In this document: positions 1 through 40,883 of the stretch, piece after piece
Layout of the letters: the number at the start of each line of letters is the position of its first letter
How positions within the stretch are numbered: position 1 is the first letter of the stretch
Origin: a virus
Lineage: Duplodnaviria; Heunggongvirae; Uroviricota; Caudoviricetes
Length of the DNA: 40,883 bases
Reading direction: 5' to 3' (one strand)
Virus record (IMG/VR): IMGVR_UViG_2923334124_000004
Program-made: the position numbers and the translations under genes
Notes under the pieces: generated by a model
Database searches by the model: none
What the model was told of the DNA's origin: nothing
The model's input: the letters and a program-made list of their open reading frames with translations, nothing else

Positions 1-390
1 TTACTCTTTTTTCTCCGTATCTGCATCGGGTTCATCAGCAAATAGCTTGCCCTGCATCCGATCCAGTTCTTCTTTTCTTACCCGCTTAACCACGCTGTAG
101 ACCCACTGAAGCGAAACACCAAATTTGCGGGCCAGTTCGTGGTGGTTGCGTCCGTTAAACTCCCTGAAGATTTCCCGGTCGCGCTGACTGACCTTCCATA
201 CCATGCCCATCGGGAAATAAACGTTTTGCCCGCCCCAGACCTGCATCATTCGGTTCGCGACGGCCTGACCAATCTGGTCGGCAACTTCGGGCTCAATATC
301 AATAATCTCGCGAACGGTCTCAGAGGTATGCTGTGCCAGTTCCACCAGGAGTTCCGGCCCCTTACTTCGAAACTGATTCAGGTCGCTCAT
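1..390 (-). CDS. mor: Mor/C-family transcriptional activator (middle/late operon regulator)
   Basis: 129 aa; C-terminal region GGQNVYFP...FNGRN..ELARKFGVS..WVYSVV is typical of Mu Mor/C activators; ATG at 388-390, stop TAA at 1-3 (minus strand). Confidence 0.65.
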   Translation of the reverse strand: MSDLNQFRSKGPELLVELAQHTSETVREIIDIEPEVADQIGQAVANRMMQVWGGQNVYFPMGMVWKVSQRDREIFREFNGRNHHELARKFGVSLQWVYSVVKRVRKEELDRMQGKLFADEPDADTEKKE

Positions 391-811
391 GTTTGACTCC
401 CGCAGCTCTGCGCTGCCACTTCTTCAGTTTCTCAATAACACTGCTTGCCTGTTCAGTACTGAGCCAGCGCAGGGCGCTGATGCCCGTTTCCCGCTTGATC
501 CACCTCGCTAATGCATTTTCTGAACGGTCACGAACAATGCCGGCAGCAGCCATTTCAAGCCATAGCGCACGAATTTTCCTGGACTGCGGATGGTTATCAA
601 GCGGTAAACCGGAGCTGGCTTTTCTGGCTGGTTTAACGCGAAAGCCTTTCTTTTTCATGGATTCCAGCACGCAGTTTAGTTGTGTGGTATCCATTCCTTT
701 GGTTGAGGCTTTACCGGTCAGCCCCTGTAACATCTGGCGGTAGGTGTCTTCATCCATACCCAGTTCATTACGGGCAATATGGATAAGCTGTATCAGGCGT
801 TTTTTCTGCAT
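362..811 (-). CDS. GemA-like protein (Mu gp16 family)
   Basis: 149 aa; position immediately upstream of mor and sequence character match Mu gp16/GemA-like proteins as I recall them; overlaps mor start by 29 nt. Confidence 0.55.
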   Translation of the reverse strand: MQKKRLIQLIHIARNELGMDEDTYRQMLQGLTGKASTKGMDTTQLNCVLESMKKKGFRVKPARKASSGLPLDNHPQSRKIRALWLEMAAAGIVRDRSENALARWIKRETGISALRWLSTEQASSVIEKLKKWQRRAAGVKHERPESVSK

Positions 812-812
812 A

Positions 813-1019
813 TCATCTCCTTTTTTTCAGTCTGTCGGCAACAATGTCGGTTGCAGCTGGCAGGGTGACTGGCCAGAACAACATGACGGCGGTCATGTAC
901 AGGATGTAATGCGCGGTGTCGTAGTGCCTGCCATAGCCCAGGGAACGATGAAGTCTTGCGCTGCATGATCCTGCGTACATATACCAGAAAAGAAAACAGA
1001 CAATGGTTTCAGTAGTCAT
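813..1019 (-). CDS. small membrane protein (hypothetical)
   Basis: ORF 813-1175 trimmed to internal ATG at 1017-1019 preceded by GGAGG; hydrophobic segments (FLFWYMYAG, ILYMTAVMLFWPV). Confidence 0.3.
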   Translation of the reverse strand: MTTETIVCFLFWYMYAGSCSARLHRSLGYGRHYDTAHYILYMTAVMLFWPVTLPAATDIVADRLKKRR

Positions 1020-1239
1020 TCTGAATACCTCCCCATTCGATATGAATATTACGGGCAGCAATGACAGGGTCGTTATTCCACCATGCACCTGACATGTATT
1101 TTTCAACCTGTTCGCGTCCGGCAATAACACCAATTGTGATCCCCGGCCTGACGTTCTTAAAAAAGGCGCGGGCAAAAAGGTATCTGGCAGATATTCGGCA
1201 GGCTTTTAATTTCCGGCTTTTACCTGATAGCGTAATCAT
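1009..1239 (-). CDS. hypothetical protein
   Basis: 76 aa ORF whose ATG overlaps the stop of the upstream gene (ATGA overlap at 1236-1239), suggesting translational coupling. Confidence 0.3.
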   Translation of the reverse strand: MITLSGKSRKLKACRISARYLFARAFFKNVRPGITIGVIAGREQVEKYMSGAWWNNDPVIAARNIHIEWGGIQNDY

Positions 1240-1919
1240 CTGGCCTCCAGTTTCTGTTGTTCCTGCCCACTGACCGGGCGGTGCAGTCTGACGTTCTGCC
1301 CTTCACGAAACCCCGCATAGCGCGAGGCGTCGCCATTGCGGCTTCTTCCCGGTTTACGCGCCCTGGTGGTTTGCGTCTGCGGGTATTTATGTTCCAGCCA
1401 CTGCTGCATCAGTTCACGCTCATCATCGGTCAGGGCAAAGGACTGTATTTCACTGATAACGGCCAGCACCCAGCCTTCGGCAAACTGGTCTCCACGGCTG
1501 GTGCGGGTGGCGGTTTTTATTCTTTTGTTCTGTGCACTGATATACTGCTGACGCGCCTTTTTCAGCTGACGGGCCAGCACTTCCCAGGTGTATGCAGCCA
1601 GTGCCGCACGTTCCCGGTTGCCGTAGAACCCCACAGACGGATGCGTGCCGGGGTGAATGATGGAGTTAACACCAAATACCTCGCGGATGATGTTCATCAG
1701 GCCCAGCATGTAGCGCGGTGGACGGAGACTGCCTGTCGGCCAGTAGTGACTGATGGTTTCATCAATATCACTCATAGCAATGTCGGAATGTGTGATGCCG
1801 TGAACATCCATCAGTTTACGGGCTCGGCGCAGTGCCAGAGCGGCCTCGTGCGGGTTGCCGGATGCGGCCAGCGCCAGCAACTTTTTCAGTTTCTCAATGT
1901 GTTTATTCTGGTCTGTCAT
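1236..1919 (-). CDS. DUF2786-like phage protein
   Basis: N-terminal KIEKLKKLLALAASGNPHEAALALRRARKLMDVHGIT resembles the DUF2786 motif; start set to ATG 1917-1919, which overlaps the upstream stop (ATGA); the track ORF extends to 1955. Confidence 0.5.
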   Translation of the reverse strand: MTDQNKHIEKLKKLLALAASGNPHEAALALRRARKLMDVHGITHSDIAMSDIDETISHYWPTGSLRPPRYMLGLMNIIREVFGVNSIIHPGTHPSVGFYGNRERAALAAYTWEVLARQLKKARQQYISAQNKRIKTATRTSRGDQFAEGWVLAVISEIQSFALTDDERELMQQWLEHKYPQTQTTRARKPGRSRNGDASRYAGFREGQNVRLHRPVSGQEQQKLEAR

Positions 1920-2131
1920 TGTTCTGTATCTCCGGTATTTTTCTGCCGTTTCCATGCCCGGACAGCGTCGGACAGCTCTTTCAGGCTGTATGCTGCTTTA
2001 AGCTTTTCCCATAACCACTGTGTTGTTATGTGCATCAGCAGGGCAGCCAGGGCTGCCCCCGCACTGAGGCATGTCGCCAGGCCAGTAAGAATCAGTGTCC
2101 ATGCGGTGATTTCCCTGAGTATGTCAGCCAT
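1916..2131 (-). CDS. small membrane protein (hypothetical)
   Basis: 71 aa with one clear hydrophobic segment (WTLILTGLATCLSAGAALAALLM). Confidence 0.4.
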   Translation of the reverse strand: MADILREITAWTLILTGLATCLSAGAALAALLMHITTQWLWEKLKAAYSLKELSDAVRAWKRQKNTGDTEQ

Positions 2132-2145
2132 TGAATGCCTCCCGG

Positions 2146-2442
2146 TTACTCGTTCGTGTAAATCACGCCCAGTCGTGCAGCCAGACGTTCCAGTTTTTTC
2201 TGTTTGTGGAAGTCAATCAGCCGGTCCATCCCCTGAAGGCGCAGTTGCTCTGTCATGATTTCCACGTCTGCCAGCTCTGCCGCGAGGTCACTTTCGCTGC
2301 CCTGTCCGTTCAGGTTGCGGGCGGCACTGGCCGCCAGTTCAGCGGCCTCTTCTGCCAGTTTCAGGGCCTGTGCGTCCGGCCCGAAACGCTGCAGGGCCAG
2401 ACGGTAGAGGGCGGTGCGGGTGAGTTCGGTGTTTCGTGTCAT
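2146..2442 (-). CDS. hypothetical protein, possibly MazG-like NTP pyrophosphohydrolase fold
   Basis: 98 aa; EEAAELAASAA...DLAAELADVEIMTEQL resembles the acidic helical motifs of MazG/HisE-like proteins; weak, by eye only. Confidence 0.35.
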   Translation of the reverse strand: MTRNTELTRTALYRLALQRFGPDAQALKLAEEAAELAASAARNLNGQGSESDLAAELADVEIMTEQLRLQGMDRLIDFHKQKKLERLAARLGVIYTNE

Positions 2443-2451
2443 GCCGCGCCC

Positions 2452-2724
2452 TCAGTGCTTCCGGCTGACGGTGATGTGCAGGCCGCCTTCTGCAGTGGTT
2501 TCCATCCGGTACGGCACCTCATGCTCTGCCGTGTGGGTGAGTGTGTTCATCAGTACCTGCAGGGCAGCCTCCTTTCCGTTGGTCGCCACAATGGCCTGTG
2601 TGGCCATGCTGATTAGCGCCGTCAGGACGTGCTTCACATCGGTGAGGTCGCGGCATTCACACTCGTTGACATAGTGTTCAACAAGGGTTCGGGTGCGCTG
2701 TCGTGCTTCCTGTGGGGTAATCAT
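2452..2724 (-). CDS. hypothetical early protein
   Basis: 90 aa ORF in the operon; start overlaps the stop of the upstream ORF. Confidence 0.4.
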   Translation of the reverse strand: MITPQEARQRTRTLVEHYVNECECRDLTDVKHVLTALISMATQAIVATNGKEAALQVLMNTLTHTAEHEVPYRMETTAEGGLHITVSRKH

Positions 2725-2915
2725 TGCGAGTCCTCCCTGTCAGGGCGGGAGAATTCCATGACGGGCACGTCTGCCGAAAAATGCTGGCTGCAGTACGGGC
2801 AGACCAGGGTGACGCGTACCGCAGGGATGTGGTATTTACCGGACATCACGGCGATGGCGCTGTGAAAACGCAGGGCTGTTATATCCCTCTCGCACTGAAT
2901 ACATTTAAATATCAT
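2721..2915 (-). CDS. zinc-ribbon protein (hypothetical)
   Basis: 64 aa with two CxxC pairs (C5/C8 and C39/C42). Confidence 0.4.
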   Translation of the reverse strand: MIFKCIQCERDITALRFHSAIAVMSGKYHIPAVRVTLVCPYCSQHFSADVPVMEFSRPDREDSQ

Positions 2916-3012
2916 GATTTAATTCTCCTCTGTTTCCGGCGTGCAGAAGCCCGCGGCGCTGACGTCGGAATAAAAAAGAAAATGTTTTTATTAAATAATT
3001 AACGTGGTGTGT

Positions 3013-3543
3013 TTACTGCACATCCTGCTCAAAAGGAATTATTGAAAAATCCTCAATGTCGCTTTTAATGGAAATACCGGGAATATTTTTCACGGCCTCT
3101 TTTTCATTCAGGATAGCGTCTTTATTTATTTCCTCTTTTACACGAATAAAGCGCTCAAGCCCCAGACGTCTCAGTAATTCAATAACATTATCCGCCCCAC
3201 GGATACTGACTGATGGCGGACGGTTTCGCCACTGCACCTCGCCGGTGGTGAGGTTAGCGAACTTCACCTTCCCGTTGCCGGTCAGTTCATCACGGTGTGC
3301 CTCACACCATGTCTGAATACCGGACTGCAGTTCGGCCATGCGTTTTTTCAGGCTCTCGGTGAGCGGGGCATAACGTGCGGTGATATCGCCAATGGCGTCA
3401 TTCATTTCTGTTTCAGCCCTGACCAGTTCACGTTGTGCGTCACCGAGTAGTCTGATTCCCTCAATGACCTCTTCACGTGTCCCCGGCACCCAGAGTGCTG
3501 CTGCGGCCTTGATACGTTTTGCACCTTTTGTACTTTTTGCCAT
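3013..3543 (-). CDS. gam: host-nuclease inhibitor Gam-like protein
   Basis: 176 aa; size, position downstream of the B-like gene, and sequence character fit Mu Gam. Confidence 0.7.
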   Translation of the reverse strand: MAKSTKGAKRIKAAAALWVPGTREEVIEGIRLLGDAQRELVRAETEMNDAIGDITARYAPLTESLKKRMAELQSGIQTWCEAHRDELTGNGKVKFANLTTGEVQWRNRPPSVSIRGADNVIELLRRLGLERFIRVKEEINKDAILNEKEAVKNIPGISIKSDIEDFSIIPFEQDVQ

Positions 3544-3570
3544 TTTTTATGATTTCTCCAGTTGTGCTGA

Positions 3571-3840
3571 TTACCACAAAGATTCCGGCCACACGACGCG
3601 ACAGCCGTGCAGTTCGAAAACGCCCTGACGGAAATATCCCCTGTGGTCATGTCCGGTATACAGATAACAGGCCTTTCCCTGCTCAAGCATGCGCATGCAA
3701 TGCGCACTCCGGGAAACGCGGATGACAGGTTTGTTACCCCTGATGGTGATGCTTTGTACATCCGTGTTCGTCGCCTTAAGCGCCATAATGGCTGACTGCA
3801 CTTTGCTGATTTGCTGGTTGATACCTGTGGTGGATTTCAT
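3571..3840 (-). CDS. hypothetical protein (occupies the kil-equivalent position)
   Basis: 89 aa ORF between the B-like and gam-like genes, same strand, tightly packed. Confidence 0.4.
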   Translation of the reverse strand: MKSTTGINQQISKVQSAIMALKATNTDVQSITIRGNKPVIRVSRSAHCMRMLEQGKACYLYTGHDHRGYFRQGVFELHGCRVVWPESLW

Positions 3841-3842
3841 TA

Positions 3843-5009
3843 TTAAACCCCTTTGACAACGTCAGCGTTGACCTGTGGAACCCCGATTTCAGCGGCCAGA
3901 TTCATGGCGGCTATTACCAGGTTACTGACGGCCAGCGGATACAGCAGGCTGACCATATTTTTACGGTGACTTCCCGGATTGCTCAGGCGGGCACGTATGG
4001 CATCCACTGCACCGGCGTCCATAATGTCCGTCAGCTGTTTACCGGCCCGTTGCAGTTTGAACGTCAGAAATTCTTCAAGGTTATTGTCCAGAGGCAGAAG
4101 TTCGACCACCTCACAGCGCTGAACGACTTCACGGACTTCCATATTGCGTTCAGACAGTTTTGTCGCCAGTTCCGGCTGGCCAATCAGCACGATGGACAGC
4201 AGTTTTTTGAAACCGGACTCCAGCTCAAAAAAGCGTTTGAGGTGTTTCAGTGTCGGAATGGGCAGACTGTGGGCCTCCTCAATCACCAGAACGTGGCTGA
4301 ACCCCGCCTGGCTGCTGTCTTTCAGGACGCGATGCAACTGGCGAAAACGGGCGTCCTGACTGCGTCTGATGCTTTCCAGTGGTGCGATGGTACTGATAAT
4401 GGCTTCGGCAATAGCTGCTGCCTTCAGGGTTTTCCCTTTCACATCGTTGTCTTCCATAGCGATGATGTATGGCTCGATAACAATTACCGGCGCATTCTCG
4501 CGGTTGATACGTTCAGTCAGGTCGCGGCGCAGCGTGGATTTACCCGCACCGGACTCACCGATGACGGCCATAAACCCACCATGACGGGCTGTCTGGTACA
4601 GCGCCTCACGCACGTAGCGAATGTCCGGGGTGGTGAACACATCATCAGAACCCTGCATGGCTTCGTCGGCGAACGGGTCACGGAAAAGACCAAACGCTTT
4701 TTTGGTTGCTGGAAATAACACCTGTTTTTTGAGTAACATATTCTCTTCCTCACTGAGGCTCGTTTTATCTGTGGTACCCGCTGTACGGGGCGTGGCCGCG
4801 CCCTGTACAGCATCAAAACTCTTCGTTGTATCAATCCCCTGACTTTCCAGCCAGGACGCAAGACGCCGGCGCACTTCTCCGGGGCTGGTGCGGGGCCACG
4901 CGTTATGATTCACAATCTGGGCCAGCGTGGCCTCAGAAACATCGACAGCTCTCGCCACCACCGCCTGTGGAATACGGGCCTCTTTCAGTTGCTGCTTCAG
5001 TACCAGCAT
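3843..5009 (-). CDS. MuB-like transposition ATPase (AAA+)
   Basis: Walker A IGESGAGKST; immediately downstream of the transposase; start set to ATG 5007-5009 preceded by AGGAGG (the track ORF begins at an upstream GTG, 5048). Confidence 0.8.
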   Translation of the reverse strand: MLVLKQQLKEARIPQAVVARAVDVSEATLAQIVNHNAWPRTSPGEVRRRLASWLESQGIDTTKSFDAVQGAATPRTAGTTDKTSLSEEENMLLKKQVLFPATKKAFGLFRDPFADEAMQGSDDVFTTPDIRYVREALYQTARHGGFMAVIGESGAGKSTLRRDLTERINRENAPVIVIEPYIIAMEDNDVKGKTLKAAAIAEAIISTIAPLESIRRSQDARFRQLHRVLKDSSQAGFSHVLVIEEAHSLPIPTLKHLKRFFELESGFKKLLSIVLIGQPELATKLSERNMEVREVVQRCEVVELLPLDNNLEEFLTFKLQRAGKQLTDIMDAGAVDAIRARLSNPGSHRKNMVSLLYPLAVSNLVIAAMNLAAEIGVPQVNADVVKGV

Positions 5010-5019
5010 GTTTCCCTCC

Positions 5020-6789
5020 TCAGTTGCCGTTAACAATGCTGATAACACTGCTGCGGGCCGGTGTGGTCAGCGTGGCCATGACTTCATCCAGTGCGGCTTC
5101 CGGTACGCCGTCCGGGTACTGTGCCGTTAACTGGCGGTAATGTTCCGGCGTCCAGGTAAGGCCGTCGGCGCTGAACTTATCGCGCAGGGCTTTCGCGGCC
5201 TCCACATGAGTCATGGGACGTTGTTCAGTGCGCGGCCCGCGTACGTCAGAGGCCTGACCACGCTTCGGCATATAGGCCGGAAGTGTGGTGTCGTCGATAT
5301 GTTTATACGGGTCAAGCCGCCCGCCGAACGGCAGCGCCTTCGCCTTGCGTGCGGCGGCTGCATCTGCGGCGTTGTCTGTACCGGTAACCAGCGCTTCGGT
5401 TTCTTTTGCCGCCATCTGTGCCGGGGTTTCCGGCAGGGCTTTGTAACTTTCGCCAAATACCGCCGCGCCTTCAGCAAAGCCAAACTCGTTCTTTCTGACC
5501 TCTTCGACCAGGAAGAACGTCTCGTGGCCGTCCTCACCGGTCAGAACCACCTGTGCCACATCGCTGCGCCATGGGTTACGGGTAATCATCAGTTTTTCAC
5601 CAACCAGTACGCCCGGTACCGTTGATACGTCAAATTCAGTGCCCCGGAACGAGACACGAAGTTTTGGCGTGACTTTGCGGAGTTCTGGTGCCGCCACAGC
5701 CAGTTCACGACATACCTCAACGGAAGGCGCTTTTTTCAGCTGCTCAGCAGTAATCTTCAGCCAGATATCCGTGCGGGTTTTACCGTGGCGGCTGTGAACA
5801 GCCGTGGCGTTAAAGTGGCTGCGCCATTTCGCGGCCAGCGCGTTGAGTTCTTCCAGACTGTGAACCGGCCGGAACTTCAGACCCGGCTCCAGCTTGCGTT
5901 CGATAATGTCACGCGCCTTTTCCACCTGTCCGGTGGCGCGGGCGTTATGCGGCTTGTGCGCTATCAGGTCGATGCCCAGTGAGCGGCACATGTTTTTCGT
6001 CATACCCGCGGTGTTTGCCGAGCCGGGGTCGAGATAGAGTATTTTCGGCACGCCGTGCAGCACGTCTGCGCCGCCACGCTCCTGCATGGCGTTGATAAGC
6101 ACAGAACACAGGTTCTCACCTGATTCCGCGCCCGTCACATACTCAACGTAAATCCAGCCGCTGGCATGGTCGGTAATCTCGTAACTCCACACGCGGTCAC
6201 TGGCGATACGGGCAAGGTTAGCGGGCTTGTTCTTGTAGAACTTCGCGCTGTCCATCACCTGCAGCCCTTTATGTCCATTGCTCAGGTAGTAAAGCGTGCA
6301 GAGTGAGGCGTCAATCTGCCAGACATGATTGGGATGCAGACTGGCCACTTCGGTATGTGGTGCAGGGGCATCCAGTTGTTCCGGGTGCAGGCCATAGTTA
6401 CGCAGAGCACGGCTGATGGCATCTTCAGACAACGGGAAAAACTCACTGGTGGTTTCATCTGTTCTGCCTGCGGTGATAAAGCCGTTAGCCCGCAGGGTTT
6501 CCACTGCATCTGCGATGGAATAGAGACGCTTACCGTTCTTGCGGGTGGCCTCACGCAGTGTGGCAGATATCAGCGCGGCTTCGTCGCGGGTCAGGGCGCT
6601 GCGCCCGGCATCGGCGCGTTTTTTGCGTTTATCAGTCACAGATACCTCCTTCAGCCTGCGCAGCAGAGTGGCGCGGGACATGCCAAGTTCAGCACAGGCA
6701 GCGTCGTATATTGCACCGCGTTTACCATGCCCCGCGTCACGTGCCGCGCGGGCTGTTTCAACCAGTTTTTCAGTCAGTGCCGGGGTCAT
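5020..6789 (-). CDS. DDE transposase, MuA-like (integrase core domain)
   Basis: 589 aa; N-terminal HTH region, integrase-core motifs (HVWQIDAS...YLDPGS), followed by the B-like ATPase; the right terminus carries Mu-like CATTTATCG repeats. Confidence 0.8.
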   Translation of the reverse strand: MTPALTEKLVETARAARDAGHGKRGAIYDAACAELGMSRATLLRRLKEVSVTDKRKKRADAGRSALTRDEAALISATLREATRKNGKRLYSIADAVETLRANGFITAGRTDETTSEFFPLSEDAISRALRNYGLHPEQLDAPAPHTEVASLHPNHVWQIDASLCTLYYLSNGHKGLQVMDSAKFYKNKPANLARIASDRVWSYEITDHASGWIYVEYVTGAESGENLCSVLINAMQERGGADVLHGVPKILYLDPGSANTAGMTKNMCRSLGIDLIAHKPHNARATGQVEKARDIIERKLEPGLKFRPVHSLEELNALAAKWRSHFNATAVHSRHGKTRTDIWLKITAEQLKKAPSVEVCRELAVAAPELRKVTPKLRVSFRGTEFDVSTVPGVLVGEKLMITRNPWRSDVAQVVLTGEDGHETFFLVEEVRKNEFGFAEGAAVFGESYKALPETPAQMAAKETEALVTGTDNAADAAAARKAKALPFGGRLDPYKHIDDTTLPAYMPKRGQASDVRGPRTEQRPMTHVEAAKALRDKFSADGLTWTPEHYRQLTAQYPDGVPEAALDEVMATLTTPARSSVISIVNGN

Positions 6790-6804
6790 AGCTTGTCTTC
6801 CCTG

Positions 6805-7122
6805 TTATCCGATTCTGGCGGCAATTTTTCTGGCGAGGTCGCACAGTGTTTCGCCATCGCAGGTTTTCACCACGGTATTTACCGGTTGCGGTGCAACTAC
6901 CGGGCGTAATGCTGACTGATTCTGCAGACGTCTTATCTGCTGCATCAGCATCACCTCCATCGTCAGTACAAACGGGTGCGTCTCCTGTGCGGGTACGCAG
7001 ATTTCACCGGAAGGGGTCACCACGCGGAAACCCTGCACCATCTCCGGCAGCAGATTACACAGTGCGTGCCCCAGTGCCTCCGGGCTGTCCATCAGGGTAT
7101 TTTGTGTGTTATTCGTATTCAT
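6805..7122 (-). CDS. hypothetical protein
   Basis: 105 aa ORF directly upstream of the transposase, same strand. Confidence 0.4.
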   Translation of the reverse strand: MNTNNTQNTLMDSPEALGHALCNLLPEMVQGFRVVTPSGEICVPAQETHPFVLTMEVMLMQQIRRLQNQSALRPVVAPQPVNTVVKTCDGETLCDLARKIAARIG

Positions 7123-8042
7123 TACTGCATATCCTCCGGTCGGTTGATTTCAGGTTCCGGTTCGGTCAGCCAGGCGGGGGCATCGTTACCCGATGGAGCG
7201 GCCTCAAGGTCAAACGTCTCACGTAATGCATGAACACTGCGTTCAATCTGGCAGACCAGACCGGCCATGAAATCTCTGGGGGTATCGATCATGTTTTTGG
7301 TGCAGTATTCACACAGGGTCTCAAAAACACTGGACAGCCGGACGGCGATAGCCGATTCGGCCTCAACCGCTAATGCCGTCACTTCCGCCCGCAATTTTTT
7401 CAGTTCTTCGTCTGGCGGCGGAGGTTGCAGGCGCGATTTCTTCTCCAGTTTTGTGGCCAGTTCGTTGATTTTTTCGTCCTTTCCGGCAAGCACCTGTTGC
7501 TGAGCTGCGTTGGTTTCGCGCGCTTCACGCAGGGCGGCCTTCAGTTCGCGGCTGGTCATGCGATCAATATCATCAAGCGTTGCACCGGCGACGGTTCCAC
7601 CATCAGCTAATGCGTCGAGTTCTTCGTCATCCAGAACCATCAGTTCATATAACTTGGTTTTTCCCAAAACGCTCAGCGCTGAGCGTTTTGGCTGTTCATC
7701 TCCATTGCCGAGAAATTTCACGCTGGCCTGCATCATGCGACGAGCTACCTGTGGTGCTAATCCGAGGTCGTTTTCCAGAATATTTGTGAAATCACCATGC
7801 GGTTCATTTTCTTTTAAGATGATCAGCCGCTTACCCGCTTCCAACATAGATTCAGCACTCTGCGCCATATAAAAACGTGCTTCGTGAACGATGCGTTCAC
7901 GTTCATAAGGCAGTCCATCACCAAACTGCTGCATGATCTCCATGCGATGCTGTGTCATGGCATTCAGGCTGACGTTGAGATCATCCGACAGCGGTACATC
8001 GGCGTTCAGTTCAGTGTTAATCGGTGATTTGGTACGTCCCAT
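7122..8042 (-). CDS. hypothetical early protein (acidic, coiled-coil rich)
   Basis: 306 aa ORF with long helical/coiled-coil stretches; no confident family assignment. Confidence 0.45.
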   Translation of the reverse strand: MGRTKSPINTELNADVPLSDDLNVSLNAMTQHRMEIMQQFGDGLPYERERIVHEARFYMAQSAESMLEAGKRLIILKENEPHGDFTNILENDLGLAPQVARRMMQASVKFLGNGDEQPKRSALSVLGKTKLYELMVLDDEELDALADGGTVAGATLDDIDRMTSRELKAALREARETNAAQQQVLAGKDEKINELATKLEKKSRLQPPPPDEELKKLRAEVTALAVEAESAIAVRLSSVFETLCEYCTKNMIDTPRDFMAGLVCQIERSVHALRETFDLEAAPSGNDAPAWLTEPEPEINRPEDMQ

Positions 8043-8052
8043 TGATTACTCC

Positions 8053-8367
8053 TTACAAACGACTACCTGAAATGACACGTTGGTTAATTTCGTTAATACG
8101 ATCCTGTGCACGTGCCATCTCGTTACTGTGGGCCATGGCGATCTGCAGTAACTGGATGCCCGGTGCAAAACGTCCGTTCTCCAGTTTCAGAGCCAGCCCT
8201 TCTTCAATGAGGGTGTTGAGTGCCCGGTTGATGTTTGCCGGTGACTCGTGCAGTGCTGTCGCCAGTTCACCGTTAGAAATACCGTTCAGGGCATGACCGC
8301 GCAGCGCTTTGAGTACCCGGAGGATGCGACTGCCGGAGCTTGAAACATTCGTCTTACTCATCTGCAT
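8053..8367 (-). CDS. winged-helix/HTH DNA-binding protein
   Basis: 104 aa; SRILRVLKAL...ISNGELATALHESPANINRALNTLIEEGL looks like an IclR/MarR-type N-terminal HTH. Confidence 0.45.
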   Translation of the reverse strand: MQMSKTNVSSSGSRILRVLKALRGHALNGISNGELATALHESPANINRALNTLIEEGLALKLENGRFAPGIQLLQIAMAHSNEMARAQDRINEINQRVISGSRL

Positions 8368-8413
8368 ACCTCTTTTGCGATATGTGATAACCTTTTACAA
8401 AGACTCAAAATAT

Positions 8414-8602
8414 TTAGGCCGCCTGAGCTGTTGATTTCAGTCCCAACTTCACGGCGATTTCATGGGATTTACCGTAACGGGCTTTGGTCTGCCCGTTGAG
8501 AACGCGGTATACCTCATTGCGGTTGTAGCCGTTTTCTTCTGCCCAGCGGGTGAAAGTGATCCCGCGCTGGCGGAAGAGAGCTTTGACTTGTTCTGCAGTC
8601 AT
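8414..8602 (-). CDS. Ner-like DNA-binding protein (Cro-like early regulator)
   Basis: 62 aa; first gene of the leftward operon, divergent from the repressor; strong SD (AAGGAGA) upstream of ATG 8600-8602; resembles Ner/Nlp-type HTH. Confidence 0.5.
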   Translation of the reverse strand: MTAEQVKALFRQRGITFTRWAEENGYNRNEVYRVLNGQTKARYGKSHEIAVKLGLKSTAQAA

Positions 8603-8654
8603 CGTTGTCTCCTTTGTTGATGCAATGATGTTTGCCTTATATGTGTTAGATTAT

Positions 8655-8672
8655 TGCTCATAATTATGAGCA
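8655..8672. promoter_or_regulatory. 18-bp perfect palindrome TGCTCATAATTATGAGCA, candidate operator
   Basis: Exact dyad symmetry in the 93-bp intergenic region between the divergent ner-like and repressor genes. Confidence 0.5.
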
Positions 8673-8695
8673 TATCAAGATAGAGATTCACTTTT

Positions 8696-9052
8696 ATGAG
8701 CAAAGATATAGGAGAGCGCGTTATTTCTGTGAGGAAGAAAGCAGGGTTGAACCAGAGAGAATTTGCAGCTCGTTTAGGTATTTCTAATGGTGGTATCAGT
8801 CAGATTGAAAATGGAAAGGCGATGCCTGGAGGGGAGTTTCTGTTAAAGATGCATCAAGAGTTTAATGTTGATGTAAATTGGTTGCTCACTGGAATGAGCA
8901 CAGATGGTATGACTAGAAACCAGAATCAAATTTCCCCAGAAAAACAAAAACTAATAGATACTTTTGACGACATGACACCAGACCAACAACGCTCATTTCT
9001 TGAGATTGGGCGATTCTATACTCAGCCAAAACCAGGAAAAATCGCAGGCTGA
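8696..9052 (+). CDS. XRE-family HTH repressor (prophage immunity repressor candidate)
   Basis: 118 aa; N-terminal NQREFAARLGISNGGISQIENGK is a classic XRE/Cro-CI HTH; divergent from the early operon; no S24 peptidase domain. Confidence 0.7.
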   Translation: MSKDIGERVISVRKKAGLNQREFAARLGISNGGISQIENGKAMPGGEFLLKMHQEFNVDVNWLLTGMSTDGMTRNQNQISPEKQKLIDTFDDMTPDQQRSFLEIGRFYTQPKPGKIAG

Positions 9053-9137
9053 TACTGACCCGGACACAAAGGACAGGTGGTTGATCTGGATGCTTTCAGA
9101 AAACATCGCCAGTGACATAGTGGAAGTTGTTTGGTTT

Positions 9138-9170
9138 ACCGGAAAGCATTGTGCTTTCCGGTTTTGTTTC
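9138..9170 (+). terminator. rho-independent terminator downstream of the repressor gene
   Basis: Stem ACCGGAAAGCA / TGCTTTCCGGT with 3-nt loop, followed by TTTGTTTC. Confidence 0.55.
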
Positions 9171-9933
9171 AGAAGTTGCAGATTAGCAGTTCACGGCGCG
9201 GCGTGGGTTTACCCGCCAGACTGTAGTTGATATTCACTGTCTGTATGTTCAGTCCAGTGAACACCTCGCGCATCTGCGGGATGTCGTTCACCGAAATTAT
9301 CATTTTTCCTCTGATGCACCGGGCCAGCTCTGCCAGCCGCGAGTAGTTCCCTTCAGGAAAATCCACACCATAGCCTTCCGTACCCAGGTACGGTGGGTCG
9401 CAGTAGAACAGCGTGTGCGGACGATCATAACGCTCAATGCACTGTTGCCAGTCCATGTGTTCTATGACTGTTCTGGAAAGCCGCAGGTGTGCCGCTGACA
9501 GTTCTTCTTCAATACGTAGCAGGTTGAAGCGTGGCGGGGATGTGGTGGAGGTACCGAAGCTGTGCTCTGCCACCTTGCCGCCAAACGCCTGCTTCTGAAG
9601 GTAGTAGAACCGTGCCGCACGCTGGATATCCGTCAGTGTTTCTTCCGGGGTGATCTGCAGCCATTTGTAGATCTGACGGCTGACCAGCGCCCATTTGAAC
9701 TGGCGGACAAATTCTTCCAGGTGATGCTTTACCACCCGGTACAGATTCACCAGTTCACCGTTGATATCATTGATGACTTCGATCTTGCCGGGTGTCTTAA
9801 GAAAATAGAGCGCTGCTGCCCCACAAAACGGCTCCACATAACATTCATGCGCCGGAAACAGCGGCAGAATGTGTTTTGCAAGGCGGCGTTTGCCACCAAT
9901 CCACGGCACGATGGGTAATGTCTGCATTTTCAT
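9169..9933 (-). CDS. Dam-family N6-adenine DNA methyltransferase
   Basis: N-terminal PWIGGKRRL...FCGAAAL (AdoMet-binding) and DPPY catalytic motif; start set to ATG 9931-9933 (the track ORF runs to 10023). Confidence 0.8.
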   Translation of the reverse strand: MKMQTLPIVPWIGGKRRLAKHILPLFPAHECYVEPFCGAAALYFLKTPGKIEVINDINGELVNLYRVVKHHLEEFVRQFKWALVSRQIYKWLQITPEETLTDIQRAARFYYLQKQAFGGKVAEHSFGTSTTSPPRFNLLRIEEELSAAHLRLSRTVIEHMDWQQCIERYDRPHTLFYCDPPYLGTEGYGVDFPEGNYSRLAELARCIRGKMIISVNDIPQMREVFTGLNIQTVNINYSLAGKPTPRRELLICNF

Positions 9934-10123
9934 AATCTGCAAGCCTTTTACAATTATTAAAAAATATGGCAGTCTGGTCAGGTCTCGCGAGACTGACTGA
10001 ACCTTGGTCGGCTCACAGCGCATTCCTGTGGGGCGATGACCAGCCCGGCTTTCGGGTGCCGGGCTGGTCGTTCTTTCATGATGCGGCAGGGATGGCGGGA
10101 TTTCTGTTAATGTGGTTTAGGGA

Positions 10124-10339
10124 TTATCCGGGGCGATTTTCTGACCTTATCCGGTCCAGGGCATAAGTAATACCTTCTGCAAAAACAGAAGTATCAAACT
10201 GCTTTTGTATTCCCTGAAAATGAAAAGCGGCACGACAGACACTCAGTTCTCCGCGGTATAACCGGATAATATCTTCCAGAACATTGTTCACTGCTTCAGC
10301 ACGGCGCTGATGTTCTGTTAACGTTAATCGGGGATTCAT
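10124..10339 (-). CDS. hypothetical protein
   Basis: 71 aa ORF; its start codon overlaps the start of the divergent ORF at 10338 (TCATGATG), so at least one of the two calls is uncertain. Confidence 0.25.
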   Translation of the reverse strand: MNPRLTLTEHQRRAEAVNNVLEDIIRLYRGELSVCRAAFHFQGIQKQFDTSVFAEGITYALDRIRSENRPG

Positions 10340-10742
10340 GATGCACTCCTTAAATGATGATTTTTATGTACTCACCGGCAAAATATTCTGCCGATTACTG
10401 AACACGCATCCGGCACCTCAGGTTTTGATTTATTCTGGTTTTTTCGATATCCCGGACCAGGTTGATCACGACCAGAAAAAGTGCCGGTGTTTTATTGATA
10501 CGCTGATATGGCTTCGGGATAACAGCTATATTCGTTACTCTCAGTTGCTGGCTGTGGGAGCGGCTGATGTCGTCCTCACGGAAAAAACGCTCTGTCTGCT
10601 CAATGCCATGCCGACCTTTCTGCAGCCCCGGCCCGTACCATTTAAAGAGTCACTTCTGGATGCAGTAAAAACCGGTGAAAATGCAGTCATCGCTGAATGC
10701 GTATCCCGGATTATGCGTTACGTGTTTAATGAACGTAAGTGA
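10338..10742 (+). CDS. hypothetical protein
   Basis: 134 aa ORF; its 3' end overlaps the 3' end of the convergent NTPase gene by 25 bp. Confidence 0.35.
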   Translation: MMHSLNDDFYVLTGKIFCRLLNTHPAPQVLIYSGFFDIPDQVDHDQKKCRCFIDTLIWLRDNSYIRYSQLLAVGAADVVLTEKTLCLLNAMPTFLQPRPVPFKESLLDAVKTGENAVIAECVSRIMRYVFNERK

Positions 10743-11446
10743 GGTTTATCCGCTGTCTGCATAATCCCGATAGCCAGTGCGAGGGGAAGTAATTCCGGGG
10801 AAACTCTTTCAAACAGCGATGCCCATTCTCCTCTCGCCATCACTCTGTCCAGCCCGCCCTCCAGTTGCATTTCAGCAATCTTCCTGATTTCCCGGAACAA
10901 CGCCGCTTTGATCTCTTCATGCTCAGCTTTATTTTCCGGTGTCAGAAGGTATTCGTCGAAGAACCGGGGAGGCTGGTTAATCGGGATGTGTTCCTGTTTG
11001 CCGTACTTCGGGGACGAACAACATTCTGTTGACTGACCAGTGAGTTTACGTAACTCCTTCATGAGCAGCTCCTGATCGTAAACTGTCATCAGTGCCGCAA
11101 TGGTGGCATGCAGTGCATCGGGCAGTATCCAGGGTTGCCGGCCCGTGGGGCATATAACATCCAGCAGCTCATTCGTCCGACAGATACGCTCCTCGCCGTA
11201 TGACAACAGGCCCTGTCCCGTGTATTCCTCCAGCCTGATCACTGTGCCAGCCCGTGGTTTCTGCCATGTGCTCAGATCATCCCCACTCATACGGCGCTCA
11301 CCGTCCACGTCTGCGGCGTCGACAATGACGCTGTTTCCGAATTCCTGTTTCACCACTTCCTCTATTCGCGCCAGTACGTAACTTTTACCGCTGCCCACAG
11401 GACCGGACACGGTGACAGTGATGACCGGATTCAGTGTCTGCGTCAT
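10718..11446 (-). CDS. P-loop NTPase / kinase-like protein (uncharacterised)
   Basis: 242 aa; Walker A GPVGSGKS near the N-terminus followed by hhhhD (VIVDAAD); no confident family assignment. Confidence 0.5.
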   Translation of the reverse strand: MTQTLNPVITVTVSGPVGSGKSYVLARIEEVVKQEFGNSVIVDAADVDGERRMSGDDLSTWQKPRAGTVIRLEEYTGQGLLSYGEERICRTNELLDVICPTGRQPWILPDALHATIAALMTVYDQELLMKELRKLTGQSTECCSSPKYGKQEHIPINQPPRFFDEYLLTPENKAEHEEIKAALFREIRKIAEMQLEGGLDRVMARGEWASLFERVSPELLPLALAIGIMQTADKPHLRSLNT

Positions 11447-11513
11447 ATCGTATTCTCCTCTGTGAATAATTCATCGTTTATCCTGCACATCCCGTATCCC
11501 CGGCTCTCTTAAC

Positions 11514-11527
11514 GCGCTTTAAAATCC
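11514..11527 (+). promoter_or_regulatory. candidate late-promoter element (GCGCTTTAAAATCC) upstream of the lysis cassette
   Basis: One of four intergenic copies of a CCTTTAwwAwC-like motif upstream of late operons. Confidence 0.3.
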
Positions 11528-11576
11528 TTCGCGCCCTGTATTTGTGATGCTGTCTCCACCAGATAAGGAGACACAC

Positions 11577-11927
11577 ATGAAAAACCTGAAAAAATTCATT
11601 CCCCCTGTTAAAAAACCTCGCCTCAGCGGCTGGCTGCTGACCTCAGTGCTGTTGCTGGGCACCATCGCTCTGGTCTCACCACAGCAGCTGCCTGTTGTGA
11701 TCTACAAGCTGGCACTCATCACGCTGGCAGCAGTGCTGGGTTACTGGCTTGACCGTTCGCTCTTCCCCAAAGCCCGTCCCGGTCAGTACCTGAAACATGA
11801 CGACAGGCTGATGGCTGAAGGGCGTTTCCCGGTACAGACCGGCCTTCACCTGGTGTTTTCTGCTGCGTTAATCCGCCGTGCACTGATTGTTGCAGCGGTC
11901 TGCCTGGCTGTTGCGATGGGGCTTTAA
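11577..11927 (+). CDS. holin-like membrane protein (putative)
   Basis: About three hydrophobic segments; directly upstream of the endolysin; start set to ATG 11577 preceded by AAGGAGA. Confidence 0.45.
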   Translation: MKNLKKFIPPVKKPRLSGWLLTSVLLLGTIALVSPQQLPVVIYKLALITLAAVLGYWLDRSLFPKARPGQYLKHDDRLMAEGRFPVQTGLHLVFSAALIRRALIVAAVCLAVAMGL

Positions 11928-11929
11928 TC

Positions 11930-12670
11930 ATGAACTGGCCGCAGATCACCTGGATTGTATGCATGTCCCTGAAACTGGCTTTCGAAGCCTTTCGGGTCTT
12001 CATCAGAACCGAACGCCTGTCAGTCCGCGCCGGGACCTTTCTGGTTCATATGGCATGGGTATTCTTTGTCGCAATGTTGCTCTGGTGTGGCGGCTTTTTC
12101 AGCCAGGCATGCGCAGCACAACCTCCGCAGGCTGCGCTGCAGTATCGCGATGATGTGATCCGTAATGCCCGGCTTGAATGGGGACTGTCTGCGCCGGTGG
12201 CCGATTTCGCCGCGCAACTGCATCAGGAAAGCGGCTGGCGACCTGATGCGATCTCGCCGGCTGGCGCTCAGGGACTGGCGCAGTTCATGCCTGCCACTGC
12301 CGACTGGATAAGCCAGTTGATACCGATGCTGAGCAGTCGTGAGCCGTTTAATCCGGCATGGGCTATCCGGGCGCTGGTCAGCTATGACCGCTGGCTGTGG
12401 CAGCGTGTCAGCGCCGCCAGTGACTGCGAGCGTATGGCCATGACACTGTCGGGCTATAACGGTGGTCTGGGCTGGGTACAACGGGACAGGCGGCTTGCAT
12501 CACAGAAAGGTCTGGACAGCACCCGCTGGTTCGGACATGTCGCCACGGTGAATGCCGGACGCAATGCGGCCAGCTGGCGGGAGAACCGCCATTATCCGCA
12601 GCGCATCCTGCGCGAACTGGCACCGCGATATCTCACATGGGGAGGCAGCAGTTGTGTGGCATCTGGTTAA
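11930..12670 (+). CDS. lytic transglycosylase (SLT-domain endolysin)
   Basis: ESGWRPDAISPAGAQGLAQFMPATADWI matches the SLT catalytic region; lies between a holin-like gene and the spanin genes. Confidence 0.7.
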   Translation: MNWPQITWIVCMSLKLAFEAFRVFIRTERLSVRAGTFLVHMAWVFFVAMLLWCGGFFSQACAAQPPQAALQYRDDVIRNARLEWGLSAPVADFAAQLHQESGWRPDAISPAGAQGLAQFMPATADWISQLIPMLSSREPFNPAWAIRALVSYDRWLWQRVSAASDCERMAMTLSGYNGGLGWVQRDRRLASQKGLDSTRWFGHVATVNAGRNAASWRENRHYPQRILRELAPRYLTWGGSSCVASG

Positions 12671-13304
12671 AAAGCTGCCGTGGCGCGGCATTCTGCTGGC
12701 CATTCTTATCAATGCCTTTCTGGTCGGCCTGTATGCCATGGGATACAGAAGTGGTCATGACTCTGCAAAGCGTGACGGTGATACCGCGCTAAGTCAGTTG
12801 CAGTCAGCATTTGACGCGTACAAAACGGAGCAGGCAACGCTTGAGAATGCTGCGCTGCGGGCCTGGGCCAGACGGTATCAGGAGCAGGTGGCCGCCGGGC
12901 AGCGGGCTGAAGCCGGTTATCTTGAGCAGATTGCTCAACTGGAGAGCCGGAACAAACAACTACAGGGGCAAATTAACGATGTCACACAGCGCTGGATTGA
13001 TGAAAAAGGTAAGAGTCATCCCATTGAGTGCGTGTTTACTCGCGGTTTCGTGCGCCAGTACAACGCCGCACTCGGATATGACAACGCATCCGTCGACACC
13101 GGTCATTCAGACTCAGTTGCCGCCACTGGCACCCGCTCTGGCACAGCGACCGGGCAACCTGAAACCACTGACACCCGGTTACGCGATTCGGGTGTCTCCC
13201 AGCGTGACGTTCTCGCCAACATCATCGACAACGCATGGCAATGTCGTCGCTGGCGGAACCAGATAAACGCGCTGCTGGATGAACGGGAAGGATTACAGAA
13301 ATGA
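12654..13304 (+). CDS. i-spanin (Rz-like)
   Basis: GTG 12654 preceded by GGAGG; N-terminal TM segment then coiled-coil rich periplasmic domain; contains an embedded +1-frame lipoprotein ORF. Confidence 0.55.
   Translation: MWHLVKKLPWRGILLAILINAFLVGLYAMGYRSGHDSAKRDGDTALSQLQSAFDAYKTEQATLENAALRAWARRYQEQVAAGQRAEAGYLEQIAQLESRNKQLQGQINDVTQRWIDEKGKSHPIECVFTRGFVRQYNAALGYDNASVDTGHSDSVAATGTRSGTATGQPETTDTRLRDSGVSQRDVLANIIDNAWQCRRWRNQINALLDEREGLQK
13000..13266 (+). CDS. o-spanin (Rz1-like lipoprotein), embedded within the i-spanin gene
   Basis: MKKVRVIPLSACLLAVSC signal/lipobox followed by a proline-rich short protein, entirely inside the Rz-like ORF in another frame. Confidence 0.55.
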   Translation: MKKVRVIPLSACLLAVSCASTTPHSDMTTHPSTPVIQTQLPPLAPALAQRPGNLKPLTPGYAIRVSPSVTFSPTSSTTHGNVVAGGTR

Positions 13305-13627
13305 CACTGCAGGTTGAATTCTGGACGGTGGTGAGTTTTCTGCTCACCTTCATGAGGTTTGTGGGAGGGCTCGCCAAATGGTTGTTCAGTAAAACAGAAG
13401 AACGCCAGGCGGCACGATTCGCCTCCCTTGAACAGGCCCTGCAACAATCCGCCTCCAACTGGGGCGAGCTGGAAAAAGAATTTATGCGATTTAAAGCGGA
13501 TTTACCGCTGAATTATGTCCGTCGAGAGGATTATATCCGTGGCCAGACAGTCATTGAGGCCAAACTGGACGCGCTTTATAACAAACTGGAAGTGGTACAG
13601 CAGTACCGCAATACCGGAGGTCAATAA
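13301..13627 (+). CDS. hypothetical membrane-anchored protein
   Basis: 108 aa; N-terminal hydrophobic segment then helical region. Confidence 0.4.
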   Translation: MTLQVEFWTVVSFLLTFMRFVGGLAKWLFSKTEERQAARFASLEQALQQSASNWGELEKEFMRFKADLPLNYVRREDYIRGQTVIEAKLDALYNKLEVVQQYRNTGGQ

Positions 13628-13938
13628 TGGTCGATATTACCCGGGTACGCCGCGAATCCCTGCGCTGGAGTCTGCTGGTTGCCCTGAACAAGACCCGCCC
13701 TTACACCGCCAGCGAGACGCTGCTGCTGGATGTGTCCCGTGCCATCTACCCGGACACCACACCGCTGGAACTGCGCCGCGAACTGGATTATCTGGCTGAC
13801 CGTAAAATGGTTGAGCTGGAGAAAAAACCTTCTGGCGACTGGTTTGCTGACCTGACCCGCCTCGGCGTAGACCTGGTGGAATACACCGTGGAATGTGGTC
13901 CGGGTATTGCCCGCCCGGAAAAGTACTGGAGTGAATAA
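13627..13938 (+). CDS. hypothetical phage protein
   Basis: 103 aa ORF translationally coupled (TAATG) to neighbours in the late operon. Confidence 0.4.
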   Translation: MVDITRVRRESLRWSLLVALNKTRPYTASETLLLDVSRAIYPDTTPLELRRELDYLADRKMVELEKKPSGDWFADLTRLGVDLVEYTVECGPGIARPEKYWSE

Positions 13939-14483
13939 TGGCCAGACGCAGCACAATAGAAAAGCTGCCGGAAGACGTGCGCCGCTGGCTTGAACGGGCG
14001 CTGACTGAATCCGGCTTCAGCGGGTATAACGAGCTGGAGTCACTGTTGCGTGAGCGGGGGTACGTCATCAGCAAATCCGCTATCCATCGCTATGGACAGA
14101 AGATTGAGCGCCGCTATGGTGCTATCCGTGCGGCAACAGAAGCGGCCCGCATGCTGACCGAAGGCGCAGCAGACGATCAGGATGCGCGTTCGGAGGCTGT
14201 GATAGCCCTTATTCAGACCGAGCTGTTCGAGAGTATTGTCCAGTTGCAGGAGGCGGAAGAAGGCGAAGTCGATCCTAAAGAACGCGTGGCCCTGCTGTCG
14301 AAGGTGGCGAAGAATGTGGCTACGCTGTCCCGCGCGTCCGTCAACCTCAAAAAGTTCCAGTCTGAAGTACGGGCCAGAGCGCAGCAGGCAGCCAGCAACG
14401 CCGAGAAAATTGCCCGTAAGGGGGGACTGTCAAGCGACGCAGTACAGGCGCTTCGTCGCGAGATTCTGGGGATTGCCACATGA
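13938..14483 (+). CDS. terminase small subunit-like protein (Mu gp27-like)
   Basis: 181 aa; position immediately upstream of the large terminase; helical, charged DNA-binding-like N-terminus. Confidence 0.5.
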   Translation: MARRSTIEKLPEDVRRWLERALTESGFSGYNELESLLRERGYVISKSAIHRYGQKIERRYGAIRAATEAARMLTEGAADDQDARSEAVIALIQTELFESIVQLQEAEEGEVDPKERVALLSKVAKNVATLSRASVNLKKFQSEVRARAQQAASNAEKIARKGGLSSDAVQALRREILGIAT

Positions 14484-14777
14484 CAAAATCATCCGGAGTG
14501 ATTTTAAACGCCGCTGGCGGCGGCCCCGAAGGGATGAGTCCCATGGACGGGAGGAATAACCTTGCTCCCGTTTTGCCTGATACCTCGGCGCTGGATGCCC
14601 CTCCCGTTCTGTTGCCTTACCAGCAGCGCTGGGTGGCAGACACCTCTCCGCTTAAGGTGATAGAAAAGAGCCGTCGTACCGGTATTACATGGGCTGAGGC
14701 ATCCGATAACGTACTGACCGCCGCCTCTTCTGCGCCAGCAGGCGGGATGAATGTGTATTACATCGCTTATAACCAGG
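14480..14777 (+). pseudogene. terminase large subunit, 5' fragment (interrupted by an IS66-family element)
   Basis: The reading frame runs into the IS at 14778; joining 14777 to 17318 restores one continuous frame (...YNQ-D-MTVEYIQ...) of about 531 codons. Confidence 0.7.
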
Positions 14778-14862
14778 GTAAGCGTAAACTGACCGCCGTA
14801 TGTAGCCATCAGACGAGAATTGGTAACTTAGACGCCCATCTGATATAGACGGACATCTAAGT

Positions 14863-15288
14863 ATGGAATTACAGGACTGGCGAAAAGAACCTCGTAAAAA
14901 CTATTCGAATGAATTCAAACTTCGTATGGTGGAACTGGCATCACAACCTGGAGCTTGTGTTGCACAGATTGCACGTGAAAATGGCGTCAATGATAATGTT
15001 ATTTTCAAATGGCTCAGGCTCTGGCAGAACGAAGGGCGTGTTTCGCGGCGTCTTCCGGTAACGACCTCTTCTGACACTGGCGTTGAATTATTACCTGTAG
15101 AAATAACGCCGGATGAGCAGAAAGAACCTGTGGCGGCCATTGCGCCGTCTTTATCCACTTCCACTCAGACCAGAGTCAGTGCCAGTTCCTGCAAGGTGGA
15201 ATTCCGTCACGGTAACATGACGCTGGAAAATCCATCGCCAGAGCTGCTCACAGTGTTGATCCGTGAACTGACCGGGAGGGGAAGATGA
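14863..15288 (+). CDS. tnpA: IS66-family accessory protein TnpA (orf1)
   Basis: 141 aa, first ORF of the IS; HTH-like N-terminus typical of IS66 orf1. Confidence 0.7.
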   Translation: MELQDWRKEPRKNYSNEFKLRMVELASQPGACVAQIARENGVNDNVIFKWLRLWQNEGRVSRRLPVTTSSDTGVELLPVEITPDEQKEPVAAIAPSLSTSTQTRVSASSCKVEFRHGNMTLENPSPELLTVLIRELTGRGR

Positions 15289-15635
15289 TCTCACTCCCAT
15301 CAGGTACCCGTATCTGGCTCGTTGCCGGCGTTACCGATATGCGTAAATCCTTCAACGGACTGGGAGAACAGGTACAACATGTGCTGAATGATAATCCCTT
15401 CTCCGGTCACCTGTTTATCTTCCGTGGCCGACGGGGTGACACCGTCAAAATTCTTTGGGCTGATGCTGATGGTCTGTGCCTGTTCACCAAACGCCTGGAG
15501 GAAGGCCAGTTTATCTGGCCTGCGGTACGTGACGGCAAGGTATCCATTACCCGCTCGCAACTGGCAATGCTCCTCGATAAGCTGGACTGGCGTCAGCCAA
15601 AAACATCCAGCCGTAACTCACTGACAATGTTGTAA
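15285..15635 (+). CDS. tnpB: IS66-family protein TnpB (orf2)
   Basis: 116 aa; overlaps orf1 by 4 nt as is usual in IS66; conserved IS66 orf2 character. Confidence 0.7.
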   Translation: MISLPSGTRIWLVAGVTDMRKSFNGLGEQVQHVLNDNPFSGHLFIFRGRRGDTVKILWADADGLCLFTKRLEEGQFIWPAVRDGKVSITRSQLAMLLDKLDWRQPKTSSRNSLTML

Positions 15636-15665
15636 AAAACTCCTGACCGCATTATAAAAACGGTC

Positions 15666-17279
15666 ATGAGTCAGAAATACCTCATTCGCATCGCAGAGCT
15701 GGAAAGGTTGCTCTCTGAGCAGGCTGAAGCCCTCCGTCAGAAAGACCAGCAACTGAGTCTGGTTGAAGAGACGGAAGCCTTCCTGCGCTCTGCACTGACA
15801 CGTGCCGAAGAAAAGATCGAAGAAGATGAACGGGAAATAGAACATCTGCGGGCTCAGATAGAAAAACTGCGCCGGATGCTGTTCGGTACCCGTTCTGAAA
15901 AACTGCGTCGTGAAGTTGAACTGGCTGAGGCTCTGCTGAAACAACGTGAACAGGACAGCGATCGTTACAGTGGGCGGGAAGACGATCCTCAGGTTCCCCG
16001 CCAGTTGCGACAGTCGCGCCATCGTCGTCCGTTACCGGCACACCTTCCCCGTGAAATACACCGCCTGGAGCCAGAAGAAAGCTGTTGCCCGGAGTGTGGC
16101 GGTGAGCTGGATTATCTGGGGGAAGTCAGCGCTGAACAGCTGGAACTGGTGAGCAGTGCCCTGAAAGTGATCCGCACAGAACGGGTAAAAAAAGCCTGTA
16201 CAAAATGTGACTGTATTGTTGAAGCACCGGCGCCGTCCCGCCCGATAGAGCGTGGTATCGCGGGCCCCGGATTACTTGCCCGCGTGTTAACGGGAAAATA
16301 CTGCGAACATCTGCCACTGTATCGTCAGAGTGAAATCTTTGCCCGCCAGGGTGTCGAACTGAGCCGGGCCTTACTCTCCAACTGGGTTGACGCGTGCTGC
16401 CAGTTAATGACACCGGTGAATGATGCCCTGTACCGTTATGTAATGAACACCCGCAAGGTTCACACTGATGACACACCGGTAAAGGTACTGGCACCGGGTC
16501 AGAAAAAGGCGAAAACAGGGCGTATCTGGACGTATGTCCGGGATGATCGCAATGTGGGTTCGTCATCTCCTCCAGCGGTCTGGTTCGCGTACTCGCCGAA
16601 CCGGCAGGGGAAACACCCGGAGCAACACCTCCGCCCCTTCCGGGGTATCCTGCAGGCGGATGCGTTCACAGGTTACGACAGGTTGTTCAGTGCAGAACGT
16701 GAAGGTGGTGCACTGACAGAAGTTGCGTGCTGGGCCCATGCCCGGCGAAAAATCCACGATGTATACATCAGCAGCAAAAGTGCGACGGCAGAAGAAGCCC
16801 TGAAGCGAATCAGTGAACTGTACGCCATCGAGGATGAAATACGGGGATTACCGGAGTCAGAGCGTCTTGCCGTCAGGCAGCAGCGAAGCAAAGTGTTACT
16901 GACGTCGCTGCATGAATGGATGGTGGAGAAGAATGGTACGCTGTCGAAAAAATCCAGACTGGGCGAAGCGTTCAGCTATGTACTGAATCAGTGGGATGCC
17001 CTCTGTTATTACAGTGATGACGGTCTGGCGGAGGCGGATAATAATGCTGCGGAAAGAGCGCTTCGTGCAGTCTGTCTCGGAAAGAAAAACTTTATGTTCT
17101 TTGGCAGCGATCACGGCGGCGAGCGTGGAGCACTGTTGTACGGGCTGATCGGCACCTGCCGTCTGAACGGTATCGATCCGGAAGCGTATCTGCGCCATAT
17201 CCTGAGCGTACTGCCGGAATGGCCTTCCAACCGAGTTGACGAACTCCTGCCATGGAACGTAGTACTCACCAATAAATAA
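15666..17279 (+). CDS. tnpC: IS66-family transposase TnpC
   Basis: 537 aa; N-terminal leucine-zipper-like coiled coil, CxxC...CxxC zinc motif (CPECG...CTKCD), and a DDE-type core, typical of IS66 transposases. Confidence 0.8.
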   Translation: MSQKYLIRIAELERLLSEQAEALRQKDQQLSLVEETEAFLRSALTRAEEKIEEDEREIEHLRAQIEKLRRMLFGTRSEKLRREVELAEALLKQREQDSDRYSGREDDPQVPRQLRQSRHRRPLPAHLPREIHRLEPEESCCPECGGELDYLGEVSAEQLELVSSALKVIRTERVKKACTKCDCIVEAPAPSRPIERGIAGPGLLARVLTGKYCEHLPLYRQSEIFARQGVELSRALLSNWVDACCQLMTPVNDALYRYVMNTRKVHTDDTPVKVLAPGQKKAKTGRIWTYVRDDRNVGSSSPPAVWFAYSPNRQGKHPEQHLRPFRGILQADAFTGYDRLFSAEREGGALTEVACWAHARRKIHDVYISSKSATAEEALKRISELYAIEDEIRGLPESERLAVRQQRSKVLLTSLHEWMVEKNGTLSKKSRLGEAFSYVLNQWDALCYYSDDGLAEADNNAAERALRAVCLGKKNFMFFGSDHGGERGALLYGLIGTCRLNGIDPEAYLRHILSVLPEWPSNRVDELLPWNVVLTNK

Positions 17280-17317
17280 GCGTCAATACGGTGCTCCGTT
17301 GACGCTTACTAACCAGG

Positions 17318-18615
17318 ACATGACCGTCGAATACATTCAGGCGTGTGCGATGTGGGCACGGGCATTCAACTATGCGGCCAGTGAAATTGAAGAAGGATTC
17401 TGGGAAGAGGACGACGACGACAAACACATCAAGACTTACACCATCAAATTTCCTGACTCCGGCTTTCGTATTGTTGCGCTCTCCAGCCGCCCGTCTAACC
17501 TGCGTGGCCGTCAGGGTATTATTGTTATCGACGAAGCGGCGTTCCATGAGCAACTGGACGAACTGCTGAAAGCGGCGCTGGCGATGCTTATCTGGGGGGG
17601 AAAGGTACGCGTTATCTCCACCCATGACGGTGACGACAATCCGTTCAATACGCTTATCGGGGATATCCGTGCCGGACGTCAGGGAGGCAGCATACATCGC
17701 ATCACTTTCCGGGAAGCCGTATCTGAGGGGCTGTTCCGGCGCGTCTGTCTGCGCACCGGGAAGGAATGGTCGGAGGCATCCGAGCAGGCCTGGATGGCAT
17801 CGGTGTACAAATTCTACGGTGCCGGCGCATCCGAAGAGCTTGACTGTATTCCGGCCAACGGTGGCGGTGCCTGGCTGTCCCGTGCCCTGATAGAGTCCCG
17901 CATGTCCGCTGATACGCCGGTATTGCGTCTGACCTGCAAGGAAGGTTATGAACTGCTGTCTGATGAGGTTCGCTTCCGCGAGACGCAGGACTGGCTTGAT
18001 GAGTATCTGAAACCATTGCTGGAGGCACTCCCCACTGATGCCCGCTCTTTCCTGGGGCGCGACTTTGGCCGTAGCGGTGATTTGTCGGTGGACTATCCCC
18101 TGCTGCAGGAGAAGAACCTGGTACGACGCGTGCCATTCGTACTGGAGCTGCGTAACGTGCCGTTCAGACAGCAGGAGCAAATCACCTGGTATCTGATGGA
18201 TGGCCTGCCCGGTCTGCTGGGTGCAGCGTTTGATGCCCGTGGTAATGGTGCCTATCTGGCTGAATACGCCATGCAGCGCTACGGCTCCGGCCGGGTTCAG
18301 CAGGTGATGCCAACCGAAGGCTGGTACCGGGAGCATATGCCTCCGGTCAAAGCTGCACTGGAAGACGGCAACCTGGTGGACTTACCAAAGGATGAAGACA
18401 CACTGGATGACCTGCGGGCCGTTCAGGTGGTGAACGGTGTCCCCCGCGTACCGGAGCAACGCTCAAAAGCAAAGGCTGACGGTGGTAAACGCCACGGGGA
18501 TTCAGCCATCGCACTGGCGCTGGCGTATTTCGCCAGCCGTGAAATTAACAAAGGGCCGGTGAAGGCAAGCTCACGCCGTCGTCGTCAGGCGGCCCGTATG
18601 CTGGAGGGATTCTGA
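17318..18615 (+). pseudogene. terminase large subunit, 3' fragment
   Basis: In frame with the 5' fragment once the IS and one TSD copy are removed; the C-terminal region is consistent with a terminase nuclease domain. Confidence 0.7.
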
Positions 18616-20111
18616 TGGCGAGGGGTATCTGGGTTTCACCCGATGAATTTGTTGCTTTTTCTGAGCCTCAGAAATCACTGACCGCGCAGATTGCCTCCCG
18701 CAGCCGCGCGATCGACTTTTACGGACTGGGCATGTATCTGCCCAATCCTGATCCCATTCTCAAGGCTCAGGGACGGGATATCCGTATCTACCGCGAACTG
18801 CGCACCGACCCGCTGGTCGGGGGCTGTATCCGCAGACGTAAAGCAGCGCTCAAATCGCTGGAGCGTGGACTGGAGCGTGGTCACGCCTCTGCCCGGGTCT
18901 TCCGTTTCATCCGCGACATGCTCGACGATCTGGATCTGTCCCGCATCATCGGTGAAATGAGCGATGCCGTGCTCTACGGGTATCAGCCCTGTGAAATCAT
19001 GTGGGGCCGTTCGGTCAGGTCGTGGGCGGTGACGGATATTGTCGGCAAACCGCCTGAGTGGTTTCAGTTTGATACGGACAACTGCCTGCGCTTTCGGGCG
19101 CGTGATGCGGGTGTGGAGGGTGAGCTGCTGTCACCGTCAAAATTCGTGGTGCCGGCACAGGATGCCTCGTATGACAATCCTTACGGTTTCCCGGACCTGT
19201 CCATGTGCTTCTGGCCGGTCGCCTTCAAGAAAGGCGGGATGAAATTCTGGCTCCGCTTTGCCGAAAAGTTTGGCTCCCCGTGGGTGATCGGTAAGCACCC
19301 GAGGGGCGCAAATGATGCAGAGATTGAAAAACTGCTGGACTCCATGGAGCAGATGGTGGAGGACGCGGTGGCCGCCATCCCCGATGACAGCAGTATTGAG
19401 CTCAGGGCAGCGGATGGCAAGGCAGACAGCAGCGAGGTATTTCGCGAGCTGATCACACTGTCACGCAGTGAGATCTCCATTGCATTACTCGGTCAGAATC
19501 AGACCACGGAAGCGAACAGTAACAAGGCCTCTGCACAGGCCGGGCTGGAGGTAACGGCTGATATCCGCGATGCGGATGCGGACATCATTCAGGCGGCAGT
19601 GAATCAGGTCATCAGAACGGTGGTCACCCTGAACTTCGGCGATGTGCCGTGTCCGGTCTGGGCCATGTGGGAACAGGAGGCCATTGATGACACCCGTGCC
19701 ACCCGCGACGAAAAACTCACCCGGGCGGGTCTGCGTCTGACCCCGCAGTACTTCAAGCGTGAGTACCAACTGCAGGACGGCGATATTGACGAGACACCAC
19801 CGTCGGAACGCCAGAATAACATGCTGCCGCTGTCATTTGCCGAGGCGATTGATGCTGATATTCAGGCTCAGCAGCAGCTTGACGACGCGCTGGACATTCT
19901 GATGAACGGAGGCGCGTTAAATGGCACGCTGGAACCCGTCCTGGCACCTCTGTTCAGGCGGGTCGAAAACGGGGTTAACCCGTCTGAGCTGCTGGGCGAA
20001 CTGGCGGAGCTCTACCCTCAGATGAACACGGACGATCTGCAGGAGCGGCTGGCCCGCATTCTCTTTGTGGCAAATATCCGGGGACGTCTGCATGAGCGTG
20101 ACAACGGCTGA
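18615..20111 (+). CDS. portal protein (Mu gp29-like)
   Basis: 498 aa; immediately after terminase; start overlaps the terminase stop (TGATG). Confidence 0.75.
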   Translation: MARGIWVSPDEFVAFSEPQKSLTAQIASRSRAIDFYGLGMYLPNPDPILKAQGRDIRIYRELRTDPLVGGCIRRRKAALKSLERGLERGHASARVFRFIRDMLDDLDLSRIIGEMSDAVLYGYQPCEIMWGRSVRSWAVTDIVGKPPEWFQFDTDNCLRFRARDAGVEGELLSPSKFVVPAQDASYDNPYGFPDLSMCFWPVAFKKGGMKFWLRFAEKFGSPWVIGKHPRGANDAEIEKLLDSMEQMVEDAVAAIPDDSSIELRAADGKADSSEVFRELITLSRSEISIALLGQNQTTEANSNKASAQAGLEVTADIRDADADIIQAAVNQVIRTVVTLNFGDVPCPVWAMWEQEAIDDTRATRDEKLTRAGLRLTPQYFKREYQLQDGDIDETPPSERQNNMLPLSFAEAIDADIQAQQQLDDALDILMNGGALNGTLEPVLAPLFRRVENGVNPSELLGELAELYPQMNTDDLQERLARILFVANIRGRLHERDNG

Positions 20112-20913
20112 ACTGGCGTACTGCATGACGCTTCCCCCGAAGCGGGCAATCAACTACCTGAAGTCCAAAGGATATCAGATTACCTGGGACTGGGAAGAAA
20201 TGTGGCAGGAGGCCCATGCCCGCGCCTTTACCGTTGCTAAAGTGACCCGCCTGGATATCCTGGAAGATATTCGCGGGGCACTGCAGCAGGCTGTCGATGA
20301 AGGAAAAACCGATCGCTGGTTCCGGCAGGAGCTGGAGCCGGTGCTGAAGCGTAAGGGATGGTGGGGACCACGTGACACGACTGACCCGGTAACGGGTGAG
20401 CCGGTCACCATTCAGCAGGGCAGTCCGTGGCGGCTCGATACCATCTTTCGCACCAATATGTCCGTACTCTACAGCGCCGGTCGTTGGGCGGAACAGATGG
20501 AAAACGTCGACGACAGGCCGTACTGGATGTATACCGGCATCAACGACAGCCATACCCGCAGGAGCCATCTGGCGCTGCATGGTCTGGTGCTGCGCTGGGA
20601 TGACCCGTTCTGGCAGGCATTTTACCCGCCGAACGGCTGGCGCTGCCGCTGTAGTGTTATTGCCCTGAGTGCGGCGGATGTACGTGCCCGTGGCCTGAAG
20701 GTTATCAGCTCCGGCTCTGCCATGGGCCAGGAACTGAAACTGGTCTCAGAGAAAACCGGCGAAATGCGGAACGTGGCCACCTTTAATACCGGCACCACGA
20801 AGGTGACCACCGACGTCGGCTGGTCTTATGCTCCGGGGGCAGCATACCGTCCCGACCTGGCCCGCTATCAGGGTACGCTTCAGCCACTGGCACAACAGGA
20901 ACTGAGAGGATAA
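20092..20913 (+). CDS. head morphogenesis protein (Mu F-like)
   Basis: Conserved NDSHTRRSHLALHG...PPNGWRCRC region typical of Mu F/SPP1 gp7 proteins; start set to ATG 20092. Confidence 0.75.
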   Translation: MSVTTAELAYCMTLPPKRAINYLKSKGYQITWDWEEMWQEAHARAFTVAKVTRLDILEDIRGALQQAVDEGKTDRWFRQELEPVLKRKGWWGPRDTTDPVTGEPVTIQQGSPWRLDTIFRTNMSVLYSAGRWAEQMENVDDRPYWMYTGINDSHTRRSHLALHGLVLRWDDPFWQAFYPPNGWRCRCSVIALSAADVRARGLKVISSGSAMGQELKLVSEKTGEMRNVATFNTGTTKVTTDVGWSYAPGAAYRPDLARYQGTLQPLAQQELRG

Positions 20914-20915
20914 CA

Positions 20916-21374
20916 ATGGCTTCCGATAACCTGGTCAGTATCACCATTAACGATAAGTCCCTGCGCCGGAGCCTCCGTGCGCTGGATCTTGCTGCCACAG
21001 ACCTGGAGCCCGCGATGCGCAAAATCGCCGGAACCCTGCTGGCGGAAACACAGTTTAACTTTCTTGATGAGGGGCGTCCGGGGTGGATGCCCTCGCTGGC
21101 AGCGGAAGAACGTGACGGGCAGACACTGCAGGATACCGGGCGTCTGATGGGGTCAGTATCAACCGACCATGACGACCGGCAGGCTGTTGTGGGGACCAAC
21201 GTTGTTTACGGTGCCATTCACCAGTTCGGGGGTAAAACGGGGCGTAATGAGTCTGTTGAACTTCCGGCCCGCCCGTTCCTGCCGGTGACGGGGGATGGAG
21301 AACTACAGCCTGAAGTGGTAATCCCCATCCTCGATACCATTGTCCGCCATCTTGAATCAGCGGCCCGTCGCTGA
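20916..21374 (+). CDS. virion morphogenesis protein (Mu G-like)
   Basis: 152 aa; position after the F-like gene; similar in size and character to Mu G. Confidence 0.55.
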   Translation: MASDNLVSITINDKSLRRSLRALDLAATDLEPAMRKIAGTLLAETQFNFLDEGRPGWMPSLAAEERDGQTLQDTGRLMGSVSTDHDDRQAVVGTNVVYGAIHQFGGKTGRNESVELPARPFLPVTGDGELQPEVVIPILDTIVRHLESAARR

Positions 21375-21429
21375 GTTTTCTCTCTTCAGGCGGGTGATTT
21401 ATCATTGCCAGCGAATGAGGGGCTGTATT

Positions 21430-21441
21430 ACCTTTATAAAG
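21430..21441 (+). promoter_or_regulatory. 12-bp palindrome CCTTTATAAAGG in a 214-bp noncoding gap, candidate late-promoter/activator site
   Basis: Perfect dyad within the only large intergenic gap in the head module (21375-21588); shares the CCTTTAwwA core with three other late-operon upstream regions. Confidence 0.3.
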
Positions 21442-21588
21442 GCTTTACAGCCTCTGTTTTATAACCGCCTCCGGTTCACCGCATTGCTTTCCCTGTCCTT
21501 CTCCCCTGATGTTTTCTAAAGCAGATTAAAATCGCCGGGCCTGCATTTCTCACAAACTGTCTCCGACAACATAACGCGGGACAGCAAA

Positions 21589-22704
21589 ATGTCAGCCATT
21601 CACATTTTTAAAGCCGGTACTCATACCGATATGCACGGCAAAAAACTGCCGTTCACGCCAGACGATCTTGCCGCCTGCGTGAAAGCCTATGACCCGTCCG
21701 TCCATGAAGCACCACTCGTGATTGGTCATCCCAGAACGGAAGACCCGGCGTGGGGCTGGGTGAAAGCCCTGTCGCTCAGCGGCGTCGATCTGATGGCAGA
21801 GCCTGCCCAGCTGGACCCGCAGTTTGCTGAGATGGTCACCGACGGACGATTCAAAAAAGTGTCCGCCTCTTTCTACCTCCCGGATTCACCGTCCAATCCG
21901 AAGCCCGGCGTGCTCTACCTTCGCCATGTGGGCTTTCTCGGGGCACAGCCACCTTCCGTCAAGGGGCTGAAACAGGTGTCCTTCAGTGAGCAGGAAGAAG
22001 GTGTGGTGGAGTTCGCCGACTGGCAGGCCATCACGAATGCCTCCCTGTGGGGAAAGCTGCGCGATTTTCTGATCGCCCGCTTCAGTCTGGACGAGGCAGA
22101 AAAAGTCCTGCCGGAATGGCAGCTCAACAGTCTGCGCGAAGAGGCGTACCGCGACACACTGTCGCAGGATGCAGCAGGTGCACAATTCAGTGAGACAGGC
22201 CCGGGGCCGTCTTCCGCAAGTAACGAGGAATCATCGATGACAAAAGAAGAGATTGAAGCCCTTCAGGAGGAGAACCGCCGCCTGAAGCAGCAGGCTGCTG
22301 ATCGCGATGCGCGTGATGCACAGGTCAGACAGGAGCAACTGCATAAGGACAATGTGGCCTTTGCAGAAAAACTGGTCGCAGAGGGCCGTCTGGCTCCCCG
22401 CGCCTCCTCCGTGGTGGTTGCCCTGCTGGATGCCGTCGCCGGTGGCGACAAGCCGGTGGAGTTTGCTGAGGGGGAAAGCCGCACACCGCTGGCCACCGCC
22501 TTTCGTTCATTGCTCTCCGACGGGGAGCCGGTGATGAATTTCGCCGAACAGGCCACAAAAGAGCGTGTCGGCGACACGGTGAAGGTGGATGTGGCAGAGT
22601 TTGCGGAAGCCGATCCTGAGCGTCTGGCCCTGCATCAGAAAGCAGTGGCCCTGTCCAAAAAAGAAGGCATCAGCTATGAGGCTGCTGTCGCACGCTGCCT
22701 GTAA
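21589..22704 (+). CDS. head maturation protease/scaffold (Mu I-like)
   Basis: 371 aa; N-terminal protease-like domain then a charged helical scaffold-like C-terminus; directly upstream of the major capsid gene. Confidence 0.65.
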   Translation: MSAIHIFKAGTHTDMHGKKLPFTPDDLAACVKAYDPSVHEAPLVIGHPRTEDPAWGWVKALSLSGVDLMAEPAQLDPQFAEMVTDGRFKKVSASFYLPDSPSNPKPGVLYLRHVGFLGAQPPSVKGLKQVSFSEQEEGVVEFADWQAITNASLWGKLRDFLIARFSLDEAEKVLPEWQLNSLREEAYRDTLSQDAAGAQFSETGPGPSSASNEESSMTKEEIEALQEENRRLKQQAADRDARDAQVRQEQLHKDNVAFAEKLVAEGRLAPRASSVVVALLDAVAGGDKPVEFAEGESRTPLATAFRSLLSDGEPVMNFAEQATKERVGDTVKVDVAEFAEADPERLALHQKAVALSKKEGISYEAAVARCL

Positions 22705-22718
22705 TTTAAGGAGAGAGC

Positions 22719-23672
22719 ATGTCTGATTACTTAAAAGGTAAACGTGTCGTTGATCCGGTACTGACCAGTATCGCCCGTGGCTATAAAAATGCCGCATTCA
22801 TCGGCGAACGTATTTTCCCCGTCGTGCTGACGGACAAGGAAGGCGTGCGTGTACCGACCTTCGGGAAAACCGCCTTTGTGGAATATGACACCGAGCGTGC
22901 CGTCGGGGCGGACAGCAATGTTCTGGTCCGTGAAAAAACAGGCACGCTGGACCTGGTGCTGGGTGAACACGATCTGGCTGCGCCGGTGGACTATCGCGAG
23001 CAGGCGGAGTCCATGTTTAACGAAGAGAGCAAGGCCATCCGTCGCGCCACGAATGGCGTGAACCTGCGCCGTGAACTTATCGCTGCCCGTCTGGCTCAGG
23101 ATGAAAAGGTCTACCGTACCGGGCACGTCAAAAAACTGACAGCCAGTGATCGCTGGGCCGGTGGTAAGGGGGACCCCATCGGGGTGATTGAAGCCGGTAT
23201 GGAAGCGGTCCGTACGGCCACGGGGCTGCGTCCTAACCTGATGACCATGGGGGCCGGCGTGATGGCGCTGCTGAAGTTCCACCCGGCGATTCAGGCCGCC
23301 ATCGGAGCCAACGAACGCAAGCGCATCACCACAGAAATCCTGCAGGACCTCTTTCAGATCGAAGAGATCGTCATCGGTGCCCCAGTCTCCCTGCCGTCCA
23401 TGAAAGCGGCAATGGATAAGAACAGCGTGCCGGCGGATATCTGGGGAGACAATCTGATGCTGCACTATGTCGGCAAACCGCAGCCGGGGGCGGACAGCGC
23501 GGACGAGAACGAGCCGTCCTTCGGCTACACCCTGCGTCGTAAGGGGATGCCTGTTGCCGACAAATACGACGGAGCCGGTGGCAAGGTGAAGTACTGCCGT
23601 TATACCGATATCTACAAAGTCGCCGTGGTTGGTGGCGATGCCGGGTATCTCATTACCGGTATCAGTAAATAA
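22719..23672 (+). CDS. major capsid protein (Mu T-like)
   Basis: 317 aa; position and size; preceded by AAGGAGAGA. Confidence 0.75.
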   Translation: MSDYLKGKRVVDPVLTSIARGYKNAAFIGERIFPVVLTDKEGVRVPTFGKTAFVEYDTERAVGADSNVLVREKTGTLDLVLGEHDLAAPVDYREQAESMFNEESKAIRRATNGVNLRRELIAARLAQDEKVYRTGHVKKLTASDRWAGGKGDPIGVIEAGMEAVRTATGLRPNLMTMGAGVMALLKFHPAIQAAIGANERKRITTEILQDLFQIEEIVIGAPVSLPSMKAAMDKNSVPADIWGDNLMLHYVGKPQPGADSADENEPSFGYTLRRKGMPVADKYDGAGGKVKYCRYTDIYKVAVVGGDAGYLITGISK

Positions 23673-23681
23673 GGAGGCGTT

Positions 23682-24020
23682 ATGGGAACCACTCAGCAGG
23701 TCATTCTGATCACAACCGTAACGGCAGGGGCAGCACTGGCACAGCAGCGTTTTGTCGGGGCAGATAATACCCCCTGTAAAGCCGGTGCCGCAGCGCTCGG
23801 GGTTGCCGAAGTGGATGCTGTTACCGGCGACAGCACGCCGGTGAGCGTTCTGGGCATTATTGCTGTCGAGGCCGGGGCCGCTGTCAGCCGTGGTGTGGCT
23901 GTTCAGTCAGATGCTCAGGCCAGAGCCGTGCCGCAGTCCGGCGACGGTAAATCCTGTGGTATTGCACTTGATGAAGCCGGGGGTGAAGGCGACGTCATTC
24001 GTATCCTGCGCGGGGTGTGA
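23682..24020 (+). CDS. small head-associated protein (DUF2190-like)
   Basis: 112 aa Ala/Gly/Val-rich protein immediately after the major capsid gene. Confidence 0.45.
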   Translation: MGTTQQVILITTVTAGAALAQQRFVGADNTPCKAGAAALGVAEVDAVTGDSTPVSVLGIIAVEAGAAVSRGVAVQSDAQARAVPQSGDGKSCGIALDEAGGEGDVIRILRGV

Positions 24021-24021
24021 C

Positions 24022-24468
24022 ATGTACTGCACCCTGGAGGATTTGCTTGCGCAGGTGCCGGAGCGGACGCTTATCGAGCTCACCAGTGAAGAGATGGACT
24101 TCGACTCACCTGCAACAGTGAATACCCGTGTGGTGGACAGCTGTATCCGCTATGCCGACGAGCTGATTGATGCCCATCTGCGCGGACGCTATATCCTGCC
24201 ACTGGCAGAGATACCGACTGTTCTGCGGGACATTGCCATCACGCTGGTCCGTTACCGGCTCTACGCCCGCCGCCCGGAAGGTGACCTCCCGGATACGGTG
24301 AAGGATGACCACAAAGAAGCGCTGCGGCAACTCAGGGAGTTACGTGATAACAGGCTCACGCTGGGGCTGCCGTCCACTCAGAAAGATGTGCCTGAGCCTG
24401 GCGAGTTTCGTGTACGCAGTCGCCCGGCCACTTTCGGCGGTCGTGACGGTTTACTGGAGAAATACTGA
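24022..24468 (+). CDS. head-tail connector protein (Mu gp36-like)
   Basis: Start set to ATG 24022 (overlaps the previous stop); position between the head and tail modules. Confidence 0.5.
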   Translation: MYCTLEDLLAQVPERTLIELTSEEMDFDSPATVNTRVVDSCIRYADELIDAHLRGRYILPLAEIPTVLRDIAITLVRYRLYARRPEGDLPDTVKDDHKEALRQLRELRDNRLTLGLPSTQKDVPEPGEFRVRSRPATFGGRDGLLEKY

Positions 24469-24932
24469 TGAACGTTCTGCCCGTCCTTGATGCGGTACTG
24501 GCCCGGTTACGCGAGAAGCTGCCGCAACTGCAGGTGGAGTACTTCCCGGAGAAACCGGCTGAATATCGCCTGAACCATCCGGTTGGCGCGTTGCTGTTGA
24601 GCTATGCCGGTTCGCGCTTTGACAGGCCGGATGATACCGGTGCGGTGATCCAGTCTCAGACTATCCAGCTCTGCGTCACGGTGGTCTTCCGCCAGCTCAA
24701 CGGTAAAAAAGGGGCGATTAATGTCCTGGATGCTGTCCGCCGCATTCTCGGTGGCCACACCCCGCCCGGCTGCCGCCGCCGTATCTGGCTGACCCGCGAG
24801 GTGTTTATCGGTGAAGTCAGGGGGCTGTGGCAGTACGCCCTCGACTTCGCGACTGAAAGCGTCTTTATCGAAGACAGCGATTTACCGTCCGGCCCGCTGT
24901 TAACCGAAGTGAACTATGAGGAAAGCGAGTGA
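24468..24932 (+). CDS. head-tail joining protein (Mu gp37-like)
   Basis: 154 aa; translationally coupled to its neighbours. Confidence 0.45.
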   Translation: MNVLPVLDAVLARLREKLPQLQVEYFPEKPAEYRLNHPVGALLLSYAGSRFDRPDDTGAVIQSQTIQLCVTVVFRQLNGKKGAINVLDAVRRILGGHTPPGCRRRIWLTREVFIGEVRGLWQYALDFATESVFIEDSDLPSGPLLTEVNYEESE

Positions 24933-25183
24933 TGAAAGAATACCGCTATTCCGGCCCGGCCAGCGGCGTCACGCTGTCGGACGGAACCGAAATCCTGCTC
25001 TGGCCGGGGAAGACGGTTTCCCTGCCGGAGGAGCATGACTACGTGAAGGTACTGGTGGCGCTGAAACATCTGACGCCGGTACCTGAAGAGACTAAACCCG
25101 CCGGCACACCGGCTGTGCAGTCACCAAAGCGCAGAAGCAGCAGTGACAGCGAAGTGAAAACGGAGGACACCCATGGCAGCTAA
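24929..25183 (+). CDS. hypothetical phage protein (Mu gp38-like position)
   Basis: 84 aa ORF immediately upstream of the sheath gene. Confidence 0.4.
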   Translation: MMKEYRYSGPASGVTLSDGTEILLWPGKTVSLPEEHDYVKVLVALKHLTPVPEETKPAGTPAVQSPKRRSSSDSEVKTEDTHGS

Positions 25184-26600
25184 CTATCTGCATGGTCCCG
25201 AAACCATTGAGGTGGAAAACGGTGCCCGCCCGGTTAAAACGGTGAAATCTGCCGTTATTGGCCTGATTGGTACCGCCCCGATGGGGGATGTCAATACGCT
25301 GGTACAGTGCCTGTCTGAGAAAGACGCAGCGGCATTTGGCAGCCAGTTCACCGGCTTTACCATTCCGCAGGCGCTGGATGCGATTTATGACCATGGTGCA
25401 GGCACCGTTCTGGTCATTAACGTCCTCGACCCGGCGAAACATAAAACGGCGATCGAGGATGAGGTGGTTACCTTTGACAAATCGACAGGGCAGGCCAGAC
25501 TGGCGCATCCGGTTGTCGCTAATGTGGTGGTGAAAAACAGTGAAGGCAGCACCACCCACACGGCGAACACGGACTACCGTGTTGATGCGCAGGCGGGTGT
25601 GCTCACGAACCTGGGCAAGGCTATTGAGGCCGGTGGCAGCGTGAAGGTGAGCTATGAGTACGCGGACCCGTCGAAGGTGACTGCGGCGGACATCATCGGC
25701 GGGGTGAACAGCGCCGGAAACCGAACCGGCATGAAGCTGCTTAACGACAGCTTCAACCTGTACGGCTATTTCGCCAAAATTCTGATTGCGCCGGTGTTCT
25801 GCACCCAGAAGAGTGTCGCAGTTGAGCTTATCGCCATGGCAGAGAAGCTGGGCGCGGTAACCTACATTGATGCGCCTGTCGGTACCACCTTTGCACAGGC
25901 TCTGGCAGGTCGTGGCCCGGAAGGCACCATCAACTTCAATACCAGCTCCGACCGCGTCCGTCTGTGCTATCCGCATGTGAAGGTATATGACCCGGTGACA
26001 AACACAGAGCGTCTGGAGCCGCTCAGCCAGCGTGCAGCAGGTCTGCGTGCCAGAGTCGATCTGGACAAGGGCTACTGGTGGTCATCCTCCAATCAGGAGA
26101 TTCTGGGGATCACCGGCGTGGAGCGCCAGCTGTCCGCGATGATTGATGACCCGCAGAGTGAGGTGAACCTGCTTAACGAACAGGGGATCACCACGGTATT
26201 CAGCAGTTACGGCAGCGGCCTTCGTCTGTGGGGTAACCGGACGGCAGCATGGCCAACGGTCACCCATATGCGTAACTTTGAGAACGTTCGCCGCACCGGT
26301 GATGTGATCAACGAGTCCATTCGTTATTTCAGCCAGCAGTACATCGACATGCCGATTACTCAGGCGCTGATTGATGCACTGACGGAGTCGGTCAACGCCT
26401 ACGGTCGCAAAATGACTGGTGATGGTGCGGTACTGGGCTTCCGTTGCTGGTTTGATCCGGCCCGCAATCCGGAGACGGAGCTGGCCGCCGGGCACCTGTT
26501 GCTGAGCTACAAATATACGCCACCACCGCCGCTGGAGCGACTGACGTTTGAGACTGAGATCACCTCGGAATACCTGTTAACCCTGAAAGGGGGCAACTGA
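25173..26600 (+). CDS. contractile tail sheath protein
   Basis: 475 aa; N-terminus YLHGPETIEVENGARPVKTVKSAVIGLIG is typical of sheath proteins; followed by the tube gene. Confidence 0.8.
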   Translation: MAANYLHGPETIEVENGARPVKTVKSAVIGLIGTAPMGDVNTLVQCLSEKDAAAFGSQFTGFTIPQALDAIYDHGAGTVLVINVLDPAKHKTAIEDEVVTFDKSTGQARLAHPVVANVVVKNSEGSTTHTANTDYRVDAQAGVLTNLGKAIEAGGSVKVSYEYADPSKVTAADIIGGVNSAGNRTGMKLLNDSFNLYGYFAKILIAPVFCTQKSVAVELIAMAEKLGAVTYIDAPVGTTFAQALAGRGPEGTINFNTSSDRVRLCYPHVKVYDPVTNTERLEPLSQRAAGLRARVDLDKGYWWSSSNQEILGITGVERQLSAMIDDPQSEVNLLNEQGITTVFSSYGSGLRLWGNRTAAWPTVTHMRNFENVRRTGDVINESIRYFSQQYIDMPITQALIDALTESVNAYGRKMTGDGAVLGFRCWFDPARNPETELAAGHLLLSYKYTPPPPLERLTFETEITSEYLLTLKGGN

Positions 26601-27121
26601 TGTCAAAGATTGAGATAAACCGCATCACGAATGCCAACATCTATCTGGATGGTACTAACCTGCTGGGACGGGCTGAGGAAGTTAAACTCCCCGATGTCTC
26701 CATGATTATGCAGGAACACAAGGCGCTGGGGATGGTGGGTAAGGTGGAACTCCCGGCTGGTTTTGACAAACTGGAAGGCGAAATCAAATGGAACAGCTTT
26801 TACCGCGATGCGATGCTGTCTGCCGCGAACCCGTACAGGTCGCTGGCACTGCAGTGTCGTTCCAGCGTCCAGCGCTACAGCTCGCAGGGGCTGATTGACG
26901 AAATCCCGCTGGTCACCTTCCTGACGATTATGTTCAAGAAGAACCCGCTGGGGACGTTCAAACAGCACGAGAACGCCGAGTTCTCCAGTAGCTTCACCTG
27001 CACGTATATCAGACAGGTACTGGATGGTGAAGAGCTGCTGCAACTGGACTATCTGGCCAACATCTTCCGGGTCGGCGGTGTTGATCAACTGACTGACTAC
27101 CGTATCAATATCGGGGGCTGA
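26600..27121 (+). CDS. tail tube protein
   Basis: 173 aa; position directly after the sheath gene. Confidence 0.65.
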   Translation: MSKIEINRITNANIYLDGTNLLGRAEEVKLPDVSMIMQEHKALGMVGKVELPAGFDKLEGEIKWNSFYRDAMLSAANPYRSLALQCRSSVQRYSSQGLIDEIPLVTFLTIMFKKNPLGTFKQHENAEFSSSFTCTYIRQVLDGEELLQLDYLANIFRVGGVDQLTDYRINIGG

Positions 27122-27123
27122 CG

Positions 27124-27405
27124 GTGAGTGTTGAACTGACGGATAAAGGAGGACGATGTGCGGCACTGGGCATGTCAAATGGTACGTGGTTTACCCTCCT
27201 TGATATTCCGGGGGTGGAAACCCTTTTTAATACCCGTAAAACCAATGACCCGATTGACTGCACACGTTCAAAGGCCCGCAAACTGGCGGATTTGATTGAA
27301 GCATGGGAGCCTCCCGACCACTGGTTCTCCGGCATCGGCAAATCTGAGGGAAAGACGCTTCTCATCGCTTTCCTGCGTAACTGCAAGGGGTTTCGCACTT
27401 GCTGA
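27124..27405 (+). CDS. hypothetical protein (between tube and chaperone genes)
   Basis: 93 aa ORF starting at GTG 27124; an alternative internal ATG exists at 27172. Confidence 0.35.
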   Translation: MSVELTDKGGRCAALGMSNGTWFTLLDIPGVETLFNTRKTNDPIDCTRSKARKLADLIEAWEPPDHWFSGIGKSEGKTLLIAFLRNCKGFRTC

Positions 27406-27411
27406 CATCAC

Positions 27412-27435
27412 AGGGGCTCCGGCCCCTTCTTCTTA
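27412..27435 (+). terminator. candidate hairpin/terminator (AGGGGC-TCCG-GCCCCT followed by TCTTCTT)
   Basis: GC-rich inverted repeat and a T-rich tail in the gap before the chaperone gene. Confidence 0.35.
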
Positions 27436-27439
27436 ATCT

Positions 27440-27450
27440 CCTTTAATATC
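27440..27450 (+). promoter_or_regulatory. candidate late-promoter element CCTTTAATATC
   Basis: Exact 11-mer shared with 33791-33801; located in the intergenic region upstream of the chaperone/tape-measure genes. Confidence 0.3.
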
Positions 27451-27502
27451 CGTCACGCGCTTCTCCCGACATACTGCCCTGAACTTACACAGGAGCACAA
27501 TC

Positions 27503-27838
27503 ATGTCACAGACCCCATCCGATACTTTTAAATTGTCTTATCCCTTCACCACTGCTGCAGGCACCAGAATTGAGCTGGTTGAACTGAAACGCCTGACGGT
27601 AAAAGACCTGAAGCAGGTGCGCAAAATCAGCAAAAACCCGGCAGACTGGGACGAACCGCTGATTGCCCGCAGTACTGGTCTTCTCCCGGAGGATCTCGAC
27701 AATATGGATCTGGCTGATTACCTGCAGTTACAGAAACGATTTCAGCTCATCACGGGGATGGGTGAGAGCAACCAGGGCGCTGACGCAGGCGCAGGGGCTG
27801 CTGGCGAGATGGTTCCGGTTTCAGCCGGGGGAGATTGA
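27503..27838 (+). CDS. tail assembly chaperone (P2 gpE-like)
   Basis: 111 aa; position immediately upstream of the tape measure; overlapped by a second ORF in another frame, as in G/GT and E/E' pairs. Confidence 0.5.
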   Translation: MSQTPSDTFKLSYPFTTAAGTRIELVELKRLTVKDLKQVRKISKNPADWDEPLIARSTGLLPEDLDNMDLADYLQLQKRFQLITGMGESNQGADAGAGAAGEMVPVSAGGD

Positions 27839-27920
27839 TGCCCTCGATACTGACGATCTGGAGATGTGGCTGGAGCAGGCTGAAGAGCAAATCAAAAGCG
27901 AGTACGGCGACAAATCATAG
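27663..27920 (+). CDS. frameshift extension of the tail assembly chaperone (E'-like)
   Basis: An ORF in the +1 frame relative to 27503-27838 stays open through the chaperone stop and ends 75 bp before the tape measure; the real product would be a fusion and the shift site is undetermined. Confidence 0.4.
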   Translation: MPAVLVFSRRISTIWIWLITCSYRNDFSSSRGWVRATRALTQAQGLLARWFRFQPGEIDALDTDDLEMWLEQAEEQIKSEYGDKS

Positions 27921-27995
27921 TACAGACAGCCGCCAGTAGCGGCTGTTCTGCGTTATCCCCTCACGTCTTTTCACCTTCCCCGGAGGTTAACCACT

Positions 27996-30947
27996 ATGTC
28001 GGGACAGTTTTCAGTCGGCGTTGTTATCGGCGGGATGATTGGCAGCACATTCCGTTCTGCAATGAGCGGTACCCGCCGTGCGCTTGATTCCCTGAGCGAT
28101 ACCTCACGCCGCCTGCAGGAACGTCAGAACGCTTTAACCCGTGCAACAGAACGTTATGGTCAACTGGGTTCTTCCCGGATGCAGCATCTCAACAGCGAGC
28201 TGCTGCGGGTAAGCCGCACCATGGAGCAAATTGAGCGCCAGCAGCGCCGTCTGTCAGCGGCATCCGCTACCAGTGATGCGCTGAAAGCTAACCGCATGGC
28301 GCTGTATGGTCAGGGGATTGAAGCGTATGGCATGGCACAGACTGTTTATCATACGGTTTCCCCTGCCGTTCAGCAGTCCATGTCTTTTCAGGACAAAATG
28401 ATTGATATGTCGATCACCGCAAAATATGACAATAAAACGCGGGATGCACTTGCCGGACAGATAAAAGGCTGGGCGCTTAAATACAATCAGTATCAGGATG
28501 AGCTGCAGGAGGCGATGGGTTCACTCATCAGCGACAATATTGATAATGTGTCAGATATCGGTTTTCTGATGCCGGATATTGCCCGCGCGGCAACGGCAAC
28601 ACGCACGTCTGCTCAGGACTGGGCAAAAGTGGCCGCAGTCTGGCAAAACTCCCTGAAAGGCGCGGCCAGAGATTTTGGTGCCGTTCAGAATATTATGGCT
28701 TATGCCGGTGACCAGGGGTCATTTGAAATCCCGGATCAGGTCAAGTGGATGCAGTCCCTGGCCCCAATGATGGCGGGTATTGCCAGTGGAAAAGAGGCTG
28801 TTGCTGAAATCGGGGCCAGTCTCCAGATAGCAAAAATCGGTGCAGGTTCCACCGACGAAGCAGCCAATAATTTTAAAAACTTTCTTACCAAAATTTTTGC
28901 CCGCGATACTCAGAAACAGTTTGCTGATCTGGGTATTGATTTGCAGGGATCTATTGCGAGTTATAAAGCTGCGGGGATCTCTCCGATTGAAGGGATGTTG
29001 AGTGTTATAGAACGTTACCTCAATGCCAAAAGCCCCGAAGCGCTGGCCGGCTTCAAATCAGCCATGAAAATAAAGAATGATACGGCAAGAGATGAGGCAC
29101 TTCAGGCTCTGGCGAAAAACTTTGGTCTGGGCGATATGTTCGCGGATATGCAGGTCATGGCATTTATCCGCCCGATGCTGGCCAACATGGACAGATATCG
29201 AGAGATCCGTGCCGGTGCTCTCAGGGCTGCGGATAACGATTTGCTTGCCAGTGCTTATGATCAGCGGCTGAAATCTCCCCTTGAAGCCACTAAAACACTT
29301 ATGGTCAGCAGTCGCGATCTGGCAATTACGCTGGGCGATCAATTAGCTCCATCTTTTATTTCTCTGACTCAGGACTTGCTCCCACTCATTCAGGGGACAA
29401 AACACTGGGTGGCGACTCACCCGCAATTTGTCAGTGGGGCTTTTAAGCTCATCAGTGCGCTCCTTGCGATTAAGATAGCGACTGTTGGTCTCAAACTGGG
29501 GCTGAATCTCCTTATTTCCCCCTTTGTGAACGTCTGGAAAACTGCTGTTTTACTCCGGACCAACTGGCATCGACTGACTACCGCACTCGGAGAAGGTGGC
29601 AAATTACGCTGGCTTGTCACTGGATTCAGCCGACTGACCAGCGGAGGACTGAAACTCAGCAAAGTTCTGGCGGGCAGCCTCGTTCGCGGTTTTATGAGCG
29701 CTGCACGTGCCGTTCTCTGGATTGGGCGAGCGCTGATGATGAATCCCATCGGTCTCGTTATCACCGCTGTCGCGGCAGCAGCTTACCTTATCTACCGCAA
29801 CTGGGGGGCAGTCAGTGGCTGGTTTAAACAGCGCTGGGCTGACATTCAGGAAGCCTTTAACGGCGGTATCGCGGGAACTGGTAAGCTGCTGATTAACTGG
29901 TCGCCGGCAGGCCTGCTCTATAAAGCCTTTGCGGCTGCGCTGAAATATTTCGGCGTTACTCTGCCGGCAAAGTTCACCGACTTCGGTGGCCATCTTATCG
30001 ACGGTTTGATTAACGGTATCAAAAACAAATGGGGGTCGCTCAAATCCAGTGTAACCGGAATGGGTGACAGCATCAGTAGCTGGTTTAAACAATGCTGGGC
30101 TGACATTCAGGAAGCCTTTAACGGCGGTATCGCGGGAACTGGTAAGCTGCTGATTAACTGGTCGCCGGCAGGTCTGCTCTATAAAGCCTTTGCAGCTGCG
30201 CTGAAATATCTTGGTGTTGATCTGCCGGCAAAGTTTACCGACTTCGGTGGCCATCTTGTCGATGGTCTGATTAACGGTATCAAAAACAAATGGGAGTCGC
30301 TCAAATCCAGTGTAACCGGAATGGGCGACAGCATCAGTGGCTGGTTCAGCGAAAAGCTGGGCATTCATTCGCCGAGCCGCGTGTTTATGGGCTTTGGTGA
30401 CAATATCGCGCAGGGGGCCGCCATTGGCCTGCAGCGGACCACTCCGCTTGCAGCTCTGGCCGGGCAGCGAATGGCCAGTGAACTGCTCCCCAGAATGCCC
30501 GTGAGCATTCAGGGGCCAGAAATACGGGATAACACTTCAGGTGTTCGCTTCAGTATGCCGTTGCCCGATATCAATGGGTTTATGTCGTCTGCTAAAAATG
30601 CGATCGGAGCCGTAATCAATAGTTTGTCTTCCATGCCCGCTATTCCGCTCTCCACCCGGGCATCGATTTTACCAGGGCAACGTCTGGCAAATGAGATGAC
30701 ACCGGATGTTCCCCGTATCCCCTCGCCTGAAATCCTGGCTGCCGGATATTCAGGCCGTGGTGCAGCTGCAACCGGCGGTGGAACGTCTGGTGGTATCCAG
30801 GTCAGCTTTAATCCTCAGTTTTTCCTCAATGGCAGGGAAACCACAGCGCCTGCAGGACTGACTGGTGCCCTGAATATGAGTCTGCATGAGCTGGAAAAAA
30901 TGCTGGAGCGTCTGCTGGCTCAGAAACAACGTAAGGAGTACCGCTGA
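27996..30947 (+). CDS. tail tape measure protein
   Basis: 983 aa; long helical protein with hydrophobic segments; follows the chaperone pair; contains an internal 261-bp tandem duplication. Confidence 0.85.
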   Translation: MSGQFSVGVVIGGMIGSTFRSAMSGTRRALDSLSDTSRRLQERQNALTRATERYGQLGSSRMQHLNSELLRVSRTMEQIERQQRRLSAASATSDALKANRMALYGQGIEAYGMAQTVYHTVSPAVQQSMSFQDKMIDMSITAKYDNKTRDALAGQIKGWALKYNQYQDELQEAMGSLISDNIDNVSDIGFLMPDIARAATATRTSAQDWAKVAAVWQNSLKGAARDFGAVQNIMAYAGDQGSFEIPDQVKWMQSLAPMMAGIASGKEAVAEIGASLQIAKIGAGSTDEAANNFKNFLTKIFARDTQKQFADLGIDLQGSIASYKAAGISPIEGMLSVIERYLNAKSPEALAGFKSAMKIKNDTARDEALQALAKNFGLGDMFADMQVMAFIRPMLANMDRYREIRAGALRAADNDLLASAYDQRLKSPLEATKTLMVSSRDLAITLGDQLAPSFISLTQDLLPLIQGTKHWVATHPQFVSGAFKLISALLAIKIATVGLKLGLNLLISPFVNVWKTAVLLRTNWHRLTTALGEGGKLRWLVTGFSRLTSGGLKLSKVLAGSLVRGFMSAARAVLWIGRALMMNPIGLVITAVAAAAYLIYRNWGAVSGWFKQRWADIQEAFNGGIAGTGKLLINWSPAGLLYKAFAAALKYFGVTLPAKFTDFGGHLIDGLINGIKNKWGSLKSSVTGMGDSISSWFKQCWADIQEAFNGGIAGTGKLLINWSPAGLLYKAFAAALKYLGVDLPAKFTDFGGHLVDGLINGIKNKWESLKSSVTGMGDSISGWFSEKLGIHSPSRVFMGFGDNIAQGAAIGLQRTTPLAALAGQRMASELLPRMPVSIQGPEIRDNTSGVRFSMPLPDINGFMSSAKNAIGAVINSLSSMPAIPLSTRASILPGQRLANEMTPDVPRIPSPEILAAGYSGRGAAATGGGTSGGIQVSFNPQFFLNGRETTAPAGLTGALNMSLHELEKMLERLLAQKQRKEYR
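29820..30341 (+). repeat. in-frame tandem duplication, 2 x 261 bp (87 aa each), inside the tape measure gene
   Basis: The units 29820-30080 and 30081-30341 align with about 16 mismatches by manual count (roughly 94% identity); protein repeats WFKQ(R/C)WADIQEAFNGGIAGTGKLLINWSPAGLLYKAF... Confidence 0.85.
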
Positions 30948-31831
30948 TGTTTGCCGTACTGGGTGATATTGAGTTTGAGCTGATTACCTACTGGGACGGC
31001 TTCGAGGCCACGTTCGGCGTCGATTATGCGGAGCATGCCCGCATCGGGGGTAAGCCTGGTCTGCAGTTCGTCGGCGACAGGCTGGACGAAATCCAGATAA
31101 CTCTGGTTTTCCATCAGCATTATTGTGTACCCGATGTGGAGCTGGCGAGACTGCGAACAGCCATGAAAGCCCATCAGGCACTGGCGCTGGTCTTCGGCAA
31201 CGGTGACTATCGCGGCTGGTTCGTGATCACCGATGTGACTGCAACCAGCGAGCAGACTGACAGTACCGGCAACGTGCTGGCTGTCAGTGCCACCGTGTCT
31301 CTCCGGGAATACACCGGTGACCCGAAAAATCCTCTGCAACCACCGGCAATACGCACGAAGCTCCCGGGTGTCGGGGCGGTCTCCGGTGCCATACCTTCAC
31401 CTTCAGGGGTGGCGCAGTTCATCCGCAACGGCGTCAACTATGCGAAACAGGCGCAGTCTGTACTCCAGACCACTATCAGCGCCGTTCGGGTGACACAGAA
31501 AATGAAGGATAACCCCGTTGTCGCACTGACCCGTGTGCCGGGGCTGATGAGCGGACTGGGTAATATCTCCGGGGCTCTGGGGAAAAGTGTTCCGGCGTTT
31601 AACGCACTCTCTGAATCCATGCCCGATGCCATCAGTCTGGCCAGAACAGCCAGCGAAGCAGCCACGTATGTACAGCAGGCACAGTCTGCGCTGAGTGGTG
31701 TGGACAAAAGAAATATTGCAGGTGCTCTGGATACCGTTTCCGGGCAGCTTAACGCCGTCGGCACAGCATTCAACCGCATGTCTCCGGGATTAAGTGCAAT
31801 GGCCGCCAGAATACTGACGAGGAGTGTGTGA
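30947..31831 (+). CDS. tail protein (P2 gpU-like)
   Basis: LVFGNGDYRGWFVITD resembles the conserved core of P2 gpU-type tail proteins; carries a C-terminal extension. Confidence 0.55.
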   Translation: MFAVLGDIEFELITYWDGFEATFGVDYAEHARIGGKPGLQFVGDRLDEIQITLVFHQHYCVPDVELARLRTAMKAHQALALVFGNGDYRGWFVITDVTATSEQTDSTGNVLAVSATVSLREYTGDPKNPLQPPAIRTKLPGVGAVSGAIPSPSGVAQFIRNGVNYAKQAQSVLQTTISAVRVTQKMKDNPVVALTRVPGLMSGLGNISGALGKSVPAFNALSESMPDAISLARTASEAATYVQQAQSALSGVDKRNIAGALDTVSGQLNAVGTAFNRMSPGLSAMAARILTRSV

Positions 31832-32043
31832 TGTTTCTTGAACATGTTACCCGTGACGGAGAGCGCTGGGATTCGCTGGCATGGCAGTACTACGGTGACC
31901 CGCTGGGCTATCCCCGGATTATTGCCGCCAATCCGCACGTGGCCATCACGCCGGTGCTGCCCTCCGGGCTGTTGTTACTGATCCCGGTGATTGAGGCTGA
32001 AGAAGCCCGTACAGAAGAGGATATTGCCCCATGGCTGAGATAA
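31831..32043 (+). CDS. tail protein X (P2 gpX-like)
   Basis: About 70 aa; WQYYGDP...IIAANPHV resembles gpX; start ATG 31831 overlaps the upstream stop. Confidence 0.55.
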   Translation: MFLEHVTRDGERWDSLAWQYYGDPLGYPRIIAANPHVAITPVLPSGLLLLIPVIEAEEARTEEDIAPWLR

Positions 32044-33185
32044 ACAGCACTGCGCAAGTCACATCAGCGTTAACCGGCGTCAGCGATGTGCTGACACCGG
32101 TGTTCACTCTGTGGTATCTGCAGAAAAACATCACCTCTGATATCGCGCCTTATGTCACCCGTGTGACCTGGAGCGATAACATCAAAAATGAGTCCGATAC
32201 CATTGAGGTGGAGCTGGACGACACCGATGGCCGCTGGCTGGATAAATGGTATCCGGGCAAGGGTGACACGCTGACGCTGAAAATGGGCTATCAGGGCGAG
32301 AAGCTGCTGTCCTGCGGTACGTTCTCTATAGACGAGATCGAAGTGAGTTCGCCCGCTTCCGTTGTTTCTATCCGTGGGGTGGCCACCTCGGTTAACAGTG
32401 CCCTGCGGACTAAAACCAGTCGTGGTTTTGAGAACACCACGCTGGCAGCTGTTGCGGGGCGGATTGCCAGAAAGCACCGGCTGAAACTGGTGGGCAGCAT
32501 TGAGTCCATCAGAATCGACCGGGTGACCCAGTATGCTGAAACCGACGTGGGTTTTCTGCGCCGGCTGGCCAGCGAGTATGGTTATGCAGTGAAAGTGGTC
32601 AGTGACCAGCTGATTTTTTCTCATCTGGCCACACTGCGCAGTCAGGAGCCGGTCAGGCAGTTAAAACCGCAGGATGTGGCCCGCTTTTCCCTGCGTGACA
32701 CCATCAACCGGGTCTATAAATCTGCAAAGGTAAAACACCAGAAAAGCAGCAGTAAAAAACTGATCGTCTACGAAGCTGATGGTGGTACCCGTGAAAGCGA
32801 CAAAAAGCTCAAAGGTGGTAAGGTTACCAGCGCTGACTCACTTAAAGTTAACAGCCGCGTCAGCGACCCGGACAGTGCCCGGATTAAAGCGGATTCAGCA
32901 CTGGCCAGACATAACGAATACCAGCAGAACGGCTCCCTGACGCTGACGGGAACACCTCAACTGACAGCAGGCAACAAAATTGAACTGGTGAGTTTTGGGC
33001 AGTTATCCGGGCCATGGCTCATAACCACTGCCCGCCATGCGTTTGACCGTAACAGCGGCTACACCACAGAGCTGGAAGTGGCACGGGGGCCAGTCACAAG
33101 AGGGAAAAAACAAAAAACTCAGAAACTCACGGTTTATCACCCGGATGGCAGTACATCGACGGTGATTAAGGAGAAGAAAAAATGA
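32031..33185 (+). CDS. baseplate hub / late control D-like tail protein
   Basis: 384 aa; position between the X-like and V-like genes matches the gpD (Mu P-like) slot. Confidence 0.65.
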   Translation: MAEINSTAQVTSALTGVSDVLTPVFTLWYLQKNITSDIAPYVTRVTWSDNIKNESDTIEVELDDTDGRWLDKWYPGKGDTLTLKMGYQGEKLLSCGTFSIDEIEVSSPASVVSIRGVATSVNSALRTKTSRGFENTTLAAVAGRIARKHRLKLVGSIESIRIDRVTQYAETDVGFLRRLASEYGYAVKVVSDQLIFSHLATLRSQEPVRQLKPQDVARFSLRDTINRVYKSAKVKHQKSSSKKLIVYEADGGTRESDKKLKGGKVTSADSLKVNSRVSDPDSARIKADSALARHNEYQQNGSLTLTGTPQLTAGNKIELVSFGQLSGPWLITTARHAFDRNSGYTTELEVARGPVTRGKKQKTQKLTVYHPDGSTSTVIKEKKK

Positions 33186-33778
33186 CTGGTGTCACTCGTC
33201 AGGTCGGTACGGTCAGTGCCGTTGATGCCGACAGGGTTCAGGCCCGCGTTCGTCTGCCTGAATGCGATAACCTGCGCACAAACTGGCTTAACGTGCTGCA
33301 GCGCAATACCCAGGATAACAAAGATTACTGGCTCCCTGACGTGGGGGAGCAGGTTGAGGTGCTGCTCGATGCCAACGGCGAGGATGGTGTTATTCTGGGC
33401 GCGGTGTATTCAGACGTCGATAAACCACCGTTCAGTGACAAAAATATCCGGGGAACCCGGTTTGCTGATGGTGCAGAGTACAGCTACAACCGGAAGACGC
33501 ACACTCTGATCATCCGGGGCGGCATTGAGCATATTGTCATTGAGTGTGGTGCTGATGTGGTATTGAAAACACAGAAAGCCACGATTGACGCACCGGAAAC
33601 CGAACTTACCGGAGATCTGCGTGTCAGGGGTAAGCTGATTTACGAAGGAGGCATGGCGGGTTCTGGTGGTGAAGGTGTTACCGCGACCATCCATGGCAAT
33701 ATCGAGATTAAAGGGAATGTCCATGCCACGGGCAGTATGTTGTCTGATGGCGAAAACTCCAGCCACCACTCCCACTGA
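33182..33778 (+). CDS. baseplate assembly protein V (spike)
   Basis: 198 aa; gpV-like N-terminal OB-fold region; position before gpW. Confidence 0.7.
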   Translation: MTGVTRQVGTVSAVDADRVQARVRLPECDNLRTNWLNVLQRNTQDNKDYWLPDVGEQVEVLLDANGEDGVILGAVYSDVDKPPFSDKNIRGTRFADGAEYSYNRKTHTLIIRGGIEHIVIECGADVVLKTQKATIDAPETELTGDLRVRGKLIYEGGMAGSGGEGVTATIHGNIEIKGNVHATGSMLSDGENSSHHSH

Positions 33779-33790
33779 GCTTTTTAAACG

Positions 33791-33801
33791 CCTTTAATAT
33801 C
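33791..33801 (+). promoter_or_regulatory. candidate late-promoter element CCTTTAATATC
   Basis: Exact 11-mer shared with 27440-27450, in the gap upstream of the W-like gene; followed by the hairpin GGGGGC-AATACT-GCCCCC (33815-33832) abutting the ATG. Confidence 0.3.
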
Positions 33802-33832
33802 AGCGTTCCCGCACGGGGGCAATACTGCCCCC

Positions 33833-34180
33833 ATGAAAACAACCTCAGTATTCTGGCAACCAGCCCTGCAGGCTCCCGGCGAAATTGTCCGGGGGCTGGA
33901 TGATATCCGGCAGGCGATTCAAATTATCCTGCGGACTCCCCGCGGCAGCGACCCGCATCGCCCGGAGTTCGGCAGCAATCTGCATCTTTATATCGACTGG
34001 CCTGTAGACCGGGCCATTCCGCATGTGGTGCGCGAATCCGTCGATGCCATCCGGCGCTGGGAGCCCCGCTGCCAGCTTATGTCAGTTAAACCCGCCGTCG
34101 ACGGCGAACATCTTACGCTCCGGGTGAGCTGGAAAGGCTCAGACGGACAGACCCGGACTCAGGAGCTGCTATGGCGCTGA
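33833..34180 (+). CDS. baseplate protein W (GPW/gp25 family)
   Basis: 115 aa; IRQAIQIILRTPRGSDPHRPEFGSNLHLYIDWPVD matches the GPW/gp25 motif. Confidence 0.75.
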   Translation: MKTTSVFWQPALQAPGEIVRGLDDIRQAIQIILRTPRGSDPHRPEFGSNLHLYIDWPVDRAIPHVVRESVDAIRRWEPRCQLMSVKPAVDGEHLTLRVSWKGSDGQTRTQELLWR

Positions 34181-35274
34181 CAGAACCCGATTTTATTGAA
34201 CGCGATGCCGACAAAATCACGGCAGAAATGATTGCGAAGTATGAAGCGGATACCGGCAAAACGCTGTACCCGGCACAGGCAGAACGTCTGCTGATTGATC
34301 TGTGGGCCTATCGCGAAATGCTGGTCAGGGTTGCGGTACAGGAGGCAGCAAAGCAGAATCTGGTCGCCTTTGCCCGTGAGCCGATGATTGATTACCTCGG
34401 TGAACTGGTCGGTGTATACCGTCTTGCCGCGCAGCCTGCCACCACCACGCTCCAGTTCTCCGTAGATGAGGCACTGGCCATTGATGTGCTGATCCCGGCA
34501 GGCACCCGCGTCAGCGCTTCCGACAGCGTTATTTTTGCCACCGATACAGATGTGGTACTGAAGGCCGGATTGCTGCTGGTCAATGTCACGGCCACCTGTA
34601 CCGAACCCGGTACCGCTGGTAACGGCTGGCAACCTGCGCAGGTCAGTCAGTTACTCGATGAGATTGATAACGTTAACCTGCTGGTGAGCAATCTGATGGC
34701 CAGTTCCGGCGGTTCAGAACAGGAAGACGATGACAGGCTCCGGGAGCGTATCAGGCTGGCCCCGGAGTCATTCACCAATGCCGGAAGCCGTGGCGCATAC
34801 CGCTTTCATGCCATGCAGGCCCATCCCAACATTGTCGATGTTGCTGTGCTTTCCCCGGTTCCCGGGACCGTAGATCTGTATCCGCTGCTCAGTACCGGTC
34901 TGCCGGACGGCGGTGTTCTCACGCTGGTAGAGAGTTTCTGCTCTGATGAGAAAGTCAGGCCACTCACTGATACAGTGCGGGCTAAAACACCAGTGAAGGT
35001 GGATTACACCATTGAAGCCAGGATTACGATCTATCGTGATCAGGATGCCAGGTCTGTAAAAGATGCCGCTAACAGCGCCATACAGAACTGGGTGGCATCA
35101 CGTGCCGCCACGCTGGGGCGCGATATTGTCCCCAGCCAGATTATCAGTGCATTGTCCGTTTCCGGGGTGTACCAGGTTGAACTGGTGACACCGGCACTGC
35201 GGGTGGTGGCAGAAAACGAATGGGCAAACTGTACGGCAATCACTCTTAACATGACTGGAGTGTCTGATGACTGA
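34171..35274 (+). CDS. baseplate protein J
   Basis: 367 aa; position and size after gpW; overlaps its neighbours. Confidence 0.75.
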   Translation: MALTEPDFIERDADKITAEMIAKYEADTGKTLYPAQAERLLIDLWAYREMLVRVAVQEAAKQNLVAFAREPMIDYLGELVGVYRLAAQPATTTLQFSVDEALAIDVLIPAGTRVSASDSVIFATDTDVVLKAGLLLVNVTATCTEPGTAGNGWQPAQVSQLLDEIDNVNLLVSNLMASSGGSEQEDDDRLRERIRLAPESFTNAGSRGAYRFHAMQAHPNIVDVAVLSPVPGTVDLYPLLSTGLPDGGVLTLVESFCSDEKVRPLTDTVRAKTPVKVDYTIEARITIYRDQDARSVKDAANSAIQNWVASRAATLGRDIVPSQIISALSVSGVYQVELVTPALRVVAENEWANCTAITLNMTGVSDD

Positions 35275-35845
35275 GCCATTACAACTCCCGCCACCGCTTG
35301 AGGGTGATATCAGTCTCAGGACGCTGGGAAGACTGGCAGGACGGCTGGATAACATCGACCTGAGCGTACTGATGGTCTTTCTCGTCGATATCGTCGACAG
35401 TTCCGCGCTGCCATGGCTGGGCGAGCAGTTCTCACTGTCTGGCGATGGCTGGGAGCTGGCGGAATCGGACGATGTTCGCCGCATGCTTATAAAAGCAGCC
35501 ATCGAACTGCACCGGTATAAAGGGACGCCGTGGTCAATCCGGGAAGTTATCCGCCGTTTTGGCTTTGGTGAAGTGGATCTGATTGAAGGCACAGGTCGTC
35601 TCAGTTACGACGGCAATCGCAGCTATAACGGACTGTTTGTTCATGGAGATGCAGCCGCCTGGGCAGTTTATCGCGTTATTCTGAAACAGCCCATTACTAA
35701 CGATCAGGCCGCGATGCTGCGTCAGACGCTGGCTGCATTTGCACCGGCCCGCTGCCATCTGGCCAGCCTGGAGTATCAGTCTGTGGCCATTCGCTATAAC
35801 AATACCGCCATCCATGATGGCAGTTATAACCACGGGAGCAGTTGA
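35267..35845 (+). CDS. tail protein I (P2 gpI-like)
   Basis: 192 aa; between the J-like and fibre genes. Confidence 0.65.
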   Translation: MTEPLQLPPPLEGDISLRTLGRLAGRLDNIDLSVLMVFLVDIVDSSALPWLGEQFSLSGDGWELAESDDVRRMLIKAAIELHRYKGTPWSIREVIRRFGFGEVDLIEGTGRLSYDGNRSYNGLFVHGDAAAWAVYRVILKQPITNDQAAMLRQTLAAFAPARCHLASLEYQSVAIRYNNTAIHDGSYNHGSS

Positions 35846-37095
35846 TTATGGGAAACCTGAATGAAACAGAAAAGTGGGAAGAAAATATCTATCAACTGGA
35901 GACATCAGATCCGGTTCTGGGTGGTGCAGACGGGATATCAAATCGAGCCCCCCGGCAACTGGCAAACAGGACGAAATGGCTGAAGAAGAAAACGGAGGAA
36001 GCCGCACAGTCACTGGCTGAACACGTACGTTCCCGTAACCACCCGGACGCGACACTGACAGCTAAGGGGTTCACCCAACTGAGCAGTGCCACCAACAGCA
36101 CCTCTGAAACGCTGGCCGCCACACCAAAAGCGGTCAAGGCTGCATACGACCTGGCAGCCGGCAAGGCGCCTGCCAGCCACACTCACCCGTGGAGTCAGAT
36201 AACGGGAGTGCCTGCGGCTTCACTGACGGCAAAAGGCACCGTACAACTGAGCAGCGCCACGGACAGTCAATCAGAAACTGAGGCTGCCACGCCGAAGGCG
36301 GTCAAGGCTGCATACGACCTTGCAGCCGGCAAGGCGCCCGTCAGCCACACTCACCCGTGGAGTCAGATAACGGGAGTGCCTGCTGCCTCGCTGACGGCAA
36401 AAGGCACCGTACAATTGAGCAGTGCCATCAACAGCACGTCTGAAATACTGGCCGCCACACCGAAAGCGGTCAAGGCTGCATACGATCTGGCAAACGGAAA
36501 ACAACCGGCAGATGCCACGCTCACTGCTCTGGCAGGACTTGCCACTGCAGCAGATCGGTTGCCTTATTTTACCGGAGCAGACCGCGCAGAGCTGGCAACC
36601 CTTACAGCTATTGGTCGCGCTATTATCGCTAAGGGCAGTATAAAAGATGTCCTCAATTACCTTGGTTTGGGGGAAGGCTCGGCGCTGCCCGTTGGTGTAC
36701 CTGTTCCGTGGCCCACTGCCACACCGCCAGCAGGCTGGTTAAAGTGCGACGGGCGCGCCTTTACAAAAGAACAATATCCTGTTCTGGCCAGAGTCTACCC
36801 GACCCTCCGTCTTCCCGATTTACGCGGTGAGTTTATCCGTGGATGGGACGACGGGCGAAAAGTGGATACAGGGCGCGATCTGCTTTCACGGCAGGATGGT
36901 ACAAGTTTTTCTCATTACGCAGGTAATTTTGACATTGGGTCTGGTCATTCAATCAATAACTATGACCAAATCGTTGACAACCAACCTGGATTCTCCCGTT
37001 TTTCATTTGCAGGTCCTTCGCGAGGCGATGGGGTTAATTATGTGACCATTCGTCCCCGTAACATTGCGTTTAATTACATCGTAAGGGCGGCATAG
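35842..37095 (+). CDS. tail fibre protein; constant N-terminal part fused to variable C-terminal cassette a
   Basis: 417 aa; three 56-aa fibre repeats; the C-terminal region begins at a Gin-type crossover-like site and is shared with two other cassettes. Confidence 0.8.
   Translation: MIMGNLNETEKWEENIYQLETSDPVLGGADGISNRAPRQLANRTKWLKKKTEEAAQSLAEHVRSRNHPDATLTAKGFTQLSSATNSTSETLAATPKAVKAAYDLAAGKAPASHTHPWSQITGVPAASLTAKGTVQLSSATDSQSETEAATPKAVKAAYDLAAGKAPVSHTHPWSQITGVPAASLTAKGTVQLSSAINSTSEILAATPKAVKAAYDLANGKQPADATLTALAGLATAADRLPYFTGADRAELATLTAIGRAIIAKGSIKDVLNYLGLGEGSALPVGVPVPWPTATPPAGWLKCDGRAFTKEQYPVLARVYPTLRLPDLRGEFIRGWDDGRKVDTGRDLLSRQDGTSFSHYAGNFDIGSGHSINNYDQIVDNQPGFSRFSFAGPSRGDGVNYVTIRPRNIAFNYIVRAA
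36055..36530 (+). repeat. tail-fibre tandem repeats (about 2.8 x 168 bp) within the fibre gene
   Basis: Period of 168 bp confirmed from GGAGTCAGAT at 36191 and 36359; protein repeat TAKG..QLSSA..S.SE..AATPKAVKAAYDLAAGKAP.SHTHPWSQITGVPAASL. Confidence 0.8.
36650..36675 (+). other. Gin/Hin-type crossover-like site 1 (TCCTCAATTACC-TT-GGTTTGGGGGAA), inside the fibre gene
   Basis: 12-2-12 layout whose right half GGTTTGGGGGAA resembles the gix/hix half-site GGTTTTGGATAA as I recall it; marks the start of about 200 bp shared by all three cassettes. Confidence 0.5.
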
Positions 37096-37114
37096 AAACG
37101 TTGGTTTGGGGGAA
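37089..37114 (+). other. Gin/Hin-type crossover-like site 2 (GGCATAGAAACG-TT-GGTTTGGGGGAA), direct orientation
   Basis: Same right half-site and TT core as site 1; overlaps the fibre stop codon; begins the homology of the silent cassette. Confidence 0.5.
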
Positions 37115-37567
37115 GGCTCTGCATTGCCTGTTGGTGTACCGGTTCCATGGCCCACCGCCACACCGCCAGCAGGCTGGTTACAGTGCAACGGAGCTACGTT
37201 CACCAAAGAACAATATCCTGTTCTGGTCAGAGTCTACCCGACCCTCCGTCTTCCCGATTTGCGCGGTGAGTTTATCCGTGGATGGGACGGTGGTCGCAAG
37301 GTTGATACCGGGCGTGCGCTACTTTCATTTCAGGAAGGGACTATCGTATCCGGTTTTGATGATAATGATACCGGAGATATCAGTTCGCTCGGCTCTACAC
37401 AATACGGATTTGGTGACGCTTTAACCTCTAATCAACTGGGGGTCTTAAATGGCAAAAAGTGGATATTTGATGCATCCTCTAAAGGTGCACAAAGATATGA
37501 CTGGTGGGCTTATGTATCAGCTCGCCCCCGCAATATCGCATTTAACTATATCGTGAGGGCGGCGTGA
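37106..37567 (+). other. silent alternative tail-fibre C-terminal cassette b (promoterless, no start codon of its own)
   Basis: Begins GEGSALPVGVPVPWPTATPPAGWL... like the expressed fibre C-terminus, then diverges; in phase with the fibre constant part relative to the TT core; the track M is a TTG artefact. Confidence 0.55.
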
Positions 37568-37573
37568 TACCGT

Positions 37574-38188
37574 TCAGCCGGCAAGCGCCAGTGGCGCTTC
37601 CGGCCAGCTGATTTCAGGTGCCTTGCTGATATCCAGTGCGTTCAGCTCGTCGATATAATCCAGCACGGCGTTCAGTTTTGCCGTTTCTTCTGGTTTCAGA
37701 CTGCGACCAGCACGCAGTTTGAGGTTGATAAGATCGACGGACGCCATCGCCTGTTTCACCCGTTGCTGGCGTTGCTGTCTGGCAACCTCCAGTTCTGCGG
37801 CTCGCTGCCGTTCAGTATCGGTTACCCACGCCTCACCGTTCCAGGTATCCCATGGCGTGGCTGGCTGTTTTGTGGTGGTGTCCGCCGGGTAATCACCCGG
37901 TTGGGTAATCAGAACGGGGTTACCGTTCTCCGTGCTGTATACCGTCTCGCCGCGGTGATCAGGCACATGCTCCCACCCGTTCAGCGTGGCAGTCCGGCAA
38001 ACCACGTAACCCGAAATTGCTTCCGGCGGTGCATCGGCGCACGAATGTGCCGGAGTACCCACCCCAAGGGCGAGATACTCCACAGAGGATGAGGTGTATT
38101 CCCGGGTTTCCTCGTCATAGTGATATACAGTGATATCGCCCGCTACAGTGGCGATACCGTTTTCATCCAGAACTGCAGTGTTACTCAT
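37574..38188 (-). CDS. tail fibre assembly protein (Tfa/U-like)
   Basis: 204 aa; VYHYDEETREY and C-terminal DYIDELNALDISKAPEISWPEAP are typical of Tfa chaperones; start overlaps the stop of minus-strand cassette c (TAATG). Confidence 0.7.
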   Translation of the reverse strand: MSNTAVLDENGIATVAGDITVYHYDEETREYTSSSVEYLALGVGTPAHSCADAPPEAISGYVVCRTATLNGWEHVPDHRGETVYSTENGNPVLITQPGDYPADTTTKQPATPWDTWNGEAWVTDTERQRAAELEVARQQRQQRVKQAMASVDLINLKLRAGRSLKPEETAKLNAVLDYIDELNALDISKAPEISWPEAPLALAG

Positions 38189-38691
38189 TAAACTGCCCTC
38201 ACAATGTAATTAAGTGCAATGCTACGGGGTCTGACAGTGATACCCTTCGCATACCCGCTTCTGATAGAGGTCAGAATAGTAGCCTGCATACCATTGTCTG
38301 ACATTGCCACGACAGGATCGCTGAATGTTGTCCCGTCCGGCATTTTAAAGCTGCCCTCACGAAGGTCTGTAATGGAATCTTCATTGTTGAATCCCATGCC
38401 GACTATCCCCGAGGTTCCCGTAGTGTCCTGGTTATAATAATCCAGCATTGCTGTTCTTAACAGCGTTGCCCCTTGTGCGGACAGCAACTTACGTCCTGTA
38501 TCAACTTTGCGCCCGTCGTCCCATCCACGGATAAACTCACCGCGTAAATCGGGAAGACGGAGGGTCGGGTAGACTCTGGCCAGAACAGGATATTGTTCTT
38601 TTGTAAAGGCGCGCCCGTCGCACTTTAACCAGCCTGCTGGCGGTGTGGCGGTGGGCCACGGAACAGGCACACCAACGGGTAGCGCCGAGCC
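38188..38691 (-). other. silent alternative tail-fibre C-terminal cassette c (inverted orientation)
   Basis: The minus-strand frame reads GEGSALPVGVPVPWPTATPPAGWLKCDGRAF... from the crossover site and then a distinct C-terminus; it would fuse in frame to the fibre constant part after inversion. Confidence 0.6.
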
Positions 38692-38717
38692 TTCTCCTAA
38701 ACCAACGTTTATCTCTC
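38692..38717 (-). other. Gin/Hin-type crossover-like site 3 (reads GAGAGATAAACG-TT-GGTTTAGGAGAA on the minus strand), inverted orientation
   Basis: Inverted counterpart of sites 1 and 2 with the same TT core; lies about 55 bp upstream of the invertase gene. Confidence 0.5.
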
Positions 38718-38771
38718 AAATCCTCCCCACATTATCTCAGTACTTTAACCACTCAAAAGGGAGTATTTTTA

Positions 38772-39344
38772 ATGCTGATTGGCTACATACGTGTGTCAAC
38801 AAATGACCAAAACACAGATTTGCAACGCAATGCATTAATGTGCGCAGGATGTGAACAGATTTTTGAGGACAAAATGAGCGGAACCAAGTCGGAACGACCA
38901 GGCCTGAAACGCGCTTTAAAGTGCCTTAAAAGAGGGGATACATTGGTGGTCTGGAAGCTGGATCGGTTGGGTAGAAGAATGAAACACCTCATTGCTCTCA
39001 CAGAAGAGCTACGCGCAAAAGGTGTCAATTTTCGCAGTCTGACGGATTCAATCGATACCAGCACTCCGATGGGAAGGTTCTTTTTTCATATGATGGGTGC
39101 ACTGGCAGAAATGGAGCGTGAACTGATAGTTGAGCGCACGCTGGCTGGACTGGCTGCTGCGCGAGCACAAGGAAGAGTTGGAGGACGTCGCCCGAAACTG
39201 ACGAAGGAGCAGCATGAGCAGATCGCAAGATTGCTCCAGAAAGGGTATGACAGAAAGCGGCTGGCAATTATCTATGATATTGGACTGTCAACGATCTACC
39301 GCTATCACCCTGTTGGGACTGTCATAACGCAACCTGAAATGTAA
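38772..39344 (+). CDS. serine DNA invertase (Gin/Pin/Hin/Cin family)
   Basis: MLIGYIRVSTNDQNTDLQRNAL...VVWKLDRLGR...MGALAEMERELI is the resolvase/invertase catalytic domain with the active-site serine; C-terminal HTH; ATG 38772 preceded by GGGAG. Confidence 0.85.
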   Translation: MLIGYIRVSTNDQNTDLQRNALMCAGCEQIFEDKMSGTKSERPGLKRALKCLKRGDTLVVWKLDRLGRRMKHLIALTEELRAKGVNFRSLTDSIDTSTPMGRFFFHMMGALAEMERELIVERTLAGLAAARAQGRVGGRRPKLTKEQHEQIARLLQKGYDRKRLAIIYDIGLSTIYRYHPVGTVITQPEM

Positions 39345-39376
39345 TTCTTTTTCAAATAATGAAACGCCGCGTGGAT

Positions 39377-39429
39377 GCCATTTATCGCACAAGATAGAGT
39401 GCATTTATCGCGCGGCGCATCATTCTTCA
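39377..39429 (+). repeat. prophage right terminus with two direct CATTTATCGC repeats (candidate transposase binding sites) and terminal ...CTTCA
   Basis: GCCATTTATCGCAC (39377-39390) and TGCATTTATCGCGC (39400-39413), 23 bp apart; the last bases CATTCTTCA resemble the Mu right end. Confidence 0.55.
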
Positions 39430-39527
39430 TGTGAATCATCCGTTGATTAATTATATATAAACATTATGTATCAACAAGTTACATTGATAATTAACGCTAC
39501 CATTAATAAAAATACCCCACAAGGTCC

Positions 39528-39556
39528 GAAAAAAAACGCCGGCAATGTGCCGACGT
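39528..39556 (-). terminator. rho-independent terminator of aroA (host)
   Basis: The minus strand reads CGGCACATTGCCG GCG TTTTTTTT about 45 bp downstream of the aroA stop. Confidence 0.5.
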
Positions 39557-39599
39557 CTTTGAAAAGAAAGGATTGTCTATGTTATCGCCCGTTATTCAT

Positions 39600-40883
39600 T
39601 CAGCCGGGTTGACTTATCCGCGCCAATTGCTCGAAATAGTCTGGAAAAGTTTTAGCGGTACATTTTGGATCAAGAATCGTCACAGGCGTATCTGATAATG
39701 CGACCAGCGAGAAACACATCGCCATCCGGTGATCATTATAAGTGGCGATCTCAGCAAATTTCAGTTTTTCCGGTGGCGTAATGCGAATGAAATCATGCCC
39801 CTCTTCGACTTCCGCACCGACTTTACGCAGTTCTGTTGCCATCGCAAACAGGCGATCGGTCTCTTTAACACGCCAGTTATAGATATTGCGCAGCGTGGTG
39901 GTGCCTTTTGCAAATAACGCCGCGGTGGCAATGGTCATCGCCGCATCGGGAATATGGTTCATATCCATATCAATGGCGTTCAGTTCACCACGCGTGCAGG
40001 AAATATAATCATCGCCCCAGCAAATGGTCGCGCCCATTTTTTCCAGAACATCAGCAAAGCGAATATCACCCTGCATACTGTTGCGTCCAATGCCGGTCAC
40101 TTTTACAGTGCCGCCTCTGATTGCTGCTGCTGCCAGGAAATAAGAAGCCGAAGATGCATCGCCTTCAACCAAATAAGTGCCCGGAGACTGGTAAGACTGC
40201 CCCCCTTTTACGACAAATTGTTGATAGTGCTGATTTTCAATTTCAACACCAAACGTCTTCATCAGATTGAGGGTGATATCGATATAAGGTTTAGAAACCA
40301 GATCGCCTTTAATACGAATCACCGTATCTTCCGGCGCAAGAGGCGCAGTCATTAACAGTGCGGTGAGGAACTGGCTGGAAACGGAGCCATCAACATCAAC
40401 GTTGCCGCCAGTAAAGCCGCCCTGTAAACGCAATGGCGGATAATTTTCTTGTTCCAGGTAAGTGATCTTCGCCCCGCCCTGGCGCAGCGCATCCACCAGA
40501 TGACCAATCGGGCGTTCTTTCATTCGCGGTTCACCGCTCAGTACAATATCATTGCTACCCAGGCAAAGTGCTGCCGCCAGCGGACGCATTGCCGTTCCGG
40601 CGTTACCGAGGAACAACTCCCGGGCACTTTCTGCGTGTAATGGACCACCGTTACCGATAATTTCGCAACGCGTACGATCGGCTGAAAGCGTATAGCTTAC
40701 CCCTAACGCTGTTAATGCATTCAGCATATGGCGCACGTCATCGCTATCCAGCAGATTGGTTAATACTGTTTTGCCGTGTGCTAATGCCGCCAGCAATAAA
40801 GCGCGGTTAGAAACGCTCTTGGAACCGGGCAGATTAATAGTGCCATCGACACGAGCGATGGGTTGTAACGTTAGGGATTCCAT
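39600..40883 (-). CDS. aroA: 3-phosphoshikimate 1-carboxyvinyltransferase (EPSP synthase)
   Basis: 427 aa, full length (ATG at 40881-40883); N-terminus [35 protein letters not shown] and overall sequence match enterobacterial AroA. Confidence 0.95.

Follow-up and report, generated by a model that had tools for sequence, protein, structure and literature searches.

Divergent orientation of early and late genes in an Escherichia coli transposable prophage with BcepMu-type architecture

Phage Mu (NC_000929) has a 5-bp target duplication, both Mor and C, and an early operon that faces its late genes, and P2 (NC_001895), a cos-site phage, integrates by means of an integrase and lacks transposition genes. 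B3-like phages differ from Mu-like phages by inversion of the early operon (PMC5977238). In BcepMu (NC_005882), the type member for the BcepMu-like viruses, the bottom strand carries genes 1–13 and the top strand genes 17–52, with lysogeny control at the interface, and the phage has a transposase of the Tn552–IS1604 type, a P2-like tail, and terminal CA dinucleotides (PMC2771037); TG...CA termini have been reported (PMC2628397). The DNA analyzed here, the 40,883 nucleotides of viral record IMGVR_UViG_2923334124_000004 (hereafter the window), holds, with very little doubt, a single BcepMu-type transposable myovirus prophage of E. coli that is Mu-like in lifestyle. The inverted layout of its early relative to its late genes is real, but it has already been described, is standard for the BcepMu group, and is not new.

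Open reading frame (ORF) strands and collinearity with BcepMu bear out the proposal of a preliminary description that the early operon diverges from the late operon, unlike that of Mu. In total, 36 genes have BcepMu counterparts that coincide in order and strand (31–76% amino acid identity), an agreement that upholds the suggested BcepMu-type layout (published in PMC2771037): both genomes have Mor at their left extreme, with the early genes on the bottom strand and those for the repressor, lysis, head, and tail on the top strand. Relative to Mu, the repressor-to-mor block is inverted between the ends. The term centre-out does not fit, given that the divergence point lies approximately 8.8 kb into a 37-kb genome and is thus off-centre. 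BcepMu and the window have in common a Tn552/IS1604-type transposase, an ExeA-type ATPase, a cassette of holin, SLT endolysin, and Rz genes, a Mu-like large terminase (TerL) and portal, and a P2-like tail. However, nucleotide similarity to BcepMu (identity times coverage) is only about 20%; the two phages are alike in type and architecture without being close kin. The Dam methylase, the Mu-type Gam, and the Gin invertase with its invertible fibre segment are found in the window and not in BcepMu, which has no inversion system, whereas the BcepMu gp53 acyltransferase is absent from the window, that region of BcepMu being unmatched. The two repressors have no detectable similarity, and the genes from repressor to holin differ.

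Table 1. Features of the window, with coordinates in window positions
Feature	Position	Strand	Basis or remark
Mor/C-family transcription activator	1-390	-	Pfam Mor PF08765, E 1e-43; last gene of leftward early operon
GemA-like protein	362-811	-	Pfam GemA, E 8e-41; 44% identity to BcepMu gp2, 36% to Mu gp16
Seven small early genes	813-2915	-	ORF list, Pfam, PGAP annotation of identical prophage
DUF2786/DUF7168 protein (one of the seven)	1236-1955	-	Pfam/PGAP
Gam host-nuclease inhibitor	3013-3543	-	Pfam Phage_Mu_Gam, E 1e-40; 62% amino acid identity to Mu Gam
ExeA/AAA_22 ATPase	3843-5048	-	Pfam AAA_22; PHROG 296 (DNA transposition protein); 59% identity to BcepMu gp8
DDE (rve) transposase, BcepMu/B3 type	5020-6789	-	Pfam, rve only; 68% identity to BcepMu gp9
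Three promoter-proximal early genes (105-aa protein, DUF3102 protein, winged-HTH regulator)	6805-8367	-	Pfam, PHROGs
DUF3102 protein	7122-8042	-	
Winged-HTH regulator	8053-8367	-	
62-aa HTH protein in ner position, first early gene	8414-8602	-	PHROG 925, E 4e-33; BcepMu gp16 family
Divergent control region separating the two directions	8603-8695		
HTH_3 (cI/Cro-type) immunity repressor candidate	8696-9052	+	Pfam HTH_3, E 5e-15; Phage_CI_repr; position of BcepMu gp17
Perfect 11-bp stem hairpin, terminator-like	9138-9162		Between convergent repressor and Dam genes
Variable accessory block	9169-11446	mixed	Three minus genes, one plus; between repressor and holin
Dam-family methyltransferase	9169-10023	-	Pfam, NCBIfam, PADLOC
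71-aa ORF	10124-10339	-	Accessory block
134-aa ORF	10338-10742	+	Accessory block
242-aa P-loop-like ORF	10718-11446	-	Accessory block
Candidate late promoter element 1 (TTAACGCGCTTTAAAATC)	11509-11526	+	Upstream of holin; motif search and alignment
Holin	11544-11927	+	Pfam Holin_2-3
Lysis cassette (holin, SLT-domain endolysin, Rz-like protein)	11544-13304	+	Pfam Holin_2-3, SLT
Packaging/head morphogenesis (Mu gp27-like TerS, IS-split TerL, portal, F-like, G-like)	13938-21374	+	Pfam Phage_Mu_Gp27; tblastn
IS66-family insertion sequence inside TerL, not phage	14778-17309	+	Pfam HTH_Tnp_1, TnpB_IS66, DDE_Tnp_IS66
Candidate late promoter element 2	21516-21533	+	Upstream of head protease/scaffold gene
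Head protease/scaffold, major capsid, head-completion genes	21589-25183	+	44-53% identity to BcepMu gp32-38
P2-like contractile tail, baseplate, tail-fibre genes	25173-37095	+	tblastn to P2; collinear with BcepMu gp39-52
Candidate late promoter element 3	27433-27450	+	Within tail/baseplate region
Candidate late promoter element 4	33784-33801	+	Within tail/baseplate region
Invertible tail-fibre segment	36659-38710		
Two alternative tail-fibre cassette ORFs (fibre C-terminus, assembly)	37574-38670	-	
Gin-type serine DNA invertase	38772-39344	+	Pfam Resolvase, HTH_7; 76% amino acid identity to Mu Gin
Right end of prophage	39379-39422	-	Inward reading TGATGCGCCGCGCGATAAATG...GCGATAAATG; last phage base 39422
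Right copy of 6-bp target-site duplication TTCTTC	39423-39428		Nucleotides 3-8 of host ycaL
Host aroA, flanking, outside element	39600-40883	-	427-aa ORF

The early region is a run of 17 tightly packed minus-strand genes (gaps of at most 97 bp in the ORF list) that tile positions 1–8602, as had been claimed, from the ner-position gene down to mor, whose stop codon is the complement of positions 1–3. The label ner-like holds for the position and fold of the first gene product but not for its sequence: BLAST gave no match in the window to Mu A, B, c, or Ner, and the protein is instead 46% identical to BcepMu gp16, with only a weak Pfam HTH_35 match. Two of the three genes that follow are related to BcepMu gp10 and gp12 (39% and 33% identity). 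The transposase has no Mu A match and the ATPase no Mu B match; we regard the ATPase as the partner of the transposase and a functional analogue of MuB. Gam had no match in the comparison with BcepMu, and an NCBIfam search of the seven small genes returned nothing. The Mor-family protein (54% identity to BcepMu gp1, 30% to Mu Mor, and 37% to Mu C) is encoded by the sole Mor/C-family locus in the window, in contrast to the two of Mu.

The best leftward sigma-70-like site in the divergent control region (TTGATA at 8678–8673, a 17-nt spacer, and AATAAT at 8655–8650) is a putative early promoter. A perfect 18-bp palindrome, TGCTCATAA/TTATGAGCA, at 8655–8672 and an additional half-site at 8694–8702 are candidate operators. 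Based on this anatomy and on knowledge of Mu and BcepMu, we posit that the repressor binds the palindromic operator overlapping the leftward early promoter and that derepression would yield an early transcript encoding the transposase and ATPase. This operon runs from the ner-position HTH protein through regulators, the Tn552/IS1604-type DDE transposase, the ExeA-type ATPase, Gam, small genes, and GemA to Mor, finishing at the left terminus. The transposase and ATPase may then act on the GNGATAWWT pairs of the TG...CA ends, giving replicative transposition with 6-bp target duplications, and Mor, the last product made, may work in trans at late promoters directed rightward into the lysis, head, tail, and baseplate clusters. 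The promoters, operators, transposase-binding sites, and Mor dependence in this scheme are predictions from sequence. The repressor is represented by a different allele in other copies of the prophage.

The statement that the repressor and all late genes are on the plus strand is correct for the repressor and for the genes from the holin onward, but it overlooks the minus-strand accessory genes. Because the accessory block holds three minus-strand genes and one plus-strand gene, the strand switch is not a clean two-block split; the two alternative tail-fibre cassette ORFs at 37574–38670 are further minus-strand exceptions. Searches of Pfam, NCBIfam, PADLOC, and PHROGs matched its three non-methylase ORFs only to PHROGs 4490, 2266, and 3787, none of which has a known function, and L007 and L008 carry other genes at this position. 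In the window, cumulative GC skew has its minimum at 11–12 kb, and AT skew is negative over 1–12 kb and mostly positive thereafter.

A TTAA-N6-TTAAWATC motif has five matches against 0.6 expected, a post hoc statistic given that the motif was derived from the regions counted. Four of the five are on the plus strand in intergenic gaps ahead of late gene clusters, and the motif recurs at orthologous positions in BcepMu, including that of element 1; these four elements are candidate late promoters on sequence grounds. The lysis genes are 50%, 61%, and 34% identical to BcepMu gp21–23. The earlier characterization of the head genes as Mu-like and the tail and baseplate genes as P2-like stands for the tail, the baseplate, and the packaging and portal genes; TerL, portal, F, and G are 44–67% identical to BcepMu and 27–55% identical to Mu by tblastn. 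It does not extend to the genes at 21589–25183, including the head protease and major capsid, which have no Mu match at E 1e-3, and tblastn gave no Mu match for TerS. The tail and baseplate genes match P2 FI, FII, U, D, V, W, J, I, and H at 25–49% identity (sheath and tube among them), whereas the P2 head genes are unrelated to those of the window. The insertion sequence, whose breakpoints were set by comparison with the IS-free copy L001, is flanked by an 8-bp duplication, TAACCAGG, at 14770–14777 and 17310–17317; it splits the large terminase gene, and therefore the copy in the window cannot package DNA. The invertible segment has inverted repeats of approximately 230 nt (36659–36887 and 37096–37326 on the plus strand versus 38480–38710 on the minus strand).

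Homology to Mu is limited to Mor, GemA, Gam, TerL (48% identity), portal, F, G, gp47, a short N-terminal tail-fibre segment, and Gin. The two elements share TG...CA ends, a target duplication, many insertion sites, and a repressor divergent from the early operon; in contrast to Mu, the window element has an early operon facing the left end, a 6-bp duplication, and a P2-like rather than Mu-like tail.

As predicted, the left end is outside the window, 163 bp to the left of position 1; it was read in other lysogens 100% identical over the window rather than in the window's own upstream DNA, which would be expected to read TGATTAGACTTGAGATAAATG with TTCTTC before it. An inverted terminus does occur there, although its motif copy reads GAGATAAATG and not GCGATAAATG. 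On the minus strand, GCGATAAATG occurs at 39379–39388 and 39402–39411, two candidate transposase sites, and the reported lack of a plus-strand copy of the right-terminal motif in the window is correct. The termini read TGAT...ATCA, and at each end of both the window element and BcepMu, which begin TGA, GNGATAWWT is found at positions 12–20 and 35–43. This bipartite motif has one exact match in the window, at the right end, and also matches both ends of BcepMu, L007, and L008 and the left end of L001 in constant register. The preliminary description placed the right end just before TGTGA, taken as a 5-bp duplication; comparison with the K-12 empty site and with the left junction in L001, together with two further insertion sites that have 6-bp duplications, instead identifies 39422 as the right end and a 6-bp duplication, TTCTTC. 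The insertion is in the first codons of ycaL, adjoining aroA (the two genes are adjacent in K-12). The same termini and 6-bp duplications are found at three independent sites: ycaL (TTCTTC), dinG–rhlE (CCCTGA), and lpdA–acnB (ACTTTC).

The opposite orientation of the two blocks, with the mixed-orientation accessory region between them, could be taken to mean that the early transposition region (1–9 kb) is a second transposable element adjoining a separate late-gene phage, a reading to which we give practically no credence. The interval 9053–11576 had been singled out as the place to look for such a boundary; no terminus-like motif occurs there, and therefore we conclude that this is one element. 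Nor does such a motif occur elsewhere on the plus strand, at up to three mismatches in either case. Moreover, the whole unit of 36.8–39.6 kb moves together, with 6-bp duplications at three sites, and the BcepMu virion genome has the same layout. A strain-specific inversion or assembly artefact affecting a Mu-type prophage that was once colinear could be argued from the colinearity of Mu itself and from the DNA invertase and IS as possible promoters of rearrangement, but it is scarcely credible: at least 80% of positions 1–12000 is covered in 492 complete E. coli genomes with the early-region orientation unchanged, the orientation is the same at all three insertion sites and in KP12, BcepMu, and phiE255, and the early proteins are not homologues of Mu A, B, c, and Ner.

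Placement with the B3-like transposable siphoviruses of Pseudomonas rather than with BcepMu is very unlikely, even though the inverted early operon is common to B3 and its relatives (PMC5977238) and the B3 transposase, whose minus-strand gene likewise lies close to the left end, is approximately 56% identical to that of the window. B3 is a siphovirus, whereas the window encodes a P2-like contractile tail with a sheath and tube 76% and 67% identical to those of BcepMu; the window runs collinear with BcepMu from end to end, its transposase is nearer to that of BcepMu (68%), and an identical phage, Escherichia phage PhiKM (PQ738613.1), is listed under Bcepmuvirus in GenBank. The prophage of the window is found in 644 of 5426 complete E. 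coli genomes and measures 39,585 bp, or 37,045 bp once the IS is subtracted. PhiKM has the same genes on the same strands and is essentially identical in aligned blocks (100% over 1–14777 and 99.99% over 17303–36794), with TerL uninterrupted by the IS. Its record is a partial, permuted assembly that lacks 36795–39422 (the distal invertible segment, invertase, and right end), and approximately 340 bp of unrelated DNA precedes its left end, a fourth, different left junction.

The ORF map, together with Pfam and PHROG scans, bears out the gene layout proposed in the preliminary description, in which a minus-strand early operon diverges from a plus-strand repressor and late genes. On the minus strand, 17 ORFs follow one another without a break from 8602 to 1, no gap exceeding 97 bp, and from the holin gene (11544) onward the main layout lies entirely on the plus strand. 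Base composition agrees with this strand layout: AT skew is negative over 1–12 kb and mostly positive beyond, and the cumulative GC skew has its turning point at 11–12 kb. The window begins at the Mor stop codon and ends at the start codon of a host gene for a 427-aa protein, so its limits simply follow gene boundaries.

Features of the window, with coordinates and strands
Feature	Coordinates	Strand	Remarks
Mor	1-390	-	stop codon is the complement of 1-3
GemA	362-811	-	
Small genes (n = 7)	813-2915	-	
Gam	3013-3543	-	
89-aa ORF	3571-3840	-	
AAA_22/ExeA-type ATPase	3843-5048	-	
rve-domain transposase	5020-6789	-	
105-aa ORF	6805-7122	-	
DUF3102 protein	7122-8042	-	
Winged-HTH regulator	8053-8367	-	
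62-aa HTH protein	8414-8602	-	position of ner
Sigma-70-like site	8678-8650	-	TTGATA-17-AATAAT
Perfect 18-bp palindrome	8655-8672		TGCTCATAATTATGAGCA
Third half-site	8694-8702		over repressor start codon
HTH_3 repressor	8696-9052	+	
Perfect 11-bp hairpin	9138-9162		between repressor and Dam genes
Cargo genes	9169-11446	-, -, -, +	Dam-family methyltransferase (-), 71-aa ORF (-), 242-aa P-loop-like ORF (-), 134-aa ORF (+)
TTAA-N6-TTAAWATC elements	11509-11526, 21516-21533, 27433-27450, 33784-33801	+	
Large terminase gene, two parts	14480-14777, 17318-18615		
IS66-family element	14778-17309		TnpA, TnpB, 537-aa DDE transposase; 8-bp duplication TAACCAGG
Invertible tail-fibre region	36659-39344		Mu G-segment-like
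Inverted repeat, ~230 nt, three copies	36659-36887 and 37096-37326 vs 38480-38710		
Gin-type invertase	38772-39344		76% identity to Mu Gin
Target duplication	39423-39428		TTCTTC, nucleotides 3-8 of ycaL

Window genes were compared gene by gene with BcepMu, Mu, and P2 by tblastn. In Burkholderia phage BcepMu, 36 of them are matched in the same order and on the same strands with 31–76% amino acid identity, including the transposase (gp9, 68%), the ATPase (gp8, 59%), Mor (54%), the sheath (76%), and the tube (67%), so that the two-cluster organization of BcepMu-like myoviruses (BcepMu gp1–gp52) is reproduced in order and strand. The transposase is of the Tn552/IS1604 rve type (Pfam gives rve only) and is accompanied by an ExeA-like ATPase, the terminase and portal are Mu-like, the tail is P2-like, and the termini are TG...CA with repeated sites. 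These are the traits described for BcepMu, in which the bottom strand carries genes 1–13 and the top strand genes 17–52, with lysogeny control where the two clusters meet, followed by the lysis cassette, and which has a Tn552-IS1604-type transposase, a P2-like tail, and terminal CA dinucleotides (PMC2771037); TG...CA termini are also known from BcepMu-related prophages (PMC2628397). Unlike BcepMu, which is reported to be without any tail-fibre inversion system (PMC2771037), the E. coli phage has a Gin-type invertase and an invertible fibre segment, as well as a Mu-type Gam and a Dam methylase with further cargo genes in the repressor–holin interval. The alternative fibre and assembly ORFs of the invertible region lie on the minus strand.

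In Mu, only Mor, GemA, Gam (62%), TerL (48%), portal (27%), F, G, gp47, a short N-terminal stretch of the tail fibre, and Gin find a match; in P2, nine genes for tail and baseplate do (sheath, tube, U, D, V, W, J, I, and H). The earlier characterization of the head as Mu-like and the tail as P2-like therefore holds for the tail and for the genes of packaging, the portal, and head morphogenesis, but not for the head protease and major capsid protein, which have no Mu match by tblastn at E 1e-3. Strict membership in Muvirus is contradicted by the absence of any tblastn match in the window beyond noise (E up to 10) for Mu A, B, c, and Ner, by the position of the early operon on the strand opposite the late genes, and by target duplications of 6 bp at three sites; that of Mu is 5 bp. 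The early operon is, on this sequence comparison, analogous rather than homologous to that of Mu. Strict membership in Bcepmuvirus is likewise at odds with genome similarity, as the usual ICTV genus criterion is ~70% nucleotide identity over the genome and the value against BcepMu is only ~20% (identity × coverage; blastn coverage 29.7%); a megablast search of the window returned no BcepMu match. Positions 1–12000 are 100% identical to Escherichia phage PhiKM (PQ738613), which GenBank still files under Bcepmuvirus despite this low similarity. The prophage is matched in 644 of 5426 complete E. coli genomes (~12%), and Bcepmuvirus prophages in E. coli have been listed by a preprint on ST131. B3-like phages also have an early operon inverted relative to Mu-like phages (PMC5977238), and the window shares this inversion and a related transposase with B3-like siphoviruses, but its tail is contractile and P2-like, with sheath and tube.

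The prophage ends were located by aligning lysogen junctions with the K-12 empty site, the left end being taken from identical lysogens, outside the window itself. The E. coli 4/1-1 lysogen (L001), compared base by base, is identical to the window over 14,777 bases, and in it 143 bp of non-coding DNA separate Mor from ycaL. The K-12 empty site reads ...AGTATTCTTCATGTGAATC..., the left junction in L001 ...AGTATTCTTC / TGATTAGACTTGAGATAAATG..., and the right junction in the window ...CATTTATCGCGCGGCGCATCA / TTCTTCATGTGA...; the left junction of the window's own copy is expected to read ...AGTATTCTTC / TGATTAGACTTGAGATAAATGACAGGG..., joining ycaL. These alignments place the left end 163 bp to the left of position 1 and the last phage base at 39422, and they define a 6-bp target duplication, TTCTTC. 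The interpretation offered in the preliminary description, a single element of BcepMu type with an inverted layout, holds in substance, but its 5-bp TGTGA duplication and its right end just before TGTGA do not: the K-12 empty site reads ...GTATTCTTCATGTGAATC, which rules out this candidate and shows TGTGA to be ordinary host DNA on the right-hand side of the true duplication. The pentamer has another copy within the prophage, at L001 7942-7946, ~105 bp in from the left end, so a naive search to the left of the window would falsely confirm it as the duplication.

Insertion took place inside ycaL after its eighth nucleotide (window 39423-39435; L001 7832-7857), cutting the body of the gene off from its promoter and start codon. 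In the RefSeq annotation, what remains of ycaL begins at an ATT codon at L001 7857, which lies 20 bases into the prophage from its left end. In a junction survey that searched with the flank plus the prophage end, the ycaL junction was common to 357 genomes; among the genomes listed, the match stops at exactly the predicted base in all with an empty site, and in those with other flanks it begins at the predicted first base or no more than 3 bases from it. The SF-088 copy (36,781 bp) lies between dinG and rhlE with the duplication CCCTGA, the TUM1586 copy (37,566 bp) lies between lpdA and acnB with the duplication ACTTTC, and PhiKM has a fourth, different left flank. The prophage is mobile as one unit, generating 6-bp duplications at three insertion sites, in keeping with the insertion at many places in the chromosome and the short target duplications of BcepMu-like phages.

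The termini read TGAT...ATCA, and at each end the predicted transposase sites, GNGATAWWT, occupy positions 12–20 and 35–43 from the tip (GNGATAWWT-N14-GNGATAWWT), the same arrangement as at both ends of BcepMu. The window has one exact match to this bipartite pattern, a minus-strand copy at the right end; both ends of two prophage copies at other insertion sites (L007 and L008) match it as well. A left terminus between the repressor and the holin would make the early region a second, separate element. We searched for one throughout the window, including 9053-11576, and found none: the plus strand has no bipartite motif even with 3 mismatches allowed, and none of the 4 occurrences of GATAAATG falls within 9053-11576. 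A minus-strand match with 2 mismatches at 38707-38738, just upstream of the invertase gene, is probably due to chance, 1.4 matches being expected when up to 3 mismatches are allowed. The inversion of the early operon seen here characterizes the BcepMu/B3 type and reflects neither a rearrangement nor two elements joined in a composite. The main value of this result is for annotation, as the exact ends and the 6-bp duplication allow a very common E. coli prophage to be delimited correctly; the window otherwise re-describes a known architecture in a sequence already deposited, offers nothing new, and leaves the current understanding of transposable phages unchallenged.

Of all leftward sigma-70-like sites in the early region, the best falls in the 93-bp control region, where its -10 element and spacer are overlapped by the palindrome. 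The palindrome and the third half-site are candidate operators, an arrangement that fits control of the leftward early promoter by the repressor through the overlapping palindrome. We found no intrinsic terminators above chance within the early operon. The 173-nt stretch after Mor has a local hairpin with UUUU behind it but no canonical terminator, and its fold as a whole is not significant (z -1.4). The early operon might end at this hairpin, just inside the left end.

The motif WTTAAWATC occurs five times in the window against 0.6 expected, a post hoc statistic for which the positions in BcepMu are some independent support. Four of the five copies, all with plus-strand orientation, occupy the four intergenic gaps preceding the lysis, head-protease, tail-chaperone, and baseplate-W clusters. 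In BcepMu the motif precedes the holin, protease, and W genes (11494, 18821, and 30783), three orthologous positions, and the aligned sites share TTAA-N6-TTAAWAT and a C-rich patch upstream. The window contains a single Mor/C-family gene, and we posit that the four elements are candidate activator-dependent late promoters served by Mor. Encoded by the last gene of the leftward early operon, at the extreme left end, Mor would then act in trans on four rightward promoters in a two-tier cascade, in contrast to the relay in Mu from Mor to C to the late genes.

The three minus-strand genes and one plus-strand gene at 9169-11446 were absent from the preliminary description, as was the hairpin at 9138-9162. 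Given this mixed-strand block and the hairpin preceding it, the repressor and the late genes are probably on separate transcripts. For the proteins encoded at 10124-11446, nothing matched with confidence in Pfam, NCBIfam, PADLOC, or PDB sequence searches, and they match only PHROGs 4490, 2266, and 3787, all of unknown function; similarity to P-loop/guanylate-kinase proteins is weak (E 0.2–0.6), as is the P-loop signature of the 242-aa protein. Both the block and the repressor allele vary among prophage copies (L007 and L008), which is what a swappable slot for accessory or defence genes would be expected to show. For BcepMu-type phages in general, a joint reading in which a single Mor/C-family activator drives four late promoters in a two-tier cascade and the repressor–holin locus serves as a swappable cargo slot seems to us possible rather than probable.

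The IS66-family element splits the large terminase gene, making this copy of the prophage defective for packaging; DNA packaging by it should be impossible. In other genomes with the prophage at the same ycaL site, ISEc23 lies in the early operon instead of TerL, for example in E. coli AVS0968 (L009 3052-5468), at the gene corresponding to window 2452-2724. One resident prophage lineage has been hit independently by IS elements in these two places. The PhiKM record is a permuted, partial assembly from which the distal invertible segment, the invertase, and the right end are missing. Its left end, at 20577, is preceded by ~340 bp unrelated to the window (20234-20576), which could be host DNA on virion ends or an assembly join, and which is the sole hint of the random host DNA at virion ends that accompanies replicative transposition and headful packaging, a BcepMu-like trait.

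Follow-up and report, generated by a model that had tools for sequence, protein, structure and literature searches.

Does the short inverted repeat between the first gene of the early operon of a transposable Escherichia coli prophage and the gene that faces it serve as the operator of an immunity repressor, and is such a switch native to this group of phages or borrowed from elsewhere? We examined this in a 40,883-nucleotide stretch of viral DNA (IMGVR_UViG_2923334124_000004, referred to here as the window), in which a 93-bp gap (8603–8695) separates a ner-like gene with its ATG at 8602 on the minus strand from the gene for a 118-aa protein with its ATG at 8696. An earlier note on this DNA had placed an 18-bp perfect palindrome in the gap, and this is where it lies, with TGCTCATAATTATGAGCA forming a perfect 9+9 palindrome at 8655–8672 (see Table 1 for all features). 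The same note proposed that the palindrome is the operator of the adjacent XRE-type repressor, and that a lambda-like operator and repressor had been grafted onto a Mu-type transposition module. Our analysis of the sequence, its relatives and predicted structures supports the first proposal and argues against the second, and we suggest that the 118-aa protein is probably the lysogeny (immunity) repressor, acting at a primary operator (O1) in the early promoter Pe and at auxiliary sites.

Table 1. Features of the repressor–ner-like region (window coordinates; the operators and promoters are predictions).
Feature	Position	Strand	Basis or remark
ner-like gene, 62 aa	8414–8602	-	ORF; first gene of the early operon
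Conserved leader/backbone segment	8603–8654		ner-like Shine-Dalgarno and block ATGCAATGATGTTTG
ner-like Shine-Dalgarno, GGAGAC	8612–8607	-	In the conserved leader
Candidate extended -10 of a repressor promoter, TG-T-TAGATT (TGnTAGATT)	8644–8652	+	Relaxed scan
Pe -10 hexamer, AATAAT	8655–8650	-	Promoter scan; base 8655 common to O1
O1, primary operator (predicted), TGCTCA-TAATTA-TGAGCA	8655–8672		Fills the 17-bp Pe spacer
Pe -35 hexamer, TTGATA	8678–8673	-	Promoter scan; inside the variable cassette
Exchangeable immunity cassette (Pe -35, O1, O2, HTH-coding part, O3)	8655–8940		Borders of blastn similarity
O2 (predicted), imperfect, GATTCA-CTTTTA-TGAGCA	8685–8702		Overlaps the repressor start codon
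Repressor gene, 118 aa, HTH_3	8696–9052	+	ORF and Pfam
O3 (predicted), intragenic, TGCTCA-CTGGAA-TGAGCA	8883–8900		Codons 63–69; exact arm match
C-terminal module, tail QPKPGKIAG	8936–9049	+	Common to four HTH types
Intrinsic-terminator-like hairpin	9138–9162	+	3' of the repressor gene; 11-pair stem, tail TTTTGTTT

The phage itself could be placed with some precision. Positions 8000–9200 match, at 100% identity, Escherichia phage PhiKM (PQ738613.1), a phage obtained from a uropathogenic strain of E. coli with Bcepmuvirus in its taxonomy line, and the gene order also matches, so that membership of Bcepmuvirus is given by identity and synteny with a classified member. The region is present at ≥99% identity in ~390 of 5,426 complete E. 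coli genomes (roughly 7%), including many O25b:H4-ST131 isolates. The early operon runs leftward on the minus strand from the ner-like gene through genes for a 104-aa IclR-type HTH protein, a 306-aa DUF3102 protein and a 105-aa ORF to a 589-aa transposase, in which a Pfam scan found an rve core only and no MuA-type domains. The element is a BcepMu-type transposable prophage and not a relative of Mu in the narrow sense, and because the transposase is without MuA-type domains, a repressor of the Mu c type is not to be expected here.

The 118-aa product fits this expectation. It matched HTH_3 (PF01381) over residues 12–63 with E = 4.6e-15 and 55.8 bits (cut-off 23), and HTH_19 was also matched, the two together spanning residues 6–66, with no other Pfam families found; in particular, the scan gave neither a peptidase S24 nor a Mu-repressor-type DNA-binding domain at E ≤ 0.01. 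The earlier description of a 118-aa XRE-type repressor without an S24 domain is therefore correct. Among proteins of solved structure, its sequence is closest to those of the 434 repressor (E = 2.3e-11) and P22 C2 (E = 9e-10), and an AlphaFold model (pLDDT 79) consists of a HTH domain at residues 5–65 (helices 5–16, 20–27, 31–38, 46–56 and 60–65), a disordered linker at 66–80, a helical hairpin (81–92 and 95–109), and a disordered tail.

The palindrome on its own proves little, because 0.21 perfect palindromes with 9-bp arms are expected per window in first-order Markov simulations, and the 40.9 kb contain two with arms of at least 9 bp (8655–8672 and 7664–7691). Its half-site, TGCTCATAA, has three exact copies in the whole window, all of them inside 8655–8702, the third at 8694–8702 across the repressor ATG, while copies with one mismatch are at chance level across the window (12 against 7.5 ± 2.8 expected). 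The arm pattern TGCTCA-N6-TGAGCA has two exact matches in the window which are 228 bp apart, 8655–8672 and 8883–8900, and with up to two mismatches there are seven matches against 2.2 ± 1.4 expected, a number reached in none of 100 shuffles (0/100). The further half-sites which the earlier note had thought worth seeking are thus present, one as the third exact half-site on the start codon and another as part of a second full site inside the repressor gene.

Only one sigma-70-type promoter was called by the promoter scan between 8300 and 9250, on the minus strand and with 10 of 12 consensus matches, and we refer to this as Pe. When the same region was scanned more simply in 20 related loci, the local dyad was the 16–18-nt spacer of the best minus-strand promoter in 17 of them, and reading by hand found an equal-scoring promoter at the dyad position in L028 and L036; the relatives carry an equivalent -10 (C/A/TATAAT). 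As O1 occupies the whole of the Pe spacer, a bound repressor would exclude RNA polymerase, and this block would silence the operon from the ner-like gene through to the transposase. The position in the promoter spacer, the conservation and the co-variation with HTH type described below all support the palindrome as an operator of the adjacent XRE-type repressor, and we consider it very probable that O1 is the operator through which the 118-aa protein represses Pe. The 434/P22-C2-like HTH would most likely bind TGCTCA-N6-TGAGCA as a dimer, with O1 the strongest site.

The 20 related loci represent seven repressor types and come from E. coli, Klebsiella, Serratia, Symbiopectobacterium, Mixta, Photorhabdus, Brenneria and metagenomes. 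Heteroimmune relatives match the window at 69–96% up to position 8654 (85–96% for the E. coli prophages) and not at all from 8655, with blastn similarity returning inside the repressor gene at 8938 (L003) or 8963 (L002). Directly after the conserved ...TAGATTAT, in the same position throughout, the dyad is specific to the HTH type: TGCTCA-N6-TGAGCA in type A (the type in the window), (T/A)TCCCAT-N2-ATGGGA in type B, TATACAC-N4-GTGTATA in type C, GTGCAGA-N4-CTCAC in type D, GAGAAC-N4-GTTCTC in type E and TGTCTAA-N4-TTAGACA in type F. Within type A we compared ten distinct genes which share the recognition region GISNGGISQIE and have 57–78% protein identity overall. The O1 arms are kept in these ten loci with the single exception of one base in L036 (TGAGCG), and no relative was found that shares the recognition helix but lacks the palindrome arms, a case that would have spoken against an operator. 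The centres vary (TAATTA, CAATAA, TTATTT, TTATTA, TTATAA, TAATTG and TTAATG), and so although the 18-bp perfect palindrome is present in the window as claimed, it is not conserved as such in the relatives; the conserved part of the dyad is the pair of 6-bp arms, and the AT-rich 6-bp centre is variable.

These comparisons also bear on whether the palindrome is simply a chance AT-rich feature, or a RNA or DNA hairpin rather than a protein site. About one-fifth of windows of this size would be expected to contain a perfect palindrome with 9-bp arms, but the arms show sequence conservation with none of the compensatory double changes of a hairpin, the centre drifts with the loss of perfect symmetry in relatives, the dyad sits in a promoter spacer and upstream of the predicted Pe start, and a Rfam scan of the whole window found no family. 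We regard this explanation as extremely unlikely. The non-random nature of the palindrome lies in the clustering of half-sites, the repeated arm pattern, and the conservation of the arms together with their co-variation with repressor type.

A second possibility is that the palindrome is bound by the ner-like protein, which takes the position of Cro, and not by the 118-aa protein. The palindrome is directly upstream of the ner-like gene, and Mu Ner is known to bind between divergent promoters. The 62-aa ner-like product matched phrog_925 ('HTH DNA binding protein', E = 3.8e-33), scored 17.9 bits against HTH_35 (Mu Ner, PF13693), which is below the cut-off of 25, and has a homologue in Pseudomonas phage Bise annotated as 'Ner-like antirepressor'. 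It is, however, 66–100% identical among phages with unrelated repressor HTH domains and wholly different dyads: in the type D locus L003 the ner-like protein is 100% identical to that in the window, the repressor HTH is 23% identical and the operator, GTGCAGATTATCTCAC, is unrelated. Because the ner-like protein is the same in L003 where the dyad differs, the dyad follows the repressor and not the ner-like protein; it changes along with the HTH type of the repressor, and further copies of it lie inside the repressor gene. A ner-like site at the palindrome is accordingly very unlikely, and the ner-like gene belongs to the shared backbone outside of the immunity unit. The block ATGCAATGATGTTTG at 8620–8634 is nearly invariant in an alignment of 18 loci and may be where the ner-like protein binds, as this protein presumably acts within the conserved leader.

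Two additional sites were predicted for the 118-aa protein. O2 matches O1 at 12 of 18 bases, with only 3 of 6 consensus bases in its left arm, and its centre is 30 bp from that of O1; it would be a weaker site covering the start codon of the repressor. O3 is centred 228 bp from the O1 centre, inside the repressor gene, and here the coding sequence itself allowed a test for constraint. Among codons 1–72 of the ten type A genes, 37 encode a residue that is invariant and are degenerate at the third base. The third base varies in 33 of these and is fixed in four, S2 (AGC), L63 (xTG), L64 (CTC) and S68 (AGC), which are precisely those with their third base inside an arm, TGCTCA or TGAGCA (such a coincidence has a probability of 1/C(37,4) = 1/66,045 = 1.5e-5). 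In the same ten genes codon 67 is always xTG, and the first base is always A in codon 3, where the residue varies (I/K/N), and in codon 69, where it also varies (T/S/N/M). The O3 arms are invariant in all ten, with variation in the centre and in amino acids 65, 67 and 69. The fixed bases reflect selection on the DNA sequence, namely on the O1 arm pair.

It might be argued that O3 and the start-codon half-site are by-products of coding (WLLTG(M/V)S and MS, respectively), leaving a switch with a single operator. Cro/CI-type HTH domains often end in WLLTG, genes commonly begin with ATGAGC, and the relative in the Pseudomonas B3-group phage Fc02 has no clear intragenic copy, with only a candidate with two mismatches found there. 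Against this, there is no variation in the first base of codon 69 or in the third base of L63, L64 and S68, whereas the other 33 comparable codons all vary, Leu64 is always encoded in the ten genes by CTC, which is a minor leucine codon in E. coli, and the bases that do not vary match the O1 arm sequence exactly. We consider a coding by-product fairly unlikely, and lean towards O3 being a functional site.

Comparable sites occur in other repressor types, although for types C and D this is based on 2–3 sequences each. In these, the dyad has a second copy +29 to +31 bp from O1, at or beside the start codon, and a third, inside the gene, at +176 to +191 bp; in type D this third copy (GTGCAGTTATCTGCAC) is a perfect dyad. 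O2 and O3 most likely aid O1 through cooperative binding or looping, in which dimers would be joined via the C-terminal hairpin, perhaps as tetramers, and they may also throttle the repressor's own expression. The spacing between O1 and the third site differs across the types (228, 191 and 176 bp) and does not correspond to a fixed number of helical turns, and because of this a looping geometry is not obviously conserved; we regard DNA looping specifically as a tentative and rather doubtful part of the model.

O3, if functional, would also have a consequence for the way in which specificity is exchanged. The similarity borders suggest that the swapped immunity unit is a segment of ~285 bp made up of the operators and the HTH-coding part, in which specificity would reside, and that exchange between related phages has one border at the Pe -10 hexamer and the other in the repressor linker. 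As the HTH-coding sequence carries O3, the DNA-binding domain and all three sites would move as one unit. Three chromosomes (CP027534, CP018979 and OZ547152) each carry a type A and a type D prophage together, as is expected if the cassettes define heteroimmunity, and the repressor cassette is the segment that differs between the co-resident prophages.

We next consider how the repressor might itself be expressed. The standard sigma-70 scan called no promoter on the plus strand between 8300 and 9250, and a relaxed scan found only the weak candidate extended -10 listed in Table 1, which is located at -49/-48 in nine of ten type A loci (TGnGATTAT is found in L032). The candidate sits in the conserved backbone, where conservation could have other causes. 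We infer that it may be the repressor's own promoter, in which case the hexamer would overlap the Pe -10 and transcription would start inside O1. Given such a start and the overlapping -10 hexamers, Pe and the repressor promoter would be mutually exclusive and both would be sensitive to the occupancy of O1.

It should be noted that the 118-aa protein might bind the dyad but act only as an early regulator or superinfection-immunity factor, and not as the repressor that maintains lysogeny. The lack of a promoter from the standard scan would be consistent with this, as would the GenBank record of PhiKM in which the 118-aa ORF is unannotated. However, no other regulator gene is transcribed away from the early operon, the gene is followed by a terminator of its own, its predicted site covers the early promoter, homologues in the same position in the B3-group phages and BcepMu are annotated as repressors, and its segment is the one that differs between co-resident prophages. 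We consider the more limited role to be improbable and retain the lysogeny repressor as the preferred reading. Loss of repression would then allow Pe to yield the ner-like protein and the transposition genes.

How repression is lost is a separate question. RecA-stimulated self-cleavage is impossible as an induction route because the S24 domain is absent. A search of the window for LexA boxes (CTGT-N8-ACAG with up to one mismatch) gave 19 matches against 15.2 expected, none of them at a plausible promoter, and the sequence provided no link to SOS. Similarly, no paralogue of the C-terminal module, as might be expected for a SinI-like protein or antirepressor, was found in the window (no tblastn match below E = 0.6), and PHROGs and Pfam gave no antirepressor families for the neighbouring proteins of 71, 134, 242, 105 and 306 aa, which all have function-less annotations.

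Attention is drawn instead to the C-terminal part of the repressor. The C-terminal 40 residues are 52–62% identical across HTH types A–D, compared with just 23–27% for the N-terminal domains, and the tail (...PKPxKxAG) is conserved despite its predicted disorder. The C-terminal 46 aa had only 11 HMMER matches among 1.84 billion representatives, mainly the C-terminal ends of small XRE-type repressors or of fragments of these, with two weak matches in the much longer proteins of 382 and 609 aa, and a sequence search with the C-terminal 53 aa against solved structures gave nothing significant. The module is narrow, specific to this group of phages and without a functional clue. The conserved module and tail are the most plausible target for induction, by an antirepressor, as SinI, AimX and MOR are in their systems, or by a protease; ClpXP is the protease that acts on the Mu repressor. 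A joint reading, in which a sub-genic cassette of ~285 bp includes its own operator O3 and is joined to a shared C-terminal induction handle, is possible, though we would place it a little below an even chance.

Several known systems invite comparison. In lambda, three adjacent operators common to the repressor and Cro lie between PR and PRM, a feature which is not found here, and lambda CI and LexA have a C-terminal S24 domain where the 118-aa protein is predicted to have a two-helix hairpin over its C-terminal 40 aa. The fold of the N-terminal domain matches that of P22 C2 (TM 0.88–0.90 normalised to the target, rmsd 1.2–1.4 Å), and the locus resembles those of 434 and P22 in having two conserved operator arms flanking a variable AT-rich centre; the centre of the 434 and P22 operators is not contacted by the repressor. 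It differs from both in having a 40-aa helical hairpin and no S24 domain, in having no tripartite OR with an adjacent PRM, and in that the protein in the position of Cro does not share the operators. Foldseek placed the SinR of the SinR/SinI pair (1b0n_A) as the best full-length match (E = 2.7e-4), although the fit is loose and dominated by the HTH (TM 0.47–0.54, rmsd 12 Å), and also returned DdrO and 9sf2, the repressor of the arbitrium phage Phi106 with AimX. In the SinR and AimX-type systems a small HTH repressor carries a C-terminal helical hook, which in SinR-like repressors multimerises, and is inactivated by a small antirepressor; the likeness to them is one of size and of the order of HTH, linker and two helices; no SinI-type match was found in the Pfam scan.

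The predicted operator layout is closer to that of TP901-1 CI than to that of lambda. In TP901-1 the OD site is some distance from the promoters. TP901-1 CI is a repressor of 180 aa that forms hexamers through extra C-terminal domains and has MOR as its antirepressor, and the third site in our window differs in being inside the repressor's own coding sequence. Common to both is a repressor without a peptidase domain and with three sites (PMC7250872), predicted in silico in our case. Mu is similar in having a divergent gene that silences an early transposition operon, several operators (O1–O3), and a Ner-type first early gene, whereas the repressor here is of the HTH_3 type and the transposase has the rve core only. 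The Mu c repressor has a winged-helix domain that it shares with MuA.

A small XRE-type repressor facing a ner-like gene is also present in related enterobacterial prophages and in the Pseudomonas B3-group phages, and the repressors of BcepMu, phiE255 and the B3-group phages share the same genome position opposite the ner-like gene, with different operator sequences. That of Fc02 is 31% identical over its full length and ends in KKAG, and Fc02 has the dyad TGGGAC-N6-GTCCCA (6-6-6) with a further half-site beside the ATG. In the annotation of BcepMu, gp17 is named as the lysogenic repressor and gp16 is described as DNA-binding (PMC2628397), and phiE255 differs from BcepMu in its own lambda-CI-like regulator (gene 46; PMC2920897). 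The proposal of a lambda-like operator and repressor grafted onto a Mu-type module is not borne out by these comparisons: in Bcepmuvirus and its relatives this arrangement is the native one, the transposase is unlike MuA, there is one predicted operator in Pe with two sites downstream and no tripartite OR, and the protein in the Cro position lies outside of the immunity unit.

XRE-type repressors were already known from the annotation of BcepMu-like and B3-like phages, and searches of the open-access literature gave annotation-level mentions only and no operator descriptions for either group. What appears to be new is the arrangement of three sites, the site inside the gene with its footprint in synonymous codons, and the sub-genic cassette from 8655 to ~8940. 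The switch is of an ordinary kind and does not change our understanding of phage switches, but the synonymous signal at O3 offers a clean example of a predicted protein-binding site constraining codon choice within the gene of the protein that would bind it. Repressor–operator pairs with at least six specificities on one scaffold could be of use in design, or for the deliberate derepression of prophages. For this family of phages, the operators and cassette limits would allow heteroimmunity types to be called from sequence alone and double lysogens to be explained, and if the joint reading of cassette and shared C-terminal handle is true, one signal could de-repress co-resident heteroimmune prophages together through the constant hairpin and tail.

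The design of the E. coli prophage immunity switch recurs at the equivalent place in Pseudomonas phage Fc02, a member of the B3-group, where the dyad is accompanied by an extra GGGAC half-site 4 bp upstream of the repressor ATG, and the C-terminal ends of the two repressors are also alike (...GKKAG in Fc02 and ...GKIAG in the E. coli prophage). The C-terminal module, the helical hairpin and tail common to four of the repressor HTH types, was also found joined to a different N-terminus in the database protein P0018 (the N-terminus is named AlpA-family at source), and it is likewise contained in the chimeric or truncated ORFs P0024, P0025 and P0028, which are probably rearrangement products or the result of mis-called starts. 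The 118-aa repressor ORF itself was left unannotated in the PhiKM GenBank record, which instead annotates a 41-aa antisense ORF, and in RefSeq E. coli genomes it is annotated as a 'helix-turn-helix domain-containing protein'.

Features in and around the immunity region of the prophage and its relatives
Feature	Sequence or size	Record	Coordinates	Location or equivalent
Perfect palindrome	CCAAAACGCTCAGCGCTGAGCGTTTTGG (28 bp)	Window	7664-7691	Within DUF3102 early gene
Variant leader	GATACAACTATGTTTGTAC	L039, L006		Window 8615-8640
Antisense ORF	41 aa	PhiKM		Window 8993-9118
LexA-like string		Window	9237-9252
6-6-6 dyad	TGTTCAGTCCAGTGAACA	Window	9246-9263	3' end of dam methylase gene
Repressor ORF	118 aa	PhiKM PQ738613.1	29435-29791	Window 8696-9052
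Mor-domain gene	182 aa	L028	2359-2907	Between ner-like gene and operator region
Fc02 dyad	TGGGAC-ATCAAA-GTCCCA	L040	1167-1197 region

Two further symmetrical sequences were noted in the window. The dyad in the dam methylase gene lies about 590 bp from the predicted operator O1. Each of its arms departs from the operator arm at a single, symmetrically placed base, and it overlaps a string that matches a LexA box with one mismatch. The palindrome in the DUF3102 gene is the only perfect one in the window with arms of at least 9 besides that of O1, and its symmetry is maintained in relatives by paired changes (the version in locus L008 is CCAAAACGGCAAGCGCTTGCCGTTTTG, and a single mismatch occurs in the counterpart in L010). 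This palindrome resembles a bidirectional terminator, and could be an attenuator, RNA hairpin or protein site inside the early operon.

In L028, the closest type-A relative (the repressor is 78% identical), the Mor-family protein is the first gene read from the predicted leftward early promoter, Pe. Up to three matching places were found per E. coli genome, and the NZ_CP027534.1, NZ_CP018979.1 and NZ_OZ547152.1 chromosomes each harbour two or three BcepMu-like prophages whose immunity cassettes differ, the pairing in these being type A with type D. The same variant leader is found in L039, which has a type-A cassette, and in L006, which has a type-F cassette, whereas the common leader is present in other type-A loci, so immunity cassettes and backbones reassort.

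What the first reader, a model, noticed from the sequence alone, without database searches (positions are those of the whole stretch)
9169..11446. Uncharacterised accessory block between the immunity region and the lysis cassette
Seen in sequence: between the repressor terminator and the first late gene lie a Dam-family methyltransferase (DPPY motif) with no adjacent restriction endonuclease, a 242-aa P-loop NTPase/kinase-like protein (GPVGSGKS) that I cannot assign to a family, and two small ORFs, one overlapping the NTPase 3' end on the opposite strand. Canonical Mu has nothing comparable at this position. Inference: a cargo or moron locus; candidates include an orphan methylase for anti-restriction or regulation, and an NTPase-based superinfection-exclusion, defence or counter-defence function. 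This is the part of the window where I would look first for a genuinely undescribed system, but the sequence alone does not establish one.
Basis: partly seen in the sequence, partly recalled or inferred. Interest (0 to 1): 0.6.

Follow-up and report, generated by a model that had tools for sequence, protein, structure and literature searches.

The report
Mosaic prophage cargo slot with silent methylase
This stretch is the swap-prone cargo slot of a common E. coli Mu-type prophage: several independent small modules rather than one defence system, the "NTPase" being a fusion of small phage modules, and the one new find being a conserved folded RNA opposite the start of a silent phage DNA methylase gene.

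Summary
The window is a BcepMu-type transposable prophage, identical here to phage PhiKM and to prophage Phi2 of E. coli ST131 strain EC958.

The interval is the variable slot between the repressor and the activator-dependent lysis promoter. Its parts come and go independently among related prophages, so it is not one system.

- **Methylase:** the Dam-family enzyme is the orphan M.EcoMIV. It is published as barely transcribed in the lysogen and has no assigned target motif.
- **"242-aa NTPase":** this is a fusion of three modules that exist elsewhere as separate small phage proteins. Only a 75-residue N-terminal domain carries a Walker-A-like loop. No profile or fold search supports a full NTPase.
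- **134-aa protein:** it is probably a winged helix. Together with the head-to-head 71-aa gene it forms a conserved pair. Relatives sit in the P2 gpA–gpQ defence hotspot, but none has been tested.
- **New element:** a roughly 120-nt structured RNA lies on the strand opposite Dam, at 9961–10078. Covariation supports it, it is absent from Rfam, and it is found next to this Dam clade in most loci examined.

I infer that the RNA keeps Dam off until lytic growth. No known defence system matched.

The parts
8696..9052 (+). Immunity repressor (HTH_3/cI-like). This is the left border of the slot.
   Evidence: Pfam HTH_3 E=4.6e-15, Phage_CI_repr E=1.8e-5; RefSeq annotation.
9138..9162 (+). Intrinsic terminator of the repressor transcript.
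   Evidence: 11-bp stem followed by TTTTGTTT.
9169..9933 (-). Orphan D12-class (Dam-family) N6-adenine DNA methyltransferase, M.EcoMIV of EC958 prophage Phi2. The ORF is open up to 10023, but the conserved start is 9933.
   Evidence: PF02086 E=8.7e-29 and TIGR00571 116 bits; PADLOC MTase_II E=9e-112; identical protein WP_000783854 in EC958 Phi2; published as low-transcribed with no motif assigned; dN/dS 0.07.
9961..10078 (+). Conserved structured RNA element, about 120 nt, encoded opposite to Dam immediately upstream of its start. It comprises HP3 (9968-9998) and a closing stem (9999-10002 with 10070-10073) that encloses HP2 (10007-10037) and the GC-rich HP1 (10038-10069), followed by a U-rich tail. 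The ends are inferred, not mapped.
   Evidence: Alignment of 29 distinct sequences: 31 pairs, 14 with compensatory changes. 95.8% of cells paired against 85.3% in shuffles; 86 double-change cells against 17.9; 0/500 shuffles reach the observed values; slid controls 31-51%. G-U asymmetry favours the + strand, 92.5% against 77.9% canonical. MFE -57.5 kcal/mol, z=-4.4. The covariance model finds it once in the window, next to Dam in 41 loci (42 of the 43 matches), always on the strand opposite Dam. No Rfam match.
9927..9954 (+). Putative promoter of the structured RNA (TTTTCA-16-TACAAT). It overlaps the Dam start codon and the -10 of the putative Dam promoter.
   Evidence: Consensus scan. Equivalent CTTTCA-16-TTCAWT is seen in Citrobacter, Serratia and bovine E. 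coli. Conservation is confounded by the Dam translation signals, so this is inference only.
9953..9981 (-). Putative proximal Dam promoter (CTGACC-17-AATAAT). Its -35 lies in the 3' half of HP3.
   Evidence: Consensus scan; not verified.
10124..10339 (-). 71-aa protein of unknown function (phrog_4490), head-to-head with the 134-aa gene with overlapping start codons.
   Evidence: PHROG E=7e-53; 29%-identical homologue in the same position in Serratia prophages; weak HTH_psq hint E=0.083.
10338..10742 (+). 134-aa protein (phrog_2266), probably a winged helix with extra C-terminal helices.
   Evidence: AF2 pLDDT 77, pTM 0.74; Foldseek top hits are winged-helix domains, but only at E of 0.13 or worse; 53% homologue in Serratia BcepMu-like prophages and about 31% homologues in the gpA-gpQ hotspot of P2-like phages.
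11219..11446 (-). Residues 1-76 of the 242-aa protein: an autonomous mini-domain with a Walker-A-like loop (invariant G15, G20, K21, W61, P64).
   Evidence: Exhaustive HMMER search: relatives share essentially only residues 1-76, the sole full-length matches being close E. coli alleles (P0006, P0015). Relatives are fused to unrelated C-termini or stand alone at 73-90 aa.
11030..11194 (-). Residues 85-139 of the 242-aa protein: middle helical module.
   Evidence: Matches the C-termini of Salmonella proteins P0037 and P0039 (E about 1e-8); stands alone as the 108-aa P0074.
10718..10918 (-). Residues 177-242 (plus stop) of the 242-aa protein: C-terminal module. Its 3' end overlaps the 134-aa gene convergently.
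   Evidence: Homologous to a free-standing 89-aa Serratia protein that occupies the same convergent-overlap position beside the 139-aa and 73-aa genes.
11509..11524 (.). Dyad TTAACGCGCTTTAAAA upstream of the holin. It is a candidate binding site of the Mor/C-type late activator (lysis promoter) and forms the right border of the slot.
   Evidence: Conserved in E. coli, Citrobacter and Serratia; BcepMu has a partial match, CTAAAGCCGATTAAAAG. 9 matches in the window against 0.57 expected, including sites at 33782-33799 and 38906-38931.
11577..11927 (+). Holin, the first late (lysis) gene.
   Evidence: Pfam Holin_2-3 E=1.5e-41; RefSeq start.

Best explanation
The interval is the hypervariable accessory slot of a BcepMu-family transposable prophage (EC958 Phi2 / phage PhiKM type). 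It lies between the immunity repressor and the activator-dependent late lysis promoter. It holds at least three cassettes that assort independently, not one system.

1. Dam cassette. This is the orphan D12-class adenine methyltransferase M.EcoMIV plus a conserved structured RNA of about 120 nt, encoded on the opposite strand immediately upstream of the Dam start.
   - Shown: the RNA structure is under selection, the + strand is the folded strand, and the motif travels with this Dam clade.
   - Inferred: the RNA is made from a promoter whose -10 overlaps that of Dam and ends at its own hairpin and U-tract. It holds Dam off in the lysogen by promoter occlusion and by pairing with any read-through Dam leader. 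Dam is made only during lytic growth, when it methylates progeny DNA. The purpose would be protection from restriction in the next host, or phage-internal regulation.

2. A conserved trio. It consists of a probable winged-helix 134-aa protein, a head-to-head 71-aa protein, and a convergently overlapping helical module that is free-standing in Serratia. I infer a small self-regulating accessory unit of unknown output. Its relatives sit in the P2 defence hotspot.

3. A 75-residue phage mini-domain with a Walker-A-like loop. Here it is fused by module shuffling to two helical modules, giving the '242-aa NTPase'. I infer a phosphate- or nucleotide-binding small early or accessory protein, not an ATPase motor or kinase.
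For: Identity and context:
- 100% identity to PhiKM (genus Bcepmuvirus) and to many E. coli chromosomes; 632 of 5426 genomes match.
- EC958 carries identical proteins, and the published Phi2 invertible tail-fibre segment abuts the locus.
- BcepMu has unrelated gp18-20 in the same slot.

Independent assortment:
- Serratia has Dam + 73 aa + 139 aa + an 89-aa C-module, with no P-loop domain.
- Citrobacter/Salmonella has a P-loop-domain protein + Dam with different small genes.
- E. coli variants have Dam alone next to the holin, or a P-loop-domain gene alone without Dam.
- E. coli place counts: lysis cassette 704, N-domain 619, 71/134 pair 528.

Dam silent in the lysogen: Forde 2015 RT-PCR and methylome, PMC4659465.

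RNA: covariation, strand asymmetry, thermodynamics and the distribution of covariance-model hits; absent from Rfam.

Mosaic 242-aa protein.

Winged helix.

No known defence family for the three unknown proteins.
Against: - No transcript data were available here. The RNA's promoter, ends and even its independent transcription are inferred. The promoter-like hexamers overlap sequence that is also constrained by Dam's start codon and ribosome-binding site.
- Low Dam transcription was measured only in LB mid-log culture.
- Assigning EC958_1101 to this gene rests on position and on the Phi2 coordinates, not on a direct locus-tag mapping.
- Dam's target sequence and its role in lytic growth are untested.
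- The winged-helix assignment is weak (Foldseek E of 0.13 or worse).
- The AF2 model of the 242-aa protein is poor outside residues 11-70 and shows no beta strands, so the absence of fold matches is weak negative evidence.
- Independent assortment does not exclude functional cooperation when the cassettes are together.
Confidence: 0.55

Rival explanations
1. The 242-aa P-loop protein, with the two small ORFs and perhaps Dam, forms an undescribed NTPase-based defence, superinfection-exclusion or counter-defence system expressed from the prophage.
For: The slot is variable, like the known prophage defence hotspots. Relatives of the 134-aa protein lie in the P2 gpA-gpQ hotspot defined by Rousset 2022. 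All three proteins are uncharacterised.
Against: The components assort independently. The protein is a module fusion with only a 75-residue Walker-A domain, and nothing supports an NTPase fold. No PADLOC match. No sigma-70-like promoter was found for the leftward genes upstream of 11446. Dam is poorly transcribed in lysogens. The P2 pair was not found among the systems tested by Rousset et al..
Confidence: 0.12
2. The structured element is a sense-strand 5' leader of the Dam mRNA. It would be a translational control device like the com-mom stem-loop of Mu, or a binding site for the 71-aa protein, rather than an antisense RNA.
For: An invariant AGCCU lies about 30 nt upstream of, and can pair with, the Dam Shine-Dalgarno AAGGCU (helix 1). 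In the window the 71-aa gene lies directly upstream, in a com-mom-like order. The Dam-sense strand also folds well (z=-4.0).
Against: Strand asymmetry: 187 G-U cells on the + strand become A-C mismatches on the Dam-sense strand, 92.5% against 77.9% canonical. HP1 is followed by a U-tract only in the + orientation. The element persists where no 71-aa gene is upstream. Helix 1 never varies, so it offers no covariation support.
Confidence: 0.15
3. The element is only a transcription insulator. It would be a terminator module that stops rightward (+) read-through or antisense transcription across Dam, with no regulatory RNA product of its own.
For: HP1 plus the U-tract is a canonical terminator in the + orientation and is the most strongly covarying helix, with 9 of 11 pairs showing double changes.
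Against: HP2, the enclosing 4-bp stem (3 of 4 pairs with double changes) and a palindromic HP3 are conserved as well. That is more than a terminator needs. No + strand gene ends here. The motif keeps a fixed position and orientation relative to the Dam start in most loci.
Confidence: 0.15
4. The 134-aa and 71-aa pair is a toxin-antitoxin or bistable regulatory switch. It would stabilise the prophage or control neighbouring cargo, independently of Dam and the P-loop domain.
For: The head-to-head geometry with overlapping start codons is conserved in BcepMu-like and P2-like phages. The fold is winged-helix-like, and there is a weak HTH hint in the 71-aa protein.
Against: The small partners in the two phage groups show no detectable homology. 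No toxin-like domain is present. No promoters were detected. No experimental data exist.
Confidence: 0.2

Closest known systems
Variable slot between repressor (gp17) and holin (gp21) of Burkholderia phage BcepMu (gp18-gp20)
   Same: Same genome architecture: the early arm points away from the late arm, and the slot is bounded by the cI-like repressor and by the holin/SLT lysis cassette. Related conserved late-promoter sequence.
   Different: The BcepMu genes are unrelated, lie on the repressor strand and include a membrane protein. BcepMu has no Dam, no P-loop mini-domain and no copy of the RNA motif.
Phage Mu com-mom (late DNA-modification operon under RNA-structure control)
   Same: Both are transposable phages with a DNA adenine-modifying function that is kept silent in the lysogen, and with a structured RNA at the 5' side of the modification gene. 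The Mu side of this comparison is from my own knowledge of the Mu literature.
   Different: Mom is not a D12 methyltransferase and lies at the right genome end. Its control uses C, Dam/OxyR and the Com zinc-finger protein acting on the sense mRNA. Here the folded strand is the antisense one, and no Com homologue was found.
Cis-encoded antisense RNAs of temperate phages and R-M systems (lambda OOP, P22 sar, P1/P7 c4; EcoRI Rna0/Rna1)
   Same: A small structured transcript with its own terminator, encoded opposite or adjacent to the 5' region of the gene it would control. The comparator details are from my own knowledge.
   Different: No sequence or Rfam relationship. The association with an orphan Dam-family methyltransferase, and the Y-shaped closing stem enclosing two hairpins, are to my knowledge undescribed. 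Transcription has not been shown.
P2-like phage gpA-gpQ (old/tin) hotspot of antiviral systems (Rousset et al. 2022, PMC9122126)
   Same: A short locus of high turnover between conserved phage genes. Homologues of the 134-aa protein, each with a divergent start-overlapping small ORF, lie in exactly that hotspot in Salmonella, Klebsiella and E. coli P2-like phages.
   Different: A different phage family and different anchor genes. The pair was not found among the systems they tested. The small partner is not homologous. No defence phenotype is known.
P-loop NTPases (ABC, AAA, nucleotide-kinase families)
   Same: A strand, then GxxxxGK[ST], then a helix at the N-terminus.
   Different: The conserved unit is only about 75 residues and exists as free 73-90-aa proteins. 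There is no conserved Walker B, some members have GKN, and no family threshold or fold match is reached.

Membership tests
D12-class (Dam-family) N6-adenine DNA methyltransferase | Profile match above the curated threshold. | tested here: met
   PF02086 101.4 bits (cut-off 22); TIGR00571 116 bits (cut-off 114.85).
D12-class (Dam-family) N6-adenine DNA methyltransferase | Catalytic DPPY motif and N-terminal SAM-binding motif. | tested here: met
   FYCDPPYLG and VEPFCGAAALYF are present in the translation and aligned to DpnM and EcoDam.
D12-class (Dam-family) N6-adenine DNA methyltransferase | GATC specificity. | tested here: inconclusive
   The EcoDam equivalog model scores 66 bits against a cut-off of 441. 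In the HMMER alignment, EcoDam K9, L122, R124 and P134 align to P, K, A and S (their role as GATC-contact residues is recalled from the EcoDam structure paper). No motif is assigned in the EC958 methylome. This needs expression in a dam- host followed by SMRT or nanopore sequencing.
Type II restriction-modification system | A cognate restriction endonuclease next to the methyltransferase. | tested here: not met
   The neighbours are the repressor and the 71-aa, 134-aa and 242-aa proteins, none with a nuclease-like Pfam, NCBIfam or PADLOC hit. Published as an orphan.
P-loop NTPase | Walker A motif GxxxxGK[ST]. | tested here: met
   GPVGSGKS. G15, G20 and K21 are invariant in 14 diverse relatives, though some have GKN.
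P-loop NTPase | Walker B (hhhhD/E) and a complete alpha/beta core of about 150 residues or more. | tested here: not met
   The conserved unit ends at about residue 76 and exists as free 73-90-aa proteins. D43 is not conserved, and the downstream sequence is unrelated between relatives.
P-loop NTPase | A family profile or fold match at significance. | tested here: not met
Known anti-phage defence systems (PADLOC-DB 2.0) | A match of any component to a defence-system model. | tested here: not met
   No hit for the 71-aa and 134-aa proteins. Only Walker-A-level hits for the 242-aa protein (E of 0.003 or worse). Dam hits generic MTase models.
Winged-helix DNA-binding proteins (134-aa protein) | A helix-turn-helix plus beta-hairpin wing fold. 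| tested here: inconclusive
   The AF2 model (pTM 0.74) has the topology H-E-H-E-H plus two C-terminal helices. Foldseek top hits are winged-helix domains (SSV1 F-93, CodY-C, ScpB, YjcQ) with probability up to 0.8 but E of 0.13 or worse. Pfam gives nothing.
Rfam RNA families | A covariance-model match. | tested here: not met
   No match at E of 1 or better over 8400-11800, both strands.
Cis-antisense regulatory small RNA | A conserved secondary structure with covariation on the antisense strand. | tested here: met
Cis-antisense regulatory small RNA | An independent transcript with its own promoter and terminator, and a regulatory effect on the target. | not testable with these tools
   There are only consensus-level promoter hexamers and a hairpin with U-tract. 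This needs RNA-seq, Northern blot and mutagenesis.

The most novel reading that the evidence does not exclude
The Dam gene and the antisense structured RNA form a self-contained mobile 'silent methylase' cassette found across many temperate phages. In this reading the RNA is a dedicated switch that licenses a burst of DNA methylation only during lytic replication. It would be a new class of RNA-controlled epigenetic anti-restriction module. Separately, the winged-helix/small-ORF pair shared by BcepMu-like slots and the P2 defence hotspot could be an untested anti-phage or anti-defence unit.
Probability: 0.2. Interest if true: 0.7.

Novelty: new member of a known kind. Interest (0 to 1): 0.42.

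Why it matters
- **Prevalence.** The prophage is present in about 12% of complete E. coli genomes in the collection searched, including the pandemic ST131 lineage.
- **The silent methylase.** Its methyltransferase, M.EcoMIV, has been a puzzle in the ST131 methylome: the gene is present and conserved, yet it is silent and has no motif. A conserved RNA element placed exactly at its start gives a concrete, testable explanation for that silence. It also adds an RNA family that Rfam lacks.
- **A correction for annotation.** The 'ABC transporter ATPase / NTPase' label attached to these genes in databases is unfounded. The N-terminal domain is a small, widespread phage domain absent from Pfam, and it is shuffled among helical modules.
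- **A negative result for defence hunting.** The block should not be treated as one candidate system. The 71/134 pair and the repressor-strand cargo found in sister prophages are better targets.

Tried and rejected
- **PADLOC, NCBIfam and Pfam** on the three unknown proteins gave nothing beyond Walker-A noise.
- **PDB sequence searches** gave only non-significant guanylate-kinase or designed P-loop hits for the 242-aa protein, and nothing for the 134-aa protein.
- **The genome-contig scan** with the N-domain was swamped by the generic VSGPxGSGK pattern.
- **Homology between the 71-aa protein and the 63-aa P2-type partner:** none by BLASTP or hhalign.
- **M.EcoGII lead for the methylase:** rejected. 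That enzyme is a beta-class MTase, whereas this one is D12 class and corresponds to M.EcoMIV.
- **Literature:** searches by RefSeq protein accessions and for DUF2513 found nothing useful.
- **Rousset 2022 supplements:** a search for peptide fragments of the P2-type pair found nothing.
- **Sigma-70 scan:** no convincing promoter for the 242-aa, 71-aa or 134-aa genes. I looked by eye for a mirror-image activator-dependent promoter for the 242-aa gene, using the lysis-promoter dyad. The spacing is conserved at about 60 nt, but no convincing -10 is present, so expression timing of these genes is unresolved.
- **Spurious representative-search hits:** P0042 and P0077 are long repeat proteins and were discarded.
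- **GATC depletion** (observed/expected 0.56) is not diagnostic of Dam specificity.
Full report
**What the window is.** Region 8600-11600 is 100% identical to Escherichia phage PhiKM (genus Bcepmuvirus) and to many E. coli chromosomes; 632 of 5426 complete genomes have a match. RefSeq and GenBank annotations around it show a BcepMu-type transposable phage:
- On the minus strand, running leftward: a Ner-like protein, an IclR-like HTH protein, a DUF3102 protein, a DDE transposase and an ExeA-like protein.
- On the plus strand: a cI-like repressor at 8696-9052.
- From 11577 rightward: the late genes (holin, SLT lysin, spanin-like proteins, terminase, Mu-type portal).

BcepMu itself has this inverted-arm layout, with unrelated genes gp18-gp20 between repressor gp17 and holin gp21. 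So 'canonical Mu' is the wrong reference. The interval is the family's repressor-to-holin slot.

EC958 (ST131) carries the same prophage with identical proteins at 1.005-1.042 Mb. The published coordinates of the Phi2 invertible tail-fibre segment, 1005540-1007607, abut it. The prophage is therefore EC958 Phi2.

**Observation check.** All ORFs are as described.
- Dam matches PF02086 (E=8.7e-29), passes NCBIfam 'dam' narrowly and has the DPPY motif.
- The conserved start is 9933 (254 aa), not 10023.
- The 134-aa gene overlaps the 242-aa gene's 3' end by 25 nt. It shares a CATG with the start of the 71-aa gene.
- All four proteins match PHROG families end to end, three of them of unknown function.
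- No nuclease is adjacent.

**The block is not one unit.**
- In Serratia BcepMu-like prophages the order is repressor, Dam, 73 aa, 139 aa, 89 aa, holin. The 73-aa and 139-aa proteins are homologues of the window's 71-aa and 134-aa proteins. The 89-aa protein matches only residues 177-228 of the 242-aa protein and has no P-loop domain.
- In Citrobacter and Salmonella the order is holin, a 291-aa protein with the P-loop N-domain, different small genes, then Dam, YecR and the repressor.
- E. coli variants differ again. One has Dam directly beside the holin. Another has a 158-aa P-loop-domain gene alone with no Dam. Both carry different cargo on the repressor strand. A third has an extra 126-aa gene.
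- Place counts across E. coli: lysis cassette 704, N-domain 619, 71/134 pair 528.

**The '242-aa NTPase'.**
- The word-index search found only E. coli relatives.
- The exhaustive HMMER search found 60 proteins. Outside close E. coli alleles, they share only residues 1-76. Those residues are followed by unrelated, mutually mosaic C-termini of 177-364 aa, or stand alone at 73-90 aa.
- Residues 85-139 match the C-termini of two Salmonella proteins and a free 108-aa protein. Residues 177-228 match the free Serratia 89-aa protein. The protein is therefore a fusion of three modules.
- Invariant residues in the N-domain are G15, G20, K21, W61 and P64. Some members have GKN, and no Walker B is conserved.
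- Pfam hits are sub-threshold Walker-A matches. A PDB profile search aligns only the strand-loop-helix segment.
- Distant members lie among small ORFs in phage contigs, including a 141-kb one.
- I conclude it is a small phage domain with a phosphate-binding-type loop, absent from Pfam, and not a demonstrated NTPase.

**The 134-aa/71-aa pair.**
- The 134-aa family is restricted to Enterobacterales, with 85 clusters.
- About 31%-identical members lie in P2-like phages between portal gpQ and replication gene gpA. Each has a divergent 63-64-aa ORF whose start overlaps in the same way. That locus is the old/tin hotspot of antiviral systems.
- The small partners in the two phage groups are not detectably homologous. 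The pair was not found among the systems tested by Rousset et al..
- AF2 (pTM 0.74) and Foldseek suggest a winged helix, but weakly. The function remains unknown.

**Dam.**
- The protein equals the D12-class orphan on EC958 Phi2, M.EcoMIV. It is reported as transcribed significantly below host dam in LB mid-log culture, and no methylation motif could be assigned to it.
- The residues that read GATC in EcoDam do not align to conserved residues here. Specificity is open.

**New element.**
- Aligning the roughly 170 nt upstream of Dam from E. coli, Citrobacter and Serratia showed three hairpins with compensatory changes.
- Dam homologues fetched from IMG/VR (80 loci, 65-100% identity) gave 29 distinct sequences carrying the element.
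- RNAalifold on the strand opposite Dam predicts 31 pairs, 14 of them with double changes.
- The pair count shows 95.8% of cells paired against 85.3% in shuffles, and 86 double-change cells against 17.9. None of 500 shuffles reached the observed values. Slid controls gave 31-51%.
- The extended structure is 92.5% canonical on the plus strand, with 187 G-U cells. On the Dam-sense strand it is 77.9%, because those same cells become A-C.
- The window RNA 9961-10080 folds at -57.5 kcal/mol, z=-4.4. Its architecture is HP3, then a 4-bp closing stem enclosing HP2 and a 12-bp GC-rich HP1, then a U-rich tail.
- A covariance model finds one copy in the window. Another 42 matches fall in 41 other loci, next to Dam, and all are on the strand opposite Dam. 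There were none in BcepMu, in the Dam-less E. coli variant, in P2-like loci or in the large-phage contigs.
- Rfam has no match.
- A promoter-like TTTTCA-16-TACAAT (9927-9954, +) overlaps the Dam start codon and the -10 of a Dam-sense promoter-like site.

**Mechanism (inferred).**
- The RNA is transcribed away from Dam and terminates at its own hairpin.
- By occupying overlapping promoter elements, and by full complementarity to any read-through Dam leader, it keeps Dam off in the lysogen.
- An invariant anti-SD/SD pairing in the sense leader may add to this, but it has no covariation support.
- Dam would then act during lytic growth on progeny DNA.
- The leftward 242-aa and 71-aa genes have no recognisable sigma-70 promoter. 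They sit about 60 nt from the conserved dyad of the lysis promoter. Their timing is unresolved.

**Verdict.**
- This is a real, variable cargo slot, and the methylase is an orphan.
- The 'NTPase system' idea is not supported.
- Most of the content consists of recurrent phage genes of unknown function.
- The Dam-associated structured RNA and the mini P-loop domain are undescribed families of known general kinds.
- Interest is moderate.

Noticed in passing
window 11509-11524, 33782-33799, 38906-38931 (weaker: 13566-13581, 3843-3858): The dyad TTAA(A/C)GC(G/C)CTTTAAAA occurs 9 times at up to 3 mismatches, against 0.57 expected. The copy upstream of the holin is conserved in E. coli, Citrobacter and Serratia; BcepMu has a partial match. 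These are probably Mor/C-type late-activator sites marking the late promoters.
   Followed up: partly
L022 237-2452 (E. coli RIVM_C036569) and L023 1335-3451 (E. coli Eco889): Sister prophages carry different cargo on the repressor strand in the same slot: a nucleoid-associated protein plus a 401-aa protein, or a 328-aa plus a 193-aa protein. Being co-oriented with the repressor, these are better candidates for lysogen-expressed defence genes than the window's genes.
   Followed up: no
L025 5494-6239 (Salmonella P2-like prophage, gpA-gpQ hotspot): Next to the 63/145-aa pair lies a conserved two-gene unit: a 128-aa protein followed by a 120-aa protein with a hydrophobic stretch suggesting a membrane segment (not tested). 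It has no Pfam hits and recurs in all five places shown.
   Followed up: no
L012 and L013 (metagenomic phage contigs, 141 kb and 48 kb): Divergent members of the P-loop mini-domain family sit beside arrays of DUF7941 paralogues in large phage genomes.
   Followed up: no
whole window: GATC is depleted (112 observed against 201 expected, 0.56) and CTAG almost absent (1 against 10.8). The GATC figure agrees with the published under-representation of GATC in EC958 prophages.
   Followed up: partly
L001 (PhiKM, PQ738613) 3097-3453 and 4739-5143: The GenBank record of phage PhiKM does not annotate the repressor or the 134-aa gene, annotates a spurious 41-aa ORF instead, and uses the long 284-aa Dam start. 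RefSeq E. coli records annotate all four genes.
   Followed up: yes
L078, L098, L109, L113, L065, L070 (IMG/VR Dam loci): In several distant Dam loci the RNA motif lies about 130-180 nt further upstream of Dam than usual, implying an insertion or a small ORF between the motif and the Dam start.
   Followed up: no

Follow-up and report, generated by a model that had tools for sequence, protein, structure and literature searches.

Four predicted Mor-dependent late promoters in a BcepMu-type transposable prophage of E. coli

The late genes of a BcepMu-type transposable prophage of E. coli are likely to be transcribed from four activator-dependent promoters, predicted to be Mor-dependent. The window analyzed, a stretch of 40,883 nucleotides, is such a prophage. 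The promoters share one architecture, in order: an imperfect 16-bp dyad, ATC, a spacer that is always 19 nt but free in sequence, and the -10 hexamer NAnnnT. The four copies are all on the + strand, 31-62 nt before the start codons of the holin, protease, chaperone and gpW genes. They are predicted to be a further member of the known class of Mor/C-dependent late promoters. Judged from sequence and its conservation, the activator-dependent design appears to be common to related phages of several bacterial orders. It is an ordinary kind of element.

The original prediction held that a CCTTTAWWAWC element lies upstream of four late transcription units and is bound by a Mor/C-family activator near -35. 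This interpretation would seem largely right: geometry, conservation, and tracking of the motif with the Mor recognition helix all point to Mor/C-family sites near -35 heading the four units. The shared motif is also real, but its unit is the 16-bp dyad plus ATC coupled to a -10 hexamer, not the 11-mer.

Architecture of the predicted promoters

The ideal dyad is TTTAAAGC/GCTTTAAA, i.e. TTAA-N6-TTAA. The conserved core reads tTAA-N6-TTAAAA, followed by (G/T)C, and the spacer is kept in length, not in sequence. The dyads at 11508-11523, 21515-21530, 27432-27447 and 33783-33798 equal the ideal at 10-14 of the 16 positions (hand count). The dyad centre is 30 nt 5' of the -10 hexamer, at about -42.5 relative to the presumed start, and therefore overlaps the -35 position. 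The hexamers GATGCT, CAAACT, CATACT and AATACT all carry A2 and T6, whereas the -35 windows (AATCCT, AATCGC, TATCCG and TATCAG) match TTGACA at only 1-2 of 6 positions (hand count). Scans with the -35/-10 consensus found no conventional sigma-70 promoter (at least 9 of 12 matches, 16-18 nt spacer) at the four elements. The features, with those flanking them, are as follows; the activator sites are predicted ones.

1-390, minus strand: mor-like gene for a Mor/C-family transcription activator, 129 aa; last gene of the leftward early operon
11507-11526, + strand: activator site of P_holin (holin/lysis-head operon), TCTTAACGCGCTTTAAAATC; dyad 11508-11523, centre between 11515 and 11516
11546-11551, + strand: predicted -10 of P_holin, GATGCT, 19 nt after the site; TGT before it (extended -10-like)
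21418-21455, no strand: imperfect 19-nt inverted repeat, confirmed, with the palindrome CCTTTATAAAGG (21431-21442) at its apex
21514-21533, + strand: activator site of P_protease (protease/scaffold-capsid operon), TTCTAAAGCAGATTAAAATC
21553-21558, + strand: predicted -10 of P_protease, CAAACT; predicted start ~21565, 24-nt leader to the ATG at 21589
27412-27427, + strand: terminator-like hairpin AGGGGC-TCCG-GCCCCT, then TCTTCTT; inverted repeat confirmed, directly upstream of P_chaperone
27431-27450, + strand: activator site of P_chaperone (tail chaperone/tape-measure operon), TCTTAATCTCCTTTAATATC; left half-site weak
27470-27475, + strand: predicted -10 of P_chaperone, CATACT; predicted start ~27482, 21-nt leader to the ATG at 27503
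33782-33801, + strand: activator site of P_gpW (baseplate operon, gpW onward), TTTTAAACGCCTTTAATATC
33821-33826, + strand: predicted -10 of P_gpW, AATACT, in the loop of the inverted repeat CACGGGGGCA/TGCCCCCATG

Transcription from P_holin is predicted to start at ~11558, with 20 nt of leader before the ATG at 11578. KP12 and Phi06_2974 B keep its site but vary in the spacer, and sites of this type are found in many genera ~7.4 kb upstream of the protease gene. At P_chaperone the right half, the spacing and the -10 block are identical to those of P_gpW; CATACT is invariant in enterobacterial relatives while the spacer varies. The hairpin at 27412-27427 probably ends the preceding head/tail transcript, and in BcepMu an equivalent hairpin with a T-run also precedes the site. 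The P_gpW site occurs at the equivalent position in BcepMu, the Ralstonia phage and the Pasteurella phage; among 23 unique variants the dyad and the -10 are invariant and the spacer is variable. The predicted start of P_gpW, ~33833, is the A of the gpW ATG, and the mRNA is therefore predicted to be leaderless. The ATG lies 6-7 nt past the hexamer in the E. coli, BcepMu, Ralstonia and Pasteurella phages. The hairpin arms at P_gpW covary (GGGGC/GCCCC, GCGGC/GCCGC, CCCTG/CAGGG).

GATGCT and CAAACT are poor -10 hexamers. Inverted repeats start right after or around the -10 hexamers, and given these repeats the true transcription starts might be elsewhere.

Specificity and conservation of the motif

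The combined pattern TTAAWATC-N20-ANNCTG has exactly four matches in the window (11519, 21526, 27443 and 33794), all on the + strand in late intergenic gaps, and none in 100 shuffles. Since this pattern was defined after the sites had been seen, the weight is carried by independent tests. An independent matrix was trained on the four sites of a Pasteurella phage only. With this matrix the P_holin, P_protease and P_gpW sites (11507, 21514 and 33782) rank 1, 3 and 4 among ~82,000 window positions, with 0.04 matches expected at such a score in Markov shuffles. The P_chaperone site ranks 12 with a score of 9.7, below the mean shuffle maximum of 12.5. The core TTAAWATC occurs five times, and four of these copies lie on the + strand within gaps that total 496 nt (binomial P ~7e-9).

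Pasteurella phage AFS-2018a, whose Mor is 46% identical and whose -10 hexamers are TATACT, TATTCT, TAAACT and TAATAT, and Ralstonia phage YO107_2 (Mor 57% identical) show the same architecture at each of the four syntenic positions. The dyad is a perfect palindrome in the Pasteurella relatives. BcepMu (Mor 54% identical) has three clear sites and a degenerate chaperone site. Across 80 loci from many genera, searched with a matrix that included the window's own sites, 104 of 111 plus-strand matches fall into three positional classes. A match lies 64-111 nt upstream of the protease start in 43 of the 80 loci, and 32 matches are of the P_chaperone type, 5.3-7.4 kb downstream of that start. The A2/T6 signature of the -10 hexamer occurs at the 19-nt offset in 42 of 50 representatives, versus 0-6 of 50 at other offsets; these columns played no part in site selection. 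In the conservation profile the dyad is kept, the spacer is unconserved, and A and T are kept at hexamer positions 2 and 6. The one transcription start map found, of B. cenocepacia J2315, which carries BcepMu, shows no start at the predicted promoters, but it was made from uninduced biofilm and is uninformative.

The candidate activator and comparison with Mu and BcepMu

The 129-aa mor product matches Pfam Mor (PF08765) over its full length (E=1.3e-43, residues 9-116). RefSeq labels the gene "Mor transcription activator family protein". The protein shares 30% identity with Mu Mor and 37% with Mu C. As had been anticipated, a mor-like gene is present with no C-like gene: tblastn found no second Mor/C paralogue in the prophage. 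As the sole paralogue, Mor is therefore the proposed activator. The prophage ends 143 bp beyond mor, where the host gene ycaL adjoins. The gemA gene (362-811) neighbours mor in all the phages compared.

The recognition helix of the window Mor, VSLQWVY, is common to the other motif-positive phages, in which it reads VS(L/M)QW(V/I)Y. It differs in the motif-negative JBD25, phiSHP3 and a Vibrio phage, and in Mu Mor and Mu C. The association between helix and motif also holds across the loci with a Mor gene in range, with one possible exception (L049). This association is confounded by shared ancestry.

It is improbable, although the least improbable of the alternatives, that the promoters are real and the dyad is bound by GemA, by a small helix-turn-helix early protein, or by host Fis or IHF. 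GemA and other early proteins do co-occur with Mor in these phages, and the dyad site is A/T-rich. However, JBD25 and phiSHP3 encode GemA and lack the motif, the motif tracks the Mor recognition helix, and it is for activators of the Mor/C family that precisely such geometry is established. The motif is unchanged in phages whose hosts belong to several orders, which argues against a host-specific factor.

With Mor as the preferred activator, the following sequence of events is proposed. Upon induction, the leftward early operon would be transcribed through its last gene, mor. Dimers or higher oligomers of Mor would then occupy the dyads and recruit sigma-70 RNA polymerase, standing in for the absent -35 contact in the manner of Mu Mor and Mu C. 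The lysis/head, protease/capsid, tail chaperone/tape-measure and baseplate operons would thereby be turned on. If one Mor acts straight on the late promoters, the cascade would therefore have two tiers (early, late), versus three in Mu (early, Mor, C). We infer Mor as the binder, the start sites, the activator dependence, and a possible link with the sliding clamp via QGKLF at the C-terminus.

Mu has four late promoters that depend on the activator C, a Mor paralogue. Like those of the window they head late operons, and two are syntenic, before the lysis genes and before the protease gene I. The other two stand before P and mom in Mu, but before the tail chaperone and gpW genes in the window. 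Mu C recognises an imperfect dyad of 16 bp, which has its centre at -43.5 and overlaps -35, at promoters with a -10 and without a -35 (PMC2582627), and its site consensus is TTAT-N5-6-ATAA (PMC12867686). The window promoters share with these the imperfect 16-bp dyad over -35, the -10, the lack of a -35, and a Mor/C-family activator (predicted in the window). In both, the half-sites are tetranucleotides 6 bp apart, and the dyad centre is 30 nt from the hexamer in the window and 31 nt in Mu Pmom. The half-site sequences differ, TTAA-N6-TTAA(AA) in the window versus that of Mu C, as do the recognition helices (VSLQWVY versus LSQPQIY in Mu C). A matrix search found no window-type sites at Mu Plys, PI, PP or Pmom. 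Since the dyad is not that of Mu C, the specificity within the family is different while the architecture is alike.

The window lacks a separate C gene, unlike Mu, and its early operon is oriented opposite to the late genes. Mu Mor, like the proposed activator of the window, is encoded by the last early-operon gene, beside gemA. The Mor dyad at Mu Pm is centred at about -43.5, and the promoter needs sigma-70 plus the activator. Mu Mor drives this single middle promoter, whose product is C, whereas for the window Mor direct action at four late promoters is proposed. A C-terminal Q..LF motif is present in the window Mor (QGKLF) and in Mu C (the clamp-binding motif QPDLF); Mu Mor is without one.

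BcepMu is like the window in genome layout and in its single Mor/C gene at the left end; its gp01 is annotated "Mu protein C / Mor gp17 transcription regulator". Recognisable motif copies precede its holin, protease and gpW genes, and a CCTTTATAAAGG-type element lies in its G-I gap. It differs in host, in protein sequence (~50% identity), in having AAAAGA as its promoter-proximal bases where the window has AAAATC, and in the degenerate chaperone site. In the literature that was searched, no published description of BcepMu late promoters was found.

The palindrome upstream of the predicted protease promoter and possible wider implications

The four strings on which the original prediction was built are all present: GCGCTTTAAAATCC at 11514-11527, CCTTTAATATC at both 27440-27450 and 33791-33801, and the palindrome CCTTTATAAAGG, one base from the position given for it (21430-21441). 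The gap before the protease/scaffold gene is 214 bp (21375-21588), as described. Three of the proposed sites are real members of the family; the palindrome was misassigned, and the true protease site is 83 bp downstream of it. As written, CCTTTAWWAWC has 2 matches versus 0.04 expected, yet these are only the two identical copies. With one mismatch there are 8 matches versus 2.24 expected, three of them in coding sequence and two of them the palindrome on both strands; the 11-mer formulation is therefore not specific.

It is very unlikely that the 11-mer is the functional unit and CCTTTATAAAGG the activator site of the protease operon. CCTTTATAAAGG is one base from the 11-mer, contains TAAAGGCTTTA, which is like the dyad centre minus one base, and is strongly conserved in relatives, BcepMu included. 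However, its score with the independent matrix, 9.5, falls inside the shuffle range, and it has no -10 signature at the 19-nt offset. A genuine family member (in the window, 21514-21533) lies 64-105 bp downstream of it, and the distance of that member from the protease start is conserved. CCTTTATAAAGG is lacking in relatives from Neisseria, Haemophilus and Pasteurella, which keep the promoter motif. As a candidate activator site it was rejected.

CCTTTATAAAGG instead appears to be a separate conserved cis element outside the promoter family. It was also compared with an intrinsic terminator, for which a stable G+C-rich hairpin, a U-tract after it and a stem preserved among relatives are expected. 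In the window the region forms a hairpin of 10+4 bp, with UGUUUUAU after it. Enterobacterales and Burkholderia retain the central sequence CCTTTATAAAGG(C)TTTACAG, but several relatives have lost the outer stem, which points to sequence-specific recognition and not to structure only. The strong gyrase site of Mu is at the position matching CCTTTATAAAGG in the G-I gap.

That the shared sequences are non-regulatory, being module-junction or recombination remnants or chance likenesses in A/T-rich DNA, is hardly credible: phage genomes are mosaics with conserved boundary sequences and the noncoding gaps are A/T-richer than coding sequence, but the dyad site stands at a fixed 19-nt distance from an independent -10 signature, dyad and hexamer persist across freely varying spacers, every copy is on the same strand and faces the operon downstream of it, and shuffle expectations are far under the observed counts.

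Predicted Mor-dependent promoters remain the preferred reading, and several further proposals can be attached to it. The covarying hairpins at the -10 may be terminators for read-through from the upstream operon; it is proposed that the promoter's own transcripts would escape termination because they start inside the 5' arm. CCTTTATAAAGG, which lies in the G-I gap, may represent a second cis site that has so far gone unrecognised. The joint reading, in which a clade-wide dyad code, a two-tier Mor cascade, a leaderless gpW, covarying hairpins and the second CCTTTATAAAGG cis site all hold together, is tentative and on balance doubtful. If it is true, a large clade of transposable phages, extending over Enterobacterales, Burkholderiales, Neisseriales, Pasteurellales and Desulfovibrionales, would share a single late-promoter code, TTTAAAGC/GCTTTAAA set at a constant distance from the -10, and one Mor-type protein would read this code. 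The leaderless gpW mRNA and the small covarying hairpins at the -10 would then be features not described for Mu.

The predicted late promoter element and its copies

The late region of this BcepMu-type prophage very probably contains four late promoters, each carrying a conserved upstream activator site. The gene layout is that of BcepMu, not of Mu. The main features are listed below; starts and leaders are predictions.

Early and late genes and the four predicted late promoters (activator site, spacer, -10 region)
~8367 down to 1, minus strand: early genes (HTH regulator, DDE transposase, ExeA-like B protein, Gam, GemA, Mor)
From 11578 rightward, plus strand: late genes
11507-11526 (site), plus strand: P_holin, before the holin gene; TCTTAACGCGCTTTAAAATC, 19 nt, GATGCTG; start ~11558, leader 20 nt
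21514-21559, plus strand: P_protease, before the protease/scaffold gene; TTCTAAAGCAGATTAAAATC, 19 nt, CAAACTG; start ~21565, leader 24 nt
27431-27450 (site), plus strand: P_chaperone, before the tail chaperone gene; TCTTAATCTCCTTTAATATC, 19 nt, CATACTG; start ~27482, leader 21 nt
33782-33801 (site), plus strand: P_gpW, before the gpW gene; TTTTAAACGCCTTTAATATC, 19 nt, AATACTG; start ~33833, leader 0 nt

The original prediction had proposed CCTTTAwwAwC as an element shared by four late units and bound by a Mor/C-family activator. All four strings quoted for it are present, but the palindromic one was placed one base off and actually lies at 21431-21442. The motif matches its two identical copies and nothing else exactly; with one mismatch allowed, 8 matches are found against 2.2 expected, three of them inside genes. 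Side-by-side comparison of the gaps revealed more shared sequence than this: a 16-bp dyad, ATC, a 19-nt spacer and a -10 hexamer. Three of the proposed copies fit this architecture as candidate activator sites. The palindrome does not, and its place before the protease operon is taken by the site at 21514, in the same 214-bp gap and 83 bp downstream of it. The pattern TTAAWATC-N20-ANNCTG has exactly four matches in the window, all on the plus strand and all at these sites (0 in 100 shuffles), and four of the five matches to the 8-mer core alone are the same sites (placement probability ~7e-9). Since the extended pattern was derived with the sites already seen, independent evidence was sought.

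One comparison is with Pasteurella phage AFS-2018a, whose Mor is 46% identical to that of the window, whose gene order is Mu-type and whose host belongs to a different family. Its lysin, protease, tail-chaperone and gpW genes are each preceded, at the syntenic position, by a CTTTAAAGCGCTTTAAAATC-like 20-mer, and 19 nt past each of these four lies a good -10 hexamer (TATACT, TATTCT, TAAACT and TAATAT). TTTAAAGCGCTTTAAA is a perfect 16-bp palindrome. With a scoring matrix built solely from the four AFS-2018a sites, the window sites at 11507, 21514 and 33782 rank 1st, 3rd and 4th among ~82,000 positions, where chance would give 0.04 matches scoring as high; owing to its weak left half, the P_chaperone site comes 12th. 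For the reader's palindrome the score is 9.5, lower than the mean maximum reached by shuffled sequence.

Two other matches were set aside. The strong fifth candidate at 38904-38933 is not a promoter but coding sequence of a Gin-like invertase (…KRALK…) common to Mu gin and KP12; this is the part of invertase genes that carries their recombinational enhancer. A leftward candidate (10122->10103), upstream of the dam methylase gene (9169-9933), reads CCCTAAACCACATTAACAGA-N19-CATCAT; the spacing is correct in the window but differs by 7 nt in KP12, and the score is within noise. It could be a Pmom-like fifth late promoter directed toward the methylase, which is doubtful.

Other relatives carry the motif too. 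In BcepMu, whose Mor is 54% identical, the copies are clear ahead of the holin, protease and gpW genes but degenerate ahead of the chaperone gene; in Ralstonia phage YO107_2 (Mor 57% identical) four copies share one strand and follow the syntenic order. The matrix scan found no motif at the expected positions in JBD25, phiSHP3, Vibrio ZX4290 or Mu.

A broader set of 80 loci, from Enterobacterales, Burkholderiales, Neisseriales, Pasteurellales, Desulfovibrionales and others, was collected using a protease/scaffold protein alignment as bait. Of 111 plus-strand matrix matches, 104 fall into three positional classes: i) a protease class, with 44 matches in 43 loci, 64-111 nt upstream of the protease start; ii) a holin class ~7.4 kb upstream of that start; and iii) a chaperone class ~5.3-7.4 kb downstream. 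Most minus-strand matches are the same sites read as palindromes, with a 17-nt offset. A conservation profile of 50 representatives (<80% identity) shows high information content at tTAA (positions 3-6) and TTAAAA (13-18), drops almost to zero along the spacer and rises once more at two positions of the hexamer, 2 (A) and 6 (T). This A2/T6 combination, in columns that lay outside the scanning matrix, is present at offset 19 in 42 of the 50, and in 0-6 of 50 at each other offset from 14 to 25. A profile of this shape is what an activator site held at a fixed distance from a -10 element should leave. The gpW bait recovered only close relatives from viral contigs (86-100% identity), which inform spacer variation and not diversity; in 23 unique close variants of the gpW site the dyad and hexamer are invariant and the spacer is free.

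The proposed Mor/C activator and comparison with Mu

At the four late promoters of Mu, which have a -10 but no -35 element, C occupies a 16-bp imperfect dyad that overlaps -35 and has its centre at -43.5 (PMC2582627). In Mu Pmom (TTATgccccaATAA) the dyad centre lies 31 nt from the TAAGAT hexamer; in the window sites this distance is 30 nt, i.e. about -42.5. The -35 windows of the four sites have 1-2 of 6 matches to TTGACA by hand count, and consensus scans found no conventional promoter at any of them. Every defining feature that can be read from sequence is present, and in architecture the four elements are putative Mu-type, Mor/C-dependent late promoters. The Mu C site consensus is TTAT-N5-6-ATAA (PMC12867686). 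Because half-sites and recognition helix differ, the four elements lie outside the Mu C regulon. Two of the window's predicted promoters precede the tail chaperone and gpW genes, in place of the Mu promoters before P and mom.

The product of 1-390 (minus strand) is Mor-family over its full length (Pfam E=1.3e-43); at 30% identity to Mu Mor and 37% to Mu C, it is about equally far from both. The earlier statement that no C-like gene accompanies it was borne out: tblastn across the window gave no second Mor/C paralogue and the prophage ends 143 bp past mor, so the absence is real. Motif-positive phages share the recognition helix VS(L/M)QW(V/I)Y, and the helices differ in motif-negative JBD25, phiSHP3 and the Vibrio phage, as well as in Mu Mor and Mu C. 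Among the fetched loci with a Mor gene in range, every motif-positive one has x-x-x-Q-(W/H/Q/R)-(I/V)-Y, which the motif-negative ones lack, with L049 a possible exception; the association is uncorrected for shared ancestry. At the position of the clamp-binding QPDLF of Mu C, window Mor ends in QGKLF and BcepMu gp01 in QRDLF, and Mu Mor has QPSLL. In this motif the single activator is like the late activator, Mu C. Mor is likely the activator of the four promoters, a claim made with somewhat less confidence than that of the promoters themselves.

The gene is placed differently in Neisseria and Kingella relatives (Neisseria loci L039, L043-L045, L065, L081, L082). In these loci mor, ~230-560 nt upstream of the protease start, lies directly before the protease gene, between G-like and I-like genes and not at the end of an early operon, and the protease promoter site comes after its stop.

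The following mechanism of Mor-driven late transcription is inferred. Upon induction, early transcription would run leftward as far as mor. Mor would then bind the four dyads and bring sigma-70 RNA polymerase to the -35-less promoters, giving four late transcripts. In the window a single activator would thus run a two-tier cascade, whereas Mu has a middle stage.

Predicted starts, hairpins and the palindrome

A terminator-like hairpin (27412-27427) directly upstream of P_chaperone is consistent with separate transcription units. In the only start map found for a relative, dRNA-seq of B. cenocepacia J2315, which carries BcepMu (J = 609955 minus phage coordinate), no late-strand starts were found at the predicted promoters in uninduced cells; the map is uninformative, since silence is expected of activator-dependent promoters in such cells.

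In the phages of E. coli, Ralstonia and Pasteurella and in BcepMu, the gpW ATG follows the predicted -10 hexamer by 6-7 nt (window 33821-33835), which predicts a leaderless gpW mRNA; this would set the window apart from Mu. No Shine-Dalgarno sequence is evident before gpW. In BcepMu (L005 18810-18870) the predicted promoter includes the annotated gp32 start (18850). A likelier start is the in-frame ATGAAC that lies 12 nt further on and is conserved in the Ralstonia phage; with it, this transcript too would be nearly leaderless.

Small inverted repeats (33812-33835, 11551-11573 and 21556-21585) lie around or directly past the predicted -10 hexamers. The arms of the gpW repeat, which extends into the ATG, covary between lineages (GGGGC/GCCCC, GCGGC/GCCGC, CCCTG/CAGGG); at the holin gene TGTCTCC is complementary to GGAGACA of the Shine-Dalgarno region; and T-runs follow the equivalent hairpins in Neisseria and Desulfovibrio relatives. 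These hairpins might terminate transcripts running in from the operon upstream and spare those begun at the promoter itself.

Matrix score, conservation pattern and position relative to the protease site led to rejection of the palindrome as a promoter-family member, and common membership is very unlikely. An imperfect 19-nt inverted repeat (21418-21455), with CCTTTATAAAGG at its apex, folds as a hairpin followed by UGUUUUAU. The central CCTTTATAAAGG(C)TTTACAG is kept from E. coli to Burkholderia BcepMu-type prophages, the outer stem often being lost, and it precedes the protease promoter site by 64-105 bp; the distances (64, 74, 84, 90, 98 and 105 bp) are suggestive of helical phasing but inconsistent. 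It is missing from Neisseria, Haemophilus and Pasteurella relatives, where the promoter motif is retained. It is therefore a genuine conserved cis element, distinct in kind from the promoter sites. In this phage it could act as a terminator, bind a protein, or do both, or it could be a gyrase-site analogue; the strong gyrase site of Mu occupies the corresponding gap. In AFS-2018a (L006, 16720-16770) several extra half-site-like repeats, ATTTAAAGCGAATTAAAGCGATTTAAACTGCATTTAAAGC, occur ahead of the protease promoter site, at a distance of 50-100 bp. Placed analogously to the palindrome of the window, they may serve as auxiliary activator sites.

Prevalence and significance

A 22-kb query (8000-30000) matches E. 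coli chromosomes at 100% identity, with the prophage flanked by ycaL and aroA, and at least 80% of the query region is contained in 475 of 5,426 complete E. coli genomes. The isolated, viable phage PhiKM (PQ738613) is 99.9% identical to the window; Klebsiella phage KP12 and Escherichia phage Phi06_2974 B are ~85% identical. Rfam detected no family in any part of the window. The window copy is probably packaging-defective because ISEc23 (IS66-family, ~14777-17311) splits its large terminase gene. In strain S931B (L001 ~15530-18015) the same IS lies 32 bp upstream of the holin promoter site, with promoter and terminase gene intact, reflecting either two independent insertions or one relocation.

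No published account of the motif was found, either for BcepMu-like phages or for the Mu-like phages of Neisseria and Pasteurellaceae, in a search that stopped short of the 2004 BcepMu genome paper. The element is broadly conserved, and the promoter model is readily testable; it overturns no expectation of a Mu specialist and would not surprise one. For a very common prophage type it specifies site, spacing, -10 element and predicted starts, and it reaches relatives in the pathogens Burkholderia, Neisseria, Haemophilus and Pasteurella. Prophage annotation would gain marked operon boundaries and a simple indicator of late-gene regulation. TTAA-N6-TTAA with a Q-W/H/Q helix, as against TTAT-N5-6-ATAA, would be a second DNA specificity in the Mor/C family, useful to current structural and clamp-coupling work on these proteins. 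The comparison suggests that BcepMu-type phages omit the middle stage of Mu and carry out late transcription with one Mor/C protein.

Follow-up and report, generated by a model that had tools for sequence, protein, structure and literature searches.

An ISEc23 insertion in the large terminase gene of the Mu-like Escherichia coli prophage Phi2

In phages Mu and BcepMu, gp28 (gene E in Mu) is encoded between gp27, the small terminase subunit (terS), and gp29, the portal. When a mobile element enters an essential morphogenesis gene of a prophage the result is a grounded prophage, and IS-mediated decay of this kind is known in E. coli from O157 and from the cryptic prophages of K-12. Insertion sequences of the IS66 family, in which the relatives of ISEc23 include IS66, IS679 and ISCro1, end in inverted repeats that are imperfect, about 20-30 bp long and start with GTAAGCG. 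IS66 is reported to duplicate 8 bp of its target as a rule (PMC6778807, citing Machida 1984). The prophage Phi2 of ST131 EC958 carries a Dam-like orphan methylase, M.EcoMIV, and an invertible tail-fibre segment of about 2 kb (PMC4659465, PMC4134206), and in EC958 its tail-fibre invertase system is still able to switch (PMC4134206).

The window analysed here, a stretch of viral DNA of 40,883 nucleotides, holds a prophage that shares with EC958 Phi2 its site, its gene content, M.EcoMIV and the invertible segment, and that differs from it by a split large terminase gene (terL), which occupies the same place as gp28 of Mu and BcepMu. We put at roughly 0.9 the probability that this is a simple, recent transposition of ISEc23 into terL of Phi2, a Mu-like, BcepMu-type prophage of ST131 that is near-identical to Escherichia phage PhiKM. 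Nothing here is new, be it the insertion sequence, the prophage, the family of terminases or the phenomenon itself; the insertion is real and recent, and it is an ordinary way to disable a prophage.

The Phi2 prophage and the features of the locus

The features on which the argument rests are these:

1-39422, no strand: Mu-like (Bcepmuvirus-type) prophage, Phi2 of ST131 EC958 (PMC4659465, PMC4134206)
13938-14483, plus strand: small terminase subunit, Mu gp27-like (Phage_Mu_Gp27, E=1.3e-56; PHROG 426)
14480-14777, plus strand: 5' part of terL, codons 1-99, with the putative Walker-A-like motif KSRRTGIT (residues 63-70); identical to PhiKM terL, and a pseudogene fragment in BLSE177-2012 and Esc31
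14770-14777, no strand: left copy of the target-site duplication (8 bp), TAACCAGG; present once in the empty site
14778-17309, plus strand (same orientation as terL): ISEc23, IS66 family, 2,532 bp; 100% identity to RefSeq-labelled ISEc23 copies
14778-14801, no strand: left terminal inverted repeat, GTAAGCGTAAACTGACCGCCGTAT; 20/24 against the right end
14863-15288, plus strand: tnpA, accessory, HTH, 141 aa (PF01527, E=5e-12; NCBIfam IS66 TnpA)
15285-15635, plus strand: tnpB (IS66 Orf2), 116 aa (PF05717, E=1e-36; NF033819)
15666-17279, plus strand: tnpC, DDE transposase, 537 aa (PF03050, E=9e-98; NF033517, 452 bits)
17286-17309, no strand: right terminal inverted repeat, ...ATACGGTGCTCCGTTGACGCTTAC; same ends in four independent copies
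17310-17317, no strand: right copy of the target-site duplication, TAACCAGG; identical to the left copy
17318-18615, plus strand: 3' part of terL, codons 100-531, with the putative Walker-B-like motif IIVIDEAAF (residues 167-175) and the C-terminal half; a RefSeq pseudogene fragment in carriers
18615-20111, plus strand: portal, Mu gp29-like (Portal_Mu, E=1.6e-89; PHROG 113)

The right end of the prophage (...ATCA) is at 39422 and the left end lies 163 bp upstream of the window start, giving a length of 39,585 bp with the insertion sequence and 37,045 bp without it. The prophage sits in ycaL, adjoining aroA, at the site common to EC958 Phi2, and compared with the empty site of K-12 its TGAT...ATCA ends are accompanied by a 6-bp TTCTTC duplication. 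These ends, the duplication and the varied sites in IAI39 and in the PhiKM record indicate integration by transposition, and a transposase (PHROG 310) together with a transposition protein (PHROG 296) mark the element as a transposable phage. In addition, RefSeq and Pfam annotate Mor, gp16, Gam, Mu F and Mu gp36/37.

Without the insertion sequence, the window shows zero differences from PhiKM (PQ738613.1, a 'partial genome') wherever the two sequences overlap. From EC958 Phi2 it is separated only by a 3-bp indel (window 10207) and by changes at the invertible tail-fibre segment, which is inverted with respect to the EC958 reference. An earlier sequence-only reading had described every other structural gene as apparently intact, and relative to these two references this holds.

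The three genes around the insertion, terS (Phage_Mu_Gp27), terL and the portal gene (Portal_Mu), directly adjoin one another in this order, and the portal gene, 3' of terL, belongs to the same late operon. Scanning 13.9-18.7 kb for promoters and terminators returned nothing above shuffled expectation. Similarly, within the insertion sequence itself the scan showed no intrinsic terminator beyond the chance level. An Rfam scan of the whole window returned no match.

ISEc23 and its duplicated target

The element at 14778-17309 is identical (100% of nucleotides over 2,532 bp) to copies labelled 'IS66-like element ISEc23 family transposase' in RefSeq, where the PGAP label 'ISEc23 family' belongs to the transposase WP_000080195.1; the name ISEc23 comes from this annotation, as a proxy for the ISfinder reference. 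There is no detectable difference from other ISEc23 copies, and the new site alone distinguishes this one. Comparison of its termini, GTAAGCGTAAACTGACCGCCGTAT against the reverse complement of ...ATACGGTGCTCCGTTGACGCTTAC, shows imperfect inverted repeats of the GTAAGCG type that begin GTAAGCGT and agree in 20 of 24 bases, including all of the first eight.

The gene content is likewise that of the IS66 family: tnpA and tnpB lie 5' of a DDE-type tnpC, and the first two are coupled by an ATGA overlap at 15285-15288. The tnpA product matches HTH_Tnp_1 (PF01527) and NF047595 (83 bits against a cut-off of 74), and that of tnpB matches TnpB_IS66 (PF05717) and NF033819 (121 bits against a cut-off of 50). 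The tnpC product carries DDE_Tnp_IS66 (PF03050) along with zf-IS66, LZ_Tnp_IS66 and IS66_C (PF13005, PF13007, PF13817), all above the gathering score, and exceeds the NF033517 cut-off of 180 bits. The 2,532-bp IS66-family element with a tnpA-tnpB-tnpC arrangement that had been proposed from the letters is therefore borne out by Pfam and NCBIfam, and all of its coordinates agree.

On the plus strand of the 40.9-kb window the sequence TAACCAGG occurs only twice, at 14770-14777 and 17310-17317. The repeat stops at 8 bp (A against C before it, G against A after it), and the probability that 8 bp agree by chance at two positions fixed in advance is 4^-8, about 1.5e-5. Among 5,426 complete E. coli genomes, 603 hold the empty site with a single TAACCAGG at 100% identity, which supplies the uninterrupted allele from the same species. 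Moreover, four independent, 100%-identical copies of the element share the same termini and are flanked by other 8-mers (GCTCTTTC, ACATAAAA, TTAACAAG and CATTAAGC), and the five target 8-mers have no common motif. Because the empty site holds one copy and the flanks of the other insertions differ, the 8-mers are duplicated target, as had been claimed, and the possibility that they belong to the ends of the element itself is ruled out.

The split terminase gene and its predicted consequence

Removal of 14778-17317, that is, the element and one duplicate, yields a single 531-codon ORF. The large terminase annotated for Escherichia phage PhiKM (Bcepmuvirus) has the same sequence over all 531 aa (100% identity); the rejoined product aligns end-to-end with BcepMu gp28 at 62.6% identity, and with Mu gp28 at 49% identity (E=1e-152, residues 42-506 against 43-511) with an ungapped junction. 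It also matches the PHROG 2 terminase large subunit (E=4.7e-39). The Pfam model Terminase_6N scores 20.0 bits, just under its gathering score of 22 bits; the NCBIfam search matched no model, and a sequence search against PDB chains gave chance matches alone (E>0.3). The sequence-only reading had regarded the rejoined frame of about 531 codons as a Mu gp28-like large terminase and had set end-to-end alignment with large terminases as the test, and the continuous alignments with all three proteins, without a break at the junction, bear this out.

The Mu RefSeq record labels gp28 'putative portal protein', an old annotation; that the interrupted gene is itself a portal gene is ruled out by Pfam and PHROG, and the Portal_Mu gene adjoins it downstream. 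The stretches EKSRRTG(I/L)TWAEA and VIDEAAFHE are conserved across the large-terminase alignment, Mu gp28 included, as are KSRRTGIT and IIVIDEAAF, which by analogy with T4 gp17 we take to be putative Walker-A-like and Walker-B-like motifs. The gp28 of Mu and BcepMu is homologous over nearly its full length and conserves both motifs, whereas terL in the window is a two-piece pseudogene. Its 5' ORF reads on to 14848, so that 99 native and 23 IS-encoded residues make up a 122-aa ORF.

The transposase made an 8-bp staggered cut at TAACCAGG, as is usual for IS66, which produced the perfect duplication and placed the element after codon 99 of terL and before codon 100. KSRRTGIT remains in the N-terminal fragment (99 + 23 residues); IIVIDEAAF and the entire C-terminal half now lie 2.5 kb downstream, where they lack a good start signal. 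With the two motifs parted in this way, neither fragment would be expected to form a working packaging ATPase-nuclease and packaging would be lost; judging from homology and motif position, this prophage copy is very likely unable to package its own DNA. Since the genes for the repressor, transposase A/B, lysis, head and tail match those of the intact reference, induction would presumably lead to replication of the element and cell lysis, and to no infectious particles.

Distribution, alternative readings and carrier genomes

The insertion is present in only three closely related genomes (BLSE177-2012, Esc30 and Esc31), against the 603 with the empty site among the 5,426, and when the 122-aa ORF that spans the junction was looked up exactly in 153 billion gene positions, the same three assemblies alone came back. 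In the carriers, RefSeq already annotates the terL halves as pseudogene fragments flanking ISEc23. Since the element is identical to other copies, neither terL half has a substitution when compared with the intact allele, and the event is confined to these three related assemblies, we agree with the proposal that the insertion is recent. Compared with the cryptic prophages of O157 and K-12, this is a very early stage, with one lesion and no secondary mutations or deletions. It is a clean example of the first step in prophage decay, and has little significance otherwise.

An alternative is that Phi2 was already non-productive in this lineage and that the element is a neutral passenger rather than the disabling lesion. 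We found no proof, published or computed, of virion formation by Phi2: our literature search found no paper documenting virions from intact Phi2 or PhiKM, the query on PhiKM returning phiKMV and phi-km18p papers only and that on BLSE177 none. In addition, a close relative in IAI39 is decaying, with several internal stop codons, and other Phi2 copies have insertion sequences in other late genes. However, every ORF of the prophage in the window agrees with the reference, and about 30 of about 31 sampled full-length late regions (at least 99% identity) are uninterrupted. Moreover, the PhiKM record holds a copy that is 100% identical to the window over the overlap and is joined to a different host gene, and relatives occupy other sites; these differing sites argue for recent mobility. 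The invertase switching in EC958 and the opposite orientation of the segment in the window likewise speak against this alternative, and we regard the passenger reading as unlikely.

It is also tempting to speculate that ISEc23 disrupts Phi2 morphogenesis genes beyond what random transposition would produce, either through a target preference of the element or because hosts are selected to disarm the prophage. Including terL, there are at least three independent ISEc23 sites in Phi2 late genes, the others being a virion-morphogenesis gene in strain 23070 and a tail-assembly chaperone gene in isolate 30859_5#12, and EC04 also has an IS21-family insertion. If true, this would mean that an IS66-family element has an insertion bias towards the Phi2 late operon, or that selection favours grounded prophages which retain their immunity and orphan methylase without shedding virions. 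Yet ISEc23 matches occur in 4,795 of the 5,426 E. coli genomes, at a median of three places per genome, and because the element is so abundant it is no surprise to meet a few insertions when the target is 37 kb long and about 600 genomes are considered. The lack of a shared motif in the target 8-mers tells against a preference; interrupted Phi2 copies are a small minority, and loss of the terminase would not save an induced cell from lysis. Bias or selection beyond chance is therefore quite improbable. That the flanks were originally not contiguous, through misassembly or an IS-mediated rearrangement, is hardly credible: insertion sequences and duplicated prophages do give rise to misassemblies, and a mosaic SNP patch (19.9-31.8 kb) distinguishes the carrier assemblies both from one another and from the window, but the 8-bp duplication is perfect, the flanks rejoin exactly to the allele of 603 genomes and the same junction is found in three complete assemblies.

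The insertion marks one ST131-associated lineage, BLSE177-2012 and its derivatives, and could serve as a strain marker. It also cautions against treating the Phi2 of this lineage as an inducible phage in its own right, that is, an autonomous one. The window itself is none of the three carrier assemblies, since its mosaic patch differs from each of them, and it has two copies of a 261-bp tape-measure repeat against three in the carriers.

The carriers have two places for a 9.3-kb head/tail block, and all 603 genomes matching the terL junction query have a place covering at least 80% of it. Judged by these counts, the carriers seem to have another, related prophage in which the terL junction is uninterrupted, so the packaging defect may be complementable in the three genomes, and 'defective' need not mean 'no particles' there. 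In strain S7 the best match seemed to lie at another coordinate and was a candidate for the second copy, but it proved to be the aroA-ycaL Phi2 again, in a genome that is numbered differently. The second prophage may supply terminase in trans, although with 2.5 kb of added length the right end would probably still fall outside a Mu-type headful.

A simple ISEc23 insertion splits the large terminase gene

The interrupting element spans 14778-17309 (2,532 bp) between two copies of the 8-mer TAACCAGG (14770-14777 and 17310-17317, with no third plus-strand copy within the window), and the identity of this duplication ends at 8 bp on both sides. Its terminal repeats, GTAAGCGTAAACTGACCGCCGTAT and the complement of ...ATACGGTGCTCCGTTGACGCTTAC, are identical at 20 of 24 positions, the first eight being perfect. 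Three open reading frames share one strand, all with Pfam matches above gathering scores and concordant NCBIfam assignments:

14863-15288, same strand as the other two: ORF 1, 141 aa, HTH_Tnp_1
15285-15635, same strand: ORF 2, 116 aa, TnpB_IS66, with an ATGA overlap with ORF 1
15666-17279, same strand: ORF 3, 537 aa, DDE_Tnp_IS66 plus the IS66 zinc-finger, leucine-zipper and C-terminal domains

Coordinates, termini and ORFs all match the sequence-only reading. Many E. coli chromosomes and plasmids carry copies that match the element at 100% identity over its full length; RefSeq names these 'IS66-like element ISEc23 family transposase' and annotates tnpA and tnpB alongside. As a test of its boundaries, four independent ISEc23 copies (three chromosomal, one plasmid) were compared; they are base-identical to the window copy, with the same first and last nucleotides, while their flanking 8-bp direct repeats differ copy by copy (GCTCTTTC, ACATAAAA, TTAACAAG and CATTAAGC). 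This rules out that the 8-mers are part of the IS ends and establishes them as duplicated target, as had been proposed. An 8-bp target duplication is reported as the rule for IS66 elements (PMC6778807, citing Machida et al. 1984).

Removing 14778-17317 joins 14480-14777 to 17318-18615 in a single ORF of 531 codons, whose product is indeed the predicted large terminase (TerL). Across all 531 residues it shows 100% identity to the large terminase annotated in Escherichia phage PhiKM (PQ738613.1, genus Bcepmuvirus). It shares 62.6% identity with BcepMu gp28 and 49% with Mu gp28 (E=1e-152; residues 42-506 against 43-511), and the Mu alignment is ungapped at the junction (...YYIAYNQ|DMTVEYI... against ...FYVGSRQ|EMALEYI...). 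The product also matches PHROG 2 (terminase large subunit, E=4.7e-39), and Pfam Terminase_6N falls just below threshold on residues 61-290 (20 bits against 22). The neighbouring genes are:

13938-14483: small-terminase gene (terS), Phage_Mu_Gp27 (Pfam), on one side of terL
18615-20111: portal gene, Portal_Mu (Pfam), on the other side

The RefSeq record of phage Mu (NC_000929.1) still labels Mup28 (gp28; 3400-5055 of the compared segment) 'putative portal protein', although gp28 is the large-terminase homologue and gp29 the portal; this old label could mislead annotation transfer.

The gene is interrupted after codon 99. The N-terminal fragment retains KSRRTGIT (63-70; Mu counterpart EKSRRTGLTWAEA) and gains 23 IS-encoded residues before a stop at 14848, while IIVIDEAAF (167-175; Mu VVIDEAAFHE) and all later residues lie downstream of the IS. 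We take these motifs to be Walker A and Walker B, respectively, on the model of T4 gp17. The first in-frame ATG past the element (Met101, at 17320) is preceded by AGGA with a spacer of just 2 nt, so efficient translation restart there seems unlikely. We infer that the terminase ATPase-nuclease cannot be made and that, therefore, this prophage copy cannot package DNA; on induction, replicative transposition and lysis should still proceed. Its phylogenetic spread is narrow, both terL halves are free of substitutions and the IS sequence matches other copies exactly; on these comparisons, the insertion is young, in keeping with the earlier description of it as recent.

The Phi2 prophage and its mobility

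Nearly the whole window is filled by a Mu-like prophage, which is Phi2 of E. coli ST131 strain EC958. It encodes early and regulatory functions (Mor and gp16 homologues, Gam, transposition protein B, DDE transposase A and a repressor region), a Dam-like methylase, lysis genes, terS, terL, portal, Mu F and G homologues, protease, capsid, and a tail set comprising sheath, tube, tape measure, baseplate and an invertible tail-fibre segment with a Gin-type invertase. Its ends (TGAT...ATCA), set against the empty aroA-ycaL site of K-12, are flanked by a 6-bp target duplication, TTCTTC:

163 bp upstream of window position 1 (position 4718 of the carrier segment compared): left prophage end
39422: right prophage end, followed by TTCTTC at 39423-39428
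9169-10023, minus strand: Dam-like D12-class orphan adenine methylase, corresponding to M.EcoMIV of EC958 Phi2
36659-38708: G-segment-like invertible tail-fibre cassette
36659-36887 and 38480-38708: its inverted repeats (229 nt, 94%)
38772-39344: Gin-type serine invertase gene

Prophage length is 39,585 bp including the IS and 37,045 bp excluding it. The integration point lies in ycaL codons 2-3 (ATG AAG AAT), and the native ycaL start codon and promoter adjoin the right prophage end, 39.6 kb away from the gene body; RefSeq extends the ycaL call to a start within the left end (WP_029364556.1), as in EC958. The methylase is reported to be transcriptionally silent in laboratory conditions (PMC4659465). 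Both this orphan enzyme and a 2,067-bp invertible segment with 227-bp inverted repeats have been described for Phi2 (PMC4659465, PMC4134206). In the cassette, already known from that work (PMC4134206), alternative fibre C-termini and assembly genes lie on opposite strands.

PhiKM, nearly identical to Phi2, shows zero differences from the IS-less window over all overlapping sequence; against EC958 Phi2, nothing differs except a 3-bp indel at 10207 and the invertible segment, where there are changes and the EC958 reference has the opposite orientation. Given these near-zero differences, the claim that every other structural gene is intact holds relative to both references.

Our literature search found no experimental paper showing that intact Phi2 or PhiKM is live. 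Indirect evidence favours recent mobility: the PhiKM junction, a close relative at another site in IAI39, two or three matching places in some genomes, and an invertase system that switches (PMC4134206). In the PhiKM record, 343 bp of a non-ycaL host gene (20234-20576) adjoin the same left end, which implies an integration site other than aroA-ycaL. The annotation of that gene is Fe2+ ABC-transporter permease, and in this 'partial genome' the tail-fibre gene is truncated at the edge of the invertible segment; such a record resembles a circularly permuted prophage or host-junction assembly rather than a finished virion genome. In E. coli IAI39 (2.00-2.04 Mb), a close Mu-like relative lies within the lom-like gene of a lambdoid prophage, adjoining sitABCD. 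In this copy, terS, the gp25-like baseplate gene and a small tail gene all carry internal stops, showing another decay route, by point mutation and not IS insertion.

Distribution of the insertion and of other IS hits

The sequence-only reading had called for a comparison with the uninterrupted allele. A 400-nt query of the rejoined junction with one TAACCAGG (the empty site) matched, at 80% coverage or more, 603 of the 5,426 complete E. coli genomes searched; identity was ≥99% in 520 of these (100% among the matches listed), and the ST131 references EC958, JJ1886 and JJ1887 are among them. The IS-terL junction was found in only three of the 5,426, BLSE177-2012 (from urine, Belgium), Esc30 and Esc31, all of about 5.2303 Mb, where RefSeq annotates both terL halves as pseudogene fragments either side of ISEc23. 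An exact look-up of the 122-aa junction-spanning ORF over 153 billion gene positions returned three contigs, most likely these same assemblies (the displayed record is that of Esc30). Judged by accession series and near-identical genome size, Esc30 and Esc31 seem to derive from BLSE177-2012, in which case the carriers would effectively represent one natural lineage. A literature search on BLSE177 found no paper.

ISEc23 has matches in 4,795 of the 5,426 genomes (median, three places per genome), and independent IS insertions occur in the same prophage in other genomes:

NZ_OZ040994.1 (isolate 30859_5#12), 9208-11695 of the compared segment: ISEc23 in the tail-assembly chaperone gene
NZ_CM190136.1 (strain 23070), 2774-5309 of the compared segment: ISEc23 in the virion-morphogenesis (Mu G-like) gene
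NZ_CM169497.1 (EC04): IS21-family ISEc62 in the head/tail block

Matching genomes were sampled at even spacing, and of the about 31 full-length late regions that reached ≥99% identity, about 30 had no interruption; IS hits on Phi2 thus recur, yet form a small minority. The target 8-mers of the compared ISEc23 copies share no common motif, and neither raw genome counts nor these 8-mers gave evidence of targeting or selection. The reading of a terL insertion is correct and cleanly documented, and the event is routine: the IS, the prophage and the gene family are all known, and public records already carry its annotation.

Related prophage copies in the carriers

The carriers must be among the 603 genomes because their 200-nt junction halves would match. 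Since all 603 have a place spanning at least 80% of the intact junction, and the 9.3-kb head/tail block has two places in each carrier against one in most genomes, these match counts indicate that the carriers almost certainly contain a second related prophage whose terL is uninterrupted and which could provide terminase in trans. Mu packages by the headful, and insertions reduce the host DNA packaged at the right end. Even with complementation, the extra 2.5 kb would probably leave the right end unpackaged.

Compared with the window and with each other, the carriers show a mosaic patch of roughly 50 SNPs at 19915-31762 (19.9-31.8 kb), and additionally single-base frameshifts in different late genes. 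They also differ in the tape-measure gene:

27996-30947: tape-measure gene, 2,952 bp
29812-30346: 261-bp in-frame tandem repeat within it, two copies, 93% alike

The carriers have three copies of this repeat and a gene of 3,213 bp. The mosaic patch and third copy suggest that two prophage copies have undergone gene conversion, or that cross-talk between them arose in polishing. Judging from repeat number, tail length may vary among copies of this prophage.

Follow-up and report, generated by a model that had tools for sequence, protein, structure and literature searches.

A probable +1 frameshift at a conserved CGA_UUU_C site in the gpE-like tail assembly chaperone of a BcepMu-like prophage of Escherichia coli

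The gpE-like tail assembly chaperone encoded by a BcepMu-like prophage appears to be made in two forms, of which the longer would arise by a +1 ribosomal frameshift at CGA_UUU_C, far upstream of the stop codon of the short gene. The stretch of DNA analysed here (the window) is the 40,883-nucleotide IMG/VR record IMGVR_UViG_2923334124_000004. Based on comparison of the window with its relatives, we put the probability of this reading at roughly 0.68, about two chances in three. Here, we describe the locus and its two reading frames, then weigh the evidence on where and how they are joined, and then compare the site with known frameshifts.

The chaperone locus and its overlapping frames

The window is a prophage of E. 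coli that is BcepMu-like (Bcepmuvirus), and its contractile tail module is of the P2 type. Positions 27100-28100 are 100% identical to Escherichia phage PhiKM (genus Bcepmuvirus), and the chaperone region (27480-28000) is present in 776 of 5,426 complete E. coli genomes, with an identity of at least 99% in 575. As in the P2 pair, the chaperone is located between tube and tape measure genes, here with one small ORF (27124-27405) intervening (Table 1). The product of 27996-30947 is also labelled as tape measure protein in the PhiKM and RefSeq annotations, and it is the expected client of the chaperone pair.

Table 1. Features of the tail module and of the chaperone overlap, in coordinates of the window
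Feature	Positions	Strand	Remarks
Sheath	25173-26600		tail module gene
Tube	26600-27121		Pfam Phage_tube, E=2.9e-53
93-aa ORF	27124-27405		function unassigned; between tube and ORF1
ORF1, short chaperone	27503-27838	+	gpE-like, 111 aa
Upstream open part of +1 frame	27663-27739	+	late opening in relatives, no conserved start
Proposed +1 site CGA_UUU_C	27737-27743	+	Arg79 CGA 27737-27739, Phe80 UUU 27740-27742, C 27743
+1-frame extension (E'-like)	27744-27920	+	58 codons plus TAG stop, SSSRGWVRATRALTQAQGLLARWFRFQPGEIDALDTDDLEMWLEQAEEQIKSEYGDKS
G5 run	27827-27831	+	two codons 5' of ORF1 stop; within CAGCCGGGGGAG at 27822-27833
Tape measure gene	27996-30947	+	983 aa, Pfam PhageMin_Tail E=1.3e-20
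gpU, gpX and gpD homologues	3' of tape measure

ORF1, which runs from ATG 27503 to TGA 27836-27838, encodes a short gpE-like tail assembly chaperone. The sole Pfam family that it matches is Phage_TAC_7 (PF10109; E=5.5e-21, 74.8 bits against a cutoff of 25, residues 8-81), which is the gpE/gp41/gp14 family of chaperones; there is no match to Gp41_Mu (PF23746). The protein also matches phrog_166, "tail protein" (E=2.8e-32), and it is listed in RefSeq as WP_000084213.1, "phage tail assembly protein," and in PhiKM as "tail protein E." Among 61 unique E. coli-type sequences, the N-terminal domain (N-domain) has a pN/pS of 0.21, while the frame-0 tail beyond Phe80 is poorly constrained.

A second ORF of 85 codons (27663-27920) begins at a TTG within ORF1 and ends at TAG 27918-27920, so that 75 nt separate it from the tape measure ATG at 27996. 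Its start lies at 0 mod 3 and that of ORF1 at 2 mod 3, so the second ORF is in the +1 (equivalently -2) frame. The preliminary description of this DNA had given both ORFs, the 75-nt gap, and a G run near the ORF1 stop, and all of these coordinates were confirmed. It had also read the pair as a conserved long-form chaperone arrangement upstream of the tape measure gene, with the second frame at +1 or -2 rather than the usual -1. The TAC_7 match and the tube and tape measure neighbours bear out the former, and the latter relation recurs in ~135 related loci.

The +1-frame peptide (...LLARWFRFQPGEIDALDTDDLEMWLEQAEEQIK) aligns with profile positions 4-36 of 37 of Pfam Phage_P2_GpE (PF06528), at 18.4 bits, below the cutoff of 23 (E=0.0015), and it matches phrog_8286 with E=2.7e-34. 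A profile built from seven +1-type long forms of different lineages was aligned with P2 E+E' by hhalign (91% probability, E=1e-6), and the alignment spans 123 columns covering both halves and the junction. In the +1 frame, a P-x-x-L motif lies ~10 residues ahead of LLARWF and aligns with "FPKNL" of P2 E'; on this alignment, we count the P-x-x-L stretch as part of the extension. Altogether, the TAC_7 domain, the GpE-like extension, and the profile alignment point to the pair as the counterpart of P2 E and E+E'. A comparison of the long form with PDB sequences returned no match, and NCBIfam gave none for either the long form or the extension.

Conservation of the +1 frame and probable position of the shift

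Related loci were drawn from GTDB genomes, GenBank phages, and IMG/VR; the N-domain and the extension were located separately by tblastn, and a TTT_C motif was not required for a locus to be collected. The extension lies in the +1 frame relative to the N-domain in 99 of 103, 21 of 21, and 16 of 16 loci (three sets, ~135 related loci). The lineages with this arrangement include Enterobacterales (E. coli, Salmonella, Brenneria), Ralstonia, Pseudomonas phage Bise, and Burkholderia phage BcepMu, whose proteins are down to ~30% identical to the window protein. Among the four exceptions, Pasteurella phage AFS-2018a uses -1, one locus (L104) has several frame errors, and two (L018 and L025) each carry one 1-nt deletion that hard-wires the fusion. 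A P2-like -1 shift on the U-rich heptamer T_TTT_TTG does not fit the window or its ~135 +1-type relatives, in which the extension reads in the +1 frame and CGA_TTT_C is the only motif at the homologous codon.

The +1 ORF is a real coding region, and its overlap with ORF1 is no coincidence. We calculated pN/pS from Nei-Gojobori counts over the 61 unique E. coli-type sequences, with regions numbered in nt after the TTT of Phe80. Within the overlap, pN/pS is 0.34 in the +1 frame and 1.01 in frame 0, compared with 1.4-1.7 in off-frame controls; beyond the overlap, the extension has a +1-frame pN/pS of 0.25. The extension is constrained in the other lineages as well, with a pN/pS of 0.35 in Ralstonia-type and 0.12 in BcepMu-type loci. 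The preliminary description had let its case depend in part on conservation of the second frame at the protein level in relatives, and that conservation is found (pN/pS 0.25-0.34).

The same counts show where the constraint passes from one frame to the other. In the first 8 codons past TTT of the E. coli-type sequences, both frames are constrained (+3 to +27: frame 0, 0.50; +1 frame, 0.58; +2 control, 1.26), and beyond them, the +1 frame alone is constrained. At +27 to +51 (27768-27791), pN/pS is 1.12 in frame 0 and 0.38 in the +1 frame, and at +51 to +75, all changes are non-synonymous in frame 0 and synonymous in the +1 frame. In Ralstonia-type loci, the first 7 codons past TTT already give 0.54 in the +1 frame and 1.00 in frame 0 (control, 1.59). 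The corresponding 7 codons of the BcepMu type (10 sequences) give 0.33 in frame 0 and 0.99 in the +1 frame, and from ~24 nt past TTT the values are 1.50 and 0.46, respectively. For the BcepMu-type clade, these values would allow a shift as much as ~24 nt further 3', or 10 sequences may be too few for a reliable estimate.

Open reading frame boundaries narrow the position further. The +1 frame opens only 8 nt ahead of TTT in all 14 Ralstonia-type loci and 14 nt ahead in one other locus (L007). On the downstream side, frame 0 stops 9-10 codons past the Phe in locus L122 and in the Pseudomonas phage Bise group, and a 90-aa E. coli variant, found on 914 contigs and also in loci L041 and L042, has its frame-0 stop at codon 91. 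In this variant, CAG>TAG at 27773-27775 reads as ACC>ACT in the +1 frame and is synonymous there. Together, the +1 opening positions and the early frame-0 stops confine any conserved site to 27732-27767. The part of the +1 frame at 27663-27739 is probably never translated and open by chance alone.

Within 27732-27767, UUU_C is the only slippery motif common to all lineages. An in-frame UUU followed by a pyrimidine, which allows tRNA-Phe to re-pair in the +1 frame, is present at 27740-27743, ~95 bases upstream of the G run. Every +1-type locus has TTT followed by C, and never TTC, at this position (61 unique versions, 21 loci, and 16 loci). The 21-locus set ranges in GC content from 0.47 to 0.68, and UUU is kept even in hosts with a GC content of 0.58-0.68, where TTT makes up ~24% of Phe codons by a crude count. 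Phe80 is a conserved residue of the domain, and thus the conservation of TTT is partly confounded by shared ancestry. The Arg codon 5' of UUU is CGA in 71 of 72 unique Arg contexts, compared with a background of ~12% of CGN codons at the same loci. Comparison with relatives, which had been suggested as a way to find a conserved slippery motif, has in this way yielded UUU_C with a 5' CGA. The BcepMu-type loci mostly have UCC_UUU_CGC; in some, the first codon is GCC or UCU and the third is CGU. Conservation of CGA_UUU_C at synonymous sites exceeds what the protein requires, among sequences that are phylogenetically related.

Few stimulatory elements accompany the site. No Shine-Dalgarno-like element was seen 5' of CGA_UUU_C, and the A-site codon (CAG) is neither a stop nor clearly rare. 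A downstream hairpin at 27745-27769 is weak (z = -2.0, with 7 of 200 shuffles folding equally well), a longer downstream region gives z = -0.6, and the hairpin is not conserved in KP12-type relatives. On these grounds, the weak z and the absence from the KP12 type, we rejected a downstream stimulatory RNA structure. Also rejected was the prfB-like GAGGUG-GUU-UAG of KP12-type relatives: the window has GAGAUG GUU CCG, and a shift there would skip the conserved LLARWF. This prfB-like site was an early candidate from a three-sequence alignment, as were GGG_G and GCG_CA.

These comparisons establish the homology, the relation of the frames, the coding constraint on the +1 frame, the interval open to a shift, and the synonymous-site conservation of CGA_UUU_C. 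From them we infer, as follows, that the shift is ribosomal, where exactly it falls, how efficient it is, and what its products do. A minority of ribosomes would shift +1 at CGA_UUU_C (27737-27743). The GAA anticodon of tRNA-Phe is better matched to UUC than to UUU, and the peptidyl-tRNA-Phe could leave UUU and re-pair with the overlapping, fully Watson-Crick UUC. In an equivalent route, tRNA-Phe would take UUC out of frame, with the weakly paired CGA in the P site; both routes would give the identical protein. Translation would then run on in the +1 frame to TAG 27918-27920 and yield a long form of 138 aa, consisting of chaperone residues 1-80 and the 58-aa gpE'-like extension, with a predicted junction of ...LQLQKRF followed by SSSRGWVR.... 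Taking lambda G/GT and P2 E/E+E' as models, the tape measure protein would be coated by the N-domain that both forms share, and recruitment of the tail tube protein would fall to the extension; tail assembly would then depend on keeping the long form at a fixed, low proportion relative to the short one. The shift is probably inefficient, like those of lambda and P2; low efficiency is also what is expected of UUU_Y sites that lack a stop codon or strong stimulator. In bacteria, UUU_Ynn is reported to be particularly liable to +1 shifts, YopN-TyeA being an example (PMC5009743).

Other ways to read the overlap

The +1 ORF could be translated with no frameshift at all, from an internal start such as GTG 27761, which follows GGGGA, to give a separate protein of ~52 aa. 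Gene callers do call the +1 ORF separately, phrog_8286 begins at the Val of GTG 27761, and the BcepMu record gives gp42 as an ORF in its own right with an ATG start. An ATG, GTG, or TTG occurs in the +1 frame of many relatives, but none at a conserved position: among 54 unique sequences, GTG at +22 is present in 6 and ATG at +43 in 31, and the ATG of the KP12 type is ACG in the window. This lack of a conserved start codon makes independent initiation unlikely. The +1 frame is, moreover, constrained 5' of the candidate starts, and the P2 homologue has been demonstrated to be an E+E' fusion, with homology continuous through the junction. We consider internal initiation improbable, though it fares best among the alternatives to a shift at CGA_UUU_C.

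The preliminary description had pointed to the GGGGG run near the ORF1 stop without settling on a slip site, and the run is not supported as the place of the shift. The scenario would be a Mu-like -2 (or +1) slip on GCC_GGG_GGA_G (27824-27833), in which tRNA-Gly moves two bases back and the product reads ...MVPVSAGG followed by EIDALD.... The verified -2 site of Mu is a similar run (A_CGG_GGG_CGA), the run of the window occupies the classical position two codons ahead of the stop, and one related locus (L025) as well as several 138-aa database proteins are fused in frame exactly at the run. Against this, frame 0 in the KP12 and Salmonella types and in most other relatives is already closed ahead of the run; in most relatives, the KP12 type among them, it is a TAG 21 nt ahead that closes it. 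The run is also missing from Brenneria, Salmonella, Ralstonia, Pseudomonas, and BcepMu, where AGT, ACG, or TCC codons replace it and still encode a conserved QP(S/T/G)E motif; a slippery G run conserved within the short ORF, as a Mu-type shift would have it, is thus not found among the relatives. The product of a slip at the run would be without LLARWFRFQP, the most conserved part of E'. Purifying selection in the +1 frame acts from at least 27768, at least 60 nt 5' of the run, and all substitutions at 27791-27815 are synonymous in that frame. The KP12-type relatives, which are ~82% identical in DNA, differ by AGA/AGG, TTC/TTT, and CGG/AGA, again all synonymous in the +1 frame.

In most members of the gpE-type +1 family, frame 0 has ended before the run, which is thus not where the family shifts; with these upstream stops and the upstream +1-frame selection, we rejected it as a conserved site. 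It is accounted for by its coding role in the +1 frame, where it forms part of the Pro-Gly-Glu of a conserved FQPGE motif. We therefore find it quite unlikely, more so than internal initiation, that the long form is made at the run. In the variant represented by the window, the run could act as a minor second route, with a product that does not contain the conserved LLARWFRFQP. The in-frame database "fusions" have junctions at G5, GGGG, GGG, or an A run, often with further frame errors; the varied homopolymer junctions and extra frame errors mark these 138-aa entries as assembly indel artefacts, and we set them aside as a guide to the junction. In L025, a 1-nt deletion beside the G run fuses frame 0 to GEIDALD; if it is real and functional, it favours a late junction.

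A shift within the block 27785-27806 is less probable again. It would involve tRNA-Gly moving +1 on GGG_G (27794-27797) or tRNA-Ala moving -2 from GCA to GCG (27789-27793). Close relatives do not vary within the block, synonymous changes in a few relatives seemed to pass from one frame to the other near 27785-27790, and GGG_R gives tRNA-Gly(UCC) perfect re-pairing. However, Bise, L122, and the 90-aa E. coli variant all have their frame-0 stop upstream of the block, constraint on the +1 frame is evident already in 27768-27791 (pN/pS of 0.38 vs 1.12 in frame 0), and P-x-x-L, the motif that aligns with "FPKNL" of P2 E', is 5' of the block in the +1 frame. The block is not conserved in Bise or BcepMu.

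Public annotation has the short form alone and no stimulatory element was found, as might be the case if the long form were not made or not needed and the +1 ORF were an evolutionary relic, but we give this very little credence given the extension pN/pS of 0.25 in E. coli-type, 0.35 in Ralstonia-type, and 0.12 in BcepMu-type loci and a +1 frame kept across lineages that share only ~30% identity.

Comparison with known frameshifts and annotation

The P2 pair gpE/gpE+E' is like that of the window in its families (Phage_TAC_7 and a GpE-like extension) and in its slot between tube (FII) and tape measure (T), although the window extension scores under the Pfam GpE cutoff. P2 shifts, and the window is proposed to shift, on homologous Phe codons located where the TAC_7 domain ends. 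The experimentally annotated P2 site T_TTT_TTG (GGT TTT TTG) covers this Phe, which in both proteins is 11 residues past a conserved "DL." P2 shifts -1 on a U6 heptamer, whereas the window would shift +1 on CGA_UUU_C, and the frame-0 tail past the shift is 6 codons in P2 compared with 31 in the window and 9-36 across the +1 family.

In Mu, gp41 undergoes a -2 shift at A_CGG_GGG_CGA (Xu, Hendrix and Duda 2004), in agreement with what the preliminary description had given with reservation; the Mu record notes a "verified -2 translational frameshift, PMID 15469818," and a review agrees (Atkins 2016; PMC5009743). Like ORF1, Mu gp41 is a chaperone just 5' of the tape measure gene of a transposable myophage, with its long form in the +1/-2 frame, and Mu and the window have a similar G run, that of the window near the ORF1 stop. 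Mu gp41 differs in belonging to Gp41_Mu (PF23746, E=8e-34), with a marginal TAC_7 match (23.8 bits vs a cutoff of 25), and its extension is unrelated to GpE'.

Lambda gpG/gpGT, made by a -1 shift at G_GGA_AAG, provides short and long chaperones in a fixed ratio that act on the tape measure and tail tube proteins (PMC5009743). The window pair shares its logic and gene position; lambda differs in shifting -1, in its siphovirus tail, and in having no sequence similarity to the window. Tail chaperone shifts may be -1, -2, or +1 depending on the phage, and a +1 shift has been described in haloarchaeal HSTV-2 (PMC5009743); ~350 "forward" shifts have been annotated in actinobacteriophages (PMC10885494). 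The HSTV-2 and actinobacteriophage shifts fill the same functional slot in unrelated families and hosts, and their sites are mostly guessed.

By mechanism, the closest parallels to the proposed site are YopN-TyeA of Yersinia and influenza PA-X, in which a single P-site tRNA-Phe moves from UUU to UUC, as it would at CGA_UUU_C. The influenza A PA-X +1 cassette is UCC_UUU_CGU (PMC5009743), and the BcepMu-type UCC_UUU_CGC mirrors it. Unlike YopN-TyeA and PA-X, the proposed site would serve a structural-assembly ratio in a dsDNA phage, and its 5' codon is mostly CGA, not UCC.

We give about even odds to a wider proposition, that a clade of gpE-type chaperones uses a stimulator-poor +1 programmed frameshift at CGA_UUU_C or UCC_UUU_CGY, on the same Phe codon as the P2-like -1 shift, with the 5' CGA (weak decoding, I:A wobble) as a bacterial stimulator. 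The clade would comprise Bcepmuvirus and related prophages of Enterobacterales, Pseudomonas, Ralstonia, and Burkholderia and be represented in ~1/7 of complete E. coli genomes. If this is true, the same assembly ratio has been arrived at anew, at one homologous codon but with a shift in the other direction. P2, as a -1 relative at the same codon, offers a useful evolutionary comparison. To our knowledge, few conserved bacterial +1 frameshifts are known besides prfB, and a widespread UUU_C site with a conserved 5' CGA, lacking a stop or Shine-Dalgarno stimulator, is a testable natural system.

Frameshifted tail chaperones as such are textbook knowledge. In the literature searched, Xu 2004 and Summer 2004 aside, we found no described +1 shift in gpE- or BcepMu-like chaperones. 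What is apparently new is a large +1 clade in the gpE family, the likely CGA_UUU_C site far 5' of the stop, and the overlap of this site with the -1 site of P2.

The main immediate use of these results is annotation correction. This prophage family is very common, and the long chaperone is missing from its RefSeq/PGAP and phage annotation. One rule, joining residues 1-80 to the +1 frame at CGA_TTT_C, would correct hundreds of records. The engineering of BcepMu-like phages or tailocins would need both chaperone forms. In PHROGs, the extension is filed under phrog_8286 with the label "unknown function." The BcepMu record has the +1 ORF as gp42, a separate "lambda G" analogue starting from ATG, with gp43 as "T," and gp42 is not linked to gp41, the true N-domain; the record thus pairs the wrong ORFs as G and T.

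Natural variants of the chaperone frames

A widespread E. coli variant (914 contigs; loci L041 and L042, protein P0014) carries TAG in place of CAG at the equivalent of window positions 27773-27775, which cuts the short chaperone to 90 aa. In the +1 frame the change is synonymous. The variant thus amounts to an experiment done by nature, one that sets a limit on where the shift can occur. Two other relatives each carry one 1-nt deletion that places the E'-like extension in-frame: in Apirhabdus apintestini CP138906 (L018), it lies 5 codons upstream of the Phe codon of the proposed shift site, and in IMGVR_UViG_2734481909_000003 (L025), it adjoins the G-run. The two sequences may be products of faulty assembly, may come from dead prophages, or may encode genuine hard-wired fusions.

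Compared with the related loci L002 and L003, the extension DNA is almost invariant over window positions 27785-27900, though upstream identity is only ~82%. Two readings are suggested by this disparity: the segment was exchanged recently by recombination (mosaicism), or it is under additional constraint.

In the BcepMu record, gp42, the E'-like +1 ORF, is labeled as a lambda G analogue whose slippage product is given as gp43, an ORF rich in Arg, Gly and Asp that overlaps the start of the tape measure. Homology suggests instead that the true BcepMu chaperone pair is gp41 and gp42.

Features flanking the chaperone gene and extension

The additional ORF matches phrog_1239 (E=4.7e-48), a family of unknown function, and has a weak match to DUF7739. 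KP12 and E. coli relatives carry this ORF, and a counterpart is missing from P2 and from the Salmonella locus L019. The terminator-like hairpin sits within the tail operon, between this ORF and the chaperone gene, where its sequence might serve in transcription attenuation or mRNA stabilization. The GC-rich hairpin follows the stop codon of the extension and precedes the tape measure start, with no T-tract 3' of it; in KP12 and Phi06_2974B, the stem is kept and the loop differs.

Features near the chaperone genes of the window and BcepMu
Feature	Record	Position	Description
Extra ORF	Window	27124-27405	93 aa; between tube and chaperone genes
Terminator-like hairpin	Window	27412-27437	AGGGGCTCCGGCCCCT then TCTTCTTAAT
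GC-rich hairpin	Window	27926-27946	8-bp stem; ACAGCCGC-CAGTA-GCGGCTGT
BcepMu chaperone locus (L023)	AY539836	24858-25363	

Duplication in the tape measure gene

The tape measure gene includes a 261-nt tandem duplication at window positions 29812-30346 (2.0 copies, 93% identical). The record of phage PhiKM has a sequencing gap within this gene, and the gene of strain SK1144 is flagged as incomplete by RefSeq. The duplication amounts to ~87 extra aa and may give a longer tail.

Follow-up and report, generated by a model that had tools for sequence, protein, structure and literature searches.

Prophage Phi2, the BcepMu-like transposable prophage of E. coli ST131 represented by the 40,883-nt stretch of DNA analysed here (the window), very probably has in its tail-fibre gene a switch of the Gin/Pin/Cin type that works by multiple inversions. 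Three crossover sites, three in-frame fibre fusions and four naturally occurring isomers were found. That invertases switch fibre tips has been textbook knowledge since Mu and P1, and this switch is itself already known, since both this locus and a three-site switch of this design were described in 2014; the additions made here are Phi2's inner site and a census covering four isomers.

Crossover sites and fibre cassettes

The fibre gene starts with an ATG at 35848. Its constant 5′ part (35848–36662, plus strand) contains three Phage_fiber_2 repeats (PF03406, 4.6e-56) and ends with KDVLNYL at the core of the first crossover site, identically in all four isomers. Site 1 (36650–36675, plus strand; core 36662–36663) reads TCCTCAATTACC TT GGTTTGGGGGAA. 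The inner site 2 (37089–37114, plus strand; core 37101–37102), a direct repeat of site 1, reads GGCATAGAAACG TT GGTTTGGGGGAA, and site 3 (38692–38717; core 38704–38705) is inverted, its minus strand reading GAGAGATAAACG TT GGTTTAGGAGAA. Each comprises two imperfect inverted 12-bp halves around an identical 2-bp core, giving 26 bp in total; the inner arms AAAC(C/G) and GGTTT are common to all three, and the left halves match the palindromic ideal poorly (5–6 of 12 positions). With at most one mismatch, the core and right half, TTGGTTTRGGRGAA, occur exactly three times in the window against 0.04 expected, a number reached in none of 100 shuffles of the window. No fourth crossover site was found in the window, where a looser 19-nt pattern allowing up to three mismatches gave the same three. 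The same site pattern recovers the annotated boundaries of the Mu G segment exactly, and in P88, Shae_phiSM, 500465-1, Cartapus and e14 it finds two sites apiece. The left halves of sites 1 and 3 appear in Table 3 of Forde et al. 2014 (PMC4134206) as Phi2_5prime and Phi2_3prime, respectively.

Three alternative C-terminal cassettes are associated with these sites. In the window the constant part runs into cassette a (36664–37095, plus strand; 144 codons and a TAG), whose stop codon falls within the left half of site 2. Cassette b (37103–37567, plus strand) is silent in the window and would be expressed after two inversions, while cassette c (38188–38703, minus strand) is inverted and would be expressed after the outer inversion, together with a sense-oriented chaperone gene, tfa. 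The stretch following the sites is shared between a and b over 244 nt at 85% identity, between a and c over 229 nt at 94%, and between b and c over 231 nt at 86%, and a Pfam Collar domain is encoded there in each cassette. The TT core occupies codon positions 2–3 at each site, and the simulated fusions read through without interruption, cassette a giving a fibre of 415 aa, b one of 426 aa, and c one of 443 aa. PGAP annotates the fibre gene as a pseudogene fragment in every isomer. An earlier sequence-only reading had placed three 26-bp TT-core sites at these positions and in these orientations, each followed by a stretch encoding the same peptide (about 230 nt are common) and then by a different C terminus in the same codon phase; all of this is borne out, and the Mu and e14 sites recovered by the same pattern support its assignment of the sites to the invertase crossover class.

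Isomers of the locus in ST131 genomes

Simulated exchange at the TT cores generates four arrangements, each of which is present over 3601 of 3601 nt in a complete ST131 genome (JJ1886, EC958, GN04133, or AR_0055), in all cases at the aroA-flanking locus. The S1 isomer of the window's locus is found unaltered in EC958, with the constant part (C) fused to cassette c; AR_0055 and other genomes carry the C–b fusion; and S1-THA-01-A differs from a simulated isomer by one mismatch. There are four DNA states but three fibres, as two of the states express a and are distinguished only by which way b, tfa, and c face. The inversion isomers that the sequence-only reading had anticipated thus exist, with crossovers exactly at the predicted cores, and its route to cassette b by two successive inversions is topologically correct from the window's arrangement, the product being the fusion seen in AR_0055.

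Inversion at this locus might instead be ascribed to RecA-dependent homologous recombination between the ~230-bp repeats, the 26-bp sites being merely the points where the repeats start. The repeats are long and similar enough (85–94%) for occasional homologous recombination, and an ST131 preprint places the events simply at repeats. However, the four isomer genomes fit the core-exchange simulations base for base, and differences in the shared regions all stay linked to their own cassette. The outer sites are alike only over TTGGTTT before the first right-hand difference and do not match on the left, which together with the exact junctions confines the crossover to at most the first 7 bp of homology, far under the RecA requirement and too short for recombination of this type. 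Mu, e14, and P88 are two-site relatives with the same 26-bp design in which inversion is known to be invertase-dependent, and in strain 4/0 a junction with another prophage lies exactly at the core. RecA-dependent exchange is accordingly scarcely credible as the source of these isomers, and strand exchange at the cores is the reading we retain.

Junctions were counted across 5,426 complete E. coli genomes, the counts representing assemblies and not independent events. The end of cassette a is joined to c, which requires site 2, in 185 genomes with 100% identical sequence; the pin (invertase) side is joined to a in 288 genomes, and C is joined to a in 157. Numbers per isomer are ranges obtained from three robust junction counts and rank sampling, and the search joins some pieces. 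C–a–c is contiguous in about 68–90 genomes and C is joined to c in a single piece at ≥99.4% identity in at least about 170, with the C–c and C–a–c queries mixing true junctions, joined pieces, and diverged relatives. An S3-specific query matched 348 genomes, a figure rejected as a count since joined pieces reuse the shared repeat; for the existence of S3 we use single-piece matches at 100% identity only. Among ~445 genomes in the census, a, c, and b are expressed in roughly 35%, 43%, and 22%, respectively, and arrangements S2 and S3, both dependent on site 2, are each common.

These data bear on whether site 2 is an inactive relic of cassette duplication, with only the outer inversion catalysed and the other arrangements being rare fixed accidents. 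Such a relic would fit the description of Phi2 in the relevant parts of Forde et al. 2014 (PMC4134206), which give two sites and one 2067-bp inversion, and clonal inheritance, not repeated switching, could explain the genome counts. Yet the site-2 junctions recur without a single difference, S2 and S3 are not rare, strains whose names belong to the same series are found in different states (4/4, 4/1-1, and 4/0; U14A versus U12A, U13A, and U15A), and in EPEC the small inner-site inversion is more variable between colonies than the large one (PMC4272514). We consider an inactive site 2 very unlikely and treat it as a working crossover site. Co-occurrence within one culture is taken from the literature and concerns the outer inversion only, both orientations of that segment being reported in PacBio reads of an EC958 culture (PMC4134206).

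The only phage-like record is PhiKM, whose assembly is partial and breaks off within the repeat; it was rejected as virion evidence for this reason. PV468777.1 ('Entero_P88...') has the look of a P2-like phage with this invertase, but that reading was rejected: the predicted prophage extends too far and takes in aroA, serC, and the right end of the locus.

Invertase, predicted enhancer and proposed mechanism

The gene at 38772–39344 (plus strand) encodes a serine DNA invertase of 190 aa with a Pfam Resolvase domain at residues 3–135 (8.2e-51), an HTH_7 domain at residues 138–180 (1.3e-12), and an active-site Ser9 in IRVSTNDQ, within MLIGYIRVSTNDQ, an architecture and length typical of the Gin/Hin/Cin/Pin subclass. 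Residues 1–181 align with Gin (PDB 4M6F, E = 2e-93), and the protein is 73% identical to Gin, 75.5% to PinE, and 85.6% to the EPEC invertase. A Gin/Hin-family serine invertase next to the segment had been proposed from the sequence alone, with the correct end coordinate of 39344; a longer ORF starting at 38643 was rejected as the invertase gene. Other invertases are encoded in ST131, in Phi1 and in P2-like prophages, and could act in trans.

A Fis-dependent recombinational enhancer is predicted at 38793–38865 (plus strand), within the first ~95 nt of the invertase gene, in a stretch that shows no indels relative to gin. Codons 8–31 display an excess of synonymous-site conservation (8/22 versus 12/96, p = 0.012, a modest statistic from about three independent lineages). 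The Fis sites within the predicted enhancer were positioned according to what we take to be the layout of the hin enhancer. AT-rich motifs named in PMC3798978 were also used to place them, and the predicted element lies ~90–160 bp from site 3, a spacing similar to that of the Hin system (PMC3798978). The helix-B basic patch (Hin K47, R48, and K51) and the helix-1 residues Q151, R154, and L155 of the DNA-binding domain are reported to be conserved in Fis/enhancer-dependent invertases alone (PMC3798978); residues of this type are present here in GLKRALK (residues 44–50) and EQIARLL (149–155), under a Hin to Gin-type numbering (offset 1) mapped in this analysis. These features suggest that switching would depend on Fis and a cis-acting enhancer.

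In the mechanism we propose, the invertase would make 2-bp staggered cuts at the TT cores of the three 26-bp sites and exchange strands within any pair whose members point in opposite directions. The region would be divided by the sites into block A (cassette a) and block B (cassette b, tfa, and cassette c), and inversions between sites 1 and 3 (2042 bp in this module) or 2 and 3 (1603 bp), and between recombined descendant sites, would interconvert four arrangements. C-A-B-pin, the arrangement of the window, would give fibre a; C-B′-A′-pin, fibre c with a sense-oriented tfa; C-A-B′-pin, fibre a with a sense-oriented tfa; and C-B-A′-pin, fibre b. Every arrangement would join the constant part in frame with one of three C-terminal receptor-binding tips, so that a lysogen population would hold prophages of different fibre specificities. 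Switching is presumably driven by this invertase and not by one from a co-resident prophage. The three tips probably change host range, the evidence, purifying selection on cassette a, being at the DNA level only; of the earlier proposal of up to three receptor specificities, the three in-frame fibres stand at that level, and only c has a chaperone gene downstream.

Chaperone gene, related switches and meaning

The tail-fibre assembly (chaperone) gene tfa (37574–38188, minus strand; 204 aa; Pfam Caudo_TAP, 5.6e-27) is single for the three cassettes, and its ATG shares 1 nt with the stop codon of cassette c. It is antisense to the late operon in the window's arrangement, which expresses a, and in the arrangement expressing b, so that those a and b fibres may not fold or may need a chaperone in trans. 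This coupling to c alone lends some weight to the view that the segment flips without effect on the phage, either because the prophage is defective or because a and b fibres misfold for want of a cognate chaperone and only c with tfa works; the pseudogene call by PGAP and the broken assembly of PhiKM in this region point the same way. Conversely, the dN/dS of cassette a relative to the EPEC copy (0.10–0.14) indicates that strong purifying selection acts on this cassette, the conserved terminal strand RPRxIAxNYIVRA is kept by all three tips, and the fibre ORF is unbroken in all isomers. The layout of one tfa and three cassettes is also kept in three diverged modules, those of the window, EPEC, and the P2-like prophage of strain 4/0, which argues for a working design. 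Flipping without consequence thus appears unlikely, and we favour a switch that serves the phage.

Strain 4/0 carries a co-resident P2-like prophage with its own three-site segment and the same TT core, and its assembly, GCF_003856615.1, shows an apparent 43-kb inversion between sites of the two prophages, with junctions in the 955–959 kb and 1,000–1,004 kb regions and the join to the other prophage at the core. We offer tentatively, as a possibility about which we are more doubtful than confident, that the TT-core sites of BcepMu-like and P2-like prophages form one recombination network. If so, fibre tips would pass from one phage to another, unrelated one through the action of the invertase, with inversion of ~43 kb of chromosome (aroA-serC-ycaO-focA-pflB...) as a by-product, as the 4/0 assembly suggests. 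A second reading, offered with the same reserve, is that the switch also turns the chaperone on and off, since the two fibre-a arrangements differ only in tfa orientation. The junction between cassette e and pin was rejected as a measure of how often the two prophages exchange, because near-identical pin alleles are natively paired with cassette e in numerous further prophages, as well as on a plasmid of 93 kb.

Goldberg et al. 2014 (PMC4272514) used deep sequencing and PCR to demonstrate three repeats, four variants, and three C termini in the EPEC E2348/69 module. This module (NC_011601.1, 1891695–1893703) has the same order as the window (constant part, site, a, site, b, reversed tfa, reversed c, site, invertase), the same TT core followed by GGTTTGGGGGAA as the right half of each site, a cassette a stop codon within the inner site, and inversions of 2009 and 1577 bp. 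The cassette a tip is 93% identical in protein, although nucleotide identity is only about 75% and the variable parts of b and c are unrelated. The module belongs to a P2-like phage in EPEC and to a BcepMu-like one in the window, and switching was measured by experiment in the former, whereas in the latter it is inferred from natural isomers. The 2067-bp Phi2 segment assembled in both orientations from EC958 PacBio reads (Forde et al. 2014, PMC4134206) is the same locus, equal to 36650–38717 of the window when measured between outer site ends, and the 5′ and 3′ sites published there correspond to sites 1 and 3 after recombination; the passages of that paper on this segment do not mention the inner site, the cassette b alternative, or the four arrangements.

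The Mu Gin/gix, P1 Cin/cix, and e14 Pin/pix systems resemble the window in having 26-bp sites with a 12-2-12 layout where the constant part of the fibre gives way to the variable part, and an invertase gene directly adjoining one site. The e14 sites also have TT as their core, and their right half, GGTTTGGGAGAA, is almost the same, whereas the Mu core is TC. In these systems two sites serve two alternative fibres, each with its own chaperone gene, in contrast to the three sites, three alternatives, and single chaperone gene found here. The multiple-inversion system Min of p15B reportedly has six mix sites (Sandmeier, Iida and Arber); compared by description only, it likewise uses a Gin-family invertase and more than two sites to shuffle tail-fibre 3′ segments, but differs in its number of sites, in its many more isomers, and in residing on a P1-related plasmid prophage. 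It enters the site consensus cited in Forde et al. 2014 (PMC4134206).

The discovery weight of these results is small, as the locus has been known to be invertible since 2014 and the three-site, four-variant design was shown in the homologous EPEC module. Their value for annotation and assembly is more direct, since PGAP mislabels the fibre as pseudogene fragments, and prophage predictors and comparative studies call the isomers 'translocations'. The census also constitutes a natural data set on site choice by a Gin-family enzyme. Within ST131, differences between genomes at this locus arise by programmed inversion, not through mutation or misassembly.

Crossover sites and fibre cassettes

An intact tail-fibre gene lies within 35848-39344 of the window, with a constant 5′ part (C; 35848-36662, plus strand) containing three Phage_fiber_2 repeats (Pfam). 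Three 26-bp sites of 12-2-12 design were found: site 1 (36650-36675, plus strand; TCCTCAATTACC TT GGTTTGGGGGAA), site 2 (37089-37114, plus strand; GGCATAGAAACG TT GGTTTGGGGGAA), and site 3 (38692-38717, inverted; GAGAGATAAACG TT GGTTTAGGAGAA). The core and right half match three times in the 40.9-kb window versus 0.04 expected, and a looser pattern (three mismatches) found no fourth site in the window. The sites are accompanied by alternative C-terminal cassettes a (36664-37095, plus strand), b (37103-37567, plus strand), and c (38188-38703, minus strand). The 229-244 nt after each site are 85–94% alike and encode a Pfam Collar domain, followed downstream by a tip of 72–100 residues distinct to each cassette. 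All three tips terminate in an RPRxIAxNYIVRA strand; given this common end and the shared Collar start, the variable parts appear to be inserted into a single collar fold. At all three sites the TT core occupies codon positions 2-3, and simulated fusions are open, yielding fibres of 415 aa (a), 426 aa (b), and 443 aa (c). The sequence-only reading had described the TT-core sites, a shared peptide-coding stretch followed by differing C-termini, and an equal codon phase permitting in-frame fibres, and all of these hold. The stop codon of cassette a (37093-37095) falls inside the left half of site 2 (GGCA-TAG-AAACG). RefSeq annotations (database loci L001, L002-L006) never present the fused fibre gene as one CDS; in every isomer, PGAP breaks the intact 415-443-aa gene into pseudogene fragments marked “incomplete” and separate ORFs labelled “phage tail protein”.

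A lone tail-fibre assembly (chaperone) gene, tfa (37574-38188, minus strand; Caudo_TAP), is present for the three cassettes and is translationally coupled downstream of cassette c through a 1-nt TAATG overlap.

Many E. coli ST131 chromosomes, JJ1886 among them, carry the fibre region at 100% identity, directly adjoining the host gene aroA; the prophage is Phi2 of strain EC958. Its backbone is BcepMu-like, in keeping with the Bcepmuvirus classification of the matching PhiKM record. The backbone (3846-8042, minus strand, and 39345-39600) includes an rve-family transposase (5023-6789, minus strand) and an AAA+ ATPase (3846-5048, minus strand). Between the invertase gene and aroA there are two copies of CATTTATCGC, at about 39379-39388 and 39402-39411, and the pair may represent transposase-binding repeats at the right end. 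Two phage records matching the locus are unreliable: PV468777.1, a prophage prediction running through host focA-ycaO-serC-aroA, and PQ738613.1, an incomplete assembly that is interrupted within the 230-bp repeat and continues in early genes.

Four arrangements in E. coli genomes

The three sites divide the region in two, block A with cassette a and block B with b, tfa, and c, and recombination between inverted sites can generate four arrangements around C and the invertase gene, pin: S0 (C-A-B-pin, the window; fibre a), S1 (C-B′-A′-pin; fibre c), S2 (C-A-B′-pin; fibre a), and S3 (C-B-A′-pin; fibre b), with tfa in sense in S1 and S2 and antisense to the late operon in S0 and S3. S1–S3 were built in silico by strand exchange at the TT cores. 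As an inversion switch predicts, each isomer was found exactly (3601/3601 nt) at the aroA locus of a sequenced genome: S0 in JJ1886, S1 in EC958, S2 in GN04133 (one base off in S1-THA-01-A), and S3 in AR_0055. The outer sites have only TTGGTTT in common before the first right-hand difference and nothing on the left, so the exact matches confine the crossover to 7 bp or less, a hallmark of site-specific recombination that excludes exchange of the RecA type. The mechanism is thus well grounded at the DNA level. In S0 and S2, where sites 1 and 2 form a direct repeat, cassette a could also be deleted.

A census of 5,426 complete E. coli genomes recovered about 445 with the region. The end of a is joined to c, which needs site 2, in 185 genomes, the pin side to a in 288, and C to a in 157; these three queries are robust because the two flanks sit on different strands in any other arrangement, which prevents their being joined. 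By rank sampling, C-a-c is contiguous in 68-90 genomes, and C-c, at ≥99.4% identity, in at least about 170. These counts correspond to roughly 67-89 genomes in S0, 170-195 in S1, 68-90 in S2, and 95-117 in S3; these figures count assemblies, not independent events, and include a minority of diverged relatives. Mixed states occur within strain series grouped by name alone: 4/4 is S0, 4/1-1 is S1, and 4/0 is S2-like, while U14A is S0 and the a-c junction is found in U12A, U13A, and U15A.

In strain 4/0, a C-a-c-tfa-b′ block is joined exactly at the site 3 core to a P2-like prophage's fibre gene in reversed orientation (NZ_CP023849.1 locus, L002, 5377-7089; locus L012, 3000-6500), encoding a 571-aa chimeric fibre with cassette b at its end. 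Its pin-aroA side lies about 43 kb off, adjoining the P2-like prophage's own three-site segment. The layout suggests a 43-kb chromosomal inversion, mediated by an invertase, between crossover sites of the two prophages; the arrangement could also be an assembly error.

Relation to described inversion systems

Inversion of a 2067-bp segment was reported as the source of a spurious Phi2 PacBio contig (Forde et al. 2014, PMC4134206). The pair listed in Table 3 of that paper, TCCTCAATTACCTT GGTTTAGGAGAA and GAGAGATAAACGTT GGTTTGGGGGAA, corresponds exactly to sites 1 and 3 after recombination, and the authors describe only two sites. In ST131 wound isolates, a 2026 preprint described inversions and a “translocation” in prophage fibre genes, with the sites unresolved; provided that the prophage named there is Phi2, the latter is probably the appearance of S0 versus S3.

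The site pattern has exactly two matches in Mu, at the annotated G-segment boundaries (TC core), two in e14 (TT core, right half GGTTTGGGAGAA), and two each in P88, Shae_phiSM, 500465-1, and Cartapus. Three matches each were found in the window, the strain 4/0 P2-like prophage, and the inversion module of a P2-like prophage in EPEC E2348/69 (Goldberg et al. 2014). The EPEC module resembles the window in being collinear, with three TT-core sites, the same right half, one tfa, and a first-cassette stop (TGA) inside the inner site, a position occupied by TAA in the strain 4/0 P2-like prophage. The latter also has a single tfa; conserved in three diverged modules, this layout is probably functional. 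The EPEC inversions measure about 2.2 and 1.8 kb by figure, or 2009 and 1577 bp by Table S1 coordinates, and all four variants were PCR-confirmed (Goldberg et al., PMC4272514). The two modules share about 75% DNA identity, and their first cassette tips 93% protein identity; a first-cassette dN/dS of 0.10-0.14 indicates purifying selection. The system is therefore already known, in its outer inversion at the Phi2 locus and in its three-site design in the EPEC module. Judged by sequence-level features, all of which are present, it is predicted to work like Gin/Pin, although the third site common to the window and EPEC module is absent from textbook cases. The proposed three-site switch is confirmed as an observation, and its interpretation is supported at the DNA level.

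Invertase, predicted enhancer, and possible module mobility

The gene beside the segment (38772-39344, plus strand; 190 aa) is, as proposed, a Gin/Hin-family serine invertase: it contains Resolvase and HTH_7 domains (Pfam) and aligns with solved Gin structures (E=2e-93) with Ser9 in place. It shares 73% identity with Gin of Mu, 75.5% with PinE of e14, 81.6% with the P88 invertase, and 85.6% with that of the EPEC P2-like prophage. The enzyme has the basic patch in helix B and the helix-1 Q/R/L residues reported as specific to Fis/enhancer-dependent invertases (McLean et al., PMC3798978). Across six invertase genes, representing about three independent lineages, fully conserved synonymous codons make up 8/22 in codons 8-31 versus 12/96 elsewhere (p=0.012). 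These codons lie 90-160 bp from site 3 and, if the Fis sites are positioned as in the hin enhancer, would fit a Fis enhancer inside the gene, like those of hin and gin.

The 5′ part of the invertase gene (~270 nt) also occurs, at 99.5–99.9% identity, joined to another cassette, “e”, in about 105 genomes. This combination occupies many different chromosomal locations and is also carried by a 93-kb plasmid (NZ_AP019805.1, 61603-62413), suggesting that the invertase and cassette module seems to move between phage backbones.
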